Shown here one piece after another: positions 1 through 64,000 of a stretch of 64,000 nucleotides of DNA. A program made the translations under genes and the position numbers. Each line of letters opens with the position of its first letter. Positions within the stretch are counted from its first letter, which is position 1. Where the stretch lies: assembly GCA_964558415.1 (NCBI GenBank), contig CAZLDI010000007.1, positions 75,898-139,897 of the forward strand. Direction: 5' to 3'. This DNA is from an uncultured Dehalococcoidia bacterium. Its GTDB lineage: Bacteria > Chloroflexota > Dehalococcoidia > SM23-28-2 > RBG-16-64-32. The notes under the pieces were generated by a model that was given only the letters and a program-made list of their open reading frames with translations, was not told where the DNA came from and searched no databases.

Positions 1-310
1 CAATCGGAGAGCGAACAGCACGATAGGGGTCGTGGCTACGGATGCCGTGCTCAACAAGGAGCAATGCTACCGCCTGGCGGTGATCGCGCAAACGGGTCTG
101 ACGCGCGCGGTCCGGCCCGCGCACACGCCCGTTGATGGGGACACGATCTTCGCGCTGGCGACATGCGCTAACGAGACGGAGACGGACATGCTGCAGCTAG
201 GCGCGCTGGCAGCCCGGGCTGTCGAGCGAGCGATCGTGCGAGCTGTGGAGTGCGCGGCGGGGCTGGCGGGAGTGCCGTCGGCGCAGGAATGGGCGAATCG
301 CCGCGGATGA
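1..310 (+). CDS. P1/S58 (DmpA-type) aminopeptidase family protein, C-terminal fragment; 5' end lies outside the window
   Basis: Frame open from base 1. The translated motif NKEQCYRLAVIAQTGLTRAVRPAHTPVDGDTIFALATC is typical of S58/DmpA family C-termini. Confidence 0.6.
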   Translation, partial: NRRANSTIGVVATDAVLNKEQCYRLAVIAQTGLTRAVRPAHTPVDGDTIFALATCANETETDMLQLGALAARAVERAIVRAVECAAGLAGVPSAQEWANRRG

Positions 311-337
311 ACGCAGATTAGGCGGGGATGGACGAAG

Positions 338-589
338 ATGGGCGTAATCGTATTCGCGGCCGTGGTGGTGGTAGTCGTCGGTGGGCCACTGGTGTGGTAC
401 CTGCTGCGGTCCAGGCTGAGGCCGGGGGCAAGACTGATGGCGCTTGTCGGCGCGGCCGCCGGGGAAGCTGAGGTTCGGTTGTGGGTGGAATCGCTGCGTA
501 CTGCGGGGATCGGTTGTCAAGTGCGAGACGTGGGAGACATGTACCCGGGTGGGCCAACAACACCATACTCTTACGAGGTTTGGGTGTGA
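338..589 (+). CDS. small membrane-anchored hypothetical protein (possibly DUF2007-like)
   Basis: N-terminal hydrophobic helix (VIVFAAVVVVVVGGPLVWYLL), then a stretch (EAEVRLWVESLRTAGIGCQV) that weakly resembles DUF2007. No clear RBS. Codon usage is GC3-rich. Confidence 0.25.
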   Translation: MGVIVFAAVVVVVVGGPLVWYLLRSRLRPGARLMALVGAAAGEAEVRLWVESLRTAGIGCQVRDVGDMYPGGPTTPYSYEVWV

Positions 590-845
590 GAGCGGGACGC
601 GCCACGGGCGAGGGACGTCCCGGGGCTGTGAGAAGCGCCGGCCCAGTCACTCGGTCACAGCGAGCGCGGATGGGAGCCTTTACCAAGGCTTAACTCTTTA
701 CCGAGGCTTTACTTTTGTTGTGACGGGCTTCACCGTTCCGTTCACTCGCGCGGGGGATACTGGGTTTCGTGAACGCAAGCACAAACCCCTATGAAACCGT
801 GGCCGGCCCGCTGGTCACGCCCGCAGAGAGTGGAGGTCGCAAGCC

Positions 846-2174
846 ATGGCGCTGTTAGGCACAAAAGTACTGAGCAGGGTGCCGTTCCTGACCCGCGCGA
901 AGGGTAACGCCGGACTTGAGGAGTCGCCGGTCTCACAGAATGACGAGCCTCGGCGAGCGCCGCTGGTGATGCTGGTCTCCGATGCGTCCGGGCGGGTCTC
1001 CTTCCAACAGCACACGTTCAAGGACGCACCCGCAGGCGAAGAGTTCATAGAGTACTGGTACCACGGGCGGCCGCAGTCCGGGTTGATCTCGTTCTGGGCG
1101 CTGCCTGACCAACCGCGATCAATGGGTGGCGAGGGCGCCTGCGCCGGAGAGTCCGTGGTGCTGATTAGAGATGGGGACAGGCCGGGCGTCGTCTATCCAT
1201 TCTCTTTCGTAGACATGCAGACCGCGCACGGCTTTGTGCGGCAGGAAGTCTCCAAGGGACTGGACCTGGGGCAGGTCGCGATCCACTGGGCGGCACCTGT
1301 AACGCTGGAGGCGGACCTCTCGGGCAAGGTGCGAATCAACCCCCCGACGCCGCCTGATGCCGGGGAGATGCAGGCAGGCGGGCGGGCGCCCGTCCAGACC
1401 GCAGCCATCGAAGAGACGCCGCTCAGCGGCGAAAACGTGGCCGGAATGCCCGGCTTCTTCTCGCCGTCCAGCCAGGACGCCATGCCGACGGCCGCGGAGA
1501 GGCGCGCCTCCTCGGACTTCTGGGCGGATGATGAGGTGGTGCGGAAGAACGAAGTCGATAAGCGGTTCGCGCAGGTGGAGGCCGCGAGCCCGGTGCGCCG
1601 GCCACGGGTAGAAACCTTGAACACAGAAGGATTCGACACGCGAGTAGAGCCTGCGGCGAAGCTGGAAGACGAGGTCCCGCCGGGAACGACAGAGAGCATC
1701 GCCGTGGAGGCGCCGACGGTAGAGGCGGACGTCGAGCGGGACGCCATAGCACTCGACGTTGTCAGCGAATCCACTCCAGAGGCCGTTGTCCTGGAGGTCG
1801 AAGCCGTCCTCGAACCGGCCGTCACATTTGACGTCCCGGTCGGTGAGGTAGGAGCGTCCGAGGAGGAGGAGGAAGTTGAGAGTGGTCCGCACGTGGAGGA
1901 GCCGATAGTCGAGGCGGTTGAAGCAGAGGAGCTGTTCGCGGAAGATCCGGAGCCGCTGGTGAACGTCGAGCGGCTGATGCTGGAGGTGGAAGAGGCGGCG
2001 CTCGGAGCGGAGTGGCCGTCGGCGCGTTTTGATACCGTAGACGAAGCGGCCGGCGGATTCGGCGATGAGTCTGGCGAGGTCGAGGACGAAGTCTCGAAAG
2101 TCCTCCACACGCGGCGATGGGAATCGCAGGACGGGCCGTTTCGGGGGTTCGGTTCACCGCCTGGCAAGTTCTAG
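846..2174 (+). CDS. hypothetical protein with a ~190-aa N-terminal domain and a long acidic (E/D/V-rich) low-complexity C-terminal tail
   Basis: 442-aa ORF with GC3-rich codon usage. The C-terminal half is E/D/V/A-rich and looks disordered. No recognisable family. Confidence 0.55.
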   Translation: MALLGTKVLSRVPFLTRAKGNAGLEESPVSQNDEPRRAPLVMLVSDASGRVSFQQHTFKDAPAGEEFIEYWYHGRPQSGLISFWALPDQPRSMGGEGACAGESVVLIRDGDRPGVVYPFSFVDMQTAHGFVRQEVSKGLDLGQVAIHWAAPVTLEADLSGKVRINPPTPPDAGEMQAGGRAPVQTAAIEETPLSGENVAGMPGFFSPSSQDAMPTAAERRASSDFWADDEVVRKNEVDKRFAQVEAASPVRRPRVETLNTEGFDTRVEPAAKLEDEVPPGTTESIAVEAPTVEADVERDAIALDVVSESTPEAVVLEVEAVLEPAVTFDVPVGEVGASEEEEEVESGPHVEEPIVEAVEAEELFAEDPEPLVNVERLMLEVEEAALGAEWPSARFDTVDEAAGGFGDESGEVEDEVSKVLHTRRWESQDGPFRGFGSPPGKF

Positions 2175-2201
2175 GTCGGGATCACAGACCATCGCGGTCA
2201 G

Positions 2202-2230
2202 GAACGGCGTGTGGGTTCCACACGCCGTTC
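2202..2230. terminator. perfect 13-bp stem hairpin between convergent genes; putative bidirectional terminator
   Basis: GAACGGCGTGTGG-gtt-CCACACGCCGTTC lies between the stop of the 846..2174 gene and the fpg stop. Confidence 0.45.
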
Positions 2231-2244
2231 ATAGCGTCCGCCGC

Positions 2245-3063
2245 CTAGCGCTGGCAGCGCGGGCAGTAGTGGGTGCTGCGACCGGCGACCTTGGTGCGCC
2301 GGATCGCCGTCCCGCAGACGTAGCACGGCTCGCCGGTGCGGCGGAAGACGCGCACCTTCAGGTGATGACCACCCTCCCGACCGCTGGCGTCAAGGTAGTC
2401 GCGGAAGCTGGAGCCGCGGTCGCCCAGGGCTTCTTCGAGCGTTTGCCGGATGGCTGCGTGAAGGCGAGTGGAACCGGGGCGTGAGATCGAGTCCGCGGCG
2501 CGTGCGGGCCTGATACCGGCGAGGAAGAGGGCTTCGTCGGCGTAGATGTTGCCGATGCCCGCTATCGCCGCCTGGTCCAGCAGGACAGCTTTCACCGGAG
2601 CGGAGCGCCGCTTGAGGGTCGCGAGAAGGACGGTGGGGGTGAAAGCGTCTTCGAGCGGCTCCGGGCCGAGCGATCCGACGATGTGGGAGTCGTCGTCAAC
2701 CAGCCACATCGTGCCGAACTTGCGCAGGTCTATGAAGCAGAGCGACGCGCCGTCGTCCATCTGGAATCGCGCCCTCAAGTACGGACTTTCGTCACAACCG
2801 TGAGGGGAGTGGAGGAGGCGGCCGGTCATGCGCAGGTGGACGCCCCAGGTGAGGCCGCCCTGCAGTCGCAGAAGGAGATACTTGCCGCGGCGGTCGATGG
2901 CAGTGACGCGGTGGCCCGGGAGCAGCCGGCAGAAGTCGGCGGTTGGGAGGAGCTGGACGAGGCGCGGGGCGTTCGGTGAGACCCACGCCTGCGTGATTGT
3001 GCGGCCGGTGATGAGGGGGAGAAGGTCGCGGCGGATGGTTTCGACTTCGGGGAGCTCGGGCAT
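2245..3063 (-). CDS. mutM: formamidopyrimidine-DNA glycosylase (Fpg/MutM)
   Basis: Canonical N-terminus MPELPEVETIRR with catalytic Pro2/Glu3, an H2TH region, and a C-terminal zinc finger CYVCGTAIRRTKVAGRSTHYCPRCQ. The ORF caller's upstream extension (to 3162) runs into a tandem repeat; the true start is the ATG at 3063. Confidence 0.9.
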   Translation of the reverse strand: MPELPEVETIRRDLLPLITGRTITQAWVSPNAPRLVQLLPTADFCRLLPGHRVTAIDRRGKYLLLRLQGGLTWGVHLRMTGRLLHSPHGCDESPYLRARFQMDDGASLCFIDLRKFGTMWLVDDDSHIVGSLGPEPLEDAFTPTVLLATLKRRSAPVKAVLLDQAAIAGIGNIYADEALFLAGIRPARAADSISRPGSTRLHAAIRQTLEEALGDRGSSFRDYLDASGREGGHHLKVRVFRRTGEPCYVCGTAIRRTKVAGRSTHYCPRCQR

Positions 3064-3080
3064 GGGGACAGGATGGTGGG

Positions 3081-3206
3081 AGGGGGTCATAGGGGCAAGG
3101 GGGCATAGGGGCAAGGGGGCATGGGGGCATGGGGGCAAGGGGTCATAGGGGCAAGGGGTCATAGGGGCAAGGGGTCATAGGGGCAAGGGGGCAAGGGGTC
3201 ATAGGG
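3081..3206. repeat. G-rich 16-bp tandem repeat (minisatellite), unit AGGGGCAAGGGG(G/T)CAT, about 7.5 copies
   Basis: Read directly: the unit recurs at 3091, 3107, 3131, 3147, 3163, 3179 with G/T variants and partial units. It lies immediately upstream of the fpg start codon. Confidence 0.85.
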
Positions 3207-3227
3207 CGTTGTGCGGGATGGTGCGCT

Positions 3228-3292
3228 GTGAGATTCGTTCGCCCTCCGCACCGCCTTCCTTCCGCCCCCCTCGGCTCGGAATGACAGAGGGG
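3228..3292 (+). repeat. REP-like dispersed intergenic repeat copy (GAGATTCGTTCGCC...GCTCGGAATGACAGAGG)
   Basis: Shares its 5' (AGATTC-TTCGC) and 3' (GCTCrGAATGACA) ends with at least 8 other copies. It abuts the stop codon of the TPR lipoprotein gene. Confidence 0.7.
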
Positions 3293-3733
3293 TTAGCGGG
3301 CGCGGATTTCGTCGAGGAGCTTCTGGGCGGGGATGGACGTGTCCGGGTCTGAAGTGAGTTGCATCGCGTAGGCGAGGTCGGTGAGGGCCTTCTCGAAGTC
3401 AGCGAGCTGGTAGTAGGCGAGGCCGCGCTCGTAGTAGGTGTTGCCTCGATCGGGATCCAACTGGAGCGCCTTGTTGAAGTCGGTGATGGCGGCGCCGTAG
3501 TTGGCGGAGAGGAGGTAGGCGACGCCGCGGGAGTGGTAGATGAGCGGCTCTTCCGGGGCGAGGGCGACGGCGGCATCATACTCAGCGATCGCTTCTGCGT
3601 ACTTCGTTTCCTGGGCGAGGGCGACGCCGGTGTTGTGGCGCTGGAGGGCCTGCGTGCGCGCGCTGAGATCGTCGCTGCAGGTGGCGGCGACGAGGAGGGA
3701 GGCGAGTGGGAGGAACAGGAGTAGTCGCGTCAT
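3293..3733 (-). CDS. TPR-repeat lipoprotein
   Basis: Signal peptide with lipobox (LLVAATC), followed by 3 TPR-like repeats. Confidence 0.8.
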   Translation of the reverse strand: MTRLLLFLPLASLLVAATCSDDLSARTQALQRHNTGVALAQETKYAEAIAEYDAAVALAPEEPLIYHSRGVAYLLSANYGAAITDFNKALQLDPDRGNTYYERGLAYYQLADFEKALTDLAYAMQLTSDPDTSIPAQKLLDEIRAR

Positions 3734-3842
3734 GGTGTTCAGGGATTAAGACGGCGCTGGTGGCGCTCGCGTTGCGGCTCACGCGCGCCAACGATGCGAC
3801 CGAGTGGGTCTGCGGATCGCGCGGGGATTAGTGTCCGTCCCC

Positions 3843-4151
3843 TTAGGGGACGGTGATGGTGATGCCTTCGGTCTGCTGGAGTTGCTCCCAGGTGATGGTG
3901 CGCTCGGCGAGCACGGTCTGGTCGCAGACCTCGCCGTCGCAGAGGAAGCGGATCTCGTAGGTGAGGCTGCCGCGGAACTGGAGGGTCTCGAAATCACGGG
4001 AGGCGCCGGCGGAGATGAGCTCCGTCGGGACGCCGTCCTCGTAGACGACGATCGTCTGGTCGGTCTTGTTTTCGACGCGGATGGTCTGGCCGTCGTCGCA
4101 GGCGGCGACGGCGGTGGTGAGGAGGAGGACGAGTAGCAGTAACGGCGCCAC
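3843..4151 (-). CDS. small secreted lipoprotein, start uncertain
   Basis: h-region LVAPLLLLVLLLTTAVAAC with lipobox VAAC. The only in-frame start after the n-region is the GTG at 4151. The positively charged n-region (LARLANRSRG) is encoded inside a REP copy, and the only upstream ATG is at 4361. The stop codon sits in the loop of a hairpin (CCGTCCCC-tta-GGGGACGG, ~3838-3860). Confidence 0.4.
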   Translation of the reverse strand: MAPLLLLVLLLTTAVAACDDGQTIRVENKTDQTIVVYEDGVPTELISAGASRDFETLQFRGSLTYEIRFLCDGEVCDQTVLAERTITWEQLQQTEGITITVP

Positions 4152-4204
4152 GAGGAAGGCGCCCCGACTCCGGTTGGCGAGACGCGCGAGATCCTGTCCA
4201 AGAT

Positions 4205-4272
4205 GGCAAACTGTGAGATTCGTTCGCCCTCCGCCCTGCCTTCCTTCCGCCCCGCTCGGCTCAGAATGACAG
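4205..4272 (+). repeat. REP-like dispersed repeat copy
   Basis: GAGATTCGTTCGCCCTCCGCCCTGCCTTCCTTCCGCCCCGCTCGGCTCAGAATGACAGAGG, nearly identical to the copy at 3228-3292. Confidence 0.7.
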
Positions 4273-4282
4273 AGGCGGGCGT

Positions 4283-4345
4283 TGCGCAGGATGGTGGATC
4301 CCGGGATGCGTTCGCCCCCCCCACCCGCCCGACTCGGAACGGCAG
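4283..4345 (+). repeat. degenerate REP-like copy abutting the polA stop codon
   Basis: GATGCGTTCGCCCCCCCACCCGCCCGACTCGGAACGGCAGAGGGG. Its 3' end (GGCAGAGGGGTCAGG) parallels GAATGACAGAGGGGTTAGC at the TPR gene tail. Confidence 0.5.
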
Positions 4346-4350
4346 AGGGG

Positions 4351-7206
4351 TCAGGACGCAAACTCGCCGACCTCCACGGGTTCGCCGTATCGCATCTCGC
4401 CCCAGTTGCGGCCTGTTTTCGTGTCCACCTTAAGGGGAACGCACATTTCCAGGGATTTGGGCATTATGTCGATGCAGAGGGAGCGGACACCCTCCAGCTC
4501 ATCGCGGGGGCACTCGAAAATCAGCTCGTCGTGGATCTGGAGGGTCATGAGGCTGCGTAGTTTGCGGCGCTCCATCTCAGCGTCGAGGCGGTTCATCGCG
4601 ATCTTGATGATGTCGGCGGCGGTGCCCTGGACGGGCATGTTGATGGCGGCTCGCTCAGCGGCGTTGCGGACGTTGAAGTTGGTGGAGTTTATCTCCGGGA
4701 TGTAGCGCCGGCGGCCGAAGAGCGTCTCCGCGTAGCCGAGGCTGCGCACGGTGGAGGTCGTCTCGGAGACGTAGCGCTGGATGCCGGGGTACTTCTCGAA
4801 GTAGGTGCGGATGAACGTCGCGGCCTCTTCGCGGGAGATCTTTTCGCGGACTGAGAGGCCGAACTCGCTGAGTCCGTACAACACGCCGAAGTTAAAGACT
4901 TTGGCGCGCCGGCGCATTGCGGTCGTCACCTGATCAAGGGGAACGGCGAAGACCTGCGAGGCGGTGGCGGCGTGGATGTCGTCGTCGCGCAGGAAGGCTT
5001 CGACAAGGTTGGGGTCCCGGGTGATGTGGGCGATGATGCGCAGCTCGATCTGGGAATAGTCGGCCGCCAGGAGCATCGGATCCGGCCCAACGTCGCGAGC
5101 GATGAAGGCGCGTCGGATCTGCTCGCCGAGCTGTGTGCGGACAGGGATGTTCATAAGGTTGGGATTGCTGGAGGCGAGGCGTCCGGTGGCGGCGCCGGTC
5201 TGGTTGAACTCCGTGTGGATGCGGTTGGTACGCGGGTTGACGATGAACGGCAGCGTGTCGAGGTAAGTAGACTTCAGCTTGGTGAGCTCGCGGTGCTCGA
5301 AGATGAAGTCGATGACCGGATGCATGCCACGCAGGTTCTCCAGAGACTGGGCATCGGTGCTGTAGGCGCCGGTCTTGAGGCGGCGGGTCTTCGGCAGGTG
5401 CTGCTCCTCGAAGAGCACGTGCGAGAGCTGCTGAGGGGAGCCGATGTTGAACTCGTGGCCGGCGGCGGCGTAGATCTCCTCCTCGAGCCGGCGAATTTCC
5501 ATCGTGAGTGACTCCGACATCTCGCGCAGCGAGCCAGTCTCGATGGCGACGCCGTTCAGCTCCATGCGCGCCAGGACTGACACGAGCGGCATCTCGATCT
5601 CGTCGAAGAGGCTGCGCATGCCCTTCTCCTCCAGCTCCGGTTCGAGGAGATCACGCAGGCGCGCGGCGGCATCCACGGAGGCGCAGGCGTAGGCCGCCGC
5701 AGCCTCCACATCGAGCTCAGCCATTGTGAGCTGGGCGGCCTTGCGGCCAGACGGCCGCCCGTCCGGGCGAGCGCCGGCGCCGAGAAGCTGGGAGCGGTCC
5801 GGCAGCCCGATGCCCAGACGGCGTGAGGCGAGCCAGCTCAGGGCGAGCGCGCCTTCCTCCGGGCGTCCCGCGCCGCCGCCCTCGCCCAGGAGGTGGGCGG
5901 CGATCATGGTGTCGAAGTCGACGCCGCGCGCCCAGACGCCGTGGCGGGCGAGGGTGACGAGGTCCGGCTTGAGATAGTGGCCGCTGATGCGGACGTCCGG
6001 CGACTCGATGAGGGGCCCGAGGCGGGCGAGAACGGCGTCGAGCGGCAGCTGGGGGTCCTCGCCGAGGCGGACGGCGTGGCCAACGGGGATATAGTGCGCC
6101 TCGCCGCCTCCGAGACCGACCGTCAGGCCAACGATATCGGCGCGCATCGGCTCGCTGGACGTGGTCTGGGCGTCGAGCAGGAAGCGCTTCTGGTCCGCGA
6201 TGCGATCGACGACGGCCGCCAGTTGGTCTTCCGTGCGGACGGTGGTGAAGCGCTGCTCGACAGGCGATGCCGCGAGCGGCAATTGCTGCGCCTCCGGAGC
6301 GCGGTCAATGCCGTGTGGGAGGCGCGAGACGAGCGTCCGGAACTCGAGCTCCCGGAAGAGCTCGGTGACGCGCAAGGGATCGTAGTGGGCGTAGAAGTCC
6401 GCGGCGGCGAGGTCAAGCTGGACGGGCGCCTTGGTGTCGATTGTCGCGAGGTGCTTGCTCTGGCGGAGCTGGTCCGCGTTCTCGCGGAAGACGGGCTGGA
6501 AACGGGCGGGCTGGATCTCGTCGATGCGGTCGAGGAGCGCCTCGACGGATCCAAACTCGTCGACGAGCTTGACGGCGGTCTTGTCGCCGACACCCGGGAC
6601 GCCGGCGATGTTGTCGGAGGTGTCGCCCTTGAGCGCTTTGAGATCGGGCATCTGGTGGGGCAGGACACCGTAGCGGTCCTTGACGTCGGCGGCGGTCTTG
6701 TAGAGGACGGAGTCTCGCTGGTAGGGGCGGTACATCCAGAGGTGGACGCCGGGCTGGACAAGCTGGGCGATATCGCTATCCATGCTCACGAGATACGTCT
6801 CGACGCCCTGCCCAGCGGCCTGAACGGAGAGCGCGCCCATGAGGTCGTCGGCCTCGAAGCCGGGGAGCTCGCTGACGGGAATGCCGAAGACGGCGATGAC
6901 CTGGCGGCAGCGGTCGATCTGGGCGCGCAGTTCATCGGGCATAGCGACGCGCGTGGCCTTGTAGGTGTCGGTGATCTCATGACGGAAGGTCGGCCCGGGC
7001 GAGTCGAGGGTGATGATCACGTGAGTGGGCTTGAGCTCACCGAACATGGCGAGGAAGGTGTTGGTGAAGCCGAAGACGGCGCCGACAAGCTCGCCGGTGG
7101 CGCGGACCTTGAGGGGCTCCTTCATGCCGGCGAGGGCGTGGAAGGAGCGGTGGATGATGGAGTGGCCGTCGATGAGGACGAGGCGGGGGGGAGGGGTATC
7201 GCTCAC
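4351..7206 (-). CDS. polA: DNA polymerase I
   Basis: 951 aa with 5'-3' exonuclease, 3'-5' exonuclease and polymerase domains. Motifs include LIDGHSIIHR, DYSQIELRI and QVHDELIFE. Confidence 0.97.
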   Translation of the reverse strand: MSDTPPPRLVLIDGHSIIHRSFHALAGMKEPLKVRATGELVGAVFGFTNTFLAMFGELKPTHVIITLDSPGPTFRHEITDTYKATRVAMPDELRAQIDRCRQVIAVFGIPVSELPGFEADDLMGALSVQAAGQGVETYLVSMDSDIAQLVQPGVHLWMYRPYQRDSVLYKTAADVKDRYGVLPHQMPDLKALKGDTSDNIAGVPGVGDKTAVKLVDEFGSVEALLDRIDEIQPARFQPVFRENADQLRQSKHLATIDTKAPVQLDLAAADFYAHYDPLRVTELFRELEFRTLVSRLPHGIDRAPEAQQLPLAASPVEQRFTTVRTEDQLAAVVDRIADQKRFLLDAQTTSSEPMRADIVGLTVGLGGGEAHYIPVGHAVRLGEDPQLPLDAVLARLGPLIESPDVRISGHYLKPDLVTLARHGVWARGVDFDTMIAAHLLGEGGGAGRPEEGALALSWLASRRLGIGLPDRSQLLGAGARPDGRPSGRKAAQLTMAELDVEAAAAYACASVDAAARLRDLLEPELEEKGMRSLFDEIEMPLVSVLARMELNGVAIETGSLREMSESLTMEIRRLEEEIYAAAGHEFNIGSPQQLSHVLFEEQHLPKTRRLKTGAYSTDAQSLENLRGMHPVIDFIFEHRELTKLKSTYLDTLPFIVNPRTNRIHTEFNQTGAATGRLASSNPNLMNIPVRTQLGEQIRRAFIARDVGPDPMLLAADYSQIELRIIAHITRDPNLVEAFLRDDDIHAATASQVFAVPLDQVTTAMRRRAKVFNFGVLYGLSEFGLSVREKISREEAATFIRTYFEKYPGIQRYVSETTSTVRSLGYAETLFGRRRYIPEINSTNFNVRNAAERAAINMPVQGTAADIIKIAMNRLDAEMERRKLRSLMTLQIHDELIFECPRDELEGVRSLCIDIMPKSLEMCVPLKVDTKTGRNWGEMRYGEPVEVGEFAS

Positions 7207-7228
7207 GGGGGGATTATAGCAAGCGGCA

Positions 7229-7304
7229 ATGGGTCAGCGGGGGCAGGGGGTCAAATGGGGCAAAGGGTCGACAGGGGCAAGGATCAACGGCGCAGGAGGG
7301 GTCA
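7229..7304. repeat. G-rich motif cluster (GGGTCA / GGGGCAAGG) related to the fpg-upstream minisatellite, in the polA/MaoC divergent intergenic region
   Basis: ATGGGTCAGCGGGGGCAGGGGGTCAAATGGGGCAAAGGGTCGACAGGGGCAAGGATCAACGG shares GGGGCAAGG and GGGTCA cores with 3081-3206. Confidence 0.4.
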
Positions 7305-7323
7305 CGAACGCGGGCTGGCTGAA

Positions 7324-8247
7324 ATGACAGTGAGAGAACCTGCTGCTATCATTCGGCCTACTATGGCTGACCTTTCGTACGATGGGATTGAGGTGGGGAA
7401 GGAGTACGGGCCGTACTATTACCCGCTGAAGGAGCGGATTGGGCGGCACCTGGAGGCGGTGGAGAACGCGCATCCGTGGCACAACGGGCGGTCGCCGTGG
7501 GGGCCGCCGGTGGCGCCGCCGACCATCCTGGGGAACGCGGCGATGCGGTTTCTGGACGACTTCGGGCCGGTGCCGCCGGGGACGCTGCACGCCAAGCAGG
7601 AGATCGAGACGGCGGCGGCGCTGCGGTTGGACCGCAGGCCGATCGGGTACGGTAAGTTCGCCGACAAATACGAGAAGCGGGGCCGGCGGTGGTTTGTGTT
7701 CGAGACGCGCTGGCGGGATGAGACTGGGCTGATCATCGGGAAGAGCCGGATCACGATGGTGTTTCCGAAGGAAGAAGGAAGAAGGAAGGAGGAAGGAGGA
7801 GGGGAGCCGAGAACCGAGAAGCGAGAAGCGGAGCCGGCCCGGAAGAGCGAGTTAGCTGCGATTACGCGCGTTCTGACGCAGGAGAAGATGACGGCGTATA
7901 GCGAGGACTCTGCGAACGCGCTGCGGGGGTCGTCGATTCATGTGCAGCCGGAGGCGGCGAAGGCGGCGGGGTTCGAGCGGACGGTGGCGCAGGGGCTGAT
8001 GGCGGCGGACTATATCGGCGAGCTGATGGAAGAGGCGCTGGGCAGAGAGTGGTACGAGTACGCGGGGCTCTCGGTGACGTTCCTGAAGCCGATCCTCTGC
8101 GGGGACAGGCTGACGGCGAACGGGCGGTTGAAAGAGGAGGCGGAGGAGGGGGCGGTGGTGCGCCGGGTGTATGAGCTGTGGTGCGAGAACCAGCAGGGGG
8201 ACGTGGTGGCGGCGGGGACGGGGAGTTCGCTGGTGATGCCGGGGTAA
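7324..8247 (+). CDS. MaoC-like (R)-specific enoyl-CoA hydratase / hotdog-fold dehydratase with an internal low-complexity linker
   Basis: C-terminal hotdog domain. A K/E/R-rich linker (PKEEGRRKEEGGGEPRTEKREAEPARKSE) is encoded by purine-rich tandem repeats at ~7760-7840. A longer upstream ORF (5893..) is antisense to polA and was rejected. Confidence 0.75.
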   Translation: MTVREPAAIIRPTMADLSYDGIEVGKEYGPYYYPLKERIGRHLEAVENAHPWHNGRSPWGPPVAPPTILGNAAMRFLDDFGPVPPGTLHAKQEIETAAALRLDRRPIGYGKFADKYEKRGRRWFVFETRWRDETGLIIGKSRITMVFPKEEGRRKEEGGGEPRTEKREAEPARKSELAAITRVLTQEKMTAYSEDSANALRGSSIHVQPEAAKAAGFERTVAQGLMAADYIGELMEEALGREWYEYAGLSVTFLKPILCGDRLTANGRLKEEAEEGAVVRRVYELWCENQQGDVVAAGTGSSLVMPG

Positions 8248-8338
8248 GAGAGCGGGCGGCAACTTGACGGCAATAGCGGCGCGCGTATACTAGGTTGCGC
8301 TTCAAGTAACGCCCTGATTCAACCTCAAGGAGACTGTC

Positions 8339-9184
8339 ATGGCTGAATACGCACGGCCGGACTCGCTGGTGTCCACGCAATGGGCGGCGGACAATCTGAA
8401 CAACCCGAAGGTGCGGCTGATCGAGGTGGACGTCGATTCCGCGGCGTACGACACGGGGCACGCGCCGGGGGCCGTGGGCTGGAACTGGAAGTCCGACCTG
8501 GAGACGCAGTTGCAGCGGAACATCGCGGACAAGGAAGGGATGGAGAAGCTGCTTTCCGACGCCGGTGTGGACGGCGACACGACTGTGGTGCTGTACGGCG
8601 ACAACAACAACTGGTTCGCGGCGTACGCGCTGTGGGTGATGGAGTACTACGGGCTGGAGAACGTGAAGCTGATGAACGGGGGACGCAAGAAGTGGGTGGA
8701 AGAGGGGCGGCCGATGTCGACCGAGGCTGCGAAGCACGCGAAGGGCGGCATCAAGCTGGGCAGCCCGAACGCGAAGATCAGGGCGATGCGTGACGAGGTG
8801 CTGAGCCACGTCGGAAAGGCCGGCGGCGCTATGGTGGACGTACGCTCGCCGAAGGAGTACTCGGGAGAGATGCTGGCGCCGGAGAACCTGCCGCAAGAGG
8901 GCTCCCAGCGGGGCGGCCACATCCCGGGGGCGAAGAGCATCCCGTGGGGGCTGGCCTGCAACGAAGACGGGACGTTCAAGAGCGCGGACGAGCTGGTGGA
9001 GCTGTACGGCGGGCAGGGCGTCACGAAGGACAAGGACGTGATCGCCTACTGCCGCATCGGCGAGCGGTCTGCGCACACGTGGTTCGTGCTGACGCACCTG
9101 CTGGGTTATCCGAACGTGCGCAATTACGACGGCTCGTGGACAGAGTGGGGGTCGCTGGTGGGGGCGCCGATCGAGAAGCAGTGA
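8339..9184 (+). CDS. thiosulfate/3-mercaptopyruvate sulfurtransferase (two-domain rhodanese)
   Basis: Tandem rhodanese domains with the active-site Cys in CRIGERSAHTWF. RBS AAGGAGA upstream. Confidence 0.85.
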   Translation: MAEYARPDSLVSTQWAADNLNNPKVRLIEVDVDSAAYDTGHAPGAVGWNWKSDLETQLQRNIADKEGMEKLLSDAGVDGDTTVVLYGDNNNWFAAYALWVMEYYGLENVKLMNGGRKKWVEEGRPMSTEAAKHAKGGIKLGSPNAKIRAMRDEVLSHVGKAGGAMVDVRSPKEYSGEMLAPENLPQEGSQRGGHIPGAKSIPWGLACNEDGTFKSADELVELYGGQGVTKDKDVIAYCRIGERSAHTWFVLTHLLGYPNVRNYDGSWTEWGSLVGAPIEKQ

Positions 9185-9220
9185 TCCGGCGGGTACTGCG
9201 AGCCAACCGATAGATCGGCG

Positions 9221-9253
9221 CTCGCTCATGGTACGAGGGCCACCATGAGCGGG
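9221..9253. terminator. hairpin downstream of the rhodanese gene
   Basis: GCTCATGGT-acgagggcc-ACCATGAGC. Confidence 0.4.
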
Positions 9254-9330
9254 ACGAGGGATCGCCGTTGCCGCAGCGCCGTTAGCCTTCGACAGGCAAC
9301 GGATGGGCGCGTTATTATGCCGTTCAAGGC

Positions 9331-10224
9331 ATGGAGACACCGGGGTATCGGCTCGAACACCACACGCTGAAGATCGGCGGGCGGGAGGCGTTCTACCGCG
9401 AGGCGACGCCGGAGGGGGAGTCGCAGGGGTCGCTGGTGTTGCTGCACGGGTGGATCGGGACGTCTTCGTGGATGTTCCGGCACGTGCTGCCGGAGTTGGG
9501 GCGGCGCTGGCATACGATCGCCCCGGACCTGCCGGGATTCGGTCGGTCGCAGGCGCTGGAGGAAGCGCCTTCCATCGCGGGGTATCAGGAGTTCGTTCGT
9601 ACGCTCGTCGATGATCTGCATATCGACCGCTTTCGCCTGGTAGGCGTGTCGGTCGGCGGGACGGTGGCGCTGAGCTTCGCGCACCGTTATCCGGAGCGTG
9701 TCCAGAGGCTGGCGGTGCAGGGGCCGGTCTACCGTTGGAGCGACCTGCCGAAGCGATTCCGCGTCCTGTACGACCTGGTAGGCCGCGCGGGCCTGCTGAC
9801 GGACCTGATCCCGAAGTCGCCGATCAAGTGGTGGTTCTTCGTGCGGCGGCTGGAGATGGGGCGCGACACGCGGCGCCTGTCCGAGAAGGACCGCAAGCAG
9901 CTGGGCCGGGACATTCTGCGCGTGCCGAACGAGACGCTGGTGGACGTGGGACGAGAGCTATTGGCGATCGACTTGAGCGATGTGGCGCGGCGCATCTGCG
10001 TGCCGACGCTGGTGCTGGACGGGGAGGAAGCGCGGATGATCCCGGCAGCGGCCTCGCGCCATCTGAGCAGGCTGATCCCGGGCGCGCAGTTCCGGATCAT
10101 TCCGGACGCGGGACACAACGTCGCGATCGAGCGGCCGCACGAGTTCCTGGACGCCCTGCTGCCGTTTCTGGAGGAGCCACTCCCCACCACTCCACGCCGG
10201 AGGAAGACAACGAAGAAGCAGTAG
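9331..10224 (+). CDS. alpha/beta hydrolase fold protein
   Basis: Nucleophile elbow (VGVSVGG) and an HGW oxyanion region, with catalytic His near the C-terminus. Confidence 0.8.
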   Translation: METPGYRLEHHTLKIGGREAFYREATPEGESQGSLVLLHGWIGTSSWMFRHVLPELGRRWHTIAPDLPGFGRSQALEEAPSIAGYQEFVRTLVDDLHIDRFRLVGVSVGGTVALSFAHRYPERVQRLAVQGPVYRWSDLPKRFRVLYDLVGRAGLLTDLIPKSPIKWWFFVRRLEMGRDTRRLSEKDRKQLGRDILRVPNETLVDVGRELLAIDLSDVARRICVPTLVLDGEEARMIPAAASRHLSRLIPGAQFRIIPDAGHNVAIERPHEFLDALLPFLEEPLPTTPRRRKTTKKQ

Positions 10225-10242
10225 TGACCGGGCCGGAGCCGT

Positions 10243-10644
10243 CTATGAGAGCTGCGCGGTGCAGAAGGCGCAGCGCTTCGCTTCGATAGCGATCTCGCTG
10301 ACGCACTCCGGGCAGCGCTTGGTCGTGGGATCCGCGGGTGGCTCCTTCTTCATCCTCGCCAGGAGGAGGTTCATTGGCTGGACGACGACGAAGAAGATGA
10401 CGGCCGCGATGGTGACGAAGGTGATGATCTTGTTGATGAAGTCGCCGTAGCGGAAGGTGCTGTCGTTGATCGTGAAGTCGAGGGCGGAGAAGTCCGGCTG
10501 TCCGCCAATGGCAGCGATTAGCGGGGTCACCAGGTCCTCGACGAACGCGGTCACGACGGCACCGAACGCCGCGCCGATGACGACGGCGACGGCGAGGTCC
10601 ACGACGTTGCCGCGGAGCAGGAACTGTTTGAAGTCGTTAAGCAT
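10243..10644 (-). CDS. mscL: large-conductance mechanosensitive channel MscL with a C-terminal CxxC...CxxC zinc-ribbon-like tail
   Basis: MLNDFKQFLLRGNVVDLAVAVVIGAAFGAVV is the canonical MscL TM1. The C-terminal 25 aa read KRCPECVSEIAIEAKRCAFCTAQLS. Confidence 0.9.
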   Translation of the reverse strand: MLNDFKQFLLRGNVVDLAVAVVIGAAFGAVVTAFVEDLVTPLIAAIGGQPDFSALDFTINDSTFRYGDFINKIITFVTIAAVIFFVVVQPMNLLLARMKKEPPADPTTKRCPECVSEIAIEAKRCAFCTAQLS

Positions 10645-10775
10645 GCCAACCTCCCAATGGTTCCTATAAGAATCGTTGATTGATGAATATAGGCGACGAC
10701 GCTGAGCCGGTCAAGAGGTTTCAGCAGGCCAACACTCGGGTAGGCACCCAGTTTACGAATCATGACGATGCGCCA

Positions 10776-10803
10776 TTGTCTTGAGCGCGGCCATCGCTAT
10801 AAT
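10776..10803 (+). promoter_or_regulatory. sigma-70-like promoter (TTGTCT-16-TATAAT) giving a leaderless transcript for the CoA-transferase gene
   Basis: A perfect -10 TATAAT ends 8 nt before the ATG at 10812, and no SD is present. Confidence 0.45.
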
Positions 10804-10811
10804 TGGGTGCC

Positions 10812-12059
10812 ATGACAGCGGCGGCTCTGGACGATGTCCGCGTGGTGGACCTGACCACGGAGATGGGCCAGTACTGCACGAAGCTTCTGGCCGACCTGGG
10901 CGCGGACGTCATCAAAATCGAGCCGCCGGGCGGCGATCCGGTGCGGGGGCTGCCGCCGTTCTTCCACGACGAAGAGGGCCCCGCCAGTAGCCTCTACTGG
11001 CTGAACCTGAACACGAACAAGCGCAGCATGACGCTGGATATCGAGACGGAGGACGGGCGGGCCACTCTCGCGAGATTGGTGCGGACCGCAGACGTGGTTG
11101 TCGAGAGCTTCCAGCCGGGTTACCTCGACGGACTGGGCCTGGGGTACGAAGGGCTTTCCCGCATCAAGCCGGACATCATCGTGACATCGATCACGGGGTT
11201 CGGACAGACCGGGCCCCACGCGCAATACAAAGCGCCAGACATCGTGGGCGTGGCGATGGCCGGCATCATGTGGCTGGCGGGCGACCCGCAGGACCCGCCG
11301 AACGTGCCGCCGTGGCGCCAGGGGTACATCTCGGCGTGCATACACGCTGCCGGAGGCACCCTGACGGCGCTCTACCACCGCGATGTGACGGGCGAGGGCC
11401 AGCACGTTGATGTGTCGATGCAAGAGTCGCTTTCGATCGCGCAGGAGACGGCGATGCAGACGTGGGACATGAACGAGGCGCTGCGGGCGCGGAATGCCCA
11501 CCGCGGGGTTATTCCGGTCGACGTCCCGGGCACCGGTCCGTATGAGTGCCGTGACGGCGGCTGGGTGTTCGGTTACGTGGGGACCCCGGGCGGTGCCCAA
11601 TGGCCGGACCTGCTGGCGTGGATGGCGGAGGAAGGGATGGCCGAGGACCTGCCGGAAGAGCCAACCAAGGAGTTTGTCGACAACCTGAACCTGCGATTTC
11701 TGACCTCGATACTGGCCGATCCGGCGACTGTGGGTCAGAAGTTCGCCACGATGGGGAAGATCCAGCAGGTGCTGGTGCGGTTCATCAAGACGAAGACGAA
11801 GTGGGAGATGTACGAGCAGGCGCAGAGGCGGCGCCTGCTGTTCGGCATTGTGTCTACGCCGGAGGACATCGCGAAGAACCCGCAGCTCCAGTACCGGCAG
11901 TGGTTGACGGCCGTCGAGCATCCGGAGCTGGGCGCGACGCTGGAGTACCCGGGGCCGCCGTACCGGCTTTCGGAGACACCGTGGGCGATTCGTCGGAGGC
12001 CGCCGGCTGTGGGCGAGCACAACGATGAGGTGCTGAGGGAAGTAGCAAGTGGAAGGTAA
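10812..12059 (+). CDS. family III CoA-transferase (CaiB/BaiF/Frc family)
   Basis: VRVVDLTTEMGQYCTKLLADLGADVIKIE near the N-terminus, ~415 aa. The ORF caller's TTG at 10803 is an alternative start. Confidence 0.85.
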   Translation: MTAAALDDVRVVDLTTEMGQYCTKLLADLGADVIKIEPPGGDPVRGLPPFFHDEEGPASSLYWLNLNTNKRSMTLDIETEDGRATLARLVRTADVVVESFQPGYLDGLGLGYEGLSRIKPDIIVTSITGFGQTGPHAQYKAPDIVGVAMAGIMWLAGDPQDPPNVPPWRQGYISACIHAAGGTLTALYHRDVTGEGQHVDVSMQESLSIAQETAMQTWDMNEALRARNAHRGVIPVDVPGTGPYECRDGGWVFGYVGTPGGAQWPDLLAWMAEEGMAEDLPEEPTKEFVDNLNLRFLTSILADPATVGQKFATMGKIQQVLVRFIKTKTKWEMYEQAQRRRLLFGIVSTPEDIAKNPQLQYRQWLTAVEHPELGATLEYPGPPYRLSETPWAIRRRPPAVGEHNDEVLREVASGR

Positions 12060-12068
12060 GAGGCAAGT

Positions 12069-13316
12069 GTGAGCCAGAGACTGCCCCTGGAAGGCGTCAA
12101 GGTAGCGGACTTCTCCTGGTTCGGCGCGGGGCCGATCTGCGGGCGGCTGCTCGCTGACTACGGGGCCACGGTGGTGCGGATCGAGTCGGAGACGCACCTG
12201 GACTCGCTGCGGATCGTGGCGCCGTTCGCGAAGGGGAAGACGGGGTACAACGTCAGCGGGTACTTCAACAACTACAACGCTGGGAAGCTGGGCATCCTGC
12301 TCAACCTGAACACGGATGAGGGGATACACATCGCGCACAAGTTGATTGAATGGGCGGACGTATTCCTGACCAACATCACACCGCGCACGATTGAGCGCTG
12401 GGGGTTTACGTACGACAAGCTGATAGAGCTCAACCGAGAGATCATCGGCGTTTACGTGCCGATGCAGGGCTTCGATGGCCCACACAGGGACTTCCTGGGG
12501 TTTGGCGCGGTGCTGACGCCGATAACGGGGTATAACCATCTGTCGGGGTTCGCGAACCGTCCGCCGTTCGGACTGGGGACGAACTATCCGGACTACGTGA
12601 TCAACCCGGGGCACACGTTCGTCGCCATCATGGCCGCGCTGCGCTACAGACGGCGGACGGGGAAGGGGCAACGGATCGAGGTGGCGCAGATCGAGTCTTC
12701 GGTGGCACCCCTGGGGCCGGCGGTCTTCGACTACACGGCGAACGGGCGGGTGCAGACGCGCAGCGGGAACGGAATAGCGAACGCCGCGCCGCACAACGCG
12801 TTCAAGTGCAGGCCGCTGACGGACGGCGGCAGGCCGATGGATGAGCGCTGGATCGTCATCGCCTGCTTCAGCGACGACGAATGGAGCGCGTTCGTGCAAG
12901 CCATGGGGAGCCCGGAATGGGCGCGCGACACGAAATTCTCGACCCTTGCCGCAAGGAAGTCGAACGAGGCGGAGATGGACGCGCATATCAACGCCTGGAC
13001 GGCGGACAAGGACGCGTACAAACTGATGGCTGAGCTGCAGGGCCGTGGCGTGCCGGCCGGGGTGGTGCAGAGCGCGCGCGAGATCCTGGACGTGGATGAG
13101 CACATGAAGGCGCGGGGGTATTACGTGTACCTGAAGCATCCGGAGGCGGGCCGTCACGCGCACGACGGGCCGCCGTTTGTGCTCTCGAAGACGCCAGGGC
13201 GGCTGCGGTCGCCGGCACCGTGCCTGGGGGAGCATACGGAGTACGTGTGCAAGGAGATCCTGGGGTTGGACGACGAGGGGATCGCGGAGCTGATGGTGGC
13301 GGGGGCGCTGGCGTAG
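12069..13316 (+). CDS. family III CoA-transferase (second, tandem paralog)
   Basis: VKVADFSWFGAGPICGRLLADYGATVVRIE. GTG start 9 bp after the upstream gene. Confidence 0.85.
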   Translation: MSQRLPLEGVKVADFSWFGAGPICGRLLADYGATVVRIESETHLDSLRIVAPFAKGKTGYNVSGYFNNYNAGKLGILLNLNTDEGIHIAHKLIEWADVFLTNITPRTIERWGFTYDKLIELNREIIGVYVPMQGFDGPHRDFLGFGAVLTPITGYNHLSGFANRPPFGLGTNYPDYVINPGHTFVAIMAALRYRRRTGKGQRIEVAQIESSVAPLGPAVFDYTANGRVQTRSGNGIANAAPHNAFKCRPLTDGGRPMDERWIVIACFSDDEWSAFVQAMGSPEWARDTKFSTLAARKSNEAEMDAHINAWTADKDAYKLMAELQGRGVPAGVVQSAREILDVDEHMKARGYYVYLKHPEAGRHAHDGPPFVLSKTPGRLRSPAPCLGEHTEYVCKEILGLDDEGIAELMVAGALA

Positions 13317-13330
13317 GGGAGATTTCTGCG

Positions 13331-13422
13331 CACGGATAATGTTCACACCCCTCTCCCCCGCCGGATTCCTTCGCGAAGGGACATGAGCCCACGTTCGAGC
13401 CAGGTGGCCGCTCAGAATGACA
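13331..13422 (+). repeat. REP-like dispersed repeat copy
   Basis: GTTCACACCCCTCTCCCCCGCCGGATTCCTTCGCGAAG...GCTCAGAATGACA. Confidence 0.75.
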
Positions 13423-13430
13423 CGATCGGG

Positions 13431-13480
13431 ACGATGAGGGGATCGCGGAGCTGATGGTGGCGGGGGCGCTGGCGTAGGGG
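13431..13480 (+). repeat. direct repeat of the CoA-transferase 3' tail (copy 2 of 3)
   Basis: GACGATGAGGGGATCGCGGAGCTGATGGTGGCGGGGGCGCTGGCGTAGGGG matches 13272-13319 (the native tail, DDEGIAELMVAGALA*) with 1 mismatch. Confidence 0.85.
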
Positions 13481-13515
13481 CACGTGGATGCGGGGGATGC
13501 TGCCAGCGAACGCCG

Positions 13516-13595
13516 TTCACACCCCACACGCCGCCAGATTCCTTCGCGAAGAAGCACCGTGCCACGCCCCGAATGTGGCAGTCGCTCAGAATGAC
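13516..13595 (+). repeat. REP-like dispersed repeat copy
   Basis: TTCACACCCCACACGCCGCCAGATTCCTTCGCGAAG...GTCGCTCAGAATGAC. Confidence 0.75.
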
Positions 13596-13597
13596 TT

Positions 13598-13640
13598 GGG
13601 GATCGCGGAAGTGACGGCGGTGGCGGCGCTGGCGTAGGGA
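13598..13640 (+). repeat. diverged third copy of the CoA-transferase 3' tail
   Basis: GGGATCGCGGAAGTGACGGCGGTGGCGGCGCTGGCGTAGGGA encodes GIAEVTAVAALA*, against GIAELMVAGALA* in the native tail. Confidence 0.6.
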
Positions 13641-13735
13641 AGAGGGAGAGCGACTTGCTGCCCCCGACGGTGCGGGACTAGAATCCCTAGCGGGAACGGG
13701 CCGCGGGGTGCAGACCGGAGAGCGAGGGCAAGAAT

Positions 13736-15175
13736 ATGAGTCCGAAGCGATTGATCTTGCTGGCGGGTGCGGGCGTTTCAGCGATCCTGATGGGCGCTAT
13801 CCTGGCGATAATCCTCACCAGCGGTGGCACGAGCGAATCTGAGAAGCGCTATGAAGACGGCGTCGCCGCGCTGCAAGCCGGGCGGTACGATGACGCGATC
13901 GATTTATTCGGCGAAGCGATTGACCTCGACACAGAGTTCGCACCGGCGTATGTGGCCCGTGCTCAGGCCTACTGGGGCACGGGCAAGTTCGAAGACGGGT
14001 TGGATGACGCAAACGAGGCCATCGACCTGGACCCGGAGGACGTGAACGTTCTGGCCGACGCCTACGTGACGCGTGCTCAACTACAGTTGCCGCTTGAACG
14101 GACGGACGAGGCGATCGAGGATGCCGACGAGGCGATCGAGCTGAACCCGCCCGACTTGAACATTCTGGCACGCGCGCATGCCTGGCGCTCGTTCGGCCTG
14201 TTAGATCAGGAGGAGCTGGAGGATGCGCTGGACGCGGCGAATGAGGCGATTGATCTGGAAGCGAGCGATGCCAACGTTCAAGCTATCGCATACATAGCCC
14301 GAGCAACGGTGTACGTAGCACAGGAAGAATCCGAAAAGGCTCTCGACGATGCCGACGCAGCTATCTCGCTGGAGCCACAGGACGTAAATATACGAGCCGT
14401 CGCTCATATCGCGAAATCGTTTGCGCTAGGGGATCGACACGAGGAGGCGCTGGTGGAGGACGAGGCGGCGATTCAGCTCGACCCTCGGAACCCAAGGGTC
14501 CTTCGCAGCGCATACGGGGCGAAGGCTTTAGACCTTGAAGGTCTGGGGCGACTTGAGGAGGCGAAAGCGGCGGCTGACAAGGCCTGTGAGCTGGGTCTGG
14601 AAGAGGCGTGCGGGTTCACGACGGCTCCTACACGCGAGGAAGCGCTCGATCTGCTCCCCCTGATGGTATTGCAGCTGGAAGACCTGCCATCTGGATTCAA
14701 GGTTTACGACTCGCGGTTTGACACGCTTGAGGACGAGGCGGGTGTCTCCGATGACTCAGAGGCATTCCGGCGGCGCCTCGAGTCCTGGGGATTCATCCTC
14801 GGACACGACAGGTGGTACGCGGCCGATACGCCTTCAGAGTTTCCGGAAATATACGTGGAGATATGGCTACTGGCAGACGTCTCGGAGGCAGAAGAAGCAT
14901 TCGTCGACGGCGGTCTCTACTTAGAGGCGCCCGGCGTCACACCAGCGGAGGATTTTCCCGTCTTTGGCGACGAGTCCGAGGCGTATCGGCTCGCAGGTCC
15001 ATACCCTACCCTGAGTGGCGAGGTGATTCAAGTGGAGGGCCACATGGTAATCATTCGCAGTGGGCCGTTTCTAGCGGTGCTTCAGACGGCTTTCCCGCCG
15101 GGGCAAACTACCGACGACGCGGCGATTGACCTGGCAGCCAAACTCGAAACCCGCATGGCCGAGGGTGTGCGATGA
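13736..15175 (+). CDS. membrane-anchored TPR-repeat protein
   Basis: N-terminal TM helix, then at least 8 TPR-like repeats (AYVARAQAY-type), then a C-terminal ~180-aa non-TPR domain. Confidence 0.8.
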   Translation: MSPKRLILLAGAGVSAILMGAILAIILTSGGTSESEKRYEDGVAALQAGRYDDAIDLFGEAIDLDTEFAPAYVARAQAYWGTGKFEDGLDDANEAIDLDPEDVNVLADAYVTRAQLQLPLERTDEAIEDADEAIELNPPDLNILARAHAWRSFGLLDQEELEDALDAANEAIDLEASDANVQAIAYIARATVYVAQEESEKALDDADAAISLEPQDVNIRAVAHIAKSFALGDRHEEALVEDEAAIQLDPRNPRVLRSAYGAKALDLEGLGRLEEAKAAADKACELGLEEACGFTTAPTREEALDLLPLMVLQLEDLPSGFKVYDSRFDTLEDEAGVSDDSEAFRRRLESWGFILGHDRWYAADTPSEFPEIYVEIWLLADVSEAEEAFVDGGLYLEAPGVTPAEDFPVFGDESEAYRLAGPYPTLSGEVIQVEGHMVIIRSGPFLAVLQTAFPPGQTTDDAAIDLAAKLETRMAEGVR

Positions 15176-15603
15176 GCGTGCTCGTAGCTCGCACCGTTCA
15201 CATCAACGCCACGCCCGAGCAGGTGTGGGGCGTGATGATCAACGTCGAGAAGTGGCCCGAGTGGACGGCTTCGATGAAGTCCGTCGAGAGGTTGGAGGAG
15301 GGGCCGTTAGGGCTGGAGAGCAGGGCGCGTCTGCGGATCCGGCGCGCGCCGAGGCCCGGCATCTGGAAGGTAACCGAGTTCACAGAAGGGCGGTCGTTCA
15401 CGTGGGAGAACGACTCCGGCGGCGTGCACGGGGTGGCGACGCATCTTATCGAACCGGAGAACGGCGGGTGCAACGTGACACTGACAGTGACGTTGTCGGG
15501 GTTGGTCGCGATGCTGTTCGGGTGGGTGATGGCCGGGGCATCGCGCGAGAACGTGCGGATGGAGGCGGAGGGGCTGAAGGCGCGGAGTGAGGAACGCGAG
15601 TAG
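15172..15603 (+). CDS. SRPBCC (polyketide cyclase/START-like) family protein
   Basis: ATGA overlap with the upstream gene. Motif ...INATPEQVWGVMINVEKWPEW. Confidence 0.7.
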   Translation: MSVLVARTVHINATPEQVWGVMINVEKWPEWTASMKSVERLEEGPLGLESRARLRIRRAPRPGIWKVTEFTEGRSFTWENDSGGVHGVATHLIEPENGGCNVTLTVTLSGLVAMLFGWVMAGASRENVRMEAEGLKARSEERE

Positions 15604-15818
15604 TCGGGGCTGCGCTCCGCTCGTCCGTTCAGCTGCGCCCAGGGGCAGTCCTACTCTACACCGCGCCGAAGTGCGCGACGAGCGCTGCGGGGGTGCGGAG
15701 CGGGTGGTGGGAGATGTGCTGGTTGTGGAGGCGGAGGTGGGGATGTTGGGGATGTCATGGGGTCAGTTTAGCGGTGCGCGGATCAATCTCAGTCTCCACG
15801 CTATTGGCGCAGGCCGCG

Positions 15819-16229
15819 TCAAGGCTCCATTCGTTTGACGTTCGTGATGCGATCGAAGTCCGCATCGTAGCTGAAGAGCTCCGTCAGGCCCAGCCGCTCC
15901 ATATGCGCGACGGTCAGGGCATCTTCGAAATCGATCCTCGGATGCGAGGCCCAGATGTCCAGCGCCCGCACGCAGGCTCCTTTATGGGCGAGCTTGAGGC
16001 CGCGGAGCGTCAGTAGCGGGCGCAACCGCGCGCCTATGTCCACCGGTGTCAGGCCGTAATGGGCACGGGAACGGAGCACGTAACAGACCTCGGCGATGAT
16101 CACCTCCGACGTCGTCACAACCTCGTGCCCCGCCTTCACTCGCTGAAATAGAGCGAAGCAGGCCTCCGCCTTCCTCTCATCGCCCGCAACCAGATAGCGG
16201 AGGAAGACGTTCGCGTCCAGGAACCTCAC
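15819..16229 (-). CDS. vapC: PIN-domain ribonuclease toxin VapC
   Basis: MRFLDANVFLRYL..., with acidic PIN residues (D5, E, D). Confidence 0.8.
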   Translation of the reverse strand: MRFLDANVFLRYLVAGDERKAEACFALFQRVKAGHEVVTTSEVIIAEVCYVLRSRAHYGLTPVDIGARLRPLLTLRGLKLAHKGACVRALDIWASHPRIDFEDALTVAHMERLGLTELFSYDADFDRITNVKRMEP

Positions 16230-16486
16230 GTCCCGTCGCCGGCCTCCGCTGTCGCTTTCTCATCGCGAGCGGCGCGGCTGACGGACCTGAAGTCCCTGGT
16301 GCGCGTTGCCGGCTTGACCGAGGCAAACGCGGACTCCAGGGTGAATCTGGCGGGAAGCAGCTGGACCTTGTCGTCTTCGATCGAGAATGCGACCTTGTCT
16401 CTTGGCTTAAGGCCGAGAAGGCGCCGCACCTCCGACGGGACGGTCACCTGGCCACGTTGCGTCATTGTCGTAACTATCTCCTTCAT
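16226..16486 (-). CDS. vapB: AbrB/MazE-type antitoxin VapB
   Basis: SpoVT/AbrB swapped-hairpin N-terminus (TQRGQVTVPSEVRRLLGLKPRDKVAF). 4-bp overlap with vapC. Confidence 0.8.
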   Translation of the reverse strand: MKEIVTTMTQRGQVTVPSEVRRLLGLKPRDKVAFSIEDDKVQLLPARFTLESAFASVKPATRTRDFRSVSRAARDEKATAEAGDGT

Positions 16487-16512
16487 TTACTCCACTCCAT
16501 ATCATTGCCTTT

Positions 16513-16535
16513 GTTATAACTCAATGAGATATAAC
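16513..16535. promoter_or_regulatory. inverted repeat GTTATA-N11-TATAAC in an AT-rich island upstream of vapB; candidate autoregulatory operator or promoter
   Basis: The only AT-rich stretch nearby, 27-49 bp upstream of the vapB start. Confidence 0.3.
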
Positions 16536-16694
16536 ATGACCATTACCGAATGTCAATAGCAAGCCTTTGCCCACCCAGGTCAGACGCGCCCTCGATGAGG
16601 GGACCCCGTTGACGGACGATTTGCTGATTTCATACCCATCGCCTAGTATTGGCGATGCGTTTCTGCGAAACAAACTCCCGGAAGGAGAGACCCG

Positions 16695-18338
16695 ATGGCG
16701 ATGATAGACGGCGGCGACCTAGTGGTGCGCGCGATCAAGCAGGAGGGCGTGGATACGATATTCACGCTGTGCGGCGGGCACGTGCAGGCGATCTACGACG
16801 CGTGCCTGGACGAGAACGTGCGGGTGATCGACACGCGGCACGAGCAGGTGGCGGGGCACGCGGCGGAGGGGTGGAGCCGGGCGACGCGGCGCTGCGGGGT
16901 GGGGGTGGTGACGGCGGGGCCGGGGGTGACGGACTGCACGACGGCGATCGCGAACGCCTGGCACAACAAGAGCCCGATGCTGATCATCGGCGGCCGCAGC
17001 CCGCTGTCTCGCTTCGAGATGGGGTCGCTGCAGGATATGGACCACACGGAGATGCTGAAGCCGATCACGAAGTGGGCGAAGTGCGTACACGAGACGAAGC
17101 GCATCCCGGAGTACATCTCGATGGGGTTCCGGGCGGCGCTGACGGGGCGGATGGGGCCGTCGTTCCTGGAGATCCCGACGGACGTGCTGTTCATGAAGGT
17201 GGAGGAGAACGAGGTGTTCTTCCCGCAGAGCTATCGTCCGGAGGGTCGCGTCTATCCTGACCCGAAGAGCGTGCGCAAGGCGGCGGAGGCGCTGCGGAGC
17301 GCCGAGCGGCCGGTGATCATGGCGGGCTCGGCGATCTACTGGAGCGAGGCGCACGAGGAGCTGCGGGAGCTGGCGGAGCTGATGCAGGCGCCGGTGTACC
17401 TGAACGCGATGGGACGGGGCTCGCTGAACCAGGAGCACGCGCTGTTCTACAGCCGCAGCCGGCGGACGGCGCTGACGAAGGCGGACTGCATCCTGGTGAT
17501 CGGGACGCCGATGGACTTCCGGCTGTCGTACGGGAAGCGATTCAACCCCGAAGCGAAGACGATCCAGGTGGACACCGATCCCGCGGAGCTGGGCCGCAAC
17601 CGCGACATCGACATCCAGCTCGAGGCCGACGCCCGGGCGAGCCTGGAGTCGCTGACGGCGGAGCTTTCCGGGTTCAAGGACGATCACAAGGCGTGGTTGG
17701 GGGAGCTGCGGGAGCAGGAGGACAAGACGCGCGCGCAGATGGAGGAGTGGATGGCGAGCGACCGCGAGCCGATCCACCCGCTGCGGTTGTGCGCGGAGAT
17801 GGCGAACTTCGTGGACGAGAACACGATCGTCGTGGGCGACGGCGGGGACATCGTCAGCCACGCCTCGAAGATACTGCCGGTGAACCAGCCCGGGCAGTGG
17901 TATGACCCGGGCCCGTTCGGGACGCTGGGCGTGGGGACGGGTTTCTGCATGGCGATCAACAGCGTGTACCCGAACAAGCGCATCCTGATGGTCAACGGCG
18001 ACGGGGCTTTCGGGCTGAACGGCTTCGACTTCGACACGTTCGTGCGCTTCAACATCCCGGTGGTGTCCGTGGTGGGGAACGACCGGCAATGGGGACAGAT
18101 CACGGTGGGACAGCGCGCGATGTACGGGAAGGACCGGGTGGTGGCGAGCATGCTGGGGGACGAGTGCCGGTACGACAAGATCGTCGAAGGGATGGGCGGC
18201 CACGGGGAGTACGTCACGAAGCCGGACGAGATCCGGCCGGCGATCGAGCGGGCGTTCGCATCCGGGAAGCCGGCGTGCGTGAACGTAATTATGGACCAGG
18301 AGCCGCCTGGGATCATGGGCGGGTACGAGTTTATGTAG
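16695..18338 (+). CDS. thiamine-pyrophosphate-dependent enzyme (acetolactate synthase / oxalyl-CoA decarboxylase family)
   Basis: 547 aa with PYR, central and PP domains. ThDP motif GDGAFGLNGFDFDTFVRFNIPVVSVVGND. RBS GGAAGGAG upstream. Confidence 0.85.
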   Translation: MAMIDGGDLVVRAIKQEGVDTIFTLCGGHVQAIYDACLDENVRVIDTRHEQVAGHAAEGWSRATRRCGVGVVTAGPGVTDCTTAIANAWHNKSPMLIIGGRSPLSRFEMGSLQDMDHTEMLKPITKWAKCVHETKRIPEYISMGFRAALTGRMGPSFLEIPTDVLFMKVEENEVFFPQSYRPEGRVYPDPKSVRKAAEALRSAERPVIMAGSAIYWSEAHEELRELAELMQAPVYLNAMGRGSLNQEHALFYSRSRRTALTKADCILVIGTPMDFRLSYGKRFNPEAKTIQVDTDPAELGRNRDIDIQLEADARASLESLTAELSGFKDDHKAWLGELREQEDKTRAQMEEWMASDREPIHPLRLCAEMANFVDENTIVVGDGGDIVSHASKILPVNQPGQWYDPGPFGTLGVGTGFCMAINSVYPNKRILMVNGDGAFGLNGFDFDTFVRFNIPVVSVVGNDRQWGQITVGQRAMYGKDRVVASMLGDECRYDKIVEGMGGHGEYVTKPDEIRPAIERAFASGKPACVNVIMDQEPPGIMGGYEFM

Positions 18339-18461
18339 GGAGCAGCGATGCGCGCTATCAGCTGATGAGCTCACACTCCGCCGCCCGGGATGATCCACGG
18401 AATTGGCACAGATGTACACGGAGAATGAGCCGCTCGGCTACCCGCAGATGAGAGTAGATGG

Positions 18462-19367
18462 ATGCCACGCATAGACTACGGCGGCGGGCTGACTATCGAC
18501 GCGCCGGAGGGGATGACCGTCCTTGAGACGTCGATCCAGCATGGGCTGGAGCACAGGGCCGCCTGCGGCGGACAGGAGCGCTGCACCACCTGTCGAATCG
18601 AAATACTTGACGGTACTGAGAACTGCCCGCCGAGCACGGCCGGCGAGCGCGAGGTCCTGGAGCTCGGAGGCTTTGGGGAAGACATCCGGCTCGGCTGCTC
18701 TCTCAGGCCATCGGGCGATATCAAGATCCGGCTTCTCGTCCGCGAGAGGATCGGTAAAGAAGACCTGCGACCGGAGGGGATGGCGCGAGAACGGGAGGTG
18801 GCCGTTTTGTTCGCGGATATCCGCAACTTCACCGCCTTCTCAGAGAATCACCTCGCTTTCGACGTCCTGCATCTTCTCAACCGCTACTTCGACCGTATGG
18901 GCACTATCATCGACTTCAATCGCGGCGAAGTGATTGCCTTCCTGGGAGACGGAATCGTCGCCTTCTTCGAGGGCGGCGACCCGACGCGAGCGGCAGTCGC
19001 CGCCACGCGGTGCGCCACCCAGATGCTCAAGGGCGCGCAGGCATTCTCGCGCTACTCAACTGAGCACTTCGGTTTCGATGTGCGGACCGGCATTGGCATC
19101 GCCTTCGGCCCGGCGGTGATCGGCGAGGTCGGGTACTACCGCAACACCCGTCCGAACTGTATCGGCGACGTGGTGAACACCGCGTCGCGCGTACAGGACG
19201 CAACGAAGGAACACGGCGCGTCTCTCCTGGTGACGGACGCCATCCGCAAGCTAGCCGAAGGCAAGTTCGAGTTCGGGCGCGAGTTTACCTGCGAGCTGCG
19301 CGGCAAGGAGGGAGAGCATCAGTTGTACGAAGTGCTGCGGGAGAAGCGAAGTCGCGCTCGTGCTTGA
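18462..19367 (+). CDS. 2Fe-2S ferredoxin domain fused to a class III adenylate/guanylate cyclase catalytic domain
   Basis: N-terminal ~95 aa carry Cys C-x5-C-x2-C...C (ACGGQERCTTC...LGCS). The C-terminal cyclase homology domain has metal-binding Asp residues (VLFADIRNFT, LGDGIVAFF) and transition-state residues (NTASRV). Confidence 0.85.
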   Translation: MPRIDYGGGLTIDAPEGMTVLETSIQHGLEHRAACGGQERCTTCRIEILDGTENCPPSTAGEREVLELGGFGEDIRLGCSLRPSGDIKIRLLVRERIGKEDLRPEGMAREREVAVLFADIRNFTAFSENHLAFDVLHLLNRYFDRMGTIIDFNRGEVIAFLGDGIVAFFEGGDPTRAAVAATRCATQMLKGAQAFSRYSTEHFGFDVRTGIGIAFGPAVIGEVGYYRNTRPNCIGDVVNTASRVQDATKEHGASLLVTDAIRKLAEGKFEFGREFTCELRGKEGEHQLYEVLREKRSRARA

Positions 19368-19490
19368 CGCTGCGTTGTGACACGGGTCACAGGCAAAAGG
19401 CGGGAGGAGGTCTATCATGCGAGCGGGCCGCGCGGTGGCAAGGAGAACTTCGCCGCTCCCGACGCAGGGAGGGAAGGGCCAGGTGACAAG

Positions 19491-21230
19491 ATGAGACTCA
19501 TGGAAGCTGAACGGAAGGCAAGCGTCGACGTCTGCCCCCTCGAAGAGCTTCAGCGCGAGCGCGTGAAGGTCGTCTCGGCGGAGGGGCGCGTAATCGCGGT
19601 GTTCTACGAGGAAGGGAAGCTCTACGCGCTGGACAACCGCTGCCCGCACATGGGCTTCCCGTTGAATCGCGGGACTGTGAAGGACGGCATCCTGACCTGC
19701 CACTGGCACCACGCGAAGTTCGATCTCGCCGGGGGCTGCACGTTCGACCCTTTCGCGGACGACGTGACGCGCTTCCATGTGGAGGAGCGCGAGCGCACGG
19801 TCTGGCTCGATCCGAGGCCGATCGAGGAGGACCGGCGCGTACACTGGCTGGGCAAACTCGACGAGGGGCTGGAACAGAACCTGCGATTAGTGCTGGCGAA
19901 GAGCGTGATCGGCCTCGAGGGGCTCGACGCGACGCGAGATATTCTGACCAAGGCGGCGCTCTTCGGGATACGCAACCGGGTGTCGGGCTGGAGCAGCGGC
20001 CTCTCGATTATGACGGGGATGGCAAACGTGCTGCCGTCGCTCGACGAAGCCGACCGGCCTCTGGCGCTGTACCAGGGACTCGTGCACGTCGCCCGGACGA
20101 CCGAGGGGCAGCCTCCGAGCTTCGATCTCGAAGCACTTAACACAGATGAGAAGCGGCCGGCGCGCTATCTCGACTGGTTCCGGCGCTTCATCGAGGTGCG
20201 GGCGGAGGACGCGGCGGAGCGGACGCTGCGCACGGCGATCCGCATCGGGCTGCCAGAGCGGGCGGTGGCAGACATGGTTTTCGCTGCCTGTACCGACCAC
20301 CTCTTCCTGAACGAGGGGCACTCACTGGACTTCGCGAACAAGGCGTTCGAGCTGCTGGACCACATCGGCTGGGAGCACGCAGAGGAGGTGCTGGTCTCGC
20401 TCATCCCCGACTTCATCCAGGCGACGCGAATGGAAGAGACGTCGCCCTGGCGGCACCCAGTCAACTTACCGGAGCTACTGGGCGAGGTCTACCAGCAGCT
20501 CGATGCGGCGATCGATGAGGGCGGCGGGAAGCTGAACGGATGGGCTGAACACCAAGCGCTGGCGGAGCAGATACTGGACGGCGAGCCGAAGGAGACGCTC
20601 GCTGCGATGCTAGACGCTGTGCGGCAGGGTGCGCCGCTGACGGAGCTTTCGGCGACAGTGGCGTACGCGGCGGTGCGGCGACCGGTGCACTTCCGCGTGA
20701 CGAACGAGTTCGCCGACTGGGACACGATCCACCACACGTTCACGTACGCCAACGGCGTCGACCAGGCGGTGCGGCGGGCGCCGTCAAAGCTGCTGGCGCG
20801 CGGCATCTTCGACGGGGCAATGTCGGTTTACCTGGAGCGATTCCTCAACGTCCCCAAGCAGCCTATACCGACGCCCTCGGGTGGCACGGCCAGTCGTGGG
20901 GAAATATTGGCCTCATTCGACGAGCAAGGGAAGGTGGATGAGGCGGCGCAGCAGGTGGCGGACGCGATCGCCGCGGGGAATCAGAGCGAAATAATTGGGA
21001 CACTGGGCCACGCGTTGCTGCGGGAGGACGCGCACTTCCACCAGTTCCAGATCTACGAAGCGGGACTCCGCCAGTACGGCAACTTCGGTAATACACCGCT
21101 GGGTGACCACGTTCTCATCGGGACGACGCGCTTTCTGGCGGCGCGCTCACCGACGGTGCGGGCGACACCGCAGACGTACGACATCGCGGCGCGGCTGCAT
21201 CGGGGAGAGTCCCTGCACGGGGAGGATTAA
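19491..21230 (+). CDS. Rieske [2Fe-2S] domain protein with a large uncharacterised C-terminal helical domain
   Basis: Rieske boxes CPHMG...CHWHH near the N-terminus. RBS AGGGAGGGAAGG upstream of the ATG at 19491. The ~440-aa C-terminal region has no recognised motifs. Confidence 0.75.
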   Translation: MRLMEAERKASVDVCPLEELQRERVKVVSAEGRVIAVFYEEGKLYALDNRCPHMGFPLNRGTVKDGILTCHWHHAKFDLAGGCTFDPFADDVTRFHVEERERTVWLDPRPIEEDRRVHWLGKLDEGLEQNLRLVLAKSVIGLEGLDATRDILTKAALFGIRNRVSGWSSGLSIMTGMANVLPSLDEADRPLALYQGLVHVARTTEGQPPSFDLEALNTDEKRPARYLDWFRRFIEVRAEDAAERTLRTAIRIGLPERAVADMVFAACTDHLFLNEGHSLDFANKAFELLDHIGWEHAEEVLVSLIPDFIQATRMEETSPWRHPVNLPELLGEVYQQLDAAIDEGGGKLNGWAEHQALAEQILDGEPKETLAAMLDAVRQGAPLTELSATVAYAAVRRPVHFRVTNEFADWDTIHHTFTYANGVDQAVRRAPSKLLARGIFDGAMSVYLERFLNVPKQPIPTPSGGTASRGEILASFDEQGKVDEAAQQVADAIAAGNQSEIIGTLGHALLREDAHFHQFQIYEAGLRQYGNFGNTPLGDHVLIGTTRFLAARSPTVRATPQTYDIAARLHRGESLHGED

Positions 21231-21277
21231 GGAGGCTAGTTGGTCCAAGAACTGCTTCGGGTTCACGCGCCCGCGGA

Positions 21278-21371
21278 CGGGCGTTCGCGTCAAGGAAGCC
21301 TCCGTTCGTGAACGTGATTATGGACCAGGAGCCGCCTGGGATCATGGGCGAGTACGAGTTTATGTAGGGAG
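21278..21371 (+). repeat. diverged direct repeat of the 3' tail of the TPP-enzyme gene (copy 2), 2.95 kb downstream of the native tail
   Basis: The core GTGAACGTGATTATGGACCAGGAGCCGCCTGGGATCATGGGCGAGTACGAGTTTATGTAGGGAG (21308-21371) matches 18279-18342 with 2 mismatches, and weaker similarity extends ~30 bp further upstream. In frame it encodes ...RAFASRKPPFVNVIMDQEPPGIMGEYEFM*, against ...RAFASGKPACVNVIMDQEPPGIMGGYEFM* in the native gene. Confidence 0.85.
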
Positions 21372-21401
21372 AGGCGGTGCCCCGCGGCGGAGAGTAGTCT
21401 C

Positions 21402-21434
21402 CCGCTCATCCTACGAGTGCCTCAGGATGAGCGG
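21402..21434. terminator. hairpin following the displaced TPP tail copy (probable original terminator of the TPP gene)
   Basis: CCGCTCATCCT-acgagtgcctc-AGGATGAGCGG. Confidence 0.4.
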
Positions 21435-21546
21435 TGGTAGCCTCTCTGACCGCCGCCTGAGGTGACGCCTTTCGCTTGCGCGCCTCAGGACCCACCTGTA
21501 ATCTTCTCAACATCGGTTCGACGAGCTATCCATCTGGAGGTACGCT

Positions 21547-21887
21547 ATGGGAAAGCTGAATTGCATCGTCATCGACTGCGCGGACCCCGACAAGGCCTCG
21601 CAATTCTGGGCGCAGGCGCTCGAAGGGTACGAGATCGACAAACAGCCGTGGGGCATCTCGATGAGTCCGACTCTGATCCGCTGATCTACTTCGAGGTCGT
21701 GCCGGAGGGTAAGGCCGTGAAGAACCGCCTGCACATCAACATCCGTTCCGCGGACCGAGGGGTGGAGGTGAAGCGGCTCGTCTCGCTCGGCGCGACGGAG
21801 ATCGAGGAGATGAGCCCGGGCGGCGGCTACGTCTGGACGAACATGAAGGACGTCGAGGGGAACGAGTTCTGCGTGTCGCAGGCTTAG
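21547..21887 (+). pseudogene. VOC/glyoxalase-family gene with an apparent +1/-1 frameshift (or a sequencing error)
   Basis: The N-terminal part MGKLNCIVIDCADPDKASQFWAQALEGYEI... reads in one frame and stops near 21681. The C-terminal part DPLIYFEVVPEGKAVKNRLHINIRSADRGVEVKRLVSLGATEI... continues in another frame to 21887. Confidence 0.5.
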
Positions 21888-21891
21888 CCGC

Positions 21892-22464
21892 ATGACAGCG
21901 GCCGACGTTCAGCGGCTCGCTGAGGCCGCGATGACCGGCGACGCAAACACCGTCCGACTTATTCTCGCGGAGGAGCCCGGATCGGCGGGCGAGTACACGG
22001 ACGAGGGCTGGACGGCGCTGCACCTCGCGGCGACGCCGGAGGTCGCAGGACTCCTGCTGGACGCGGGCGCGGACATCCGAGCGCAGAACCGGCACAGGTT
22101 CGCGGGGCCGGGGAACAGCCCGCTGCACGGCGCGACGTACTTAAACCGGGTGGAGGTCGTGCGCTTCCTGCTGGCGCGCGGGGCGGATGCCAACGCCCGC
22201 GACAACGCGGGGCTGACGGCGCTGCACCTGGCCGCCGGTAACGGCTGGTTGGAGTGCGCGCGCGTGTTGCTTGGTGGCGGCGCGGACGCTATGGTCCGCA
22301 CGAACCGCGAGGGCGTGCCGAAGGCGTGGCGCGAGGTAACACCGCTGGACGTGCTGTCGTCTACCGGACGGAAGCGGGATGATGGGTCGGAGGTGCCGAC
22401 GGACGTGAACGTGGCTATAGGGGAGCTGCTGGCAGCGTACGGAGCGCAGGAGCAAGTGACATGA
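21892..22464 (+). CDS. ankyrin-repeat protein
   Basis: At least 4 ANK repeats (GWTALHLAA, SPLHGATY, GLTALHLAAGNG). Confidence 0.8.
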   Translation: MTAADVQRLAEAAMTGDANTVRLILAEEPGSAGEYTDEGWTALHLAATPEVAGLLLDAGADIRAQNRHRFAGPGNSPLHGATYLNRVEVVRFLLARGADANARDNAGLTALHLAAGNGWLECARVLLGGGADAMVRTNREGVPKAWREVTPLDVLSSTGRKRDDGSEVPTDVNVAIGELLAAYGAQEQVT

Positions 22465-22682
22465 AACGAGCGAACTGGGGTGATCCGAAGTTGAGATACG
22501 CCACTATGGGCGGCTGTATCGGGCTGGCGATCAGCCTCTCCCGCGGGATCGCTGATGGGCAGGACATTGGGCTGCTGACCATCGTAACGCTCGTCTCGGG
22601 GACGGTGGGCGTGGGGATCGGTTGGGTGGCGGGGTGGGTGGTGTCACTGCTGCGGCCGGGTGGCGGAGGGCGGAGGGAGTGA
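22461..22682 (+). CDS. small membrane protein (2 TM helices), translationally coupled to the ankyrin gene
   Basis: ATGA overlap with the ankyrin gene. Gly-rich hydrophobic segments. Confidence 0.45.
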   Translation: MKRANWGDPKLRYATMGGCIGLAISLSRGIADGQDIGLLTIVTLVSGTVGVGIGWVAGWVVSLLRPGGGGRRE

Positions 22683-22707
22683 GGAGATGGAGGCCCGTGG
22701 CGCGCCG

Positions 22708-23121
22708 TCAGGCAGCCGGCTCCACGCGGGTGATGCCTGGCAGGCGGTCGAAGTCCGTGTCCCAGGTGTAGATTTCCGAGAGGCGCTGGGAACGCATGAA
22801 GGCGGCGTTGTACGCGTCCGCAAACGACAGACGGGTTGTCGCGTAGACATCCAGCGCTTCGTAGTAAGTTTGCTTATCGGCGATTCGGACGTTCGGTAGC
22901 GCAAGGACGTACTGCAGGTCGTCCCGGATCTTTGCTCTGGGGACCACGTAGCTCTTCTCGAGGATGAAGACTGTCTCAAAGATGACCATCGGTGAGACGG
23001 TCACCTGTTCTTCCCCAGCTTCCACGCGCAGAAGCAGCGCCACCACCCGCGACGCCTTCTCTTCATCGTCACGGGTGAGAAGGCGGACGAGGATGTTGGT
23101 ATCAAGGAAGCGGTGCGCCAT
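22708..23121 (-). CDS. vapC: PIN-domain toxin VapC (second pair)
   Basis: MAHRFLDTNILVRLL... The start ATG at 23121 was chosen over the longer ORF-caller extension. Confidence 0.8.
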   Translation of the reverse strand: MAHRFLDTNILVRLLTRDDEEKASRVVALLLRVEAGEEQVTVSPMVIFETVFILEKSYVVPRAKIRDDLQYVLALPNVRIADKQTYYEALDVYATTRLSFADAYNAAFMRSQRLSEIYTWDTDFDRLPGITRVEPAA

Positions 23122-23125
23122 GATC

Positions 23126-23383
23126 CTACCGCTCAGTCTCGGACAGTACTTCCTCGGCCACTCCCCGTTCGAACTCTTCGCGCAATTGTCGGAAGTCTTC
23201 GGGCCTGCTGCGCGGTGAGACTGAGCCGTACATCGCAAGAATCCCCGACGCCTTCCTCAGCCTCGCGGTCTCCCCGTCGATCTCGAAGGCGATCTTATCT
23301 CGCGGCTTGAGGCCCAGCCGCAAGCGGATCTCCTTGGGTATAGTCACTTGGCCTTTCACTGTTAATGTCGTTTGTTTCAGCAT
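23126..23383 (-). CDS. vapB: AbrB/SpoVT-type antitoxin VapB (second pair; paralog of 16226-16486)
   Basis: MLKQTTLTVKGQVTIPKEIRLRLGLKPRDKIAF. 4 bp upstream of vapC. Confidence 0.75.
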   Translation of the reverse strand: MLKQTTLTVKGQVTIPKEIRLRLGLKPRDKIAFEIDGETARLRKASGILAMYGSVSPRSRPEDFRQLREEFERGVAEEVLSETER

Positions 23384-23500
23384 ACGCTCCATACCCTCTA
23401 TCCGTAGCAATACCGTCTTCTATCAGTAATACTATCACATGCCGGGTCGACGCAGTTGAGATGTGGGCGGGCATGCCTGAACGCCCGGGGCGCGGCCTGA

Positions 23501-23579
23501 TCCACCACGCCGCCAACCCCAGATTCCTTCGCGGCGAGAGTAATCGCAGGTTGCGAGCGTTGGGGCGCTCAGAATGACA
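23501..23579 (+). repeat. REP-like dispersed repeat copy
   Basis: CCACCACGCCGCCAACCCCAGATTCCTTCGCGGCGAG...GGCGCTCAGAATGACA. Confidence 0.75.
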
Positions 23580-23605
23580 GAGGGAGCCGGGCTCCGCGGG
23601 AAAGC

Positions 23606-23639
23606 GGAGCGCCCCCCGGCGTCCGGAGCGGGGGGCGCT
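23606..23639. terminator. GC-rich hairpin downstream of the ferritin-like gene
   Basis: GAGCGCCCCCCG-gcgtccgga-GCGGGGGGCGCT. Confidence 0.4.
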
Positions 23640-23678
23640 TTGGGGTTATCCGCCTCGCGCTGAGGGGGGCGGGAGGCG

Positions 23679-24758
23679 CTAGTTGTCGAGGAACTGCTTG
23701 AGCATCGGGCTCATGCGCTCGCGGCGGTCGCCGAGGCCGGAGACCTTTAGGCGATGCATGTACTCGTTGACGCGCTTGCGCTGGACCTGCATGGACAGTT
23801 GGACGCCCTTGTCGATGTTCTTGATGCCGCCGCCCATAAGGATGGCGAGGGCCTCGAAAAGAGCGAAGCTGCGGTCGTCGGCGGTCGGGTCCGGCGTGAG
23901 GGTTGCCTCAACCTTGTCCAGGTAGTGGTGGATCTCCTCGCGCCGCCAGGGCTCGGTGTCCAGAACGTACTTCAGGTGCATGACGCCGAAGCCGAGGTGT
24001 CGCGACTCATCCTGGCCGCACATGCGGAAGATGCGCTTCTCGGCGTCGTTCTGGCCGATGTACTCGCCCATGCGGAACATGGACTGGACGAAACCTTCAG
24101 CGGCGACGTGCATGATGGCGGACATCTCGGTGAAGTCCTGGGCGTCGATGATGACGCGGAGGCCCTGCTGGGGGAGGGAGGAGAGGAGACCACCGCCGTT
24201 GGCGAGGGCGCGCTTGCGGAAGACGTCCAGGTGGCGGGCTTCGTCCATGATCTGGGAGATGAGGAAGAGCTTAACCTCGTGGTGCTCGCTGTTGATCTTG
24301 GGAAGCCACTGGCCGGGGGTGTCGCCGGCGATGAACTCGACCTCGGTAAGCATCGTGCAGAGCTGGCACATCGCGCGCTCCATGTCGTCCGGGAGCGGCT
24401 GGATCTCGTCCCAGGGGATGTCCGTGGCGGATGACCACTGGCGCTGAACCGCCTCTTCGTAGAGGAGGCGCGCGTTCTCGGAGTAGACGTCCGCGGCGTG
24501 AGAGTAGGTGCCCGGGACGCGTGGCGCATCAGGGCGGGCTTTGGAGCCGCGGGCGCGGATAGAACGGTTGTCGCTGTCGGCGGGGACCTCACCAGCGGGC
24601 CCGATCTCGATCTCGTCCAGAGTGAGGCCGCGCTTGCCGGGCTTCGCGCGCATGCCCCAGGGGTGGCCGTTTTCGTCAAGGTTGAGCCAGCTGAGATCCA
24701 GGGGCTGTACTTCGGCGGGCTCGCGGAGCTTCTCGAGGATGTTGACATCGATAGCCAT
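23679..24758 (-). CDS. ferritin-like diiron-carboxylate protein (putative oxygenase/oxidase)
   Basis: Two E...E-x2-H motifs (LTEVE...DEARH and AAEG...QDESRH). 359 aa. Confidence 0.65.
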   Translation of the reverse strand: MAIDVNILEKLREPAEVQPLDLSWLNLDENGHPWGMRAKPGKRGLTLDEIEIGPAGEVPADSDNRSIRARGSKARPDAPRVPGTYSHAADVYSENARLLYEEAVQRQWSSATDIPWDEIQPLPDDMERAMCQLCTMLTEVEFIAGDTPGQWLPKINSEHHEVKLFLISQIMDEARHLDVFRKRALANGGGLLSSLPQQGLRVIIDAQDFTEMSAIMHVAAEGFVQSMFRMGEYIGQNDAEKRIFRMCGQDESRHLGFGVMHLKYVLDTEPWRREEIHHYLDKVEATLTPDPTADDRSFALFEALAILMGGGIKNIDKGVQLSMQVQRKRVNEYMHRLKVSGLGDRRERMSPMLKQFLDN

Positions 24759-24919
24759 GCTGAGGTCCTTCCTCCCCGCCGGGGCGGGTGCTTAGCGGAT
24801 ACTAAGTTACGAGTTTTTTCTATCATACAAGACGGTCGCTGTCAACGGAAAATTACAGGGTCTAGAGGGAGATTTCAACATTAGAGGTGTCCAGAACAGG
24901 CAGTTATACTGAAGGTGTG

Positions 24920-25225
24920 ATGCTGGAGCGAGAGCGCGGTCTGGGCGGCGATATCCGTGGGGCGGAACACGGCGACTACACGGACTGGGATAACCCCGAG
25001 GATATCGAAGACGCCCCCGAGGGGTACTACGATGAGGACGACGAGGATGATGGCTCGTACGTACCGGAGCCGGGCGACGCCGACTACGACCTTTCAGAAG
25101 CGGCCGGCTATGCGGACTGGGAGGCGCCGGAGCGGGAGACGCCGTTCCCTCAATGGCTGATAGTTGCGATCTCGATCGCTCTGGTACTCGCTATCCTGGT
25201 CCCTGTGCTGTTACAAGCGAGGTGA
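24920..25225 (+). CDS. hypothetical acidic protein with a C-terminal transmembrane anchor
   Basis: D/E/Y-rich N-terminal region, then the helix LIVAISIALVLAILVPVLL. The start could be the GTG at 24887. Confidence 0.4.
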   Translation: MLERERGLGGDIRGAEHGDYTDWDNPEDIEDAPEGYYDEDDEDDGSYVPEPGDADYDLSEAAGYADWEAPERETPFPQWLIVAISIALVLAILVPVLLQAR

Positions 25226-25244
25226 GCGGCCCGACGCAGAGTGT

Positions 25245-25478
25245 TCAGGGGGTGGGGGCGGGCTCTACCGGTGAGCCGGCCGGGGCTTCTATTTCAACTT
25301 CCACATAGGGGTTACCGTAGCGGTCACGCTTCATCTCGGCAGCGCGCACCCGACCACGGAAGAGGCGGTTGCCCTCCCAGTAGGACATCTCCTGACCGAC
25401 GAGCGTCGGCACGAAGGCTTTGATGCCTTTTTCGTCGAAGGCGAAGCGCAGATCGAGGGTCGACATTCTGTAGAACAT
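25245..25478 (-). CDS. hypothetical small protein
   Basis: ORF with GC3 bias and no recognised family. The start (MFYRM or MSTLD) is uncertain. Confidence 0.3.
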   Translation of the reverse strand: MFYRMSTLDLRFAFDEKGIKAFVPTLVGQEMSYWEGNRLFRGRVRAAEMKRDRYGNPYVEVEIEAPAGSPVEPAPTP

Positions 25479-25713
25479 GATAGGACGATTGGAGGTTACA
25501 GGCCAGAATACCGGGCAAGGGCACACACTCTCAGGTCCGGCCGGTGTGGCGTGGTTCACGGCGTGACGTATAATGGCGCCTGGTAGTTAGCAGAGGCGAC
25601 GTCTCGGGCTGCCCGGGCAGCCACACGAGTTATCGGCCACCCCACCAAGGCGGCGGCCGCGAAGAACCCAAGGAACCTAAATCGAATAGAGCAACGACTG
25701 TAGGGAGGTCGCT

Positions 25714-26817
25714 ATGAAGATTCTACAGATCGCCCCGCTGTGGGAGTCGGTGCCACCCGTCCGCTACGGAGGGACGGAAGCCGTGGTACACCTGCTGGTT
25801 GAGGAGCTGGTGAAGCTGGGACATGAGGTAACATTATGGGCGTCCGGGGACTCCCGGACGTCGGCGACGCTTCGCTCGTGTTACCCGGTGAGCCTGCGGA
25901 CCGCGCAAGGGATCGAAAATAAGGCTCCATACGCGTGGCAACATGCGTCGCTAGCGCTTTCGGAGGCGGGGGAATACGACATCGTTCACAACCACGCGGG
26001 TGAGGAGGTAATGGCCCTCTCGCACTTGATACCGGACATTGCGATGCTAACGACGATGCACTGCCTCATCACTACGGACACGAAGTTTGTCTGGGACCGG
26101 TACCGGGGGTGCTACAACAACATCAGCTGGTCGCAGCGCCGCCTGATGCCCAAGGTGTCTGGAGGCCGGTGCGTCGGCGTGGTCTATAACGGGATAGACG
26201 TGGGAAGCTTCCCGTTCCAGGCGAAGAAGGAGGATTTCCTACTGTTTCTGGGGCGCATCTCTGCGGAGAAGGGCCCGCATTTGGCGGTAGAGGTGGCTCG
26301 CCGCGCCGGGAAGCGGCTGGTCATCGCCGGGAAAGTGGACCCAGCGGACCGCGAATTCCATAGGACAGTGGTGGAGCCACTTATTGACGGGGACAGAGTG
26401 GTGTTCATGGGAGAGGCCGACGGGAAGCTCAAGCGCGAGCTCTACCGCAGGGCATCCTGCCTGCTGATGCCAATTATGTGGGACGAGCCGTTCGGCCTCG
26501 TAATGGCCGAGGCGATGGCTTGCGGCACACCAGTTGTGGTAGCGAACAGAGGAGCAGCGGCCGAGATTGTATGCGACGGGAAGACGGGATTCGTGGTCGG
26601 CACAATCGACGCGATGGTGGCCGCCCTGAAGAATATTTCCGAGATAGATCCGGTGCAATGCCGGGCGCACGTGAGCGCGACATTCGACGGGCCGGCGATG
26701 GCGAGCGCTTATGTGAGGGTGTACGAGGCGATCCTGAAAGGGCGACGCATGGCGAGCGGCCAGGTGGGGCCGAAGCGGAACGGGAACGAAGCGGCACCGG
26801 CGATTCGGGTAGCGTGA
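25714..26817 (+). CDS. GT4-family glycosyltransferase
   Basis: MKILQIAPLWESVPPVRYGGTEAVVHLLVEEL, with a C-terminal EPFGLV motif. RBS GGGAGG upstream. Confidence 0.85.
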   Translation: MKILQIAPLWESVPPVRYGGTEAVVHLLVEELVKLGHEVTLWASGDSRTSATLRSCYPVSLRTAQGIENKAPYAWQHASLALSEAGEYDIVHNHAGEEVMALSHLIPDIAMLTTMHCLITTDTKFVWDRYRGCYNNISWSQRRLMPKVSGGRCVGVVYNGIDVGSFPFQAKKEDFLLFLGRISAEKGPHLAVEVARRAGKRLVIAGKVDPADREFHRTVVEPLIDGDRVVFMGEADGKLKRELYRRASCLLMPIMWDEPFGLVMAEAMACGTPVVVANRGAAAEIVCDGKTGFVVGTIDAMVAALKNISEIDPVQCRAHVSATFDGPAMASAYVRVYEAILKGRRMASGQVGPKRNGNEAAPAIRVA

Positions 26818-26869
26818 GATGATCTCCGGCAGCCGCACGATGTTTTCGACACTGGCAAACGCTGAATAG

Positions 26870-29119
26870 ATGGCCAAGCCCGCGGGTATGGAGCGACCAG
26901 TCATTCCCGCAGAATCTCAGCCTCAGACGACGCTGTTGCCCGAGGCTGAGCCGATGGCCGTCCAGGACATCCGCGATGCGCTGGTTATCCGAGAACGAGA
27001 CCTGTTTCTGCTGACGGACACCGCAGGGCAAGTGCCCCTGGGAAACAGCGACGGGTACGGGCTGTACTACGCGGATACCCGCTATCTGTCCGCGTATGAG
27101 TTTTCATTTGCCGGCACAACGCCGCTGGTGCTGCTTTCGACAGCTGAGCTGGGGTACAGCTCAGAGCAGGTGCTGACGAACCCGTCGATGGTGGATACCG
27201 AGGGCCAATCTGTGCCGAGGGGGACGATAGAAGTGCGCCGGGTGAGGGTACTCGAGGACGTCATGGAAGAGACGGTGCGCACTACGAACTACAATGCCTA
27301 TCCTGTGGAGCTGGACCTGACGCTGCGGATCGCGGCGGATTTTGCCGATATTTTCGAGGTGCGTGGGTACCAGCGCGAGCTCCGAGGTGCCTTCTATCAA
27401 CCGGTATGGCGGCAGTCGGAGTTGGCCCTGGCCTACAAGGGGCGCGACGGGCGCAAGAGAGAGACGCTGCTCTCGTTCGAGCCGGGGCCCCGATCAGTGC
27501 AGAGACACTTCGAGATGTCAGTGGTGAACTTCCGGGTGTCGCTTGGGCCGCGAACGAGCGAGACGATCCGGGTGCTGGTGAGCATGGACGGCCGGCTCGA
27601 AATCGCCCGTGAAGCTGAGCGATTCTCGGTGGTTAAGAGGGAGTACGAGGCGTGGTTCCTGGATGCGACCCGCATTGAGACAGATAACGCGTTCTTCAAC
27701 GCAGTTTTGGAGCGCTCTCTGACCGACCTGCGAATGCTGTGGAACCACGGCAGCGCGGGGACGGGCTATCCCGCAGCCGGCACGCCGTGGTTCGACACGT
27801 TGTTCGGTCGAGACTCTGCCGTAGTGGGGCTTCAGACGCTGGCGCTAAAGCCAGCGATCGCCCGCGACTGTCTCGTTTCGCTGGCTCGCTGGCAGGGCAA
27901 GAAGTTCGACTCATGGCGGGACGAAGAGCCCGGTAAGATACTCCACGAGCTTCGGCAGGGTGAACTGACGAGTACCGGCGAGTTGCCATTTTCGCCGTAC
28001 TTCGGGAGCGTGGATTCGACACCGCTGTTCCTGTGGCTGGCGGGCGAGTATTTCGCGTGGACCGGGGACACGGGCCTGCTCTCGCAGCTGGAGACGAATC
28101 TGCGCGCTGCCGTGCATTGGCTAACGCAGTATGGGGACAGTAATGGGGACGGATATCTCGATTACGAGAAGCGTTCCAGCCGGGGGCTGGTGAACCAGGG
28201 CTGGAAGGACTCCGGAGACTCTATCTGTCACGCGGACGGAAGCCCGGTAGAGCCACCGGTGACCCTCGTGGAGGTACAAGGTTACGTATACGCCGCGCTG
28301 GGTCGCCTAGCACAGCTCTTCCTGGCGCTGGGGGACGGGGTTTTCGCGCAAGAGCTTGCCCAGCGCGCGAAGGCGATGGAGCGGCGGTTCAATCAGGAGT
28401 TCTGGCTCGACGAAGGGTGCTTCGCCCTGGCACTGGACGGGACGGGACGGCAAGCGGCCTCGATTACGTCGAACGCGGGGCACGCGCTGTGGAGCGCGAT
28501 CGCGCGTCGCCCCCGCGGCAAGCAGGTGGTGGAACGGCTCATGGCAGGCGATATGTTCTCAGGATGGGGCGTTCGAACGTTGAGCGCCGAATCGCCGAGA
28601 TTCAATCCGCTTGGATATCACCTGGGAACGGTGTGGCCACACGACAACTCGATAATTGCGATGGGGTTCAAACGTTACGGCTTCGAGGACGAGCTCAACG
28701 AACTCGCGACCGCTCTATTCGACGCCGCACGCGCGTTTCCGTACTACCGGCTACCCGAGTTGTTCGCGGGCACTGAGCGTTCAGCGCACCAGGCCCCCGT
28801 TCCATACCCGGTTGCCTGTCGGCCGCAGGCCTGGGCGGCGGGCGCGTTTCCGCTCATCATACAGGCGATCCTGGGCCTCTGTCCCGACGCACCGAACGGC
28901 CGGCTACTGGTCGTACAGCCGAAGCTACCGGCGTGGCTGAAGCAGGTGCGTGTGGAGGGGATGCGGATTGGAAGCGGGGAAGTGGACCTGACCTATGAGC
29001 TGCATGGAAAGCGAACCCGGGTGGAGGTGACGAGAAAGTCGCGCGGCATCTCCGTTGAGCAAAGACGGACATGGCCGCGGATGAGTGCCATCGCGCGCGA
29101 ATATACTGGCAGCTCTTGA
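26870..29119 (+). CDS. amylo-alpha-1,6-glucosidase / glycogen-debranching-enzyme-like glycoside hydrolase
   Basis: GDE N-terminal and C-terminal (alpha/alpha)6 barrel signatures (WFDTLFGRDS..., GWKDSGDS). 749 aa. Confidence 0.75.
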   Translation: MAKPAGMERPVIPAESQPQTTLLPEAEPMAVQDIRDALVIRERDLFLLTDTAGQVPLGNSDGYGLYYADTRYLSAYEFSFAGTTPLVLLSTAELGYSSEQVLTNPSMVDTEGQSVPRGTIEVRRVRVLEDVMEETVRTTNYNAYPVELDLTLRIAADFADIFEVRGYQRELRGAFYQPVWRQSELALAYKGRDGRKRETLLSFEPGPRSVQRHFEMSVVNFRVSLGPRTSETIRVLVSMDGRLEIAREAERFSVVKREYEAWFLDATRIETDNAFFNAVLERSLTDLRMLWNHGSAGTGYPAAGTPWFDTLFGRDSAVVGLQTLALKPAIARDCLVSLARWQGKKFDSWRDEEPGKILHELRQGELTSTGELPFSPYFGSVDSTPLFLWLAGEYFAWTGDTGLLSQLETNLRAAVHWLTQYGDSNGDGYLDYEKRSSRGLVNQGWKDSGDSICHADGSPVEPPVTLVEVQGYVYAALGRLAQLFLALGDGVFAQELAQRAKAMERRFNQEFWLDEGCFALALDGTGRQAASITSNAGHALWSAIARRPRGKQVVERLMAGDMFSGWGVRTLSAESPRFNPLGYHLGTVWPHDNSIIAMGFKRYGFEDELNELATALFDAARAFPYYRLPELFAGTERSAHQAPVPYPVACRPQAWAAGAFPLIIQAILGLCPDAPNGRLLVVQPKLPAWLKQVRVEGMRIGSGEVDLTYELHGKRTRVEVTRKSRGISVEQRRTWPRMSAIAREYTGSS

Positions 29120-29154
29120 CGCGAGCCGAGGCACACATCCATAGTGTGGGCTTG

Positions 29155-29964
29155 ATGTCTGAGAAACCCTTACTGGACCAGATCGCCGTGGTTACGGGCG
29201 CGAGCAGGGGGATCGGGCGGCAGATCGCGATCGATTTCGCGAAGGCAGGGGCGGACGTGGTGGTGACGGCGCGTACGAGCGAAAGTGCGCCCGCGAAGTT
29301 GCCCGGGACGATCGAGCAGACGGCGCGAGAGGTGGAGGCGGAAGGCAGGCGGGCGCTGGCGTTGCAGGTGGACGTATCGAGCCAGGAGCAGATCGAGGAG
29401 ATGGCACGGCGGACGCTGGCGACGTTCGGCCGGTGCGACATCCTGGTGAACAATGCCGGAATCAGCGCGCCTGCACCGTTTCACGAGACGCCGCTGAAGC
29501 GCTGGGACCTGGTGTTTAACGTGAACCTGCGCGGGCCGGTGATCTGCATGCAGGCGTTCGTTCCGGGGATGCTCGAGCGCAAGAGCGGGCGGATCATCAA
29601 TATCTCCTCGATGCTGGCGGCGGCGCGGCTGCCGGGTATGGTCTCGTACTCGGCGTCAAAGGTGGCGCTAGAGACGCTTACGCAGTATTCGGGAGAGGAG
29701 CTTCAGCCGCACGGAATCGCCGTGAACGCGCTGCGGATCGAGTTGATGATCGCGACGGAGGGCTGGACGTTCCGCAATCCGGGGATGGACTTCTCGGACT
29801 GGGACAAGCCGGAGGCGGCGTCCGAGGCGGCGCTATGGATCGCGACTCAGCCGGCGTCGTACACGGGTCAAGTCGTCACGATAGGACAGGCACAGGCGGC
29901 GATGGGGAAGGCGAACCCGGTGGTGTCACGCGTAGGAGACTTCGAGAAGTACAGACCGCGGTAG
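29155..29964 (+). CDS. SDR-family oxidoreductase
   Basis: TGASRGIGRQIA cofactor motif and YSASK catalytic motif. Confidence 0.85.
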   Translation: MSEKPLLDQIAVVTGASRGIGRQIAIDFAKAGADVVVTARTSESAPAKLPGTIEQTAREVEAEGRRALALQVDVSSQEQIEEMARRTLATFGRCDILVNNAGISAPAPFHETPLKRWDLVFNVNLRGPVICMQAFVPGMLERKSGRIINISSMLAAARLPGMVSYSASKVALETLTQYSGEELQPHGIAVNALRIELMIATEGWTFRNPGMDFSDWDKPEAASEAALWIATQPASYTGQVVTIGQAQAAMGKANPVVSRVGDFEKYRPR

Positions 29965-30065
29965 TTGATTAGCCGATAGAGACGCCCGACTAGTCGGGAT
30001 CACCGCCCGTCACCGAGGCTGGCGTCAGGCGCAGCAGCAGCAACAGGGTGGCGGTGGCCCCGACC

Positions 30066-31013
30066 TTACGGTGCCCAGATGTCGCGGAAGACGTACCATT
30101 GCTCCGGGTAGCGGCGGACGTAGGACTCAAAGGCCGCAGCCAGGCGGCGCGTGAGCCGGGCGATGTCCTCTTCGGCGCTCAACTCTTTATTCGAGACCAG
30201 CGGGGGCTCGATGTGAGCAATGAAGCGACCACCCGGACGACGCGCGGCCACGGCGAATATAAGCGGGGCGCCGCTGAGACGGGCAAGGCGGGCGGGGCCT
30301 GCGGGGAAGACGGTGGGCTTGCCGAAGAAGCTGATCGGCACGCCATCGGAACGATCCAGGGCGATGTCGAGGACGAAGGCGACCATCTCGCGGCGGCGCA
30401 GGCTGCGCAGCAAGCGGATGCCCGCGCCATGGGCGGGCACTAGCGTCACGCCCATGCGGGCGCGGCAGGCCTGGGCCCAGTCCATGATCGCGGGCGGGCC
30501 AAAGCGTTCGGTGACGGCGGTGATCTTGTAGCCACGCATGATGGCGATGGCGGCGGCGACCTCCGCGCTGCCCATGTGGGCGCTGGCGAAGATGATCCCC
30601 TTACCATGCGACTCGGCGTCGTCGAAGTGCTCCTCGCCCCTGACTTCCAGGCGGTCGAGCACGGTATTGTTGTCCCAGCCCTGGACGTGAATGATCTCGG
30701 CGATGTACCGAGCGAAGTGACGGAAGCAACGACGGGCGGCCCGCTCGACGGCGGGATTGGTTATGTCGAGACCCAGGATGCGCGCGTAGTTGCGGAGCGC
30801 CTTCTGTCGCTTGCTGTGCCAGACGGCGTAGGCGAAGTCGCCCCAAGGGATGGCGAAGCGGCGCGCAAGTTCGAACGGGATGAGCGGGATGCCGCTGCGG
30901 TTGAGGACGTACAGGGGGGGACCGCCAAGCAGGCGCGTATGCAAAGGCTGGGTAGCTGGGGCCGAGCGCGCGGGGGTTTGGTCGCCCCGCTCATGGTTCG
31001 ACGGGCTCACCAT
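30066..31013 (-). CDS. lysophospholipid / lipid A (HtrB/PIM-type) acyltransferase, LPLAT family
   Basis: Lauroyl/myristoyl acyltransferase-like protein with an HxxxxD-type region (ASAHMGSAE). Confidence 0.7.
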   Translation of the reverse strand: MVSPSNHERGDQTPARSAPATQPLHTRLLGGPPLYVLNRSGIPLIPFELARRFAIPWGDFAYAVWHSKRQKALRNYARILGLDITNPAVERAARRCFRHFARYIAEIIHVQGWDNNTVLDRLEVRGEEHFDDAESHGKGIIFASAHMGSAEVAAAIAIMRGYKITAVTERFGPPAIMDWAQACRARMGVTLVPAHGAGIRLLRSLRRREMVAFVLDIALDRSDGVPISFFGKPTVFPAGPARLARLSGAPLIFAVAARRPGGRFIAHIEPPLVSNKELSAEEDIARLTRRLAAAFESYVRRYPEQWYVFRDIWAP

Positions 31014-31100
31014 GAGGGGGAGAGAGCGGAATGCGGGGGTGGGGCGATGGCGGGTGGCCACGGGGACAAGCGACGAACGGGCGACCACGCCGGGCCGCCC

Positions 31101-31568
31101 CTACGCAGTGGCGCCACCGCGGTAGGAGATTTCGAGCTCGTGGACGCGGTGGTTGGGGACGCGGAGAAAGAGGGCGGTTGCCTCTGCCAGAATCTCGCCT
31201 GAGAGAGTGAGGATTTTGGCCTCGGCTTCAAGGCGGCGCCCGCGGTCTCTAACCACCTGAGCCGTGACGGCTAGCTCCTGGCCGAGGGGGAGCGGTCTGC
31301 GATATTTGACCTCCATGCGGGCGGTCATGGCCCAGGCTCCGGCAGCATACATGGCCCAGCCCATCGCTTCGTCCATCGCGGCGGCGGCGATTCCTCCGTG
31401 GGCGAGGCCGGGGAAACCCTGATGGGTAGCCCGCGCGAAGAAGCGGCCGCTCACGACGAGGCCAGCGACTTCGAACTCGATATGGAGCCCTTCGGGGTTG
31501 CGGTCTCCACAGCCGTAGCACATGTGGCGAGGGCTGCCATCCAGTTCGTCCCCGAGACCTTGCGTCAT
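31101..31568 (-). CDS. PaaI/hotdog-fold thioesterase family protein
   Basis: Hotdog-fold pattern (HGGIAAAAMDEAMG). Confidence 0.7.
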   Translation of the reverse strand: MTQGLGDELDGSPRHMCYGCGDRNPEGLHIEFEVAGLVVSGRFFARATHQGFPGLAHGGIAAAAMDEAMGWAMYAAGAWAMTARMEVKYRRPLPLGQELAVTAQVVRDRGRRLEAEAKILTLSGEILAEATALFLRVPNHRVHELEISYRGGATA

Positions 31569-31595
31569 TGGGGATAGCCTGCGACCGGAACCGCT

Positions 31596-31677
31596 TGACC
31601 CACCGCGCCTCCGCCACCCGGATTCCTTCGCGGCAAGCGGGGTCGGCGCGTTCCACTGGATGGGCGCTCAGAATGAC
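31596..31677 (+). repeat. REP-like dispersed repeat copy
   Basis: ACCCACCGCGCCTCCGCCACCCGGATTCCTTCGCGGCAAG...GGGCGCTCAGAATGAC. Confidence 0.75.
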
Positions 31678-31683
31678 GTGGGT

Positions 31684-32925
31684 TCATGCAGGCGCGAACT
31701 CCTTGAAGGCGATGACGCCGTTCTGGCCGCCGAAGCCGAAGCCGTTGGCGATGGCGACACGCACGGGCCTGCGGGCGGCGGTCAGCGGCGTGTAGTCCAG
31801 GTCGCAGTCGGTGTCGGGCGTCTCGAGGTTGATCGTGGGCGGAACGACGCCTTCGCAGATCGCCTTGATCGCGGTCAGGGCAGAGATGGCACCGGCTGCG
31901 CCGAGCTGATGGCCTACCATGGATTTGGGCCCGGTGACCGCCACGCTGTAGGCGTGATCGCCGAGAGCGCGCTTGATGGCGGTGGTCTCGGCGGCATCGT
32001 TAAGGGGGGTGCCAGTACCGTGGGCCACGACGCAGTCCACGTCCTGCGGCCGGAGGTCAGACTTCTTGAGCGCGCGCGTAATCGCCGTTGCCGCGGCGTC
32101 GCCGGTCGGGTCTGGCGCGGTGATGTGGTAGGCATCTGAAGTGATCGCGCCCCCAGCAAGCTCGGCATAGATGCGGGCGCCTCGTCGCCGCGCGTGTTCG
32201 AGCGTCTCGATGATCATTGCGGCGGAACCTTCGCCGTAGACGAAGCCGTCACGGTCGCGGTCGAACGGGCGGCAGGCGCGTTCGGGTTCGTCGTTTCGGG
32301 TCGAGAGGGCGCGCAGGTTGGCCATGGCGGCGATAGAGATCGGGATGATGTTGGCCTCCGCGCCGCCCGCGATCACGACTTCCGTCTCCTCGAGGTCCAA
32401 CAGTCGCTTGGCGTCGACAAAGGCGAAGATACCGGCTGCACAAGCCGCCACGGAGGTAATGGTTGGGCCGCGGACGCCAAGGTTGATCGCCACCTGGCAC
32501 GACGCCATGTTGGGGGCCATCGCTGGCACGGTGAGCGGCCCAACGCGGGCGGCGCCCTTTTCGAGGTACGTCTTTTCGCCGTCCGCAATGACGTCGACGC
32601 CGCCACCGCCGGTGTTCATCACGATGGCGATGTCATCTCGGTTCCGGTGGTTGATTGTGAGGCACGAGTCTTCTACGGCCTGACGGGCGGCGGCAACGGC
32701 GAACTGGGAGAAGCGCGCGGCGCGTTTTGCGGCCTTCGAGTCCATGTAGCGGGCCGGGTCCCAGTCTTTGACCTCGGCGGCGATCCGACAGTCCTGATCG
32801 CTGGCGTCGAACAGGGAGATATGCTTGACTCCGGAGACGCCGGAGGTCAGGTTGTGCCAGAACTCACTGACCGTGTGTCCGATTGGGGTTATGCAGCCAA
32901 GCCCCGTGACGACGGCGCGGACCAT
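31684..32925 (-). CDS. fabF: 3-oxoacyl-ACP synthase II
   Basis: MVRAVVTGLGCITPIG, the active-site Cys region, and the HGTGT / GH catalytic triad motifs. Confidence 0.92.
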   Translation of the reverse strand: MVRAVVTGLGCITPIGHTVSEFWHNLTSGVSGVKHISLFDASDQDCRIAAEVKDWDPARYMDSKAAKRAARFSQFAVAAARQAVEDSCLTINHRNRDDIAIVMNTGGGGVDVIADGEKTYLEKGAARVGPLTVPAMAPNMASCQVAINLGVRGPTITSVAACAAGIFAFVDAKRLLDLEETEVVIAGGAEANIIPISIAAMANLRALSTRNDEPERACRPFDRDRDGFVYGEGSAAMIIETLEHARRRGARIYAELAGGAITSDAYHITAPDPTGDAAATAITRALKKSDLRPQDVDCVVAHGTGTPLNDAAETTAIKRALGDHAYSVAVTGPKSMVGHQLGAAGAISALTAIKAICEGVVPPTINLETPDTDCDLDYTPLTAARRPVRVAIANGFGFGGQNGVIAFKEFAPA

Positions 32926-33347
32926 TAGCCGCGGCACTCCTCGAGGCCGGGAACGAACACGAGGCGCCAAGTTGTGACGACGCCTTCAGATTTGGAGACG
33001 AAAACCCACTCGGTTTCACGCTCCTGGCCGTCGACCAGCTGTACCACGATGGTGCGAGCTTCGTCGCCGACGAAATCAACGGACTTGACGCGTTGGAAGC
33101 CGTCCGGGACGTACTCTTGTGCAAGGGCAGTCACGAGATCAGCTGATATGCATCGCTGGGTGATCTCCGGTGCGAGGTAGTCGTAAAGACCCTCGGGGCC
33201 GTCGGCGGCGTAGGCGTTCGTCGCGAGTTCGGCGACGCCGGCGATCTGGCGAACACGTTCGTCATCAGGTAGATCGCCGCCACCGCCGCTGCAGGCGAGA
33301 GTGATGGCGAGAGGGGCTAGAGCTGCAGTCAAGAGGCCGACCTTCAC
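32925..33347 (-). CDS. hypothetical lipoprotein embedded in the FAS-II-like operon
   Basis: Signal peptide plus lipobox LACS. No known family. Confidence 0.5.
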   Translation of the reverse strand: MKVGLLTAALAPLAITLACSGGGGDLPDDERVRQIAGVAELATNAYAADGPEGLYDYLAPEITQRCISADLVTALAQEYVPDGFQRVKSVDFVGDEARTIVVQLVDGQERETEWVFVSKSEGVVTTWRLVFVPGLEECRG

Positions 33348-33748
33348 ACGGTTACCGATGCTTCGCCGGAGATGAGCAACTCACCCGCCGGATTACGACA
33401 TTCGACCTCGCAGACGGTCAAGGGGCCGTCCACGCGGATTACGCGGCCGGACGCTGTGACTGAATCACCGGGGCGACCGGGCGCGCGCAGGCGGACTTTG
33501 AGGTGTCCGGAGGCAGGCCAAGCCTTTCCGAAAGCGGCTGTGAGCATCTCCGAGATATAAGCGAGGACGAGCATGCCGTGGGCGATCGTGCCACCGAACT
33601 GAGTGCCGGCGGCGAACGTGGGGTCCGTGTGGAGCGGGTTGTGATCGCCGCTCGCGGCGGCATAGTCGTTGATCCTATCCTGCGTGATGATGCGCGTGAC
33701 GCCAGGCAGCTCATCGCCGATCTGAAACGAGCGAACGCCCGCCTGCAT
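33344..33748 (-). CDS. MaoC-like (3R)-hydroxyacyl-ACP dehydratase, HadB-like catalytic subunit
   Basis: Hydratase-2 motif DHNPLHTDPTFA. 134 aa. Confidence 0.75.
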   Translation of the reverse strand: MQAGVRSFQIGDELPGVTRIITQDRINDYAAASGDHNPLHTDPTFAAGTQFGGTIAHGMLVLAYISEMLTAAFGKAWPASGHLKVRLRAPGRPGDSVTASGRVIRVDGPLTVCEVECRNPAGELLISGEASVTV

Positions 33749-34149
33749 CAGGACGCCTCGGTCGGGAAACTGAGCATGGCGCGGCCGGTCATGACGAGGC
33801 CGCCGGATTCGTCGGTAACGGCGACGCTGATGCCCATCAGGACCCAGCCCTGGCGCTCCCCCCGGCTAGTGATGTCCAGGCGCGTAAGCAGACGCTCGCC
33901 CACGCGAACGCTGCGGTGGAACGACAACTCCTGGCCTACGTGTAAAGCGCCAGGAGGGAGGACTGTGCGGTCTAGCAGGGCGCTCACAGACAGCGCGGCC
34001 ACTTCCAGCGGCGGAACGATATCGCCCAGCCGGTCAATTGCACCGTCTTCGACGGCTGAGACGTAGGCGGACACGGCCTGCGGTGATAGGTGATAGGTGG
34101 TGTCCGGGAAACGGTAGCCCCTGCGCGCAGTCTCCAGAAGGGAGGGCAT
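33748..34149 (-). CDS. HadA/UPF0336-like hotdog protein (non-catalytic partner of HadB)
   Basis: 133-aa hotdog-like protein lacking the hydratase motif. It lies immediately upstream of the HadB-like gene, as hadA does in mycobacteria. Confidence 0.55.
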   Translation of the reverse strand: MPSLLETARRGYRFPDTTYHLSPQAVSAYVSAVEDGAIDRLGDIVPPLEVAALSVSALLDRTVLPPGALHVGQELSFHRSVRVGERLLTRLDITSRGERQGWVLMGISVAVTDESGGLVMTGRAMLSFPTEAS

Positions 34150-34156
34150 GGAGGGT

Positions 34157-34528
34157 TCAGCTTCGCCCGGCGAACCGTGACATGTCTATAACGCGGCGCT
34201 CGTGCAGGCCTTCGCCGATCTTCGCGCCGGTCTCGTTATAGGCTTCGACCTCGAAGACTACTTTGCGGCCGTCCTGCTCTTTGACGCGCCCTTTTATGGT
34301 GACCTTCATGCCGATGGGCGTGGCGGCCATGTGCTTCAGATCGACGCGGTAACCGACGGAGCTTTCGCCGGAATCCTGGAAGGGGATCAGCATCTTGAGG
34401 CAGAGTCCCTCGATGTGAGCGACCATCGTCGGTGTGGAGTACATGGGGACAGGGAGGTGCTTAACGCCCATGTCCGGGGTAGTGTCGATGACCATCTCGT
34501 CGCTGGTGCCCTGCGGGATGTCTTTCAT
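34157..34528 (-). CDS. hotdog-fold thioesterase-like protein
   Basis: 123 aa with a thioesterase-superfamily pattern. Confidence 0.55.
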   Translation of the reverse strand: MKDIPQGTSDEMVIDTTPDMGVKHLPVPMYSTPTMVAHIEGLCLKMLIPFQDSGESSVGYRVDLKHMAATPIGMKVTIKGRVKEQDGRKVVFEVEAYNETGAKIGEGLHERRVIDMSRFAGRS

Positions 34529-34647
34529 GCTGCCTCCACCTTGTTCTCAACCGGACTCAGTATAAGGGAGGCACGAAGCGTCAAAGCAACACGCCGGTAG
34601 GCGCATGCCAGCGAACGCTGGCCTGACGGATGCTAGAATCGCACGTG

Positions 34648-34968
34648 ATGGCGAAGGTAACTATCTTGCCCCTGGAAGAGACGGTGGAGGCAGCGCTGGG
34701 GCAGACGATCATGGAGGCGGCCTGGGCGCACGGGCTGTACTGGCCGACGACGTGCGGGGGGCAGGGGATCTGCACGACGTGCGCTTGCACCGTGAACCAA
34801 GGTGCGGAAAACCTGGATGAGATGGGCCGCGCCGAGCGCAAGACTTTGGCAGAGGAGCTTGGAGAAGGCGCCATTCGGGTACGCTCCCTGCGGTTGGCCT
34901 GTCAGGCGCGCGTAAGGGGGGATGTGACGGTCACGAAGCGGGGCGTGCGGCCGGAGGAGCCTGTCTGA
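34648..34968 (+). CDS. 2Fe-2S ferredoxin
   Basis: CGGQGICTTCAC...C motif. Confidence 0.8.
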   Translation: MAKVTILPLEETVEAALGQTIMEAAWAHGLYWPTTCGGQGICTTCACTVNQGAENLDEMGRAERKTLAEELGEGAIRVRSLRLACQARVRGDVTVTKRGVRPEEPV

Positions 34969-35019
34969 GATTGTCGTGGTTGTCGATGAGGGGTAAAATC
35001 GTAACGATCAGGGCGTAAT

Positions 35020-35301
35020 ATGACATACGTCATCACGGAACCATGCATCGGGACAAAGGATGCATCCTGCGTGGATGTCTGTCCCGTGGATTGCATCTAC
35101 ACGAGTGAGGATGATCCACAGTACTACATCGACCCTGACACCTGCATCGACTGCGCGGCGTGCGAGCCTGTCTGTCCCGTGACTGCGATTTTCTTTGAGG
35201 ACGACGTGCCGGAACAGTGGAAGAACTACACCGAGATCAACGCCGAGTGGTTCAAGAACAAAGATACAGGCGGGTTCCGGGCGCGCACTGAGCGCCACTA
35301 A
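35020..35301 (+). CDS. fdxA: 7Fe ferredoxin ([3Fe-4S][4Fe-4S])
   Basis: MTYVITEPCIGTKDASCVDVCPVDCI...CIDCAACEPVCPV. Confidence 0.9.
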   Translation: MTYVITEPCIGTKDASCVDVCPVDCIYTSEDDPQYYIDPDTCIDCAACEPVCPVTAIFFEDDVPEQWKNYTEINAEWFKNKDTGGFRARTERH

Positions 35302-35419
35302 GCCATCGCCAGCGTTAACAACGCTGTAACGTCTGCTTCTTGACGAATCGCCAAATCGCCTCTATTCTCTACTATGCCAGCTATAAACGCCCTTAATAGC
35401 TAGCAGGAGGTTCCGCCCC

Positions 35420-36322
35420 GTGGATTTCGGTCAGGTCGAAGCGTTCGTGCAGGTTGCGGCGCACAAGTCGTTCAGCCGTGCGGCGGAGGTGCTTCAACTA
35501 ACACAGCCATCGATTACCGCGCGTATCCAGACCCTCGAACGAGATCTCGGCGAGGAGTTGTTCGAGCGAGGCGGCCGCGGCGTGCGGCTGACGGACGCCG
35601 GGCTGGCGTTCCTGCCGTTCAGCGACCGGCTGCTCCAGACGCTGCAGGAAGGGCGCGACGCCGTCGACGAGGTGCGGAACGTACAGGCGGGGTCCTTGCG
35701 GCTGGGATCGGCTCCTACGATCTCGACGTACGTGCTGCCGAGCATCCTGCATCGCTTCCGCCAGAGTTACCAGGGCGTTGATGTGGTGATCCGCACCGGG
35801 CGGTCCGAGCAGGTGCTTGCCATGCTACTGGCGGACGAAGTACAGGTCGGGCTTGTACGCTCGCTGACGCACCCCGATGTAGAGAACATCCATCTGTACG
35901 ACGATGAGATCGTGCTCGTGGCCTATCCAAAGCACCGGTTCGCCGAAGACGCTCGAACGACGATCGGGGAGGCGGCGACAGAGCCTATCGTCCTCTTCGA
36001 TCGAGGGTCCTCATACTACGGCCTCATCAACAACTTCTTCCGCCAGGCAGAGGTGATACCAAACGTCGCGATGGAGTTGGATTCGCTCGAGGCGACGAAG
36101 CGTATGGTGGAGGAGGGGCTGGGGATCGCGCTGGTGCCGCTGGTGACGATCGAACGCGAGCTGGATGCCGGCACGCTGGTGCGCATCGACCTGGTGGACG
36201 CGGAACCGATCCAGCGGCCGATCTCGCTAATCCACCGCAGGCACAGGAAGCGGCCACGGACTGTGGAGGCGTACATCGATGCGGTGGTTGAGATGTACAA
36301 CGTGAGTGTGGCCGCAAAGTAG
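35420..36322 (+). CDS. LysR-family transcriptional regulator
   Basis: HTH near the N-terminus (FSRAAEVLQLTQPSITARIQTLE), followed by a substrate-binding domain. Confidence 0.9.
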   Translation: MDFGQVEAFVQVAAHKSFSRAAEVLQLTQPSITARIQTLERDLGEELFERGGRGVRLTDAGLAFLPFSDRLLQTLQEGRDAVDEVRNVQAGSLRLGSAPTISTYVLPSILHRFRQSYQGVDVVIRTGRSEQVLAMLLADEVQVGLVRSLTHPDVENIHLYDDEIVLVAYPKHRFAEDARTTIGEAATEPIVLFDRGSSYYGLINNFFRQAEVIPNVAMELDSLEATKRMVEEGLGIALVPLVTIERELDAGTLVRIDLVDAEPIQRPISLIHRRHRKRPRTVEAYIDAVVEMYNVSVAAK

Positions 36323-36427
36323 CGCCAACGCCAGGGCGATTTTACAGCCACGATGGATGCTGAATTTTATCTAAAGCGGGGGTGAAGCACCTGTAGTCAG
36401 GCGAAGGAGTTCCTTTCGCTATATGGC

Positions 36428-36703
36428 GTGATGGTGCGGGAGCGGGACTTCTTCCAAGAGCCACTGAACGAGGCGGAGCTGCGCGAGCTGCTGGGCGCGA
36501 CGCCGCCGGCGGAAGCCTTCGCGTGGCGGAGCCCGCGGGCGAAGGAGATGGGGCTGGATCCAGCCAATCCCCCGGCGGACGGGGAGCTGGTGCGGATGAT
36601 GCTGGAGGTGCCGTATCTGTTGCGGCGTCCGGTGATTCGGATCGAGAGAGAGACGGTGTTCGGGTTCGACCGAGAGCGACTGGAGGGGCTGCTGCGGCGT
36701 TAG
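36428..36703 (+). pseudogene. ArsC/Spx/YffB-family protein lacking the N-terminal catalytic-Cys region (truncated gene or remnant)
   Basis: The 91-aa ORF aligns only to the C-terminal ~80 aa of ArsC-family proteins. There is no CxxS/C N-terminal segment. It is preceded by an unusual AT-rich stretch (AATTTTATCTAAAGC). Confidence 0.45.
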
Positions 36704-36739
36704 GGGGCTTCGCCGGCGGTCCTAGACTCGGCTGCGACC

Positions 36740-37591
36740 CTACGAAGCGACCTCGCTCCGAATCTCCTTGAGGATTTGGACGTTGGCAGCATCCGGCCCT
36801 TCGTTGTCGAAGCCGGGGACTTCGAGTAGGAAAGGGACCTCGGCGAATGCGGGGTGGGAGAGGAGGTTCGCGAAGCCGTCGCGACCGATGTGGCCGTCGC
36901 CGATGTTCTCGTGGCGGTCGATGCCGCCAGCGAGCGGACACTTCGAGTCGTTGGCGTGGACGGCGACGAGGCGCTCGAGGCCGATCTCGCGGTCGAACTC
37001 GTCCATCGCGGAGTCGAGGCCCGGACGGGTCTTCACGTCATAACCAGCGGCGAACGAGTGCTGCGTATCCAGGCAGACTTTGACGCGAGGCGAGCCAGCC
37101 TCGCGAGCGATCTTGCCGAGCTCGGAGAACCGGGAGCCGATCGCGCCGCCCATGCCGGCGCTGTTCTCAAGGATGAGCCAGGTGTCTTCCGGCGTTGCGT
37201 CGATCACGCGCCGGACGTAGCCGGTGACCTGGGCGACCCGAGCGTCGTAACCGGCGCCCTTGTGCGAGCCGAGGTGGAAGATGACGCCCTTCGCGCCGAG
37301 CAGAGAGGCGGCCTTCATCTCCGCGACGAGCGCGTCGTACGACTTCGCGAGCAAGTCGGGCTTATCGGAGGCTAAGTTCACCAAGTAGAGGCCGTGGATG
37401 AAGGCGGGCTCGATGGCGGTCTCGGCGACCTTAGCCCGATAGGCGGTGAGTTCGTCATTGCCGAAGGTCTTCCGGCGCCAGGCCTGGGGGGCGCCGCAGA
37501 AGATCTGGACGGCTTCAGCGCCCATCTCGGCCGCGCGCTCGATGCCCTTGTCGACGCCGCCGGAGGTCTTGACGTGCGCACCAATTTTCAT
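36740..37591 (-). CDS. nfo: endonuclease IV (AP endonuclease family 2)
   Basis: MKIGAHV...HAPYLVNL-type motifs, with metal-binding His/Asp/Glu residues throughout. Confidence 0.92.
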   Translation of the reverse strand: MKIGAHVKTSGGVDKGIERAAEMGAEAVQIFCGAPQAWRRKTFGNDELTAYRAKVAETAIEPAFIHGLYLVNLASDKPDLLAKSYDALVAEMKAASLLGAKGVIFHLGSHKGAGYDARVAQVTGYVRRVIDATPEDTWLILENSAGMGGAIGSRFSELGKIAREAGSPRVKVCLDTQHSFAAGYDVKTRPGLDSAMDEFDREIGLERLVAVHANDSKCPLAGGIDRHENIGDGHIGRDGFANLLSHPAFAEVPFLLEVPGFDNEGPDAANVQILKEIRSEVAS

Positions 37592-37694
37592 GGGGGGAGT
37601 ATATCAGTGAGGCAGATTTCAGCGCCCCGCTCGTCCTTCGAGAGCCTCCCTCCTGAGGCAGGCAGGCAGGATGGGCGCCTGTACGGTCATCGGC

Positions 37695-39158
37695 CTATAG
37701 ACGCTCCGCCGCCGCCCGTAGGTCCGAGCGAAAGTCGGGATGGGCGATTGCGATCAGCTCCGCGGCACGCTGGCGGTGATTCTTCCCCCAGAGGCGGGCG
37801 ATGCCGTATTCCGTGACGATGGTGTCTGCAAAGAAGCGAGGGACCGTGATGATGGAACCGGCATCATGATGGGCAACTATGCGAGAGACCGCGCCAGCAA
37901 GGGCCGTAGAAGGCAGAAGGGTAATGGCGCGACCGCCCTTGGACATCGCAGCACCGATCTGGAACTCCGGCTGCCCACCCGACCCGTTGATCATGCGAGG
38001 CCCGAATACGCTCTCAGAGTTGATCTGGCCGATGAGATCGATCGAGAGAGAGTTGTTCATCGCGTAGAAGTTTTCGTTTTGAGAGATTGTGCGAAGGTCC
38101 AAGACGTAGTCGGTGTCACGGACCTCAAATTTCGGGTTGTTGGTGACTATTTTGAGGTCTTCGCTGTCAGAGCCGGACCACGCCGCGGCGATCGCCTTAC
38201 CGGGATGAAGGGTCTTTCTCAGGCCATTGATGACGCCGGCTTCGACAAGCCTGGGAATGCCGGGGGCGACCATCTCCGAGTGCAAGCCAAGGTCTTGCTT
38301 GTTGTCGAAGGCACCGGTACGGGCGAGGTACATGCTGGGCTCCCCCGCGCCAATCTGGATCGTCGCGCCGTCCGGCACCAGACCCCCAACGTAACCGCAG
38401 ATCGTCTTCGCGACATCGGGCGGCTCCGCGAGGCCCAGCAGGCGGCGCACCTGTTCCGGGGGCAGGCGGGTCATGATGGGCCCAACGACGATCAGGCGGT
38501 CCATGTCTTCACCAAGCTCATCGATGATGCCGAGGTATGCGGCGCGCGCATCTTCATCCTCGACGCGGCGCAGCCAGGCCTCGACGAGGCCGCGCGTGAT
38601 CTGCACGGGCGGAACCTCTACGAAGGCGGTGACCTCGGAAACGTGGACGCGGTTGTCGCCGCAGACGGGCCGCAGGCCGGCGTCTACCTCAGCGATGACT
38701 GTGCGCGAGCGGCGGGTATAGGAGCGCTTGTTCCAGTTGTGCGCTCCGAACGCCACGTATCCGCCGTCGTCAGGCGGCGTGACGGAGACCAGGAAAACGT
38801 CGACCGCGCGCCGTTCCGTTCTCTCTTCCTCAGTCTCTTTGCCGGCGAGAGAGAAGAGGTTCGGGAGGTAGGTGGCGCGACCTTCGTCGACGGCGTGGCG
38901 GGCGAAGTCGCCGATGAAAAGCTCGAATTCTACGCGAAAGGTCTGCTCGTGGCCGGGCTGGAACCAGCCGGGATCAGCCAGCGGTGTGGTTACGCGGAGG
39001 TCGATCGAGACGCCGTTTCCGGTGCAGTGGCGGAAGAGCGCGCCGGGCAGAACGCGCGGCCCGGCGAGGGGGATCACCACCAGATCGCCCGCTTTCACGA
39101 GCTTCATGGCGTCCTCAGCCGGGGCGAGGCGCCTGTTGTATTCTTCGCGCCAGTCCAT
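37695..39158 (-). CDS. acetyl-CoA hydrolase/transferase family protein (4-hydroxybutyrate/succinyl-CoA:acetate CoA-transferase-like)
   Basis: 487 aa with AcetylCoA_hydro N- and C-terminal domains. Confidence 0.8.
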   Translation of the reverse strand: MDWREEYNRRLAPAEDAMKLVKAGDLVVIPLAGPRVLPGALFRHCTGNGVSIDLRVTTPLADPGWFQPGHEQTFRVEFELFIGDFARHAVDEGRATYLPNLFSLAGKETEEERTERRAVDVFLVSVTPPDDGGYVAFGAHNWNKRSYTRRSRTVIAEVDAGLRPVCGDNRVHVSEVTAFVEVPPVQITRGLVEAWLRRVEDEDARAAYLGIIDELGEDMDRLIVVGPIMTRLPPEQVRRLLGLAEPPDVAKTICGYVGGLVPDGATIQIGAGEPSMYLARTGAFDNKQDLGLHSEMVAPGIPRLVEAGVINGLRKTLHPGKAIAAAWSGSDSEDLKIVTNNPKFEVRDTDYVLDLRTISQNENFYAMNNSLSIDLIGQINSESVFGPRMINGSGGQPEFQIGAAMSKGGRAITLLPSTALAGAVSRIVAHHDAGSIITVPRFFADTIVTEYGIARLWGKNHRQRAAELIAIAHPDFRSDLRAAAERL

Positions 39159-39311
39159 GGGGGGCTTCTCCTTCCGGATTGCGTCCCATTATCGCGAGGG
39201 ATGCCACGTGTGCCAAGACGCATGAAGAAGCGCCAGCCCGAGGACCTCCAGGGTCTTGGGGGACGCAGAGCCGCGCAACAGCGTGGACTCGTATACGTCT
39301 ACAGAGATAAA

Positions 39312-39755
39312 ATGACACACGCAGCGACCGAACCAGGAGCCCTAGTGCCAGATAAACTCCACCAGGAGATCGACGAGCTTCTTGCGAGCCTCGACACGTT
39401 CCCGAAGAAGAAGGCGGCCTGGCGTCGGGCGGTGTCCGCGACCGGTGCCTTCTTCCTCGACGTGGGCGATATGGTCAGTTCTATCCCATTGCCCCGGCTC
39501 TCGGCCGGGCACATCTTGCTCATCGCGATTCTGGTCATCGTCCTGTTCTACCTGGCCGGGCCGGACGGTGGTATTACGCGCTGGGTGATCGCGGGAGCGA
39601 TTCTGGTGTTCATAGCCGCGTTCGCGTGGTCGCTGCGGAGGAACTCGCCGGGCGGACGGTCGCAGCGGAAGTACTGGCGCGACAAGCCGATTGACCTGCG
39701 TCCCGGGCAAGACGGCGGGCTGCGATCGTGGTGGAACCGCCGGGGCCGGCGCTAA
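39312..39755 (+). CDS. small membrane protein (DUF3040-like)
   Basis: N-terminal helix-rich region, then 2 TM helices and an R/W-rich tail. Confidence 0.45.
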   Translation: MTHAATEPGALVPDKLHQEIDELLASLDTFPKKKAAWRRAVSATGAFFLDVGDMVSSIPLPRLSAGHILLIAILVIVLFYLAGPDGGITRWVIAGAILVFIAAFAWSLRRNSPGGRSQRKYWRDKPIDLRPGQDGGLRSWWNRRGRR

Positions 39756-39759
39756 TCGT

Positions 39760-41088
39760 TTGACAAACCGTCGCAGGCAGATCCTAGCCGGCGTGGCAGG
39801 TTTTGCGCTACTGATACCGCTTGGGTCCTGCGGTGATGCTGGCCATGAGCCACAGGCGACGGAGTCTCCCTCCCAAAGTCCCTCATCGTCTGCAAGCGAT
39901 GCCCCGAAGCCAACGCCCGGCCTGGGCGCGCCAGAGTTCGACGCCGCGGCCGCGGTTGAACATGCGCGGATGCTTTCGGTGGAGATCGGCGTGCGCGCGG
40001 CTGGCAGTGAGGGCGAGCGGCAGGGTGCGGAGTACATCCGGGACGAGCTGGCGAGCTACGGCTACGTGACAGCTATGCAGCCGTTCCCGTTCGATACTTT
40101 CGTGGACCACAGCACGTTGGATATGGTGTCGCCACAGGTGCAGACGCTCGCCGTCGCCGCGATGTCAAGCAGCATCGAAGGGGCTGTAGAGGCGGACGTG
40201 GCGTACGCGGGGCTGGGAGCGGAGAGCGATTACCCGGCCCGCATCGACGGCAAGATCGCGCTGGTGAAGCGAGGGGTGCTGTTCTTCAGCCAGAAGGTGG
40301 CGAACGCGTTCAACGCAGGCGCCGTGGCGGTGGTGGTGTACAACAACGAGCCGGGCATCTTCGGCGGACAATTGAGCGAGCAGAGCGCCATCCCGACGGC
40401 AAGCATCTCCAGGGAGGATGGAGAGATGCTCCGCGACCTTATCGAAAACGCCGCCAACCCGCAACCGGTAAGGCTGCGCCTGAACCTGGACCAGGAGACG
40501 GTGAAGTCGCAATCGCAGAACGTCACGGCCTATCCCCCGGATCACACGTGCCGGATCGTGGTCGGGGCGCATTATGACTCGGTGTCAGCCGGGCCGGGGG
40601 CGAACGACAACGCCTCGGGCACCAGCGTGGCGATTGAGATCGCGCGGGCGCTGGCGGCGGACGGCGGCTTTGACGACGTGTGCTTCGCGCTTTTCGGGGC
40701 CGAGGAGGCGGGCCTGCTGGGCAGCCGCTGGTACGTGGAGCAGTTGACGGAGCCGGAGAAGTTGATCATCGAGGCGATGCTGAACTTCGACATGCTGGCC
40801 GTGGGCGATGAATGGCCGCTGGTGGGCTCTGACGCGATCAAGGACATCGCAATGGAAGCGGCGGAGAAGCTGGGGTTAGACTACAGCCTGATGAGCGCGC
40901 TGCCTGATGGTGCGGGGAGCGATCACGCGCCGTTCATCCAGGCGGGTATCCCGGCGATCCTGTTCAACTGCTTCTGCGACGAGCACTACCACACGAAGGA
41001 CGACAGCTTCGAGTTCCTTAAGGAGGAGCGTCTGCGCGAGGCCGGCGCGCTGGGGATGCAGGTCATAGGCCGTATCCTCGCCGGATAG
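39760..41088 (+). CDS. M28-family aminopeptidase with a PA domain; lipoprotein with an RRR-containing (Tat-like) signal
   Basis: TTG start proposed. Signal TNRRRQILAGVAGFALLIPLGSC. M28 motifs HYDSV, NDNASG, EEAGLLGS. Confidence 0.75.
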   Translation: MTNRRRQILAGVAGFALLIPLGSCGDAGHEPQATESPSQSPSSSASDAPKPTPGLGAPEFDAAAAVEHARMLSVEIGVRAAGSEGERQGAEYIRDELASYGYVTAMQPFPFDTFVDHSTLDMVSPQVQTLAVAAMSSSIEGAVEADVAYAGLGAESDYPARIDGKIALVKRGVLFFSQKVANAFNAGAVAVVVYNNEPGIFGGQLSEQSAIPTASISREDGEMLRDLIENAANPQPVRLRLNLDQETVKSQSQNVTAYPPDHTCRIVVGAHYDSVSAGPGANDNASGTSVAIEIARALAADGGFDDVCFALFGAEEAGLLGSRWYVEQLTEPEKLIIEAMLNFDMLAVGDEWPLVGSDAIKDIAMEAAEKLGLDYSLMSALPDGAGSDHAPFIQAGIPAILFNCFCDEHYHTKDDSFEFLKEERLREAGALGMQVIGRILAG

Positions 41089-41133
41089 TTGCCCACGGCT
41101 CCGGCATACGTTAGTATGCCCGCGAAGGAGACG

Positions 41134-41550
41134 ATGACGCCCCCCAAGATTCTGACTCCGTTGCTCCTGGCACTCGTCGCGCTGCCTGGCCTTGTGGCGG
41201 CGTGCGGCGGTGGTGAAGACGACTCCAGTTTCCGCCCCGGCGCGCTCACGGACCCCGGCGACGTGCCAACCGCGACGCCGTGGGAGGAGGCTCCTGAGAT
41301 CATCATCATCGATCCTAACGCCATCATCCCCGTCGGGCCGGAGGCGACGCCGGTGCCGACGACACCCGGCGGCGAGCCGGGCGAATGCGGCCCGAAGTAC
41401 ACAGTCGCGTCCGGCGACAACTTCTCGTCGATCGCGGAGAAGTGCGGCGTCACCACGCAAGGCATCGTGGACGCGAACCCGGGTGTGGACCCGCGTACGC
41501 TGCACATCGGGGACGTGATCAATATTCCCCAGAGCATGACCAGCCAGTAG
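41134..41550 (+). CDS. LysM-domain lipoprotein
   Basis: Lipobox LVAAC. C-terminal LysM (YTVASGDNFSSIAEKCGVTTQGIVDANPGV). Confidence 0.75.
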   Translation: MTPPKILTPLLLALVALPGLVAACGGGEDDSSFRPGALTDPGDVPTATPWEEAPEIIIIDPNAIIPVGPEATPVPTTPGGEPGECGPKYTVASGDNFSSIAEKCGVTTQGIVDANPGVDPRTLHIGDVINIPQSMTSQ

Positions 41551-41579
41551 GCGACCCACGACCAGTAGGCGACCCACGA
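41544..41579 (+). repeat. 18-bp tandem duplication spanning the LysM gene stop codon (CCAGTAGGCGACCCACGA x2)
   Basis: Read directly from the sequence. Confidence 0.8.
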
Positions 41580-41662
41580 CCGCGGTTGCCCGCGATTCGT
41601 GCGCTATGCTAACATCGGCGCGCGGCGGCTCCGGCAATCGAAGTCGCCTATAGCTCAGACGT

Positions 41663-43228
41663 ATGGCTATCGAAGACAAGAAGGCTACCGACCGTTTGGC
41701 GGAGCTTGCTCGCGTCAAGGAGCAAGGTCGCCTAGGCGGCGGCGCGGAGCGCATCGAGGCGCAGCACGGGCGCGGCAAGCTGACGGCGCGTGAGCGGCTG
41801 AACATCCTGCTGGACGAGGGGAGCTTCGACGAGTTCGACGCCCTGGCAACCCACCGATCGACCGAGTTCGGGCTGGATAAGCAGAAGGTTCACGGGGACG
41901 CAGTGGTGACGGGCTACGGCAAGATCGAAGGGCGGCCGGTGTACGTCTATTCGCAGGACTTTACGGTGCTCGGGGGGTCACTTTCGGAGGTGGCGGGGGA
42001 GAAGGTCTGCAAGGTGATGGACCTAGCGCTGCGCAATGGCGCGCCGGTGATAGGGGTGAACGACGGCGGTGGGGCCCGCATCCAGGAGGGCGTGGTCTCG
42101 CTGAAGGGATACGGGGAGATCTTCACGCGGAACGTGATCGCCTCGGGAGTCGTACCGCAGATATCGGTGATCATGGGCCCGTCGGCGGGCGGGGCGGTGT
42201 ATTCGCCGGCGATAACGGACTTCATCTTCATGAAGCAGGGCAGCGGCCAGATGTACATCACCGGTCCGGACGTAGTGCGCGCGGTGACTCAAGAAGACGT
42301 GACGCATGAGGAGCTGGGTGGAGCGCAGGTGCACAGCAGCCGCACGGGTGTCGCGCATTTCAGCGTGGAAGGCGAAGAAGAGTGCCTGCAGGAAGTGCGG
42401 CGCCTGATATCGTTCCTGCCGCTGAACAACATGGAGGACCCGCCGTACCAGGAGCCCGCGGACCTGCCCGACCGCCTTTGTAACGAGATGGCGAAGCTGG
42501 TACCGGAGGACTCGAGTAAGCCGTACGACGTCCACACGGTGATCGAGGCGATCCTGGACGACGGCGACTTCATGGAGGTGCACGCGGCATGGGCGCGCAG
42601 TATCACCGTCGGTCTCGGTCGGATGAACGGGCGAGTAGTGGGGATAGTGGCAAACAACCCGATGAGCATGGCGGGCGTGCTGGACGTGGACTCGTCGCGC
42701 AAGGGGGCGCGCTTCGTGCGCTTCTGTGATGCGTTCAACATCCCTATCGTGACGCTGGTGGACGTGCCCGGCTATTTGCCCGGGACGGCCCAGGAGTACG
42801 GCGGCATTATCGTGCACGGGGCGAAGCTGCTGTACGCGTACGCGGAGGCGACGGTGCCCAAGGTGACGGTGATCCTGCGCAAGGACTACGGCGGGGCGTA
42901 CCTGGTGATGGGATCGAAGCACCTGCGCGCGGACGTCAATTACGCCTGGCCCGGCGCGGAGATCGCGGTGACGGGGCCGGACGCGGCGGCGAACATCATC
43001 TTTCGGCGCGAGATTGAGGCGGCGCAGGACCCGGACGCGCGCCGGAAGGAGCTGATCGAGGACTACCGGCGGAACTTCGCGAACCCGTACATCGCGGCAT
43101 CGCGGGGGTTCATCGATGACGTGATAGACCCAAAGGAGACGCGGATCAAGGTGATCCGGGCGCTGGAGATGCTGCAGAACAAGACGGACAGCAACCCGCC
43201 GAAGAAGCACGGGAACATCCCGTTGTAG
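41663..43228 (+). CDS. acyl-CoA carboxylase carboxyltransferase (12S/beta) subunit
   Basis: PccB/AccD5-like, 521 aa. Confidence 0.9.
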
Positions 43229-43246
43229 GCCTAGATTCCGAGGCAT

Positions 43247-43723
43247 ATGTTGGGTGGCCGAATCGAAGTAGAGGCGGTCATTGCCGCCCCTTTAAGGGAA
43301 GTCTGGGCGACGTGGACAAACCTTGAGAGCCTTCCGGAGTGGATGCCCGCAGTGGTGTCTGTGCGTCGCGTGGGCGAACAGACAGAAGGAGTTGGTGCGG
43401 AGATTGAGTTCACGGCGCGGAACGCGTGGCGCACGGTAACGTACCGGATGCGCATCACGCACTGGGATGAGGCAAAGCTGGTGCGACAGGAGATAGTGCC
43501 CGGTTCCGGCAAAGGCCTCTGGGCCGGACTTCTGGACCAACAGTCAACCGAATGGACATTCGCCCCTGAGAACGGCAACACGAGGATAGCCGCGACGCAG
43601 AATATGAAGCTGAAGGGGCTGGCCGACATCCTGAGCCAACCATGGCTTTTGATATTTGACCGGCAGCTGTACCGGCGGGCGTTTCGCAGGCTGGCGGAAC
43701 TCGTCGCGGGCGAAGCCCCGTAG
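43247..43723 (+). CDS. SRPBCC-family protein
   Basis: Polyketide_cyc2-like; WTNLESLPEWMP. Confidence 0.65.
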   Translation: MLGGRIEVEAVIAAPLREVWATWTNLESLPEWMPAVVSVRRVGEQTEGVGAEIEFTARNAWRTVTYRMRITHWDEAKLVRQEIVPGSGKGLWAGLLDQQSTEWTFAPENGNTRIAATQNMKLKGLADILSQPWLLIFDRQLYRRAFRRLAELVAGEAP

Positions 43724-43736
43724 TGAAGGATCACCA

Positions 43737-45215
43737 ATGGGCTTAAAGATCACCGACACCACTATGCGCGACGGGCATCAGTCGCTGCTGGCCACGCGCA
43801 TGCGGACGGAGGACATGCTGCCGATCGCGGCGGAGATGGACGAGGCGGGGTTCCACAGTGTGGAGATCTGGGGAGGCGCGACGTTCGATACGGCGCTGCG
43901 CTTCCTGCGCGAGGACCCGTGGGACCGCCTGCGGGAGCTAAAGAAGCGGTTCAGGAAGACGCCGACGCAGATGCTGCTACGCGGACAGAACGTCCTCGGA
44001 TACCGTCATTACGCGGACGACGTCGTCGAGAAGTTCTGCCAGCTCGCGGTCAAGAACGGGATGGACATCTTCCGCATCTTCGACGCTCTAAACGACCTGC
44101 GGAACCTGGAGACGGCGATCAAGGCGGTGAAGAAGGCGGGCGGGCACGTGCAGGGGACGATCTGCTACACGATCAGCCCGGTGCACACGCCAGAGATGTT
44201 CGCCAAGCAGGCGAAGGAGCTTGAGGAGATGGGGAGCGACTCCATCTGCATCAAGGACATGGCCGGGCTGCTGCATCCGTACGACGCGTTCCAGATCGTG
44301 AGCAGCATCAAGAAGATCGTGAAGGTCCCGATCCAGATGCACTGTCACTGCACGAGCGGCATGGCGGAGATGACGTACGTGAAGGCCGTCGAGGCCGGCC
44401 TGGACGTCATCGACTGCGCGCTCTCGACGCTCTCGCAAGGTACGTCGCAGCCGCCGGCGGAGTCGCTGGTCGCGACATTCGAGGGGACGAAGGATGACAC
44501 GAAGATGGACCTGGAGCAGCTAACGCACCTGGCGGACTACTTCGGGGAGGTGCGAAAGAAGTACGCGGCGTTCGAGGGGAACGTCAAGGTGGACGCCGGA
44601 GTGCTGCTGCACCAGGTGCCGGGAGGGATGATCTCGAACCTGGTCTCGCAGCTACGAGAGCAGGGGGCGCTGGACAAGCTGAAGGACGTGCTGGAGGAGA
44701 TACCGCGGGTGCGGGCGGACATGGGCTACCCGCCACTGGTTACGCCGACGAGCCAGATCGTGGGCACGCAGGCGGTGCTCAACGCGATCTACGGGCAGCG
44801 GTACAAGCAGGTGAGCAAAGAGACGAAGGCAGTCGTCCTCGGTCAGTACGGCGAGACACCCGCGCCGATCGGCGCAGACATCCTGAGGACGGTGGGAGGT
44901 GGCGAAAAGCCGATCAAGGGCCGGCCGGCAGACGTATTGGCGCCAGAGTTAGCGAAGGCAGCGAAGGAAGTGGGGAGTTTGGCGCATTCAGACGAGGACG
45001 TGATGTCCTATGTCCTTTTCCCGCAGGTGGCGCGCGAGTTCCTGGAGTGGCGCGAGCAGGGAGCGGGGCTGGAGCCGGACCTGGTGGCGGCGATCGCGGC
45101 GGCGCTGGCGAGCGACCACCAGCAGACGGCCGCGACGGCGCCCAGCGTGGCCGCTTCTCATGACCACAACGCGTGGAAGATGGCGGGTCGCAGCCGGCTG
45201 ATGCGAGGACGGTGA
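43737..45215 (+). CDS. carboxyltransferase 5S subunit (pyruvate carboxylase subunit B / oxaloacetate decarboxylase alpha-like, HMGL-like TIM barrel), without a fused biotinyl domain
   Basis: MGLKITDTTMRDGHQS, followed by a PYC_OADA-like domain. Confidence 0.85.
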   Translation: MGLKITDTTMRDGHQSLLATRMRTEDMLPIAAEMDEAGFHSVEIWGGATFDTALRFLREDPWDRLRELKKRFRKTPTQMLLRGQNVLGYRHYADDVVEKFCQLAVKNGMDIFRIFDALNDLRNLETAIKAVKKAGGHVQGTICYTISPVHTPEMFAKQAKELEEMGSDSICIKDMAGLLHPYDAFQIVSSIKKIVKVPIQMHCHCTSGMAEMTYVKAVEAGLDVIDCALSTLSQGTSQPPAESLVATFEGTKDDTKMDLEQLTHLADYFGEVRKKYAAFEGNVKVDAGVLLHQVPGGMISNLVSQLREQGALDKLKDVLEEIPRVRADMGYPPLVTPTSQIVGTQAVLNAIYGQRYKQVSKETKAVVLGQYGETPAPIGADILRTVGGGEKPIKGRPADVLAPELAKAAKEVGSLAHSDEDVMSYVLFPQVAREFLEWREQGAGLEPDLVAAIAAALASDHQQTAATAPSVAASHDHNAWKMAGRSRLMRGR

Positions 45216-45281
45216 TGGCAATCGGCAATGGGAAGGCGGCGATCGGGTCCTGCGGGCGCTCGGCGGTGAGAGTTTAGACGA

Positions 45282-45794
45282 ATGAGGCTGGTCATCCAGG
45301 GACAAGAGTTCGAAGTCCAGCCATCTCAGGATAGCGTGAGCGTCGGCGACGTGGCCTATGCGGTGCGCATTGTGCGCAGCGGGAACATCGCTACGGTCTA
45401 CGTCAACGAGAAGCCGTTCGCGGTGCAGCTGCCCGCCTCCAGCGCAGGCGGCCCGGACGAGGGGACGGTGAGGCTGCTCGTCGACGCGAAGGAGTACGAG
45501 ATTGAGGTGCAAGGCCGCGCGGCAGCCGTGCGTCCGCGACCGAAGGCGGCGAAGAAGCCGGCAGCCGCGGCCGGAGCGGTGACGGCGCAGATGACGGGCC
45601 GGGTGATCCGGGTGGACGTGAAGCCGGGCGACCAGGTGGCGGAAGGTCTGGTGCTGCTGATCGTTGAGGCGATGAAGATGGAGAACGAGATCACTGCGCC
45701 GATGGCGGGGACGGTGAAGGAGGTGGCGGTGAACGCGGGGGCGCGGGTGTCCGAGGGGGATCTGTTGGTGCGGATTGAGGCAGCAGGGGAGTAG
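45282..45794 (+). CDS. biotin carboxyl carrier protein (1.3S-type biotinyl subunit)
   Basis: EAMKMENEI biotinylation motif. A/P/K-rich linker. Confidence 0.85.
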   Translation: MRLVIQGQEFEVQPSQDSVSVGDVAYAVRIVRSGNIATVYVNEKPFAVQLPASSAGGPDEGTVRLLVDAKEYEIEVQGRAAAVRPRPKAAKKPAAAAGAVTAQMTGRVIRVDVKPGDQVAEGLVLLIVEAMKMENEITAPMAGTVKEVAVNAGARVSEGDLLVRIEAAGE

Positions 45795-45827
45795 AGGCCG
45801 CAACGTCGACTCCCGCGATCGGGTAGT

Positions 45828-45910
45828 CTGACCCACGACCCCACGCCGCCCAGATTATTCGCGAAGATACGGCTCGCCGCGATCGGGGCGTGTCGCCGCT
45901 CAGAATGACA
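45828..45910 (+). repeat. REP-like dispersed repeat copy
   Basis: GACCCACGACCCCACGCCGCCCAGATTATTCGCGAAG...CGCCGCTCAGAATGACA. Confidence 0.7.
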
Positions 45911-45944
45911 TCGAGGCGACCGTTCAGTCGCCCGGAGGTGGCGC

Positions 45945-46181
45945 CTACTCCCCGAGGGTGACCAGGCTGGTCGTGCTCTGGACGCCGTCGATGGTGCGGA
46001 TGCGCTCGCCGAGGATGGGGGGGATGTCCTGGAGGGTGTCGACCTCCAGTTCGATGACGAAGTCGTAGGGACCCATCACCTCGTGCATCTCGACGATCTG
46101 GGGGATTTTCACGATCTCTTCGTGAACGTGTTTGGTCTTGCCGGGGTCGGAAACTACGAGCACGTATGCCTTGATCGCCAT
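45945..46181 (-). CDS. Lrp/AsnC ligand-binding (RAM) domain protein, stand-alone
   Basis: 78 aa; MAIKAYVLVV...HEVMGPYDFVIEL. Confidence 0.7.
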   Translation of the reverse strand: MAIKAYVLVVSDPGKTKHVHEEIVKIPQIVEMHEVMGPYDFVIELEVDTLQDIPPILGERIRTIDGVQSTTSLVTLGE

Positions 46182-46300
46182 CGAGTGTCGCTCCTCCTGG
46201 TATGCGGGATGCGCCGGACCGCAGCTCCGGGGCGGAAGATGGCGTAAGTATACAGTGGATGATGGGTGGTTGTCAGTGGTCAGCCAGTAGTGGATAGTGG

Positions 46301-49081
<2,781 letters not shown>

Positions 49082-49111
49082 GGATCCCTTCGCGTCGCTT
49101 ATGAACAACCC

Positions 49112-49636
49112 ATGCGACTTGATTTCTCCGGCGCACCAGCGAAGGCATTCAAGCAGGTCTGGATAATCCATGGGCTGATGGCCGGCGGCGTGCTAGTTTG
49201 CGCGGTCGCGGGGGAAACTGTGATAAGGGTGGACCCAGAGTTTGAGCGTCGAGGGGGATACACCGCGTTCGGTGATGTAGCCTGGGCGGTTCGCGCTGCT
49301 GCATTGCTCTTTCTGGTGCAGATGGCTCTTCTACTACTACTAACGCCGGAGCGGTGGGTGCTCCGCAAGGTGATGGAACTCCGTCCACAGAACATCGACC
49401 TGGCCGTGACCCGCACTCTCACAAGCGTTCAAGTTGTGAGAAGCGCTCAGGGTCCCGTGGTTGCGACCTTTGGTGTCCTCCTGTTCTTCGGGAGTGCCGA
49501 TAGATCCGACATATACGTCAGCGCCGTTTTCGCGCTGAACCTGCTATTCTTTTGGCGCCCCACACGCAGCCAATGGGAGAGTTTCTTCCACCGGGCGGCA
49601 ACTCAATATGAGGGAGTCTCGGCTCGGCCCTGGTAA
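49112..49636 (+). CDS. hypothetical membrane protein (4 TM helices)
   Basis: Hydrophobic helices. No family recognised. Confidence 0.45.
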   Translation: MRLDFSGAPAKAFKQVWIIHGLMAGGVLVCAVAGETVIRVDPEFERRGGYTAFGDVAWAVRAAALLFLVQMALLLLLTPERWVLRKVMELRPQNIDLAVTRTLTSVQVVRSAQGPVVATFGVLLFFGSADRSDIYVSAVFALNLLFFWRPTRSQWESFFHRAATQYEGVSARPW

Positions 49637-49746
49637 GGTGCGGTGATCCAAGTGCATGCCCAATGCCCGCCCACCGCGTGAAATTCGCCGTCACCTATGC
49701 GTCGCTGCTAGAATACAGCCGTCGTGCCTTCCGGAGCAGGTGGAAC

Positions 49747-50961
49747 ATGGGATCTAATCAGGCCATAGAGCGCGCGAAGGAGCACTTCGCGCATGTAGTC
49801 GCCGGACAGCTGGCGCGGGTGGAGCGGATGAAGGCGGCGGAGGACTGGACGGACTACGGGTCGCTGAAGCCGATCATTCTCGGCGTCTGCGGGGGCGACG
49901 GGATCGGGCCGTACATCACCGCGGAGGCGCGGCGGGTGCTGGCGTTCCTGCTGGCGCCGGAGGTGGAGAGCGGGAAGGTGGTCTTCCGCACGATCGAGGG
50001 GCTGACGATCGAGAACCGCGCGCAGCAAAACACGGCGATACCGGACGACGTGCTGGCCGAGCTGAAGAAGTGCCATGTCATCCTGAAGGGCCCGACGACG
50101 ACGCCGCGCGCGGGGGACCAGTGGGCGAACATCGAGAGCGCGAACGTGGCGATGCGGCGGGAGCTGGACTTGTTCGCGAACGTGCGGCCGGTGCGTGTGC
50201 CTGAGCAGGGGATCGACTGGATCTTCTTCCGCGAGAATACGGAAGGGGCGTACATCCTGGGCAGCCACGGGGTGAATGTGACGGAGGACCTGGCGATCGA
50301 CTTCACGGCCGTGACGACGCAGGGGAGCGAGCGGATCATCAAGCTGGCGTTCGATCACGCGAGCCGCAACGGGATCAACAAGGTGACGGTGGTGACGAAG
50401 GCGAACGTGGTGAAGACGACGGACGGGAAGTTTCTGGACACGGCGCGGAGGATCTCGAAGGATTACCCGGAGGTGGTCTGGGACGACTGGTACATCGACA
50501 TCATGACGGCGAAGCTGGTGGACCCGAAGCGGCGGACGGAGTTCAAGGTCGTCGTGCTGCCCAACCTTTACGGCGACATCCTGACGGACGAAGCGGCGGA
50601 GTTCCAGGGGGGCGTGGGGACCGCGGGCAGCGCGAACATCGGCAAGCGGTATGCGATGTTCGAGGCGATCCACGGCAGCGCGCCGCGCATGGTGGACGAG
50701 GGACGCGCGGACTACGCCGACCCGAGCAGCATGATCCGGGCGGCGGCGATGCTGCTGAACCACACCGGTTTTGCGGACCGGGGCAAGCGGCTGGAGATGG
50801 CGCTGGACGTGTGCGGGAACCTGGAGAAGCGGCTGGTCGTGACCGGACGGCCGACGGGGGCGAAGGGGTCGGAGTTTGCCGATTACATCATGGAGACGCT
50901 GCAGGACTCGGGGCTGGAGGAGAAGTGGCGGGGGTACCAGGATGGAGGAAGTAGGAAGTAG
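49747..50961 (+). CDS. icd: isocitrate dehydrogenase (isocitrate/isopropylmalate dehydrogenase family)
   Basis: NLYGDILTD motif and the SANVAMRRELDLFANVRPV region. Genomic context with acnA and mdh. Confidence 0.75.
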   Translation: MGSNQAIERAKEHFAHVVAGQLARVERMKAAEDWTDYGSLKPIILGVCGGDGIGPYITAEARRVLAFLLAPEVESGKVVFRTIEGLTIENRAQQNTAIPDDVLAELKKCHVILKGPTTTPRAGDQWANIESANVAMRRELDLFANVRPVRVPEQGIDWIFFRENTEGAYILGSHGVNVTEDLAIDFTAVTTQGSERIIKLAFDHASRNGINKVTVVTKANVVKTTDGKFLDTARRISKDYPEVVWDDWYIDIMTAKLVDPKRRTEFKVVVLPNLYGDILTDEAAEFQGGVGTAGSANIGKRYAMFEAIHGSAPRMVDEGRADYADPSSMIRAAAMLLNHTGFADRGKRLEMALDVCGNLEKRLVVTGRPTGAKGSEFADYIMETLQDSGLEEKWRGYQDGGSRK

Positions 50962-51080
50962 GAAGAAGGAAGGTGGAGGTAGGAAGCCCGTGGGGCATAT
51001 CACCCTGGAGCGGGACGAGGGTCGCGGCTAACGGGGACGCTTCGACGTGTCCCGCCGGTTGTTGGAGACCGTGAGCTAAC

Positions 51081-51114
51081 CCGGACGGATTCTTCGCTGC
51101 GCTCAAGAATGACA
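51081..51114 (+). repeat. short REP-like copy immediately 5' of the mdh RBS
   Basis: CCGGACGGATTCTTCGCTGCGCTCAAGAATGACA. Confidence 0.5.
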
Positions 51115-51133
51115 GCAGAATGAGGAGGAATGA

Positions 51134-52066
51134 TTGCGAGCTAAAGTAACGGTAGTGGGCGCCGGGATGACCGGCGGGACGATGGCACAGAGGCTGGCGG
51201 AGACGGGGCATGTGGACGTGGTGCTGCAGGACATCATCGAGGGGTTGCCGCAGGGTAAGGCGCTTGACCTCGCCGAGGAGGCGGCGCACGCCGGGTTTAC
51301 GGCGAAGGTCACCGGCTCGAACGATTGGGCGGACACCAGAGGGTCGGACGTGGTAGTGATCACTTCGGGTGTGCCGCGCAAGCCGGGGATGACGCGGGAG
51401 GAGCTGCTGAACATCAACGCCGGGATCGTCGGCGGTGTCGCGAGGAGCGCGGCGAAGGCCTCGCCGAAGGCAGTGTTCATCATCTTCGCGAACCCTATGG
51501 ACGTGATGTGCCACGTCGCACTGGAAGCGAGCGGCTTTCCGGCAAACCGTGTGATCGGGCAGGGGGGGATGCTGGACAGCGCACGCTACCGGACGTTTAT
51601 CGCCTGGGCGGCGAAGGCGTCGGTGCAGGACGTGCACGCGCAGGTGCTGGGCGGACACACGGAAGCGACGATGGTGCCGATCGTGAGCACGGCGCACGTG
51701 GGCGGCGTGCCGCTGACGAAGCTGCTTTCGAAGAAGAAGATCGAGGGGGTGGTGCAGCGAGCGAAGAACGGCGGGGCGGAGATCGTCTCGTTGCTGAAGA
51801 CCGGGTCGGCGTTCTACGCGCCGGCGGCGGCGACGGTGGAGATGGTGGAGGCGGTGCTGCTGGACAAGAAGCGCATCCTCCCTTGCGCCACGCTGGCGGA
51901 CGGGCAGTACGGGATCCAGGGCGCGTATGTGGGGCTGCCGGTGAAGGTGGGGGCGAAGGGGATAGAAGCGGTGTACGAGCCGCCGCTGTGGGACAGCGAG
52001 ATCGCGGGGATCCGCGGGGCGGCGGAGTCGACGCGGGAGCTGGTGGGGCTGATCGAGAAGAAGTAG
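51134..52066 (+). CDS. mdh: malate dehydrogenase (LDH-like MDH)
   Basis: TTG start 6 nt after GAGGAGG. GVPRKPGMTREEL with Arg at the specificity position. Catalytic His in GGHTE. Confidence 0.9.
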   Translation: MRAKVTVVGAGMTGGTMAQRLAETGHVDVVLQDIIEGLPQGKALDLAEEAAHAGFTAKVTGSNDWADTRGSDVVVITSGVPRKPGMTREELLNINAGIVGGVARSAAKASPKAVFIIFANPMDVMCHVALEASGFPANRVIGQGGMLDSARYRTFIAWAAKASVQDVHAQVLGGHTEATMVPIVSTAHVGGVPLTKLLSKKKIEGVVQRAKNGGAEIVSLLKTGSAFYAPAAATVEMVEAVLLDKKRILPCATLADGQYGIQGAYVGLPVKVGAKGIEAVYEPPLWDSEIAGIRGAAESTRELVGLIEKK

Positions 52067-52092
52067 GCTCCACGAGAGGCAGGAGGTCACTG

Positions 52093-52875
52093 ATGCCTGA
52101 ATACGTGTTCGACAACGCCAGCGAACAGACTCCGACCCGGTTCTCCGCGCTCGAAGGGCTATTCGACGCCGGGACGTTCCGCCACATCGACTCGCTAGGG
52201 ATCGCGCCGGGATCGCGCTGCCTTGAGGTGGGAGGCGGCTCGGGGTCCGTGGCCAGGGGGCTGAGCGCGCGCGTCGGGGACCGCGGCCAGGTGGTGGTTA
52301 CCGACATCGACACCAGACACCTCACGGGAATGGATGAGCCAAACATCGAGGTCCGGCAACACGACATCGTTGCTGACGACCTGGAAGAGGACCACTATGA
52401 CGCGGCACACACGAGGCTGGTGTTGCTGCACATTCCAGAACGCGAGAGGGCCATCGAGCGGATCGTGAGGTCCCTGCGGCCGGGTGGATGGCTGCTTTTC
52501 GAAGAGTTCGACTCGCTGTCGATGCCGCCCGATCCAGAACTGAATCCCTCGGAGCACTTTCTGAAGACTCTAGGCGCTCTCTGGAAAGTGATGGCATCCG
52601 AGGGTGTGAACCTGCGCTTCGGCAGGCTCTTGCCAGGAATCCTGGAGAAGATGGGGTTGCGAGACGTCGGCGCCGAGGCGACGGCGTTCTTGTTCAAGGG
52701 AGCCTCGACCGGCGCTGCGGTGCTGCGCGCAAACTTCTTGCAGATGCGCGACAAGTTGATAGCCTCCGGATACATCACCGAAGGCGAATTCGAGGCCGAC
52801 CTTGCAAGGCTGGATGACCCCGGCGTGGAGTGGCCGTCCTGGGTGTTGTGGTCGGTCTGGGGCCGACGGTCATAG
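52093..52875 (+). CDS. class I SAM-dependent methyltransferase
   Basis: Motif I LEVGGGSG. RBS AGGAGG. Its stop codon is followed in frame by an mdh-tail copy. Confidence 0.8.
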   Translation: MPEYVFDNASEQTPTRFSALEGLFDAGTFRHIDSLGIAPGSRCLEVGGGSGSVARGLSARVGDRGQVVVTDIDTRHLTGMDEPNIEVRQHDIVADDLEEDHYDAAHTRLVLLHIPERERAIERIVRSLRPGGWLLFEEFDSLSMPPDPELNPSEHFLKTLGALWKVMASEGVNLRFGRLLPGILEKMGLRDVGAEATAFLFKGASTGAAVLRANFLQMRDKLIASGYITEGEFEADLARLDDPGVEWPSWVLWSVWGRRS

Positions 52876-52923
52876 GCGGCGGCGTCCACGCGGGAGCTGG
52901 TGGGGCTGATCGAGAAGAAGTAG
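52876..52923 (+). repeat. direct repeat of the mdh 3' tail (copy 2 of 3)
   Basis: GGCGGCGGCGTCCACGCGGGAGCTGGTGGGGCTGATCGAGAAGAAGTAG matches 52019-52066 with 2 mismatches. The last 39 nt are identical. Confidence 0.9.
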
Positions 52924-53050
52924 CGCTGGGGAGGCAGGCCGGGCGGGCGGCGCAGCGTGCTGCGCCCTCATTCTCACTACCCACCCATCCTTCGATACCC
53001 CGCCACAGAGGGGTGCAGGCTCTCAGCGTGAGCACAACGCGACCTCGCAC

Positions 53051-53067
53051 TGTAGAATAGCCGCATC
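53051..53067 (+). promoter_or_regulatory. extended -10 (TGTAGAAT) promoter giving a leaderless mRNA for the hydrolase-cyclase gene
   Basis: TGTAGAATAGCCGCATC-ATG. A 45-bp block spanning the promoter and the first 8 codons is near-identical at 54518-54560. Confidence 0.45.
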
Positions 53068-54393
53068 ATGGAACCTCAGGTCCGGTACGTCACAAGCTCA
53101 GACGGCACGAGGATCGCCACGTGGAGGCTCGGTAAGGGCACGCCGCTCATACTGGTACGTCCGATCTGGTCGCTCCCGACTGCGCTGCACTGGCTGAGTC
53201 CATCAGACCGAGGCCATCTGGAGCGGCTTGCGGGCAAGCGGACTGTCATCATGTACGACAACCGCGGACAGGGCCTCTCCGACCGCGAGGCGGGTGATCT
53301 CTCGCTTGAGGCGAGGACGGCCGATCTCGCTGCTGTGGTACAAAGCCTGGGAGTTCGTCCCTTCGATCTCATGGCAATGGCCAACTCAGCGCCGGTCGCG
53401 ATAGCGTACGCGGCCGACAATCCCGACAGGGTCCGCTGCCTCGTACTCAGCAGCGCCGCTGCGCGCGGCCGGGACATCAGGCTGTCACCACAGCGGCACG
53501 CTATTGCCCGGTTAGCGGAGGTTGACTGGGCGCTTTTCAACCGTGTTGGGGCGCTCATCTCATACGGCTTCACAGAGTTCGCTGAGTTGGTGGCGGAAAC
53601 GGGCGCAGCCAGCATCACGCCCGAAACATTCCTCCGGGCCACAAAAGCCGCCTGGCAGTTCGATGCAACCGGCGGTGTCTCTAAGGTGGCCTGTCCAACG
53701 CTGGTCCTCCATCAAGAGCGAGGCGAGGTCCCAATTGAAGTGTCGAGGCAGCTCGCCGCTTCGCTCCCGGACGGACGTCTGGTCGTCTATGATCAGCCAT
53801 TCTCATCCACGCTCGGGACGACTGAGACAGTCGACAACATCGAGGCGTTCCTGGACGAGGGCGACCCCGGCGCGGCGGCTCCCGCCGAAGCTCTCCCCTC
53901 GGGCACCGCCATCATCCTGTTCACGGACATCGCAGACTCCACGGCGCTAACGGAGAAGATGGGTGACGCGGCGTTCCGCGAGACGGCACACGACCTCGAC
54001 GAACGCATGCGGTCAGCCATCCGCGAGGCGGGCGGCAAGCCCGTCGAGGGCAAGGTGCTCGGCGACGGGGTCATGGCGCTGTTCACGTCGGCAGCGCAGG
54101 CGATAGAGGCGGCGGTTCGCTGCCGAGACGCTGGTAGTCACAGCGAGATGCCGATACACGTCGGGGTACACGCTGGCGATGTGATCAGGGATGGGAACAC
54201 AGTTTACGGGGGCGCCGTCAACGTGGCGTCTCGCGTGTGCGGTCTCTCAGCCACAGGCGAAGTGCTGGTCTCCGAGACTGTGCGTTCGCTGGCGCGCACC
54301 TCCGCTGGCGTGCGGTTCGAGGACCGCGGTGAGCACGAGCTGAAGGGGGTGGGGGAGGCGGTACGGGTGTGGGCGGTGGTGCAGAACCAGTGA
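53068..54393 (+). CDS. alpha/beta-hydrolase domain fused to a class III adenylate/guanylate cyclase (LipJ/Rv1900c-like)
   Basis: N-terminal alpha/beta-hydrolase fold, ~270 aa. C-terminal cyclase homology domain with metal-binding Asp residues (ILFTDIADST, LGDGVMALF) and NVASRV. Confidence 0.85.
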   Translation: MEPQVRYVTSSDGTRIATWRLGKGTPLILVRPIWSLPTALHWLSPSDRGHLERLAGKRTVIMYDNRGQGLSDREAGDLSLEARTADLAAVVQSLGVRPFDLMAMANSAPVAIAYAADNPDRVRCLVLSSAAARGRDIRLSPQRHAIARLAEVDWALFNRVGALISYGFTEFAELVAETGAASITPETFLRATKAAWQFDATGGVSKVACPTLVLHQERGEVPIEVSRQLAASLPDGRLVVYDQPFSSTLGTTETVDNIEAFLDEGDPGAAAPAEALPSGTAIILFTDIADSTALTEKMGDAAFRETAHDLDERMRSAIREAGGKPVEGKVLGDGVMALFTSAAQAIEAAVRCRDAGSHSEMPIHVGVHAGDVIRDGNTVYGGAVNVASRVCGLSATGEVLVSETVRSLARTSAGVRFEDRGEHELKGVGEAVRVWAVVQNQ

Positions 54394-54462
54394 TAGACCC
54401 ACAGATTAGGTACGATCGGAGCGCCGATGGGGATGAGGTCGCGGAAATCTTGAAGGCGAATC

Positions 54463-54499
54463 CACGCGGGAGCTGGTGGGGCTGATCGAGAAGAAGTAG
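54463..54499 (+). repeat. direct repeat of the mdh 3' tail (copy 3 of 3)
   Basis: TCCACGCGGGAGCTGGTGGGGCTGATCGAGAAGAAGTAG is identical to the last 39 nt of mdh. Confidence 0.9.
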
Positions 54500-54517
54500 G
54501 CGGTCGCGCTGCCACGC

Positions 54518-54534
54518 TGTAGAATAGCCGCAAC
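54518..54534 (+). promoter_or_regulatory. extended -10 (TGTAGAAT) leaderless promoter, paralogous copy
   Basis: Identical to 53051-53067. Confidence 0.45.
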
Positions 54535-55869
54535 ATGGAACCTCAGGTCCGGTACGTCACCAGTGCCGACGGGACGAAGATTGCCACGTGGCGGATCGGT
54601 AAGGGCACGCCCCTCATTCTCATCGGTTCCATTTGGGCAACGCCGGCTGAGCTTCAGTGGATGGTCGCACGGGACCGGACCCATCTTGAGCGGCTCGCGA
54701 ATAACCGCATGGTCGTCCTGTACGACCAGCGCGGACAGGGCCTATCCGACCGCGATGTGGACGACTTTTCTCTCGCCGCCAGGGTGAGCGATCTGGCGGC
54801 CGTCTTACAAAGTCTGCAGGCACCATCGGTCGATGTCGTGGCGGCGACCAATTCCGCCCCGGTAGCCATCACCTACGCCGCTGACCACCCGGAACGAGTC
54901 CGTCGACTCATCCTCACCAGCGCTGCCGCCCGCAATCGCGACATCCGACTCACACCCCAGCGTCACGCCATCGCGAGACTGGCTGAGGTCGACTGGTTGT
55001 TGTTCAACCAGGTCCACGCGTTGATTACTCACGGGTTCACAGAGTTCTCCGGACTGATCGCCGAGACTTCGGCGGCGAGCATCACCCCGGAGAAATTCGC
55101 AGCCGCGATGAGCGCTGCCTGGCAGTTCGACGCGACCGATAATCTCTCCCGGGTGACGTGTCCAACACTGGTGCTGCACCTGTGGAGTGAAGCTCCGATC
55201 GAGCTCTCGAAGCAGCTTGCAGCCACTATCCCGGACGCCCAACTGGTGGTCTTCCAGCAGCCGTACGGCACAACCCTTGGCCTACTGGAGACGATCGAAA
55301 ACATAGAGGCGTTCCTGGACGAGGATGATGTCCCGGCAACGCAGAGCGTCGAGACCACCCTCCCCTCCGGCATGACGGCGATCCTGTTCGCCGACATCGT
55401 CGACTCCACGGCGCTCACCGAACGCCTCGGTGATGCCGCCTTCCGCGAGAAGGCGCGTGAGCTCGGGGCCTCGTTGCGGGGGCTGATCCGTGAGTGCGCA
55501 GGAATACCGGTCGAGGGGCCGACGCTAGGGGACGGCGTGCTGGCGGCCTTCACGTCGGCGCGAGAGGCAATCGAGGCGGCGCAGCGCTGCGGCAAGGCGG
55601 GCGGTAACGCCGGTTTGCCCCTGCACCTCGGCATCCACGCCGGCGATGTGACGCGTGAGAAGGATCCGGACGGGCGCGACAACGTCTACGGGGGCGCCGT
55701 CAACATCGCCTCGCGGATCAGCGCGCTGTCGGCGGCGGGGGAGGTGCTGGTGTCGGATGTCGTCCGAACGTTGGCGCGCACATCGGCGGGGGTGCGGTTC
55801 GAGGACCGCGGCGAGCAGACGCTTAAGGGCGTGGGGGAGGCGGTGCGGGTGTGGGCGGTAAGTGACTGA
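54535..55869 (+). CDS. alpha/beta-hydrolase domain fused to a class III adenylate/guanylate cyclase (second LipJ-like paralog)
   Basis: By eye ~65% identical to 53068-54393. The first 8 codons and the last 13 residues are identical. Confidence 0.85.
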   Translation: MEPQVRYVTSADGTKIATWRIGKGTPLILIGSIWATPAELQWMVARDRTHLERLANNRMVVLYDQRGQGLSDRDVDDFSLAARVSDLAAVLQSLQAPSVDVVAATNSAPVAITYAADHPERVRRLILTSAAARNRDIRLTPQRHAIARLAEVDWLLFNQVHALITHGFTEFSGLIAETSAASITPEKFAAAMSAAWQFDATDNLSRVTCPTLVLHLWSEAPIELSKQLAATIPDAQLVVFQQPYGTTLGLLETIENIEAFLDEDDVPATQSVETTLPSGMTAILFADIVDSTALTERLGDAAFREKARELGASLRGLIRECAGIPVEGPTLGDGVLAAFTSAREAIEAAQRCGKAGGNAGLPLHLGIHAGDVTREKDPDGRDNVYGGAVNIASRISALSAAGEVLVSDVVRTLARTSAGVRFEDRGEQTLKGVGEAVRVWAVSD

Positions 55870-55875
55870 GGTGAC

Positions 55876-56844
55876 GTGAGCAAGCACCGGCACAAGGTGT
55901 TCGCAGCGATGCGGGTGGCGGCACCCCATTTGGAGGCGCTTTCAGTGACGTGCGACGTCACGTGCTTCGAAGGTGCGGGGAGAATGACGGCGGCAGAGCT
56001 CGTTTCCTCCGCGGCGGGCGTCGATGGTTTGCTGTCACCTGCGAACCAGCCGATCCCGACCGAGCTGCTGCGAACGGCGGCGCGGCTGCGGGTGATCAGC
56101 AACTTCGGCGTGGGGTACGACAACGTGGACCTAGCGGTTGCTGCCGAGTGCGGCATCCTGGTGACGAACACGCCGGGGGTGCTGAGCGCCGCCGTCGCTG
56201 AGCTGACGCTGGGGCTCATGATCTCGCTCGCGCGGGGACTGCGCCAGGCTGAGCAGGTTGTGCGGGAGGGGCGCTGGGGAGCGCCCGGCGCGCTGCCGCT
56301 GGGCACAGACTTGAGGGGCAAGGCCCTCGGCATCGCCGGCTACGGGCGGATCGGGCGGGAGGTTGCCGGCCGGGCGGGCGCGTTCGGGATGCACGTGATC
56401 TTCTTCGATGCGCGGCCGGGGACCAGTGCCGCCGCTGGCCACCGGAGTGTCGACTCGCTGGCACAGTTGCTCGCGGAGGCGGATTTCGTGACGCTGCACA
56501 CGGACCTGAATGCGGGGTCGCGGCACCTGATCGGCGCGGACGAGTTAGGCTTGATGAAGCACACGGCTTATCTGATCAACACCTCTCGTGGAGCGATCGT
56601 TGACCAGGGGGCGCTCTACGAGGCGCTGAAGGGCGGCCGGATCGCGGGTGCGGCGCTCGACGTGCTGGAGCGCGAGCCGCCTGATCCGGCTGATCCGCTA
56701 CTTCAGCTCCCGAACGTGGTGGTGTTGCCGCATATCGGCTCGGCTACCGTCGAGACGAGGCGGGCGATGATGGAGCTGGCGATCGAGAACCTGCTGGCCT
56801 GCCTGGAGGGAAGGCCGTGCGAGAATATCGTCGCCGGAGGTTAG
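55876..56844 (+). CDS. D-isomer-specific 2-hydroxyacid dehydrogenase (glyoxylate/hydroxypyruvate reductase-like)
   Basis: GIAGYGRIGREVA NAD motif. Catalytic R...E...H. Confidence 0.85.
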   Translation: MSKHRHKVFAAMRVAAPHLEALSVTCDVTCFEGAGRMTAAELVSSAAGVDGLLSPANQPIPTELLRTAARLRVISNFGVGYDNVDLAVAAECGILVTNTPGVLSAAVAELTLGLMISLARGLRQAEQVVREGRWGAPGALPLGTDLRGKALGIAGYGRIGREVAGRAGAFGMHVIFFDARPGTSAAAGHRSVDSLAQLLAEADFVTLHTDLNAGSRHLIGADELGLMKHTAYLINTSRGAIVDQGALYEALKGGRIAGAALDVLEREPPDPADPLLQLPNVVVLPHIGSATVETRRAMMELAIENLLACLEGRPCENIVAGG

Positions 56845-56963
56845 CGCGAGTTAGAATGCCGGGGCAGGCGCGCGGGGGAAGTAGTCCTCGGGGTCCCGCC
56901 GTCGACCAGCCAGAGCCCGTGTAGGCACTGCAGCGAGCGCGGGAGTGAGAGCGAGGCCACGCG

Positions 56964-57428
56964 ATGTCCGAGTCACAGCAGGAAACGCAAGGGGGAGGTG
57001 GTCTCCACGGATTCCTGGAGGCGATCTACGGCCGCGTCTTCCGAGTGATCGCGACGCTTGGGCTGCCGCCGACGTTCGTCATTGTGCTTGAAACGCGAGG
57101 GCGCCGGTCTGGATTGACTCGCAGCACTGTGCTGATTACCGGGAGCCACCTGAGCGAGCGGTATCTTGTGTCGCTGCTGGGTGATGGCGCGGAGTGGCTG
57201 CGAAACGTCCGCGCGGCTGGCGGCGAAGCCGTGATCAGGCACGGGAGAAGGCAGGCGGTGAGTCTGGAAGAGGTGCCTGTAGAAGGACGGGCGGCGATCC
57301 TCAAGGCCTACTTGAAGTGGTCGCTGGGTGCGCGCGCGATTATCGAGGTGAGCCACAAGGCGCCGGTGGAAGAGTTCGAGCGAGTCGCTGCGGAGTATCC
57401 GGTGCTTCGTATAGCCAGTCGGTCCTAG
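56964..57428 (+). CDS. nitroreductase-family deazaflavin(F420)-dependent oxidoreductase (DDN/DUF385-like)
   Basis: ~150 aa; ...VLETRGRRSGLTRSTVL...YLKWS. Confidence 0.65.
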   Translation: MSESQQETQGGGGLHGFLEAIYGRVFRVIATLGLPPTFVIVLETRGRRSGLTRSTVLITGSHLSERYLVSLLGDGAEWLRNVRAAGGEAVIRHGRRQAVSLEEVPVEGRAAILKAYLKWSLGARAIIEVSHKAPVEEFERVAAEYPVLRIASRS

Positions 57429-57458
57429 ATTGCCAGCCGGTGCTATGATTCGATCGCG

Positions 57459-58304
57459 ATGCGAGAGATTCACGTTGACGAGATCAGCGAGGCCGTGAGG
57501 CATCTCTGCACAGAAGCGGCAAGCAGGCTGCCGGAAGATGTGGTGGGGGCGCTGCGGACGGCCCGCGTTCGCGAAGATTCGGCGGCGGGCATAAGAGTGC
57601 TGGACCAGATCCTGCTCAACGCGGACCAAGCCCGGGCGGAGATGCTTCCGCTGTGTCAGGACACGGGGACAATCGTGATCTTCCTGGATGTCGGGCAAGA
57701 TGTGCACATCACAGGCGGACCGGTGATGGAGGCGCTGACGGACGGCGTGAACGCCGCTTATCGAGATGGTTTCCTGCGGGCGGCGATGGTTGACAGGCCG
57801 TTTTCGGACCGCGTGAACACGAGGGACGGCACGCCGCCTGTCGTACACACGGAGATCGTTGGGGGCGATAGACTGCGCATTCACGTGATGGCAAAGGGTT
57901 GCGGCGGCGAAAACGCGAGCCGTTTCTCGATGATCCCGCCCGGCGAGGGGAAGCAGGGGATCACGAAGTTCGTCTTAAAGGCAATCGAGGAATCGGCAGG
58001 GAACCCATGCCCGCCGATCATCATCGGGCTGGGCATCGGCGGGACGGCGGAGCACGCGATGTACATGGCGACGCGCGCACTGACGCGGAAGATCGGGGAG
58101 CCGAACGGCGATCGGGAAGAAAGCGCGTTCGAGGCGGAGCTCCTGGTGGGTGTGAACACGCTGGGTATCGGCCCCCAGTCGGCGGGCGGTCGCGCCACTG
58201 CGCTGGCGGTGCACATCAAGACGTACCCGACGCACATCGCGTCGATGCCGGTGGCGGTGAACCTGCAGTGTCACTCGGCCAGGCTGAAGGAGGCGATCCT
58301 GTGA
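57459..58304 (+). CDS. class I fumarate hydratase / L(+)-tartrate dehydratase alpha subunit (Fe-S hydro-lyase)
   Basis: LCQDTGT and CGGE Fe-S ligand motifs; 281 aa. No recognisable beta subunit follows. Confidence 0.85.
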   Translation: MREIHVDEISEAVRHLCTEAASRLPEDVVGALRTARVREDSAAGIRVLDQILLNADQARAEMLPLCQDTGTIVIFLDVGQDVHITGGPVMEALTDGVNAAYRDGFLRAAMVDRPFSDRVNTRDGTPPVVHTEIVGGDRLRIHVMAKGCGGENASRFSMIPPGEGKQGITKFVLKAIEESAGNPCPPIIIGLGIGGTAEHAMYMATRALTRKIGEPNGDREESAFEAELLVGVNTLGIGPQSAGGRATALAVHIKTYPTHIASMPVAVNLQCHSARLKEAIL

Positions 58305-58621
58305 GCGCGACGTTACGACATCGCATCGTCGAGGCCAGCGAGCCCAGGGCGGACCCTTCTTGCCGGCTTACGCGAGAAGAAGGGCAGCGCAGGAAGTCGG
58401 ACAACGATGGCCTGTTCGCCCAACTTGCGCGGCAACGGCAGATCGGAGCGGCGAACGAATTCGTTTTCCGCGGCGACCCTGACAGATTGTGGAACCAGAT
58501 AAGTTTGTTCGTGGATGAAGAGTCGCGGTGTTGTCCGTTCTTCACGTTCGAGCAGGTCGAAGAGCGAGCCGGCGTGCTGTTGCGGGTAGTCGCGCCACGG
58601 GCAGGTACGGAAGACGCATGA
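58301..58621 (+). CDS. hypothetical protein, translationally coupled between the fumarase alpha subunit and the cupin
   Basis: GTGA overlap with the upstream stop and ATGA overlap with the downstream start. No family recognised, and it is not similar to fumarase beta. Confidence 0.3.
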   Translation: MSATLRHRIVEASEPRADPSCRLTREEGQRRKSDNDGLFAQLARQRQIGAANEFVFRGDPDRLWNQISLFVDEESRCCPFFTFEQVEERAGVLLRVVAPRAGTEDA

Positions 58622-59010
58622 ACTCGCTCCGCGTCATCCGAGCTGACGAACTGTCGCCGCAAACGTCGCAGACGCCCGGCATGCACAGGATGACGGCGAT
58701 CGACGCGGCGAACGCGGGAGCGAAGGGGTTGTGGGTCGGGCGGGTCACGCTCGAAGCGGGCGCACGATCCGGGGCTCACCACCACGGCGACTGCGAAAGC
58801 GTGATCTGTGTGACAGCAGGGAGGATACGCTTCCGCTACGGCGACAGGCTGGAGAACCGCGCCGAGGCAGGGCCGGGCGACTTCATCTACGTGCCGCCAA
58901 GAGTGGTGCACCAGGAGATCAACCTGAGCGAATCCGAGCCGATCGATTCCATCGTTATACGGGACTCGCAGGAGAACGTCGTCGTAAACGTGGATATCGA
59001 GTCCGGCTAG
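58618..59010 (+). CDS. cupin-domain protein
   Basis: GAHHHGDCESVICVTAGRIR...DFIYVPPRVVHQE. Confidence 0.7.
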   Translation: MNSLRVIRADELSPQTSQTPGMHRMTAIDAANAGAKGLWVGRVTLEAGARSGAHHHGDCESVICVTAGRIRFRYGDRLENRAEAGPGDFIYVPPRVVHQEINLSESEPIDSIVIRDSQENVVVNVDIESG

Positions 59011-60041
59011 CCGCCGGAGGTGCGCACCCGCACGTACTGCTCGAGCGCCGGTAATAGAGCATCCGGAATCGCGGCTGCGGCATCGTCCTTCGCGCCGACG
59101 GCCACCGGGCCAGCGCTGCGCATTGCATCGAGCAAGGCCCAGGCCCGGACGGCGTGCAGCACCTGCCAGTAACGTAGCCTGACCGGATCGACCGCGAGGC
59201 TCGCGCTATAGTGGCGCACATACGAGCGAATTAAGTATCCCCGTAGCACCCGAAGGAGTACGCGCTCGGTCAGTCCGCCGGCAAGCGGGGGCGCCAGCCA
59301 GAAGAGCGCCGTTGTACGGGCGACGTCCGAGTGCCTGTCGCCGACGGCGGCGTCGGACCAATCGATCACCACTGCTCGGCCCGAATCATCCACCAGCAGG
59401 TTCAGCGGGTGGTAGTCGTTGTGGCAGAGGACGACGTCCTCCTGCGGCTCAGCGGGACGGTTGCGATCAAGCCATTCGAGCGCTTCGCCCTGGCCAGTCA
59501 GACCGACGCGCCGGGTCGTCTCCCTCAATTCGTCCAGAAGGCGGTCGGCGAGCGGGCACGTGCCGTCGAGCGGGCAACCATCCAGGGGCACTCGATGCAG
59601 GCGCACCTGCGTGTCTGCCAGCAGGCGAAGCATCCGATCGATGGCGAGTGGATTCTTGAAGCGATCAAGCATAGTGGAGCCGGGCGCCCGCTCCATGATC
59701 ATGAACGGGAGGCCAAGGGGTGTGTCCCTGATCACGACGAGAAGGGGGAGCGGGGCCGGGAATCCCGCTGCATGGACGAAGCGTTGCACGGCCTCTTCGC
59801 GTTTGGCCTTATCTTGCTGGTCGGGTGAAGGGTAGACGCGCAGGACGAGCGGCCGCAGCCAGTGCGGGTCCAGGGACCCGCTGAGGCGGAAGGCGTAGGT
59901 ATAGGTATCGAGGCCGCCACCGATGCGCGTAGGGCCGTCAGCCAACTCCAGCGCTCCGAGCGCAGGCGAAAGGGCCTGCACCAGCCCAGCGCGGACTCGC
60001 GGGAGGTCTCCCGGGTCGAAGGGTAAGCTCTCCGCGGTCAT
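59007..60041 (-). CDS. phosphotransferase (APH/choline-kinase-like) family protein
   Basis: HNDYHPLNLLVD catalytic loop and IDWSDAAVGD motif. The start ATG at 60041 was chosen over the longer ORF extension. Confidence 0.75.
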   Translation of the reverse strand: MTAESLPFDPGDLPRVRAGLVQALSPALGALELADGPTRIGGGLDTYTYAFRLSGSLDPHWLRPLVLRVYPSPDQQDKAKREEAVQRFVHAAGFPAPLPLLVVIRDTPLGLPFMIMERAPGSTMLDRFKNPLAIDRMLRLLADTQVRLHRVPLDGCPLDGTCPLADRLLDELRETTRRVGLTGQGEALEWLDRNRPAEPQEDVVLCHNDYHPLNLLVDDSGRAVVIDWSDAAVGDRHSDVARTTALFWLAPPLAGGLTERVLLRVLRGYLIRSYVRHYSASLAVDPVRLRYWQVLHAVRAWALLDAMRSAGPVAVGAKDDAAAAIPDALLPALEQYVRVRTSGG

Positions 60042-60084
60042 GACGGACAGTCTACCGCTACTGCGAAAACGGTGGCCAGACGAA

Positions 60085-60858
60085 TCAGGCGAGCCCGAGG
60101 TCGGCAACGCAGAGGGCCATCTCGAACGTGAAGCCGTTCGCGCCCGTGTAGGGTCCCACGTAGCAGCCGATTCCGGCGGCGGCGTAACCGGCGCCCATGA
60201 CGATCGACTGATGCGGCGGGCTGGCCAGCCAGATATCCACCACGAGACCGGCGGTCGGCGAGGCGAGCACCAGCACCTCGCCCACACCGGCGGCGTAGCC
60301 CTGCCGGAGCGCGCGATCGGCCGGTGTGCCGTCGAGGGTGTGGCTCAACGCTGCCAGAGTGGTCTGGAAGTGGAGCTCGGCGTACTGCTGGGCGGCGGAC
60401 GTGAGGGCGACATTGTTGTTGAGCAGCGACAGTCCCTGGGCGGCACGGCGGTCATTCAAGAGTGAGGCCACAGAGCGCGCCAGATCGACACCGGGGCCGC
60501 TGGCGGGGGGCCGTGGCGGGGAAGCCGTGGGAGGCGGCGGCGATGTGGGTGGGGGCGGCGTTGGGCGAGCGGTTGGAGCTGCGGTTGGGTCAGGTAACGG
60601 CGCGAGCGTTGGTCCGGGTGTCGAAGAGGGAGGCGCTGAAGGTGTGGGCCGGGCAGTCGCGTGGGCCTTCGGCCGGGCGCGATGAACGAGCGGCGACATG
60701 GAGCCGGCCGGCGGCTGCGATCCGTTCTGTACGGACGCGGCCCCGAGGCCAAGGGCAAAGACGGCAGAGACCGCGACGACGGCGGCCCAGAATCGCCTCT
60801 TTGCGGCCCCCGAAAGCAGGGAACGCCGAGCATGTCCCCTCATGAACCTCCCTATCAC
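60085..60858 (-). CDS. secreted CAP/SCP/PR-1-like domain protein with a Pro/Thr/Ala-rich linker
   Basis: Signal peptide, then a PT-rich region, then a CAP-domain-like C-terminus (HSQIVM-like HQSIVMGAGYAAAGIGC). Confidence 0.65.
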   Translation of the reverse strand: MIGRFMRGHARRSLLSGAAKRRFWAAVVAVSAVFALGLGAASVQNGSQPPAGSMSPLVHRARPKAHATARPTPSAPPSSTPGPTLAPLPDPTAAPTARPTPPPPTSPPPPTASPPRPPASGPGVDLARSVASLLNDRRAAQGLSLLNNNVALTSAAQQYAELHFQTTLAALSHTLDGTPADRALRQGYAAGVGEVLVLASPTAGLVVDIWLASPPHQSIVMGAGYAAAGIGCYVGPYTGANGFTFEMALCVADLGLA

Positions 60859-60981
60859 GAGCGGCGACCGGTTGTTTCGGCAGTCTAATCGCCCGTGATA
60901 GACGGGGCAATCACAATTGGTGGTGTGTTTATAGGAAGAGTCTAGGAACTCTGTTGGGATGAAGCTGCGCCGGCCGCCCGG

Positions 60982-61725
60982 CTACTTGCCGCGCAGCCTG
61001 CTGAAGATCCAGCGGAAGGGGTCGTAGAACTGGTCTGCGACGCGCTCCTTGAGGGGAATAATGGCGTTGTCCGTGATGTGGATGTCTTCCGGACAGACCT
61101 CCGTGCAACACTTGGTGATGTTGCACATGCCGATGCCGGCTGCCTTGCGGATCAGCGCCGTGCGGTCCTCAGTGTCCAGGGGGTGCATCTCAAGCTCCGC
61201 GAGGCGGACGAAAAAACGCGGACCATAGAATTGCTCTTTGTTCTCGGGGTGATCGCGGATGACGTGGCAGACGTTCTGACAGAGGAAGCACTCGATGCAC
61301 TTGCGGAACTCCTGGCCGCGCTCCACGTCCACCTGCTGCAGGCGGTAGCGGCCGCCAGGGTCCGGGGCGCGGGGCTTGAAGGCTGGGATCTGCTTGGCGA
61401 CTTCGTAGTTGAACGAGACGTCCGTCACGAGGTCTTTGATGATCGGGAAGGTCTTGATCGGGGCTACGGTGATCGCCTCGCCGGGGGCGAACAGGTTCAT
61501 GCGGGTCATGCACATCAGGCGGGGCTGCCCGTTCACCTCCGCACTGCAGGAGCCACACTTGCCGGCCTTGCAGTTCCAGCGCACTGCCAGGTCGTTAGCC
61601 TGTGTCGCCTGTATGGTATGGATGACGTCGAGAACCACCTGCCCCTCCGGCGCATCTACGGTGTAGTCGACGAAAGCGCCTCCACTGGAGTCACCGCGGA
61701 ACACCTTCACAACCACGTCAGGCAC
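60982..61725 (-). CDS. sdhB: succinate dehydrogenase/fumarate reductase iron-sulfur subunit
   Basis: Three Cys clusters (CKAGKCGSC, CIECFLCQNVC, CNITKCCTEVCP). Confidence 0.95.
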   Translation of the reverse strand: MPDVVVKVFRGDSSGGAFVDYTVDAPEGQVVLDVIHTIQATQANDLAVRWNCKAGKCGSCSAEVNGQPRLMCMTRMNLFAPGEAITVAPIKTFPIIKDLVTDVSFNYEVAKQIPAFKPRAPDPGGRYRLQQVDVERGQEFRKCIECFLCQNVCHVIRDHPENKEQFYGPRFFVRLAELEMHPLDTEDRTALIRKAAGIGMCNITKCCTEVCPEDIHITDNAIIPLKERVADQFYDPFRWIFSRLRGK

Positions 61726-63529
61726 TGACTTTCGCCTCCTCCAGCAACTCGCTGAGCTCCGCCGGCATCTGTGGCAGCGGTTCTTTGCGGATATGCGGTG
61801 CGCCGTCTACACCCAGGCGTATCGCCTGGGTGTATCTCCCCCACTCGGCGTCTGTGGCCGGGAAGTCGTCGCGGGTGTGGGCACCGCGACTCTCCCGGCG
61901 TTCGATGGCTGCCAGCGTGACTGTCTCCGCTACAGTGAGCAAGGAACGCAGGTCCATTGCGAGGTGCCAGCCCGGGTTGTACTGGCGGTTGCCTTCGACA
62001 CCCGTCTTCGAGGCGCGCTCCTTGAGCCTCTGGAGCCTCTCCAGCGCCTGCTTGAGCTCCGTCTCTGTGCGGATGATGCCGACCAGGTCCTGCATGGTGT
62101 CCTGCAGGTCTCGTTGAATGGCGTATGGGTTCTCATCGCCTCCCCGGTCGAAGTGGCCGAGCATCTCGGTGGCGGCGGCGTCAACTTCCCCGGTGTCGAT
62201 CGAGGGCGTGCTCGCGATCGCGCTTGCGTACTCCGCCGCGCCGGTGCCGGCGCGCCTGCCGAAGACAAGCAAGTCCGACAGCGAGTTACCGCCCAGGCGA
62301 TTGGCGCCGTGCATGCCGCCTGCGCATTCTCCGGCAGCGAAGAGGCCGGGGACGCCCACCGCGGCCGCGGTGTCGGCGTCGACGCGCACGCCGCCCATCA
62401 TGTAGTGGCAGGTGGGGCCGACTTCCATGGGTTCGCTGGTTATGTCAACGTCGGCGAGCTGCTTGAACTGGTGGTGCATGCTGGGCAAGCGCTTGCGGAT
62501 GTATTCGGCAGAGCGGCGAGTGGCGATGTCGAGGTAGACGCCGCCGTGGGGACTGCCACGGCCGGCCTTGATCTCTGAATTGATCGCCCGGGCGACTTCG
62601 TCTCGCGGTAGGAGGTCCGGCGTTCGGCGGTTGTTGAGCTTGTCATCGTACCAGCGATCAGCCTCTTCTTCGGTATCCGCCGTCTCCGCTTTGAAGAACT
62701 CCGGAATGTAGCGGAACATGAAGCGCTCACCCTCGGAGTTGCGGAGGGTGCCGCCGTCGCCGCGCACGCTCTCGGTGACGAGGATGCCGCGCACGCTGGG
62801 CGGCCAGATCATGCCGGTGGGGTGGAACTGGACGAACTCCATGTCGATCAGGTCGGCGCCGGCCCAGTAGGCCAGCGAATGGCCATCGGCGGTGTACTCC
62901 CAGGAGTTTGAGGTGACCTTCCAGGCCTTACCGATACCGCCGGTCGCAAGGACGACAGCTTTTGCCTTGAACAGGATGAGCTCACCGCTCTCGCGCCAGT
63001 AACCGAGGGCCCCGCAGATGCGGTCTCCGTCTTTGAAAAGGCGCGAGATCGTACACTCCATGAAGACGTCGATGCCCTGGTGCACGGCGTGCTGCTGGAG
63101 GGTGCGGATCATCTCCAGACCCGTGCGGTCGCCCACGTGCGCCAGGCGGTCGTAGCGATGCCCGCCGAAGGGGCGCTGCGAGATAAGGCCGTCCTTCGTG
63201 CGGTCGAAGAGGGCACCCCACTCTTCAAGTTCGTAGACCCGGTCGGGCGCTTCCTGGGCGTGGAGCTGGGCCATGCGCCAGTTGTTGAGCAGCTTGCCAC
63301 CACGCATCGTATCGCGGAAATGGACGCGCCAGTTATCGTCCGGGTATACGTTGCCCAGGGCCGCCGCGATACCGCCTTCTGCCATCACGGTATGCGCCTT
63401 GCCAAGCAACGACTTGCAAACAAGGGCGGTCTTCACGCCCTGCGCCGAAGCCTCGATAGCGGCGCGCAGACCAGCGCCGCCGGCGCCAACGACGATCACG
63501 TCGTATTCGTGCGTCTCGTATTCAGGCAT
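61718..63529 (-). CDS. sdhA: succinate dehydrogenase/fumarate reductase flavoprotein subunit
   Basis: DVIVVGAGGAGLRAA, the FAD-attachment His region (HTVMAEGG), and RLGGNSL. Confidence 0.97.
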   Translation of the reverse strand: MPEYETHEYDVIVVGAGGAGLRAAIEASAQGVKTALVCKSLLGKAHTVMAEGGIAAALGNVYPDDNWRVHFRDTMRGGKLLNNWRMAQLHAQEAPDRVYELEEWGALFDRTKDGLISQRPFGGHRYDRLAHVGDRTGLEMIRTLQQHAVHQGIDVFMECTISRLFKDGDRICGALGYWRESGELILFKAKAVVLATGGIGKAWKVTSNSWEYTADGHSLAYWAGADLIDMEFVQFHPTGMIWPPSVRGILVTESVRGDGGTLRNSEGERFMFRYIPEFFKAETADTEEEADRWYDDKLNNRRTPDLLPRDEVARAINSEIKAGRGSPHGGVYLDIATRRSAEYIRKRLPSMHHQFKQLADVDITSEPMEVGPTCHYMMGGVRVDADTAAAVGVPGLFAAGECAGGMHGANRLGGNSLSDLLVFGRRAGTGAAEYASAIASTPSIDTGEVDAAATEMLGHFDRGGDENPYAIQRDLQDTMQDLVGIIRTETELKQALERLQRLKERASKTGVEGNRQYNPGWHLAMDLRSLLTVAETVTLAAIERRESRGAHTRDDFPATDAEWGRYTQAIRLGVDGAPHIRKEPLPQMPAELSELLEEAKVSA

Positions 63530-63533
63530 CGCG

Positions 63534-64000
63534 CTAGAATCCCGACCACGTATTCAAGTCTGTGATATGCCCGTTCGCGACCAGGCGGATGTAGAGATCC
63601 GTGAAGACGATCCAGATGAGGCTGGACCAGGCCCACAAGCGGTGGTTGACGTTCCAGAGAGAGACGCGGTCCCAGATACGCTTGCGGGCGCGCGTCCAGG
63701 CGGAGCAGCTAAAGCAGTCCAGACCCCCGCCAACGAAATGGCGGAGTGAGTGGCAGGAGAAGGTGTACATCATCAGGAGGAAGGCGTTGACGCAGAGCAC
63801 GACCGTGCCGACTCCGATGCCGAGCCCGGTCTCGACCGCCCTGCCGTCGATGACCTCCTCGCTGTTGTAGAAGCCGTGGAGGGCGCCGATCCAGAGGAGG
63901 GGGACAAAGACGAGGGCGACGTACATGAAGAAGCGGTGCAGGTTCTGGAGGATGAGGGGAAAGCGGGACTCGCCGCTATAGCGTTTCTGGAAGTCGCCAA
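63534..64000 (-). CDS. sdhC: succinate dehydrogenase membrane anchor subunit, 3' portion; 5' end probably lies outside the window
   Basis: Hydrophobic helices lying immediately upstream of sdhA-sdhB in C-A-B order. The reading frame stays open to the window edge. Confidence 0.5.
   Translation of the reverse strand, partial: GDFQKRYSGESRFPLILQNLHRFFMYVALVFVPLLWIGALHGFYNSEEVIDGRAVETGLGIGVGTVVLCVNAFLLMMYTFSCHSLRHFVGGGLDCFSCSAWTRARKRIWDRVSLWNVNHRLWAWSSLIWIVFTDLYIRLVANGHITDLNTWSGF

Follow-up and report, generated by a model that had tools for sequence, protein, structure and literature searches.

Background

Repeats of G-rich heptamers, GGGAATC in Xanthomonas and GGGGA(C/T)T in Nostoc, were described by Rehm et al. 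2015 and form quadruplexes in vitro (PMC4692102). These repeats are over-represented in the non-coding DNA between aligned ORFs, where they lie nearer to the 5' neighbour of the G strand; their length varies between close relatives, they occur with all gene classes and they have no identified function (PMC4692102). The work cited there includes heptanucleotide tandem repeats of heterocystous cyanobacteria, as in Calothrix PCC 7601 (PMC4692102). Intergenic TAACTGA repeats are found in Beggiatoaceae, Cyanobacteria and Bacteroidetes and abut start codons (PMC4679880). In H. influenzae, an ATCTTTC heptamer is repeated upstream of hmw1A and hmw2A in 11-63 copies and is copy-number-variable (PMC12721329). 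The structural behaviour of such DNA was studied in E. coli, where quadruplex-forming repeats fold mainly with the G strand as the displaced non-template strand (PMC7023247), and where the effects of G4s on expression depend on position and strand according to work cited in PMC4692102. In mammals, oxidised promoter quadruplexes coupled to base excision repair regulate genes (PMC8445369, PMC6547423).

The present analysis concerns a G-rich tandem array upstream of fpg in an uncultured bacterium. The window, i.e. the whole stretch of DNA that was analysed, is 64 kb long, and the survey covered this part of the source genome in two assemblies. The array resembles the repeats of Rehm et al. in having short head-to-tail units with one G tract each, at least four tracts and G4 capability. 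It is likewise intergenic between co-oriented ORFs (a TPR gene and fpg, both on the minus strand) and precedes an ORF at a distance below 50 bp (18 bp), with its G-rich strand on the non-coding strand of that ORF. Of the two flanking genes, the one at the 5' side of the G strand is the nearer. In both cases close relatives already differ in length and sequence, and neither kind of repeat is linked to phase-variable gene classes. The differences are that the units measure 7-10 bp, 8 on average, and form a 16-bp dimer instead of a strict heptamer, that there are 15 tracts against the preferred 4, that a putative -35 box is overlapped and that the host is an uncultured bacterium instead of Xanthomonas or Nostoc; two loci were seen in the 64 kb covered. 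In anatomy and position the fpg array is a further, long, 8/16-bp example of the G4-capable intergenic repeats, and this poorly understood class thus gains a member from a likely Chloroflexota relative.

The other described systems are less close. With the Calothrix and TAACTGA repeats the array shares short tandem intergenic units which in many cases stop just a few nucleotides ahead of a start codon, and relatives of the window organism carry CTAACTC/TAACTCC-type heptamers directly before the fpg ATG, comparable to the TAACTGA repeats; unlike those families, which have one conserved heptamer at many loci per genome, the fpg array has a unit of different sequence and length. As in the H. influenzae hmw repeat, a short tandem repeat that is pyrimidine-rich on the sense strand stands directly upstream of a gene. 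The hmw and classical phase-variable repeats lie in the 5' UTR or between -35 and -10, are polymorphic and belong to surface-structure genes, none of which was found at fpg. The likeness to the oxidation-responsive quadruplexes of mammals (VEGF, NTHL1; PMC8445369, PMC6547423) is a potential quadruplex at the promoter of a base-excision-repair gene, whereas the mammalian mechanism is eukaryotic and OGG1/APE1-dependent and the fpg array is not conserved among relatives.

Structure of the array and start of fpg

The array is genuine and far above chance expectation. Read on the plus strand it measures 122 bp and is made of 15 head-to-tail units of 7-10 bp (Table 1), each with one G4-5 tract, in an average register of 8 bp and with a higher-order unit of 16 bp, the dimer GGGGCAA + GGGG(T/G)CATA. 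The units are arranged in the order GGGGGTCATA, GGGGCAA, GGGGGCATA, GGGGCAA, GGGGGCAT (1-5), GGGGGCAT, GGGGGCAA, GGGGTCATA, GGGGCAA, GGGGTCATA (6-10) and GGGGCAA, GGGGTCATA, GGGGCAA, GGGGGCAA, GGGGTCATA (11-15); the unit counts were six for GGGGCAA, four for GGGGTCATA, two each for GGGGGCAA and GGGGGCAT, and one each for GGGGGTCATA and GGGGGCATA. The base composition of the plus strand is 54% G, 23% A, 12% C and 11% T. TRF reported periods of 8, 16, 24, 40 and 56 (scores 123-220) and 7.9 copies at the 16-bp period, and the repeat search revealed an 8-bp start-to-start register that is continuous across the array. The 15-mer consensus GGGGCAAGGGGKCAT, with up to 2 mismatches, matched 10 times in the window, 9 of the matches being inside the array; the shuffled expectation was 0.40 and a count of 10 was reached in 0 of 100 shuffles.

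The preliminary description had presented the array as a 16-bp minisatellite reaching the 3' flank of the TPR gene. The tandem array itself is confirmed, while its basic unit proved to be of 7-10 bp with the 16-mer as a dimer, and between its far end and the TPR stop codon (3293-3295) there is a gap of 87 bp, 81 bases of which are a copy of a dispersed element. The remaining structural points of that description agree with the present results, namely the 18 bp to the fpg ATG, the intergenic position with the C-rich complement on the fpg sense strand, the quadruplex potential and the spurious nature of a Pro/Cys-rich extension of Fpg.

Table 1. Features of the fpg region and of related loci in the 64-kb window
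Feature	Position	Strand	Remarks
fpg/mutM, 272 aa	2245..3063	-	true start ATG at 3061-3063, from profiles and homologues
Spurious in-frame N-terminal extension of the listed 305-aa ORF	3064..3162	-	non-coding; 33 residues
Putative weak -10 hexamer CATCCT	3070..3075	-	-12..-7; leaderless geometry
Array (compound minisatellite)	3082..3203	G-rich on +, C-rich on fpg sense strand	15 units
Putative -35 hexamer TTGCCC	3093..3098	-	-35..-30 from the A of the fpg ATG; in second repeat unit
Partial last G tract, GGG	3204-3206		distal array edge; sequence reading
Dispersed intergenic element copy, ~80 nt	3210..3290	+	86% identical to 4195-4275
TPR-repeat protein, small, signal-peptide-like N-terminus	3293..3733	-	upstream of fpg, co-oriented
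polA	4351-7206	-	gene in same cluster as fpg
Sister array, degenerate	7225..7288	unstranded	TTGCCCC / TGACCC alternation; TRF period ~17, 3.8 copies
nfo (endonuclease IV)	36740-37591		TIGR00587, 224 bits vs cutoff 130

The array is non-coding. The Pfam domains Fapy_DNA_glyco, H2TH and zf-FPG were identified in Fpg, with the alignment beginning at residue 1: residues 1-119 matched positions 1-117 of the Fapy_DNA_glyco model (PF01149), and NF002211, the fpg equivalog of NCBIfam, covered residues 1-272 with 285 bits (cutoff 212). Full query coverage was obtained in all of the best 120 database homologues. Sixteen homologues exceed 273 aa; they show the (M/V)PELPEVE start or internal insertions, and 2 have short, unrelated N-terminal extensions. 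The Fpg of the window begins Met-Pro-Glu-Leu-Pro-Glu-Val, the start expected of Fpg/MutM. Because the profiles and homologues start at residue 1, the listed 305-aa ORF is an artefact of an in-frame ATG within the array.

A second, degenerate array starts 19 bp upstream of the polA start codon and is 79% identical to a 28-nt reference taken from the fpg array. The dimer motif TTGCCCC/TGACCC was found within the 64-kb window in these two arrays only, and as no isolated single site. In the old polA array the loops have changed but the G tracts are kept, a hint that selection or a mutational bias acts on the tracts. It is suggestive that both arrays precede base-excision-repair genes; because they are 4 kb apart in one gene cluster, the two arrays are not independent observations. 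No array was present upstream of nfo, the third base-excision-repair gene of the window, and the idea of an array-marked base-excision-repair regulon is weakened. The presence of a similar degenerate array before polA, also a base-excision-repair gene, is an observation that would not be expected from amplification purely by chance.

Second assembly and relatives

The locus was recovered in a second assembly (JGI 3300010391, contig Ga0136847_10310223), which is 99.9% identical over 4.8 kb and is probably from the same sample as the window. The array in this contig has identical length and copy number, with one G-to-A SNP at 3172 (GGGG to GAGG). Logan contigs of SRR6155509 ended in the dispersed element or inside fpg, short of the array, and an exact-protein look-up with the TPR and 442-aa neighbour proteins returned the same JGI contig together with Logan contigs that stopped short of the array.

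Seven related loci (L202-L209), with Fpg 71-78% identical, were compared. Array and G4 potential were found upstream of fpg in none of the seven when 150 nt upstream were scored, the sense-strand G4Hunter values being -0.05 to -0.57 against -1.95 in the window. At 80 more distant fpg loci listed (species-representative genomes, 36-53% identical) no C/G-run array was seen. The best named Fpg matches among those listed from the species-representative genomes were Dehalococcoidia metagenome-assembled genomes with 49-53% identity, and the metagenome relatives had 65-78% identity; the assignment of the organism to Chloroflexota is on these grounds tentative. The relatives carry short pyrimidine-rich repeats of 7-8 nt that reach the fpg start codon, for instance TTGCTCC TAACTCC TAACTCC TGAATCC in L207 and TTTGCAAG TTTGCCCGG TTTGCTGG TTTGAT in L206. 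Heptamer arrays also occur at their other spacers: ACCTCGT in 27.6 copies in L203, TCTTACC in 6 copies in L202, and CTTACCT in 8 copies as well as TCTGACC in L207. These are in all cases pyrimidine-rich on the C-rich genome strand, and they indicate that short tandem repeats are a general, fast-evolving feature of the clade.

A search with the exact two-unit pattern gave no match in species-representative genomes or viral contigs. With a looser pattern, the at least 120 matches listed from metagenome contigs were mostly (GGGGCAA)n heptamer arrays of unrelated organisms; such arrays were common among them in contigs of 37-75% G+C, and they often stood immediately behind a stop codon, and an inverted C-rich copy often came next. 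Neither strain variants nor the fpg locus itself were among these listed matches.

Promoter and proposed origin of the array

The upstream regions of fpg were aligned. A TTG at a fixed distance (about 35 nt) before the fpg start is invariant in the window and in six relatives with 71-78% Fpg identity. The geometry in the window is TTGCCC, a 17-nt spacer, CATCCT, GTCCCC and ATG, and ATCCT is common to the window, L207, L205 and L202, the three relatives reading TTG(C/T)(T/C)C-N17-(A/G)ATCCT-N6-9-ATG. L204, L206 and L209 read TTGC(C/A)(C/A/G)-N17/18-TTT(G/C)AT-N6-start. The -10 candidates of these three (TTTGAT/TTTCAT) lack the conserved A at position 2, and the promoter assignment for this reason draws its support from positional conservation only. 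The fit of the putative fpg promoter to consensus is weak (TTGCCC 4/6, CATCCT 3/6), and a consensus promoter/terminator scan of 2900-3900 returned no promoter-like site, and no intrinsic terminator between TPR and fpg. The window contains leaderless genes whose -10 box is 5-8 nt ahead of the start codon; they include polA (TGCTATAAT-N6-GTG), nfo (TGATATACT-N6-ATG) and the ORF at 34630 (TGCTAGAAT-N5-GTG). GGAGG Shine-Dalgarno sequences precede many other window genes, and none was found before fpg in the window or in the 7 relatives. Taken from the sequence, the fpg promoter is putatively a weak sigma-70 promoter with no leader or a very short one. Internal TTGCCC-N17-TATGAC pairs were also considered as tandem promoters and were rejected, as the scan found none and TATGAC lacks the conserved final T. 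In L203, fpg overlaps the upstream gene, which suggests expression from an operon there. This overlap and the weak consensus of the promoter count against the amplification reading given below.

The array unit is orthologous to the segment that carries the TTG box. In the alignment, CCCCTTGCCCCTATGACCCCCTCCCACCATCCTGTCCCC-ATG of the window corresponds to CCCCTTGCTCCTAACTCCTAACTCCTGAATCCTGTCCCCC-ATG of L207, where the segment is single-copy, and the sense-strand segment CCCCTTGCCCCTATGACC corresponds to the single-copy CCCCTTGCTCCTAACTCC of L207, the carrier of the TTG box. On balance, the array is probably a young, lineage-specific, non-coding minisatellite that arose when the -35/spacer segment of the putative fpg promoter was amplified, and that belongs to the known G4-capable repeat class. 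The 16-17-bp segment CCCCTTGCCCCTATGACC, single-copy in relatives, would have been amplified about 7.5-fold in tandem in this lineage, most likely by replication slippage or unequal exchange. In a core promoter TTGCCC-N17-CATCCT-N6-ATG, the -35 hexamer TTGCCC and the first part of the 17-nt spacer would come from the two promoter-proximal units, and the remaining 13 or so units would be surplus copies upstream of this core. Units could then be gained or lost without a change in the -35/-10 spacing, so that an on/off switch is not expected. The effect of the array on fpg would be at most quantitative, by way of DNA structure in the upstream region, of extra -35 boxes acting as decoys or of a barrier to read-through from the TPR gene. 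The amplification reading gives a concrete view of the origin of such an array, in which the -35 segment of a promoter is multiplied in tandem and is oriented with the strand bias of the genome.

Alternative explanations

Regulatory readings of the array (a G4/i-motif element, a Rho site or structure-free leader, a protein-binding array) are possible, each with a low probability. The G-quadruplex capacity is strongly predicted. With a G4Hunter value of 2.04 over 122 nt, the array ranks first in the window in both height and length of the signal, and its 15 tracts of at least four G are separated by loops of 3-5 nt. ViennaRNA with DNA parameters and quadruplex energies predicted a fold of four tandem quadruplexes with -103 kcal/mol, and -7 kcal/mol when the quadruplex energies were left out; these energies are approximate. 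These values favour a DNA-structure regulator, in which up to four template-strand quadruplexes and/or sense-strand i-motifs would modulate fpg and, via the sister array, polA, possibly as a sensor of guanine oxidation. The occurrence of only two such dimer arrays in 64 kb, both before the repair genes fpg and polA, and the retention of G tracts in the degenerate polA array point in the same direction. So do the precedent of the mammalian oxidised-promoter G4s (PMC8445369, PMC6547423) and the modulation of E. coli expression by G4s in work cited in PMC4692102. A conserved promoter quadruplex was, however, not found, since 0 of 7 orthologous fpg upstream regions have a potential quadruplex within 150 nt, and the lack of an array at nfo, the location of the two arrays only 4 kb apart, by which they are not independent, and the SNP of the second assembly, which interrupts a G tract, speak against this explanation as well.

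The orientation of the array is a further argument against a structural regulator. The G strand is antisense to fpg and is the template strand for all sense transcription, so the displaced strand is C-rich, the least G4-prone orientation in E. coli (PMC7023247). The G-rich strand of the array also coincides with the G-rich strand of the genome. The window has a G+C content of 64.7% and a strongly positive GC skew in every 4-kb bin (+0.07 to +0.20), with 462 runs of at least four G against 104 of C on the plus strand. The G and C runs per kb were 7.75 and 1.20 in plus-strand genes, 4.91 and 1.45 in minus-strand genes and 8.35 and 3.99 in spacers. As the excess of G runs is present in both gene orientations, it is a property of the genome strand and is not derived from transcription, and the orientation of the array merely tracks this bias. 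The DNA-structure regulator is accordingly considered unlikely.

G runs are preferred sites of 8-oxoG formation, and 8-oxoG is removed by Fpg. In a more specific proposal the fpg and polA G-tract arrays would be oxidation-sensitive quadruplex/i-motif elements, and guanine oxidation in the array or processing by Fpg would alter the DNA structure of the promoter and raise base-excision-repair transcription; its probability is slight. Such a system, if true, would be a bacterial, self-referential analogue of the mammalian oxidised-promoter-G4 switch, and we know of no bacterial precedent for it. If the array does tune a DNA-repair gene, repeat instability or guanine oxidation would be tied to the control of mutation rate, although nothing in the present results requires it.

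An element acting at the RNA level is as doubtful as the structural regulator. The array would then lie in read-through from polA to TPR and fpg or in a long fpg leader, and would serve as a Rho loading site or a structure-free standby region. Rho favours C-rich, G-poor, unstructured RNA. In the Rho variant the C-rich untranslated RNA (54% C, 12% G in the sense strand) would insulate fpg from upstream transcription, and in the standby variant the structure-free RNA would let translation start at the fpg AUG without a Shine-Dalgarno sequence. Of 200 dinucleotide shuffles of the whole spacer, 199 folded better than its sense RNA (z = +2.27), which indicates that the C-rich repeat would be unstructured if transcribed. 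All four genes from polA through a small ORF and the TPR gene to fpg share the minus strand, and the missing Shine-Dalgarno sequence and intrinsic terminator described above agree with an RNA-level element, as does the proposal that heptamer repeats abutting start codons are translational elements (PMC4679880). On the other side, AUG triplets occur in all three frames of the array, one of them opening the spurious extension, which is awkward for a real leader, and the relatives manage without an array. The Rfam search (whole window at gathering threshold, 2900-4450 at E <= 1) gave no RNA family.

The preliminary description had proposed phase- or copy-number-variable expression of fpg. As a contingency locus, the array would slip frequently in repeat number and set fpg up or down in a heritable, reversible mutator/anti-mutator state. 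Fifteen near-perfect short units are an obvious substrate for slippage, the absence of the array in relatives implies evolutionary turnover, and graded control by a heptamer in 11-63 copies is described upstream of H. influenzae hmw (PMC12721329). The present data do not bear the proposal out, and the array as a genetic switch has no support. The copy number is the same in the two assemblies, and the array lies upstream of the core promoter and includes the putative -35 box; the 35 nt from this box to the ATG are outside the variable part and the array is outside the ORF, so that unit changes would leave promoter spacing and reading frame unchanged. The gene downstream is the housekeeping gene fpg of a free-living environmental bacterium and does not belong to the surface, host-interaction or restriction-modification classes. 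The absence of the array in relatives, cited above for turnover, also weighs against a variable expression system, and with the G strand as template, G4 folding driven by transcription is least favoured in E. coli (PMC7023247). The G-rich repeats of Xanthomonas and Nostoc span all gene classes, are not associated with phase-variable genes, and phase variation was judged unlikely by the authors (PMC4692102). From this we infer that a switch is absent at the fpg array, and a contingency locus is rated as quite improbable.

A protein-binding array is very improbable. In this explanation an iteron-like or operator protein would bind the TTGCCCC-N2-TGACCC dimer and coat the upstream regions of fpg and polA, in line with the restriction of the dimer to these two loci in 64 kb and with the regular 16-bp periodicity. 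No candidate regulator gene is adjacent, the relatives do not share the motif in their fpg upstream regions, isolated single sites are missing elsewhere in the window, and the near-identical units point to recent amplification and not to maintained operators.

Fpg catalysis needs an exposed N-terminal proline. Translation that begins with the ATG at 3162 and reads the array as a Pro/Cys-rich extension of the N-terminus can be dismissed for practical purposes: the ATG is in frame 99 nt upstream of the fpg start with no stop codon between, but the profile models and homologues start at MPELPEVE, the repeat period of 8/16 is not a multiple of 3, the catalytic proline would be buried in the longer protein, and the gene caller on the JGI contig picked the short form. 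For annotation the start of fpg is thereby fixed, and ORF callers are prone to read such arrays as Pro/Cys-rich extensions.

Strand asymmetry and a dispersed intergenic element

The strand composition was analysed over window 1-64000. The GC skew of +0.07 to +0.20 per 4 kb was unusually strong and uniform, and the + strand carried a 4.4-fold excess of G4+ over C4+ runs; neither depended on gene orientation. The window as a whole seems to belong to a single replichore, in a genome whose strand asymmetry is extreme. A dispersed intergenic element of ~80 nt was present in nine copies in the 64-kb window, all on the + strand whichever way the adjacent genes point. The copies end at the 3' side in GCTC(A/G)GAATGACA and frequently contain GATTCCTTCGCG, and the element was without match in Rfam.

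Location of repeat arrays and dispersed element copies (window coordinates unless a locus is named)
Feature	Location	Strand	Context
Dispersed element	3210-3290	+	adjoins fpg array
Dispersed element	4195-4275	+	
Dispersed element	4282-4350	+	
Dispersed element	~13335-13425	+	
Dispersed element	~13520-13620	+	
Dispersed element	~23490-23582	+	
Dispersed element	~31590-31680	+	
Dispersed element	~45825-45913	+	
Dispersed element	~51040-51117	+	
Degenerate array, alternating TTGCCCC/TGACCC	7225-7288		between divergent polA and MaoC-like gene
GAAGGAA, AGGAAGT repeats	7767-7830 and 50939-50986		within or at end of ORFs
Direct repeat CCAGTAGGCGACCCACGA, 2.1 copies	41544-41581		end of one ORF and spacer ahead of carboxyltransferase gene
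(ACCTCGT) x27.6	L203 5978-6170		spacer
(CTTACCT) x8	L207, one of 8907-8963 / 12160-12213		spacer
(TCTGACC) x4	L207, one of 8907-8963 / 12160-12213		spacer
(TCTTACC) x6	L202 4176-4219		spacer

Repeat arrays at repair genes and in relatives

The G-rich array upstream of fpg has a degenerate sister at polA. At the polA start (7195-7206), the GTG start codon lies 6 nt downstream of the extended -10 box TGCTATAAT, an arrangement that implies a leaderless polA mRNA. The endonuclease IV gene nfo, taken as a control against the idea of an array specific to repair genes, likewise showed a leaderless arrangement, TGATATACT-N6-ATG, and had no repeat array upstream (gene and upstream region, 36740-37694).

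The long heptamer arrays of the relatives (L202, L203 and L207) occupied other spacers of the syntenic region, and at the same spacer position different genomes carried different unit sequences. Among the metagenome matches listed (L082-L201), (GGGGCAA)n and its variants GGGGTAA, GGGACAA, GGGGCGA and GGTGCAA were widespread, and the G+C content of the contigs carrying them ranged from 37 to 75%. A stop codon directly preceded many of these listed arrays, and many were followed within ~50-100 nt by an inverted C-rich array (for example in L108, L116, L145, L155, L161, L162 and L175), with which the G-rich array would form a long hairpin.

Other repeats and variants

The purine-rich heptamer repeats encode Lys/Glu/Gly-rich low-complexity stretches; one forms the linker in the MaoC-like protein, and the second is the 3' end of an isocitrate-dehydrogenase-like gene. 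The direct repeat is a perfect one of 18 bp. The small TPR-repeat protein gene is frameshifted in L001, the JGI contig that represents the locus in a second assembly, by a 1-nt deletion (L001 1155-1165 versus window ~3640-3650). Either a mistake in assembly or a genuine polymorphism could account for the deletion.

Follow-up and report, generated by a model that had tools for sequence, protein, structure and literature searches.

Copies of the repeat in the window

The DNA analysed (the window) is 64,000 nt long, and its source is described as a soil Chloroflexota bacterium. It carries five full copies, two subfamily-II copies, one degenerate copy and one short form of a non-coding repeat, all on the + strand. 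The copies are as follows, together with the direct repeats that flank the two units at 13.3 kb.

3200..3291, + strand: subfamily-II copy, GAGATTCGTTCGCC ... GGCTCGGAATGACAGAGGGG; covariance model E 0.003
4185..4276, + strand: another subfamily-II copy, located upstream of a lipoprotein gene on the minus strand; covariance model E 0.002
4277..4350, + strand: degenerate subfamily-II copy, in tandem with 4185..4276; covariance model E only 8.3, so that it rests mainly on alignment to the copy at 3210
13268..13319, + strand: direct repeat X1 (left), functional final 52 nt, with stop codon, of the CoA-transferase gene 12069-13316
13320..13428, + strand: insertion unit E1, full, 109 nt between two direct repeats; covariance model E 8e-17
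13429..13480, + strand: direct repeat X2, non-coding relic of the CoA-transferase gene 3' end, 98% identity to X1
13481..13598, + strand: insertion unit E2, full, 118 nt; covariance model E 1e-14
13599..13640, + strand: direct repeat X3, earlier relic of the gene's original end, 79% identity to X1
23490..23584, + strand: full-length copy flanked by two minus-strand genes; HMM and covariance model
31589..31683, + strand: full-length copy; HMM and covariance model
45821..45915, + strand: full-length copy with block B variant GATTATTCGCG, flanked by the convergent genes of a biotin carrier and an AsnC-type regulator
51058..51119, + strand: short form GGATTCTTCGC-TGC-GCTCAAGAATGACA, without the variable middle; covariance model E 0.11

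The 3' block GCTCAGAATGACA, with at most two mismatches allowed, gives seven matches in the window (0.99 expected by chance), every one on the + strand; the 5' block by itself is less specific (nine matches, 4.5 expected). A profile HMM finds the five full copies on the + strand (13341-13423, 13515-13599, 23498-23580, 31596-31680, and 45829-45912; E 1e-17 to 1e-19). The covariance model, run with filters off, places eight same-strand copies at the top of its ranking, namely these five and 4185-4276, 3200-3291, and 51058-51119, and finds nothing credible on the opposite strand of the window, where the best E is at least 0.2 and the matches are located within genes. The dispersed repeat of uniform orientation reported in the initial annotation is therefore real, with copy coordinates correct to within a few bases. 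All nine copies are on the + strand, but they represent seven independent loci, so that the p value for co-orientation in the window alone is just ~0.016.

The flanking genes lie on both strands, and copies adjoin the mdh ribosome-binding site and the TPR, polA, and fabF stop codons, as had been claimed. The copy at 3200..3291, which has 86% identity to the copy at 4195-4275, ends 2-7 nt from the stop codon (3293) of the minus-strand TPR gene. The degenerate copy has its terminal ...GGAACGGCAGAGGGG directly at the polA stop codon (4351). The copy at 31589..31683 and its 5' arm occupy the entire 115-nt spacer from the thioesterase start (31568) to the fabF stop (31684). The short form is the 3' part of a ~130-nt insertion upstream of mdh that is missing in relatives. 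A G+C-rich terminator-like hairpin (23609-23638) comes after the copy at 23490..23584.

The full unit is ~107-121 nt long. From 5' to 3', a C-rich, poorly conserved arm of 40-55 nt is followed by block B (GATTCCTTCGCG), a middle of 33-36 nt that is constrained in length and variable in sequence, block C (CGCTCAGAATGAC), and a tail of ~7 nt. This is the architecture that had been described for the window copies, in which CGCTCAGAATGACA follows the variable nucleotides.

The only conserved structure is a short closing helix of blocks B and C, composed of 5 bp, a GA/GAA purine internal loop, and 3 bp. The helix pairs best on the complementary strand, where it contains a U·G pair. Pairing reaches 99.5%, with U·G as the fifth pair in 93 copies, C-G in six, and U-A in four; compensated variants occur (ATCCC/GGGAT, ATTGC/GCAAT, and ATCGC/GCGAT). 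Consensus folding of both strands yields just the 5-bp helix and a 2-3-bp helix. The middle had been described as often self-complementary, which does not hold: single-copy folds on both strands and a comparison of 55 copies with dinucleotide shuffles reveal no excess structure, the mean MFE z-score being ~0 for the core and for the middle on either strand.

Other identities for the repeat were considered and rejected. Protein coding does not fit the single-base length differences and the lack of a codon-like pattern in the middle, as read from the alignments. Resemblances to a promoter, kink-turn, hammerhead, and DnaA box were judged by eye only, and no consensus fitted. The window has no tRNA or tmRNA gene from which the repeat could be derived. 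Rfam 15 at gathering score has no match in the whole window, and permissive Rfam scans of the window copies and one Bacteroidales array return chance-level matches only. A viral origin is rejected because 2.9 million viral contigs contain no match to either form.

Flanking duplications and orientation

At 13.3 kb, the core of E1 (GATTCC...GAATGAC) is at 13364-13421. E1 and E2 have the GTTCACACCCC 5' arm in common and differ in their middles, and the original downstream sequence comes after X3. In 15 orthologues of the CoA-transferase gene, there is a single gene end and no element in this orientation. Two of the related loci that carry copies (8-21 kb, on metagenome-assembled contigs, labelled with L-numbers) have opposite-orientation insertions right behind the same stop codon (L115 and L118), which count as independent insertions.

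Direct repeats flank copies elsewhere, as well. In 12 of 50 non-tandem copies, they exceed the maximum of 100 control comparisons; the repeats, without gaps, measure 18-85 nt, whereas control scores are 6-11. The right repeat begins 0-11 nt past the element end in 13 of the 16 best cases and 2-13 nt downstream of GAATGAC in most junctions examined, and seven clean single-insert cases have 107-121 nt of inserted DNA between the repeats. The 3' junction of the element is sharp and the 5' junction is loose. Only two copies are clearly 5'-truncated (L034 3768-3808 and L013 6049-6076), and both retain the 3' end. Neither terminal inverted repeats nor junction microhomology is seen on inspection of the duplication-defined ends.

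The duplicated segment is the terminus of the adjacent gene. Where the first or last few dozen bases of a gene are the target, the gene stays intact through one duplicate, and the second becomes a decaying relic. The duplication in L070 comprises the first 26 codons of a succinyl-CoA-synthetase-like gene, and L057, L065, and L124 still retain the former start codon with a relic N-terminus; the duplications in the window and L024 are gene 3' ends with the stop codon. Insertion duplicates a long, variable target stretch of 18-85 bp. Over 11-21 kb, no element is present in relatives whose malate dehydrogenase is 89-92% identical. Duplications of this type also accompany gene-sized insertions in the window, at whose junctions there is no element, so duplication may be a general property of the genome and not the element's doing. 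For the short forms and the Clostridia long form, which belong to other phyla, only composite tandem arrays are seen, with no clean single-insert case. About three-quarters of copies have no flanking duplication; they are perhaps old, or were inserted without one.

The orientation of the copies follows the DNA strand. In related Chloroflexota contigs, the orientation seen in the window is on the G-rich strand in 26 cases and on the C-rich strand in eight (p = 0.003; 34 locus-strands with |skew| at least 0.04, local GC skew in 8-kb loci), irrespective of the direction of the flanking genes relative to the element. Genes on both strands of the window have a positive + strand skew, of 0.157 inside + genes and 0.094 inside - genes. 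The G-rich strand would be the leading strand, replication direction being read from the GC skew of 8-kb pieces and not from a mapped origin. The tie between orientation and DNA strand proposed in the initial annotation is upheld, independent of gene direction, as a bias of ~3:1 and not as an absolute rule.

Origin of the copies

We consider it somewhat probable that the repeat represents a Chloroflexota family of small mobile elements, non-coding and non-autonomous, which are copied directionally and duplicate a long, variable target on insertion. Insertion is probably coupled to replication. A directional copying step with one fixed end would produce the copies, and the truncated copies that retain the 3' end and the Bacteroidales arrays, in which a full B-C unit is followed by extra C units, count in favour of it. 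The nascent strand would leave the chromosomal template, copy an element template (RNA or single-stranded DNA), and re-enter behind its departure point; the simplest account would be a template switch or target-primed synthesis at the fork during replication. The strand with the best pairing is complementary to the one predicted to be single-stranded on the lagging-strand template, so a simple single-strand-DNA model fits badly.

More tentatively, the elements and the gene-sized insertions in the window may be products of one replication-coupled copy-and-insert process, by nascent-strand template switching or target-primed (reverse) transcription at the fork, with long, variable target duplications and strand bias as its traces. 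The element would then be the bacterial counterpart of a SINE, recognised by way of its cross-phylum hairpin; on balance, we do not expect this wider proposal to hold. To our knowledge, SINE-like elements of this type have not been described in bacteria.

The gene context is open to another explanation, namely a host-serving RNA or DNA signal (mRNA 3'-end stabiliser, terminator/insulator, or protein-binding site) that is kept by selection, with incidental duplications. The B/C core is found in Chloroflexota, Bacteroidales, Clostridia, Acidobacteriota, Verrucomicrobia, and Spirochaetaceae and is absent from the viral contigs. The complementary form is downstream of a co-directional gene in ~70% of contexts, inverted pairs are always oriented with each copy after its own gene, and divergent promoter spacers are avoided (2 of 74 contexts). 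Three genomes (L022, L074, and L013) have a copy at one shared position upstream of ATGGCGATAGAGAC; blocks B and C are preserved in these copies, whose middles have diverged. However, ~30% of copies run antisense to the genes on both sides, and the copies contain no U-tract, stable hairpin, or Rfam match. The same sites in close relatives are without the element, which is therefore dispensable there. Most related copies were retrieved from metagenome-assembled contigs by an exact block B and C pattern, so block conservation and copy counts are biased, and the B/C conservation in the orthologous copies is inflated. Such a signal leaves the flanking duplications unexplained and is compatible with mobility instead of being an alternative to it. 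As the main explanation, we regard it as unlikely.

[quoted passage not shown] In the literature on the motif, its peptide translations, and long bacterial duplications, nothing else relevant was found. The duplications of the element are variable and, at 18-85 bp, inside the range of this family, so that a miniature derivative of such a DDE insertion sequence comes into question. IS1634 and IS1549 are 1.5-2 kb long and have a transposase gene and terminal inverted repeats, whereas the element is ~110 nt, has no inverted termini at its duplication-defined ends, and lies in a window without a transposase. One sharp and one loose end, and truncated copies anchored at the 3' end only, are unexpected for a two-ended cut-and-paste element, and replication-strand bias is not described for that family. 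A derivation of this kind is, in our judgement, quite unlikely.

A resident element could also act as a replication obstacle or recombination hotspot, next to which sequence is duplicated with no insertion at all. Tandem arrays of element and flank in L075, L028, and the window at 13.3 kb, the clustering of duplication junctions at most 13 nt from one element end, and the window duplications that lack any element fit this proposal. Slippage over a resident element predicts two copies, however, and most cases have a single element between the repeats. Orthologous sites have neither element nor duplication, and in L057, L065, and L124 the old gene start is on the far side, as expected for landing inside a gene. 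We thus consider duplication around a resident element very improbable.

The initial annotation compared the repeat with REPs mobilised by RAYT/IS200 and, instead of passive repeats, proposed oriented insertion or a strand-specific function. An intergenic family with an orientation tied to the DNA strand is supported; RAYT/IS200 mobilisation is not. In that proposal, the element is a REP/BIME or IS200/IS605 derivative, and a Y1 (HUH) RAYT/TnpA moves single-stranded DNA on the lagging-strand template, which sets the orientation. Like REP, BIME, and REPIN sequences, the element is short, non-coding, high-copy, intergenic, downstream of genes, and excluded from divergent promoter spacers. Its orientation bias relative to replication resembles the IS200/IS605 mechanism, strand bias being documented for IS608 and ISDra2 (PMC6006769). 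RAYT-like genes are present near copies in the same lineage (L066 1384-1914 and L057 2141-2746), as found by tblastn with two transposase sequences as queries. Both are flanked by their own GTAG-tagged palindromes, e.g., GTAGGGGCGAAcggcgTTCGCCCC, and not by this element, so neither supplies the cognate tnpA(REP) that had been suggested as a check. The window is without tnpA or RAYT, as first noted: gene annotation and searches reveal no transposase in it, and no mobilising enzyme for the element was identified. A conserved GTAG or CGTC tetranucleotide at one end is a hallmark of REPs and REPINs (PMC3733652), and neither tag occurs at either element end in the alignments. The 55 copies lack a REP-type palindrome of 20-40 nt with a stable hairpin; pairing is limited to the 5+3-bp helix, fold z-scores are ~0, and the better-pairing strand is the C-rich strand. 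IS200/IS605 single-strand transposition leaves no long target duplications, whereas 12 of 50 copies have flanking repeats above all controls. Unlike REPs and REPINs, the unit is ~110 nt, with one sharp and one loose end. We give this derivation very little credence.

Provided that the mobile-element reading is correct, the repeat is bacterial mobile DNA with an unusual insertion signature, comprising long variable duplications, one fixed end, and replication-strand bias, which points to a mobilisation route other than those of the transposase families commonly cited for REPs and MITEs. When an insertion falls within the first or last 20-80 bases of a gene, it survives because the duplication restores the terminus, and relic starts or stops are left behind; this is a concrete route of gene-end remodelling. 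If the single copy-and-insert process is true, insertions would routinely rewrite first or last codons and supply new starts or 3' regions. In Chloroflexota metagenome bins, the elements and their relics will in practice give rise to false short ORFs, misassigned start codons, and assembly breaks. A putative shared recognising factor is suggested by the presence of the conserved hairpin core in several phyla.

Comparison with known systems

The element is distinct from a MITE derived from a DDE transposon, in that its ends share no inverted repeat and its duplications are long and variable rather than short and fixed. Integron attC sites are closer in form. They, too, have two short, imperfectly complementary blocks around a length-constrained variable centre, uniform orientation (here, of the copies in the window), and strand-specific folding linked to replication. 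However, the R''/R' consensus (RYYYAAC / GTTRRRY) is absent, the blocks being GATTCCTTCGCG and CGCTCAGAATGAC, and neither an integrase nor a cassette array is present; housekeeping genes separate the copies.

MIRUs of mycobacteria and RPEs of Rickettsia are 40-150-nt units located exactly between or within gene ends. They abut stop or start codons, are oriented and sometimes tandem, and their insertion into coding sequence is tolerated. The sequence of the element is unrelated to theirs, and we know of no description of long target duplications or replication-strand bias for MIRUs or RPEs.

Eukaryotic SINEs, and non-LTR retroposition by target-primed reverse transcription in general, involve non-autonomous, non-coding units in which target duplications vary in length, the 3' end is defined, the 5' end is variable or truncated, and the 3'-terminal segment is reiterated in tandem. 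The element has no A-rich tail, known internal promoter, or identified partner reverse transcriptase, none being seen in the window. It may resemble SINEs in its variable duplications, its sharp 3' junction, and the reiteration of its 3' unit in Bacteroidales, clear 5' truncation being limited to two copies.

Copies of the repeat in the window

Site reading and alignment confirm the architecture described in the initial annotation: the element runs from a C-rich 5' part through block B (GATTCCTTCGCG) and a variable stretch to block C (CGCTCAGAATGACA). The 3' block motif GCTCAGAATGACA (≤2 mismatches) has seven matches in the window, 7/7 on the + strand, where about one is expected by chance; the 5' block alone is a less specific motif. 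When a profile HMM is trained on the five best copies, those five are all that it recovers in the window (E 1e-17 to 1e-19, all + strand). With filters off, a covariance model gives its top eight ranks to same-strand copies, namely five full copies, a subfamily-II pair and a short form lacking the variable middle; the best opposite-strand matches have E values of 0.2 or worse and lie within genes. The motif count, both models and the shared strand indicate that the repeat family is real, as first observed. For the degenerate copy near 4283, the main support comes from aligning it to the copy at 3210.

Repeat-associated features of the window
3200-3291, + strand, subfamily-II copy
4185-4276, + strand, subfamily-II copy
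13268-13319, direct repeat X1, end of the CoA-transferase gene
13320-13428, + strand, full insertion unit E1
13429-13480, direct repeat X2
13481-13598, + strand, full insertion unit E2
13599-13640, direct repeat X3
51058-51119, + strand, short form

The genes next to the copies lie on either strand. Copies touch the stop codons of the TPR gene (3293), polA (4351) and fabF (31684) and the ribosome-binding site of mdh, bearing out the reported contact with stop codons and ribosome-binding sites and the flanking genes on both strands. Because two loci carry tandem copies, the number of independent loci is seven, and co-orientation in the window is only modestly significant (about 0.016).

Two other sequence features lie next to copies. 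An 8-nt unit, tandemly repeated about 20 times (3057-3222; variants GGGGCAAG, GGGTCATA and GGGGCATA), occupies the space between the likely true Fpg start and the copy at 3200; in the Fpg ORF (2245-3162), the Pfam domain starts at residue 34. At the end of the isocitrate dehydrogenase gene, a purine-rich tract (GGAAGTAGGAAGTAGGAAG..., 50940-50985), conserved in relatives (about 150-190 in L195; L-numbers denote loci from other genomes that carry the element or orthologues of window genes), is directly followed by an insertion of ~130 nt ending in the short form.

Duplications flanking the insertions

The last 52 nt of the CoA-transferase gene (X1) are repeated after E1 (X2, 98%) and after E2 (X3, 79%). 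For every long-form copy (the form with the variable middle), we compared the upstream with the downstream flank in search of direct repeats. Ungapped flank repeats score 17-85 in 16 cases (controls, 6-11), and in a gapped test 12 of 50 non-tandem copies exceed the maximum of 100 controls. The right repeat begins 0-11 nt past the element end in 13 of the 16 best cases, and 2-13 nt downstream of GAATGAC in most junctions examined. In clean cases, GATTCC follows 38-56 nt after the end of the left repeat. The DNA between the repeats measures 117, 109, 120, 120, 107, 107 and 121 nt in the seven clean single-insert cases, and the E2 unit, from X2 to X3, is 118 nt by coordinates. Neither terminal inverted repeats nor microhomology were seen at the junctions inspected.

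The repeats are gene 3' ends including the stop codon in the window and at L024, and the first 26 codons of a succinyl-CoA-synthetase-like gene at L070; at L057, L065, L112, L078 and L124 they are gene starts, and the old start codon and ribosome-binding site persist as a relic across the element. Fifteen orthologues of the window CoA-transferase gene have one gene end and no duplication. In two of them, from other lineages, opposite-orientation insertions lie directly past the stop codon (L115, 1938-2033; L118, after the gene end at 1322) and are independent of the window pair, which is on the + strand. The filled and empty sites together indicate that the elements inserted, and that insertion duplicated 18-85 bp of target.

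Gene-sized insertions in the window have duplicated gene ends of the same kind, at junctions free of the small element. The last 49 nt of mdh including the stop codon recur twice, once behind a methyltransferase gene and once behind an α/β-hydrolase-cyclase gene, and gene order after mdh differs in relatives, where other genes follow. Likewise, the last ~100 nt of a thiamine-pyrophosphate enzyme gene recur 3.0 kb downstream, behind a two-gene segment.

Element-free duplications and the genes they enclose
52018-52066, mdh 3' end
52087-52875, methyltransferase gene
52875-52923, repeat of mdh 3' end (96%)
53068-54393, α/β-hydrolase-cyclase gene
54451-54499, repeat of mdh 3' end (86%)
16695-18338, thiamine-pyrophosphate enzyme gene
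18249-18351, end of this gene
18462-19367, Fer2-cyclase gene
19377-21230, Rieske protein gene
21278-21380, repeat of the gene end (89%)

In view of these duplications, it is less certain that the mechanism is set by the element itself, and a replication or repair route gains ground. The duplicating step may be a general insertion process of this genome, one that carries the small element more often than any other cargo.

Just past the relic gene end, at 21402-21434, is a terminator-like perfect 11-bp inverted repeat, CCGCTCATCCT(N11)AGGATGAGCGG, whose arm TCAGGATGAGCGG resembles block C. The genes at 53068-54393 and 54535-55869 are tandem paralogues (~75% DNA identity), each combining an α/β-hydrolase with an adenylate/guanylate cyclase and each lying behind an mdh 3'-end copy and a shared leader, CTGTAGAATAGCCGCA.CATGGAACC.

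Distribution, orientation and a possible host role

A scan for both blocks 21-50 nt apart, with one genome per species, yields at least 111 loci, against ~2 chance matches estimated from the information content of the pattern. Among the matches listed, many Chloroflexota and Dehalococcoidia genomes carry the long form, complete with the C-rich 5' arm seen in the window; a rabbit-gut Clostridia genome carries a second long form; Bacteroidales have the short form GATTCCTTCGC-TTC-GCTCGGAATGACA, often with extra block-C units behind it; and further copies lie in Acidobacteriaceae, Verrucomicrobia, Spirochaetaceae and Pseudomonadota. The 2.78-Mb contig CAVQVC010000001.1, from this Chloroflexota lineage, also has copies. 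At L010, L047, L082, L094 and L016 (Bacteroidales and Acidobacteriaceae), tandem block-C runs with a period of ~22-27 nt (...CTTCGCTCGGAATGACAGRRG...) trail the short form; CRISPR finders or ORF callers could easily misread such arrays.

Proteins named Chloroflexi or Dehalococcoidia share 83-86% identity with the window malate dehydrogenase, and a JGI soil metagenome contains an identical fragment; the window comes from a soil Chloroflexota. In relatives whose malate dehydrogenase is 89-92% identical, 11-21 kb of syntenic DNA is free of copies, and 80 CoA-transferase orthologue loci (548 kb) hold only five copies, compared with nine in the 64 kb of the window, indicating that the element expanded in particular lineages.

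A host role in the transcript is possible. The B/C core is common to several phyla and is absent, in long and short form alike, from 2.9 million viral contigs, and one orthologous site is retained in three genomes (L022, L074 and L013); however, exact matches to blocks B and C were the means of retrieving the loci, so that conservation looks higher than it is, and close relatives lack the copies. The complementary form prefers the region just downstream of a same-direction gene (~70% of contexts), but ~30% of copies are antisense to both neighbours. The two divergent contexts indicate that the element avoids pure promoter spacers.

Gene context relative to the orientation seen on the window + strand
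Both neighbours opposite: 37 copies
Both neighbours same: 22 copies
Convergent neighbours: 13 copies
Divergent neighbours: 2 copies

GC skew of the window + strand is positive throughout, being 0.157 within + genes and 0.094 within - genes, indicating that skew reflects strand more than transcription. By local GC skew of the Chloroflexota loci, the window orientation lies on the G-rich strand, which we take to be the leading strand, in 37 of 49 pattern matches, and when unique locus-strands are filtered for |skew| ≥ 0.04 it is favoured 26 to 8 (p = 0.003). The orientation follows GC skew in both gene contexts (15 vs 3 with both neighbours against the element; 13 vs 4 with both along it). Inverted element pairs are head-to-head in all cases. 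The proposal of oriented, replication-linked insertion gains indirect support; its suggested REP/RAYT/IS200 route does not.

Candidate mechanism and known mobile systems

The element has a sharp 3' junction and a loose 5' boundary. Truncated copies are few and retain the 3' end (L034 3768-3808, directly behind a full copy; L013 6049-6076), and arrays in Bacteroidales open with a full B-C unit and continue with repeated C units. Such features point to a copying step in which one end is fixed. With a template in the window orientation, synthesis could begin at its 3' end; with one in the complementary orientation, it could run off the 5' end. A nascent strand would quit the chromosome, copy the element template and re-enter behind its departure point; target-primed synthesis at a nick would fit as well. 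Fixed-end copying, variable duplications and strand bias are consistent with either course, and we infer a nascent-strand or target-primed step on a template of RNA or DNA. That the element is mobile, with long target duplications and strand bias, we regard as probable; the specific fork-coupled copy-choice or retroposition mechanism is a tentative proposal, less likely than not.

Folded singly, copies show no more structure than shuffled sequence, whichever strand is used. The middle had been described as often self-complementary; in a set of 55 long-form copies drawn from the window and from related genomes, mean z-scores are ~0 for core and middle on both strands. Consensus folding finds one structure, a closing helix formed by blocks B and C. 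On the complementary strand, it comprises AUUCU/GGAAU (five pairs including U·G), a GA/GAA purine internal loop and GCG/CGC; the window strand has a C·A mismatch at the fifth position. The helix is 99.5% paired in 117 distinct copies (fifth pair U·G in 93, C-G in 6, U-A in 4). Divergent copies carry compensated variants (ATCCC/GGGAT, ATTGC/GCAAT, ATCGC/GCGAT, ATCC/GGAT), and L125 a further change from U-A to C-G. This pairing and compensation indicate that the helix is real; if anything folds, it would be the complement of the window strand. Rfam contains no family matching the element.

A palindromic REP is rejected on these z-scores and the lone closing helix. RAYT-like genes do lie near copies in relatives (L066 1384-1914, E = 1e-15; L057 2141-2746, a weaker match), flanked by their own GTAG-tagged palindromes, for example GTAGGGGCGAAcggcgTTCGCCCC, in tandem 72-73-nt units (L057 2115-3076; L066 1398-1969), and the REP/RAYT reading gains no support here either: the lineage has classical REP/RAYT systems distinct from the element. 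Pfam scans of the window genes detect no transposase, integrase or reverse transcriptase, and with the annotations (gene content of 41.6-52 kb was taken from stored annotations of identical or syntenic contigs) uphold the reported absence of tnpA/RAYT. The genes have housekeeping functions, apart from two PIN-domain toxin genes.

PIN-domain toxin genes of the window
15819-16486, PIN toxin gene, with adjacent MazE/PrlF-type antitoxin gene (16226-16486)
22708-23238, PIN toxin gene

IS200/IS605 transposition produces no target duplication, in contrast to the 18-85 bp duplicated here. In ordinary MITEs, inverted termini go with short duplications of fixed length, whereas the element has no terminal inverted repeats that we could see and its duplications are long and variable. 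The only known bacterial precedent for such duplications is IS1634/IS1549, with 8-514 bp and no mechanism known (PMC2266710). Both belong to the full-size DDE insertion sequences and have inverted ends, whereas none are seen in the small element. We would class the element among small non-autonomous mobile repeats, marked by an unusual insertion signature.

Follow-up and report, generated by a model that had tools for sequence, protein, structure and literature searches.

The window, by which we mean the whole stretch of 64,000 nucleotides analysed here, from an uncultured Dehalococcoidia bacterium, carries a family III CoA-transferase gene whose 3' end is present three times, the copies being separated by two copies of a short repeat element and followed by a gene for a TPR-repeat protein (Table 1). 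The complete array (tail-element-tail-element-tail) occupies just 376 nt. A preliminary description of this DNA had reported the three tails and a single repeat element in each gap; both observations hold, and our nhmmer searches placed the elements within a few bases of the coordinates given there.

Table 1. Positions of the CoA-transferase array, its neighbours and the two parallel arrays in the window
Feature	Position	Strand	Evidence
Anchor gene, family III CoA-transferase, 415 aa	12069..13316	+	Pfam CoA_transf_3, E=2e-100
Tail 1, functional CoA-transferase 3' end plus 3 nt past the TAG stop (13314-13316)	13268..13319	+	Direct-repeat family D1 reference, blastn self-scan
Flank A, native post-stop sequence, outside the repeat element	13320..13340	+	Relatives' flanks
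Repeat element A	13338..13426	+	nhmmer E=9e-18, motif searches
Tail 2, orphan copy of the CoA-transferase tail	13429..13480	+	51/52 vs tail 1, blastn self-scan
Flank B, post-stop sequence of tail 2	13481..13514	+	Three-unit alignment
Repeat element B	13522..13601	+	nhmmer E=2e-15
Tail 3, orphan copy of the CoA-transferase tail	13598..13643	+	39/46 (85%) vs 13277-13322
TPR-repeat gene, current slot occupant	13736..15175	+	Pfam TPR families
Native tail of the TPP-enzyme gene (16695-18338)	18249..18342	+	blastn self-scan
Orphan TPP-enzyme tail, 91%	21278..21371	+	blastn self-scan
Native mdh tail	52018..52066	+	blastn self-scan
mdh orphan tail after the methyltransferase gene (52093-52875)	52875-52923	+	blastn self-scan
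mdh orphan tail after the hydrolase-cyclase gene (53068-54393)	54451-54499	+	blastn self-scan

Tail 1 is the true 3' end of the CoA-transferase gene, which is conserved and has a high GC3 (0.88); its peptide ends ...DDEGIAELMVAGALA. Homologues of the gene are numerous (2057 found), and the GIAELMVAGALA tail is kept in the closest 18 of the 120 listed. Tail 2 begins 7 nt past the GAATGAC of element A, and its sole difference from tail 1 is a synonymous GAC>GAT. Tail 3, which begins 2 nt past the GAATGAC of element B, reads GIAEVTAVAALA* and differs from tail 1 by 1 synonymous and 5 non-synonymous codon changes, its peptide EVTAVAALA being present in none of the 120 homologues listed. The more diverged tail is the one farther from the gene. 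The 21 nt between tail 1 and element A are native flank: the 12-mer CGCACGGATAAT recurs in L122/L127 and the 8-mer GATTTCTG in L120, in each case with its offset from the stop unchanged. In the three-unit alignment flank B could not be clearly related to either flank A or flank C, and it had no significant match among the relatives' flanks.

Almost every relative has a different sequence after the CoA-transferase stop codon, and the genes that occupy this slot vary. In eight protein-anchored loci (L113-L120) and 17 metagenome stretches we found non-syntenic neighbours only, the slot being hypervariable; this set contained no exact empty site followed by the same TPR gene, and the relatives examined contained no donor haplotype (tail, flank A and element A, then other DNA). 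The TPR-repeat gene has a low GC3 (0.68), and across the window the GC3 of the cargo genes lies below that of the anchor genes. The same tail also borders other cargo. Locus L128 carries a 65-nt copy of it after a gene of ~125 aa, and L126/L135/L136, from three independent assemblies, carry a 27-nt copy after a 1.25-kb gene, so that the duplication lengths at this one gene vary by event (52, 46, 65 and 27 nt). The joints on the cargo side lie 0-60 nt from the cargo stop codon, closer than random breakage predicts.

The likeness to the mdh array, pointed out in the preliminary description, is correct, and the blastn self-scan added a third array in the window, at the TPP-enzyme gene. Here the cargo consists of two genes, a Fer2-cyclase (18462-19367) and a Rieske gene (19377-21230), with the orphan tail after both, and the tail homology stops 5 nt past the stop. 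Indeed, once the element and simple repeats are left aside, all the short local direct repeats of the window are gene 3' tails. These observations support the earlier suggestion that one tail-regenerating process handles repeats and gene cassettes alike: the CoA-transferase tail brackets ordinary genes as well (L128, L126/L135/L136), and the TPP-enzyme array agrees. None of the 44 window ORFs scanned against Pfam belonged to an integrase, transposase, reverse transcriptase or any recombinase family. The segment GCGG(G)AGCTG(A/G)TGG(T)GG, which occurs in both the CoA-transferase and the mdh tails, is most simply regarded as the coincidence it had been suspected to be; the TPP-enzyme array does not contain it. 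A degenerate element suspected by eye within the mdh array was unsupported by the nhmmer profile.

The element itself, for which the nhmmer profile was made from 59 copies, is a dispersed sequence of ~90 nt in all, with conserved ends GATTCCTTCGCG...GCTCAGAATGACA and a variable core of ~36 nt between them; in element A, GATTCCTTCGCG lies at 13364-13375 and GCTCAGAATGAC at 13410-13421. The 64-kb window has 7 occurrences of the 3' motif GCTCAGAATGAC, all on the + strand, with 0.4 expected by chance, and all 7 window copies of the element are intergenic. A pattern scan recovered it in at least 112 stretches, mostly from Chloroflexota, and it is common in high-GC Chloroflexota MAGs. Among 34 loci with strong skew, it is on the G-rich strand in 27, and the same holds for all 7 window copies. 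Its two ends are ...CAGATTCC and GAATGACA (GTCATTC when read on the opposite strand); as candidate terminal inverted repeats they offer only a weak, imperfect pair, ATTC..GCG with CGC..GAAT. No match was obtained in Rfam at gathering thresholds over the whole window, with chance-level matches only around the locus at E<=10; literature searches with the motif matched unrelated primers only, and a search for a GIY-YIG nuclease motif gave only 1 hit in the 112 loci listed, that is, no local association.

The element had been called REP-like. Structurally it is not: folded as DNA, five copies on their own strand and element A on the reverse strand were no more stable than shuffled sequence (z from -0.59 to +1.75), and a 41-copy alignment contained no covariation, with only 7 invariant terminal pairs. 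We accordingly rejected a hairpin or structured-RNA reading. REP/RAYT palindromes bear a GTAG or CGTC tag at one end (PMC3733652). Like REP/BIME sequences, the element is short, extragenic, present in high copy number and often abuts stop codons; unlike them, it has no stable palindrome, no GTAG/CGTC tag and a variable core, and its family combines a GC-skew strand bias with duplications of gene ends.

A census of the element's flanks, of the kind proposed in the preliminary description, was run on 82 copies from high-GC Chloroflexota loci. Around 16 of them are flanked by direct repeats of 23-80 nt that cover a gene stop or start (the 95th-percentile score of the null was 11), and the locus is therefore not the unique local accident that had been considered as a counter-argument. 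The genes that serve as anchors have ordinary metabolic roles (CoA-transferase, TPP enzyme, mdh, sucD, clpB), and the orphan copies measure 24-95 nt overall. The boundary on the element's 3' side is precise. In 11 of the ~16 cases the downstream copy starts +2 to +13 past GAATGAC, typically ~7 nt past it. The comparison of flanks for a target consensus, suggested along with the census, disclosed no conserved target motif at the duplication boundaries.

The copies, when compared with each other, differ as alleles do. Summed over the loci, there are 24 synonymous and 11 non-synonymous codon differences, a synonymous excess with p=3.5e-7 against 27% synonymous and p=6e-4 against 40%. In the acyl-CoA dehydrogenase-like (ACAD-like) tail of L002, 7/7 differences are synonymous and the peptide is identical, and the indels between coding copies preserve the frame (3 nt in L050, 12 nt in L061). 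In L126/L135/L136, tail 1 has the codons GTC..GCT..GCC and the orphan GTG..GCG..GCG, as in other lineages, with 3 synonymous and 1 non-synonymous difference between the 27-nt copies of L126, while in L129/L133 the GTC..GCT..GCC allele sits natively beside L126-type cargo. Thus, at L126, at the L002 ACAD-like tail and in the overall tally, the orphans are of a different allele than the functional copy. Tails 1 and 2 of the window are one synonymous base apart, and we therefore infer their allelic origin from the other loci. The identity falls sharply at the coding boundary in L068, L069, L061 and the window, where an RBS, start codon or post-stop flank of its own accompanies each copy. Identity is 98-100% in the coding parts, whereas the non-coding parts are unrelated or ~60% identical.

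In view of these results, the tail copies look like scars of recombination with related genomes, not like footprints of a jumping element. We give about an even chance to the reading in which two additive recombination events, one after the other at a hypervariable slot, left the three tails as stacked scars. DNA from a related lineage would enter by homology in the conserved CoA-transferase gene, bringing with it the gene's 3' end, the donor's post-stop flank and the ~90-nt element sited there. The second joint would connect the precise 3' end of the element, ~7 nt past GAATGAC, to a position 40-50 nt into the resident tail; the gene end would thus remain intact, and the resident tail would be displaced downstream as an untranslated orphan. 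Tail 3 would then be the oldest orphan and tail 2 a recent one. Such a tail-cargo-tail module could subsequently be moved by ordinary homologous recombination into any genome with the gene, which would provide the left arm, the short orphan tail serving as a portable right arm, and this spread would explain the orphans' resemblance to intact alleles.

The observed features are the locus anatomy, its recurrence at many genes, the precise joint at the 3' side of the element, the allele-like differences between the copies, native flank A, the hypervariable slot and the lack of a recombinase gene nearby. The pathway, one homologous and one illegitimate joint followed by spread through homologous recombination, is what they suggest, and the 3' end of the element may be a favoured DNA end or nick, which might act at replication forks on their lagging-strand side. 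Consistent with homology-facilitated illegitimate recombination (HFIR), a conserved anchor lies on one side and unrelated DNA starts exactly where the conservation ends. At the illegitimate joint, 3-10 bp of microhomology are expected (PMC3240628); the joints that we inspected had 0-2 nt. Against additive recombination, HFIR in its described form usually gives deletions, not short duplications (PMC3240628), and the clpB head of L002, whose orphan abuts the 5' side of the element, needs an extra deletion step to fit. The closeness of the cargo-side joints to the cargo stop codon, and the lack of a donor haplotype or exact empty site among the relatives examined, likewise count against it.

A local tandem triplication of a ~160-nt unit (tail, flank and element) by slippage or unequal crossing-over, followed by decay and by a recent conversion of tail 2 by tail 1, appears unlikely to us. 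The units are nearly equal in length (161 and 160 nt), the three post-stop flanks are weakly similar, and L082 demonstrates that genuine recent tandem arrays exist: a 158-nt unit, gene head and element together, is present there in at least 4 nearly identical copies. The GTTCACACCCC variant, moreover, occurs in both element A and element B, whose identity to each other (72%) is marginally above that of other pairs, but element B has 62-71% identity to unrelated window copies, so A and B differ about as much as unrelated copies do. Tail 2 is 98% identical to tail 1, yet its adjoining flank is unalignable, and after tail 3 neither reading of the sequence nor the nhmmer profile found anything like a third element. 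Nor would triplication explain the TPP, mdh, L126, L128 and L002 arrays: there the copies represent separate alleles, and what comes after the second tail bears no relation to the cargo.

We also considered, with similar doubt, that the element could be the cis-acting end of an undescribed hitch-hiking mobile unit. A site-specific nick ~6-7 nt beyond GAATGAC would set the 5' end of a single strand holding the element plus variable neighbouring host DNA (flank and gene end), which would be installed on the lagging-strand template at a replication fork via one homologous arm. Ligation of the free end after limited strand displacement would duplicate 25-80 nt of the gene end, restoring the target gene and leaving an orphan tail that could later act as a portable homology arm between genomes. 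Such a unit would explain together the precise 3' joint, the G-rich-strand bias and the tandem ~160-nt arrays.

Quite improbable, in our judgement, is a non-autonomous transposon that makes staggered cuts 25-80 nt apart and survives only where the duplication regenerates the gene end. The precise 3' boundary beside the downstream copy would fit it, as would repeats of variable length that include identical pairs (L021 39/39, L086 24/24), and in L068 and L115 two inverted elements, both with their outward ends abutting the copies, resemble a composite transposon; the strand bias relative to GC skew would further suggest replication-coupled mobility. The native flank between the upstream copy and the element is contrary to such an insertion, however, as are the contrast between coding and non-coding identity, the synonymous excess with its in-frame indels, the lack of a target consensus and the presence of like duplications around ordinary genes without the element. 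The same evidence (24 synonymous against 11 non-synonymous changes, unrelated non-coding flanks, flank A between tail 1 and the element, and lengths of 52, 46, 65 and 27 nt at one gene) speaks against the insertion with 40-50-bp target duplications envisaged in the preliminary description. For MITE/DDE-type elements, a fixed short target-site duplication is expected; the repeats span 23-80 nt, are variable and allele-like, and have native flank between them and the element.

In CIME/ICE accretion, integrative elements accumulate in tandem at tRNA genes or gene 3' ends. The serial integration of small cis-mobilisable elements at an att site in the gene 3' end, by a site-specific integrase, would produce the order seen here, since tail-cargo-tail-cargo-tail with the older copy farther away is that of tandem integration at one att site (bioRxiv 10.1101/2020.12.28.424599). 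As in tycheposons, described in the same work, partial gene 3' ends flank the cargo and newcomers displace older ones from the intact gene. Unlike tycheposons or CIME/ICE accretion, the arrays described here lack both an integrase and a constant att core (a single gene has repeats of 52, 46, 65 and 27 nt), they affect many unrelated genes, starts and ends alike, and no recombinase was found in the 64 kb. Cargo of only ~110 nt occurs, and the copies can be wholly different alleles, without an internal crossover. Integrase accretion is thus contradicted on its defining features, and we consider it highly improbable. An integron cassette/attC identity was rejected as well (no stable fold; no integrase among the 44 ORFs in Pfam searches), as was a diversity-generating retroelement: the differences are C/T, G/A and G/C, mostly synonymous and not adenine-specific, and a reverse transcriptase is absent among the 44 window ORFs scanned against Pfam. 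Finally, it is hardly credible that the arrays are assembly artefacts, strain variants joined at a common tail, although all the loci compared, the window included, derive from metagenome assemblies and N gaps lie inside the arrays of L082 and L102, since the joints of element end to mid-tail have no common k-mer to mislead an assembler, the complete array is short and the L126-type joint was found again in three independent assemblies.

Among known systems, the orphan arrays of 3' ends and immunity genes in Rhs, CDI and T6SS effector-immunity loci, which arise by C-terminal displacement and have been proposed to form via HFIR (Kirchberger et al. 2017, PMC5361080), are similar in having a conserved upstream anchor, heterologous incoming DNA, no dedicated recombinase, and displaced resident 3' pieces that are retained downstream and stacked by successive events. 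They differ in that here ordinary metabolic genes serve as anchors, the orphans measure just 24-95 nt and the cargo can be a ~90-nt element with a recurrent precise 3' joint. In E. coli conjugation, single-crossover integration of circular molecules with partial homology leaves duplications of 109-950 bp, originating from plasmids (PMC3240628). There too the insert lies between duplicated stretches of the homologous locus, but the duplications here are of 24-95 nt. A Campbell-type single crossover inside the short repeat was set aside for L126, whose 27-nt copies are wholly different alleles and so leave no room for a crossover in the repeat.

If additive recombination is the correct reading, uncultivated soil Chloroflexota would gain small accessory genes and repeats beside core metabolic genes additively and without a recombinase, and short orphan gene ends would be datable scars of this route and a simple signature of recent gene flow in MAGs. 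The orphan tails may serve as portable homology arms, making cargo transferable whatever lies downstream. The element would represent a widespread, unstudied repeat family whose 3' end is a preferred DNA joint and which follows the replication strand. For annotation, orphan tails and heads give rise to spurious small ORFs and to upstream ORFs running through the element.

The 3' end of the family III CoA-transferase gene occurs three times in the window, as the native tail 1 and the orphan tails 2 and 3, and a dispersed element occupies both gaps between successive tails, one copy in each (elements A and B). The coordinates and translations in the preliminary description were correct. Tails 1 and 2 differ only by the synonymous change GAC>GAT. 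A small ORF (13488-13637) starts at an ATG in flank B, the post-stop sequence of tail 2, runs through element B into tail 3 and ends on the tail-3 TAG.

Duplicated gene tails and associated elements in the window
Feature	Position	Strand	Details
Family III CoA-transferase gene, 415 aa	12069-13316	+	Pfam E=2e-100
Tail 1, last 49 nt of the gene plus 3 nt past TAG	13268-13319	+	reference copy
Element A	13338-13426	+	profile built from 59 copies
Tail 2	13429-13480	+	51/52 identity to tail 1
Element B	13522-13601	+	profile built from 59 copies
Tail 3, diverged	13598-13643	+	39/46 identity; encodes GIAEVTAVAALA and a stop codon
TPP-enzyme tail, ~90 nt	18249-18342 and 21278-21371		91% identity; cargo is a Fer2-adenylate/guanylate-cyclase gene and a Rieske-domain gene

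When the window was compared with itself, the only local direct repeats were three sets of gene 3' tails (CoA-transferase, TPP enzyme and mdh), the element copies, the B'/B paralogues and a single simple repeat; in each tail set homology ends 0-5 nt past the stop codon (5 nt for the TPP enzyme). On the side of the cargo, the DNA between tail copies, the joints lie 0-60 nt from the cargo stop codon, and GC3 is lower in cargo genes (0.68-0.83) than in the anchor genes whose ends are duplicated (0.84-0.94). The window is core genome; it encodes PolA, Fpg, TCA-cycle enzymes and a carboxylase complex with carboxyltransferase and biotin-carrier subunits. In the mdh array (52018-55869), the orphan tails at 52885-52923 and 54461-54499 match at all 39 nt (100%) and are thus far better conserved than the genes that accompany them (53068-54393 and 54535-55869), which are just ~75-78% identical; tail 2 of mdh directly follows the stop codon of the first cargo, a methyltransferase gene.

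To learn how general the arrangement is, sequences 5' and 3' of each element copy were compared by local alignment, with cross-locus pairs as the null. An initial comparison took 120 pattern matches from every GC class; their scores reached 29 at the 90th percentile, whereas the null reached 11 at its 95th. With the 3' motif alone as query, direct repeats of 23-80 nt flanked 16 of 82 element copies at high-GC loci, the downstream copy starting 2-13 nt past GAATGAC, part of the element 3' end, in 11 of the 16, mostly at +7. What is duplicated is the end of a gene: a 3' tail reaching the stop codon in the window and in L021 and L050 (handles L001-L136 denote comparison loci from other genomes or metagenomes), or a 5' head at or near the start codon, from sucD in L077, from clpB in L068 and L002, and also in L086, L061, L069, L025 and L082. 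Since such duplications recur at other loci, the window array is not the one-off local accident that had been considered. Orphan-head ORFs run through the element to the real start codon in L077 (5338-5571, TAA-C-ATG) and in L061 (3504-3760), where the stop overlaps it (ATGGCCGCTGA), as is typical of translational coupling. In L068 (2198-2509) and L115 (2248-2520), two inverted elements lie between gene-head copies and both outward 3' ends abut the copies; the gene with the duplicated 5' end in L115 is the orthologue of the window's CoA-transferase.

Several observations argue against an insertion of the element with a long target-site duplication, one of two origins that the preliminary description had offered. 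Tail 1 and element A are separated by 21 nt of native flank, which match relatives' post-stop sequence by a 12-mer and an 8-mer at equal stop offset. In many repeat pairs the coding part is 98-100% identical whereas the adjoining non-coding part is unrelated or ~60% identical, and window flanks A, B and C, which follow the three tails, show the same contrast; gene-head copies often have their own RBS and start codon (L068, L069, L061). Codon differences between functional and orphan copies were synonymous in 24 cases and non-synonymous in 11 (p=3.5e-7 at a synonymous expectation of 27%, p=6e-4 at 40%), and both coding indels seen were in frame. Finally, there are arrays that lack the element: in L002 (548-1234) a cargo of two small ORFs separates the tail of an acyl-CoA dehydrogenase-like gene from its orphan copy, which encodes an identical 21-residue peptide with seven synonymous changes. 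This orphan starts 4 nt past the cargo stop codon, and by eye the small ORFs resemble a DUF4160/DUF2442 pair.

We compared eight protein-anchored loci and 17 metagenome stretches with the CoA-transferase tail. Post-stop sequence differs in almost every relative, and gene content varies in the slot up to the next conserved gene (Polyketide_cyc2, then TPP enzyme). None of these relatives has the window's tail-element array, a donor haplotype or an exact empty site for it. L128 carries a 65-nt tail copy after a ~125-aa gene, and in three separate assemblies (L126, L135, L136) a 1.25-kb gene is followed by an orphan of 27 nt. In this L126 group, three of nine codons differ synonymously between functional tail and orphan. 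A single base distinguishes the orphan, which adjoins the ancestral small neighbour gene, from the window's tail. L129 and L133 have the other allele natively beside L126-type cargo. The L126 group evidently joins two haplotypes with a short overlap. A conserved 52-aa ORF (MN[KR]DWHAKNKMPK...), preceded by short GCAGATGA-like repeats, lies downstream of the CoA-transferase gene in L117, L119, L122, L126 and L132, is absent from the window, and seems to be that gene's ancestral neighbour.

The duplication pattern fits additive, homology-anchored recombination, for which we infer the following steps. DNA of a related lineage would pair within the conserved gene, and an illegitimate joint would link its heterologous continuation to a point a few tens of bases within the resident gene end. 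The anchor gene would be kept whole, the resident end persisting downstream as an orphan. Repeated events would stack orphans, older ones farther off, an order with which the greater divergence of tail 3 than of tail 2 agrees. A finished module could then spread by ordinary homologous recombination with gene and orphan tail as arms, which would account for orphans resembling intact alleles and for mosaic orphans (e.g. L050). A model with the same topology has been put forward for the orphan arrays of Rhs, CDI and T6SS loci (PMC5361080), and single crossovers are known to leave inserts flanked by duplications (PMC3240628). The present case is unusual in combining housekeeping anchors, very short orphans and a ~90-nt element giving a precise joint, which lies ~7 nt past the element 3' end at a dozen unrelated genes.

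Local tandem amplification is a less likely origin for the window array. Its unit lengths are equal and its flanks weakly similar, but elements A and B are about as unlike as unrelated copies, and the explanation fails for the other arrays. The process does occur elsewhere: in L082 (1700-2330), a 158-nt unit made up of a gene 5' head and an element is present in at least four near-identical copies with a run of N inside, a recent tandem amplification unresolved by the assembler; the middle units differ from the functional head by two synonymous changes and one conservative change. The joints have no common k-mers and recur in independent assemblies, so that an assembly artefact is unlikely. 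Integrase-mediated accretion fails, as att boundaries are not constant and a recombinase is absent: the 44 window ORFs scanned against Pfam include no integrase, transposase or reverse transcriptase.

The element has seven copies in the window, all intergenic and on the + strand, against 0.4 motif occurrences expected by chance. Copies have in common their 3' end, GCTCAGAATGACA, and a C-rich 5' stretch, CCCCRCCCCAGATTCCTTCGCG, which enclose a core of variable sequence and near-constant length (~36 nt). A palindromic REP identity was rejected: single copies fold no better than shuffles, and a 41-copy alignment shows no covariation and just seven terminal pairs that are invariant. An Rfam search found no family, and neither Rfam nor a literature search gave a name. 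One genome per species was scanned for the pattern, which gave at least 112 stretches; among the matches listed, Chloroflexota/Dehalococcoidia MAGs are the majority and several other phyla carry related motif variants. Among loci L001-L112 (e.g. L020, L008, L006, L024), the core motif GATT..TTCGC...GCTCAGAATGAC extends to Bacteroidales, Nitrospirota, Acidobacteriota and Verrucomicrobiota, to a Clostridia MAG with many copies, and to a Peribacteria (candidate phyla radiation) genome; low-GC Dehalococcoidia have a nested compound version, GATTGCTTCGC...GAGATTCTTCGCTACGCTCAGAATGACA...GGGCTCGCAATGACA.

GC skew of the window + strand is +0.09 to +0.19 along its whole length (1-64000). Elsewhere, of 34 loci with strong skew, 27 have the element on the G-rich strand. 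This strand bias suggests, speculatively, a replication-coupled single-strand step. The window skew is unusually strong and uniform, and one polarity is common to 7/7 element copies and 3/3 tail arrays. Two copies of an element sub-family (3226-3290 and 4211-4275, 94% identical) bracket a small TPR gene (3293-3745, - strand) whose stop codon lies 8 nt from an element 3' end, and a further copy is 7 nt away from the ketoacyl-synthase stop codon at 31684. Directly adjoining an element copy, ~20 tandem 8-nt G-rich units (3057-3222; GGGGCAAG / GGGGCATA / GGGGTCAT) overlap the predicted 5' end of the Fpg gene (2245-3162, - strand), extend upstream of it, and may form a quadruplex.
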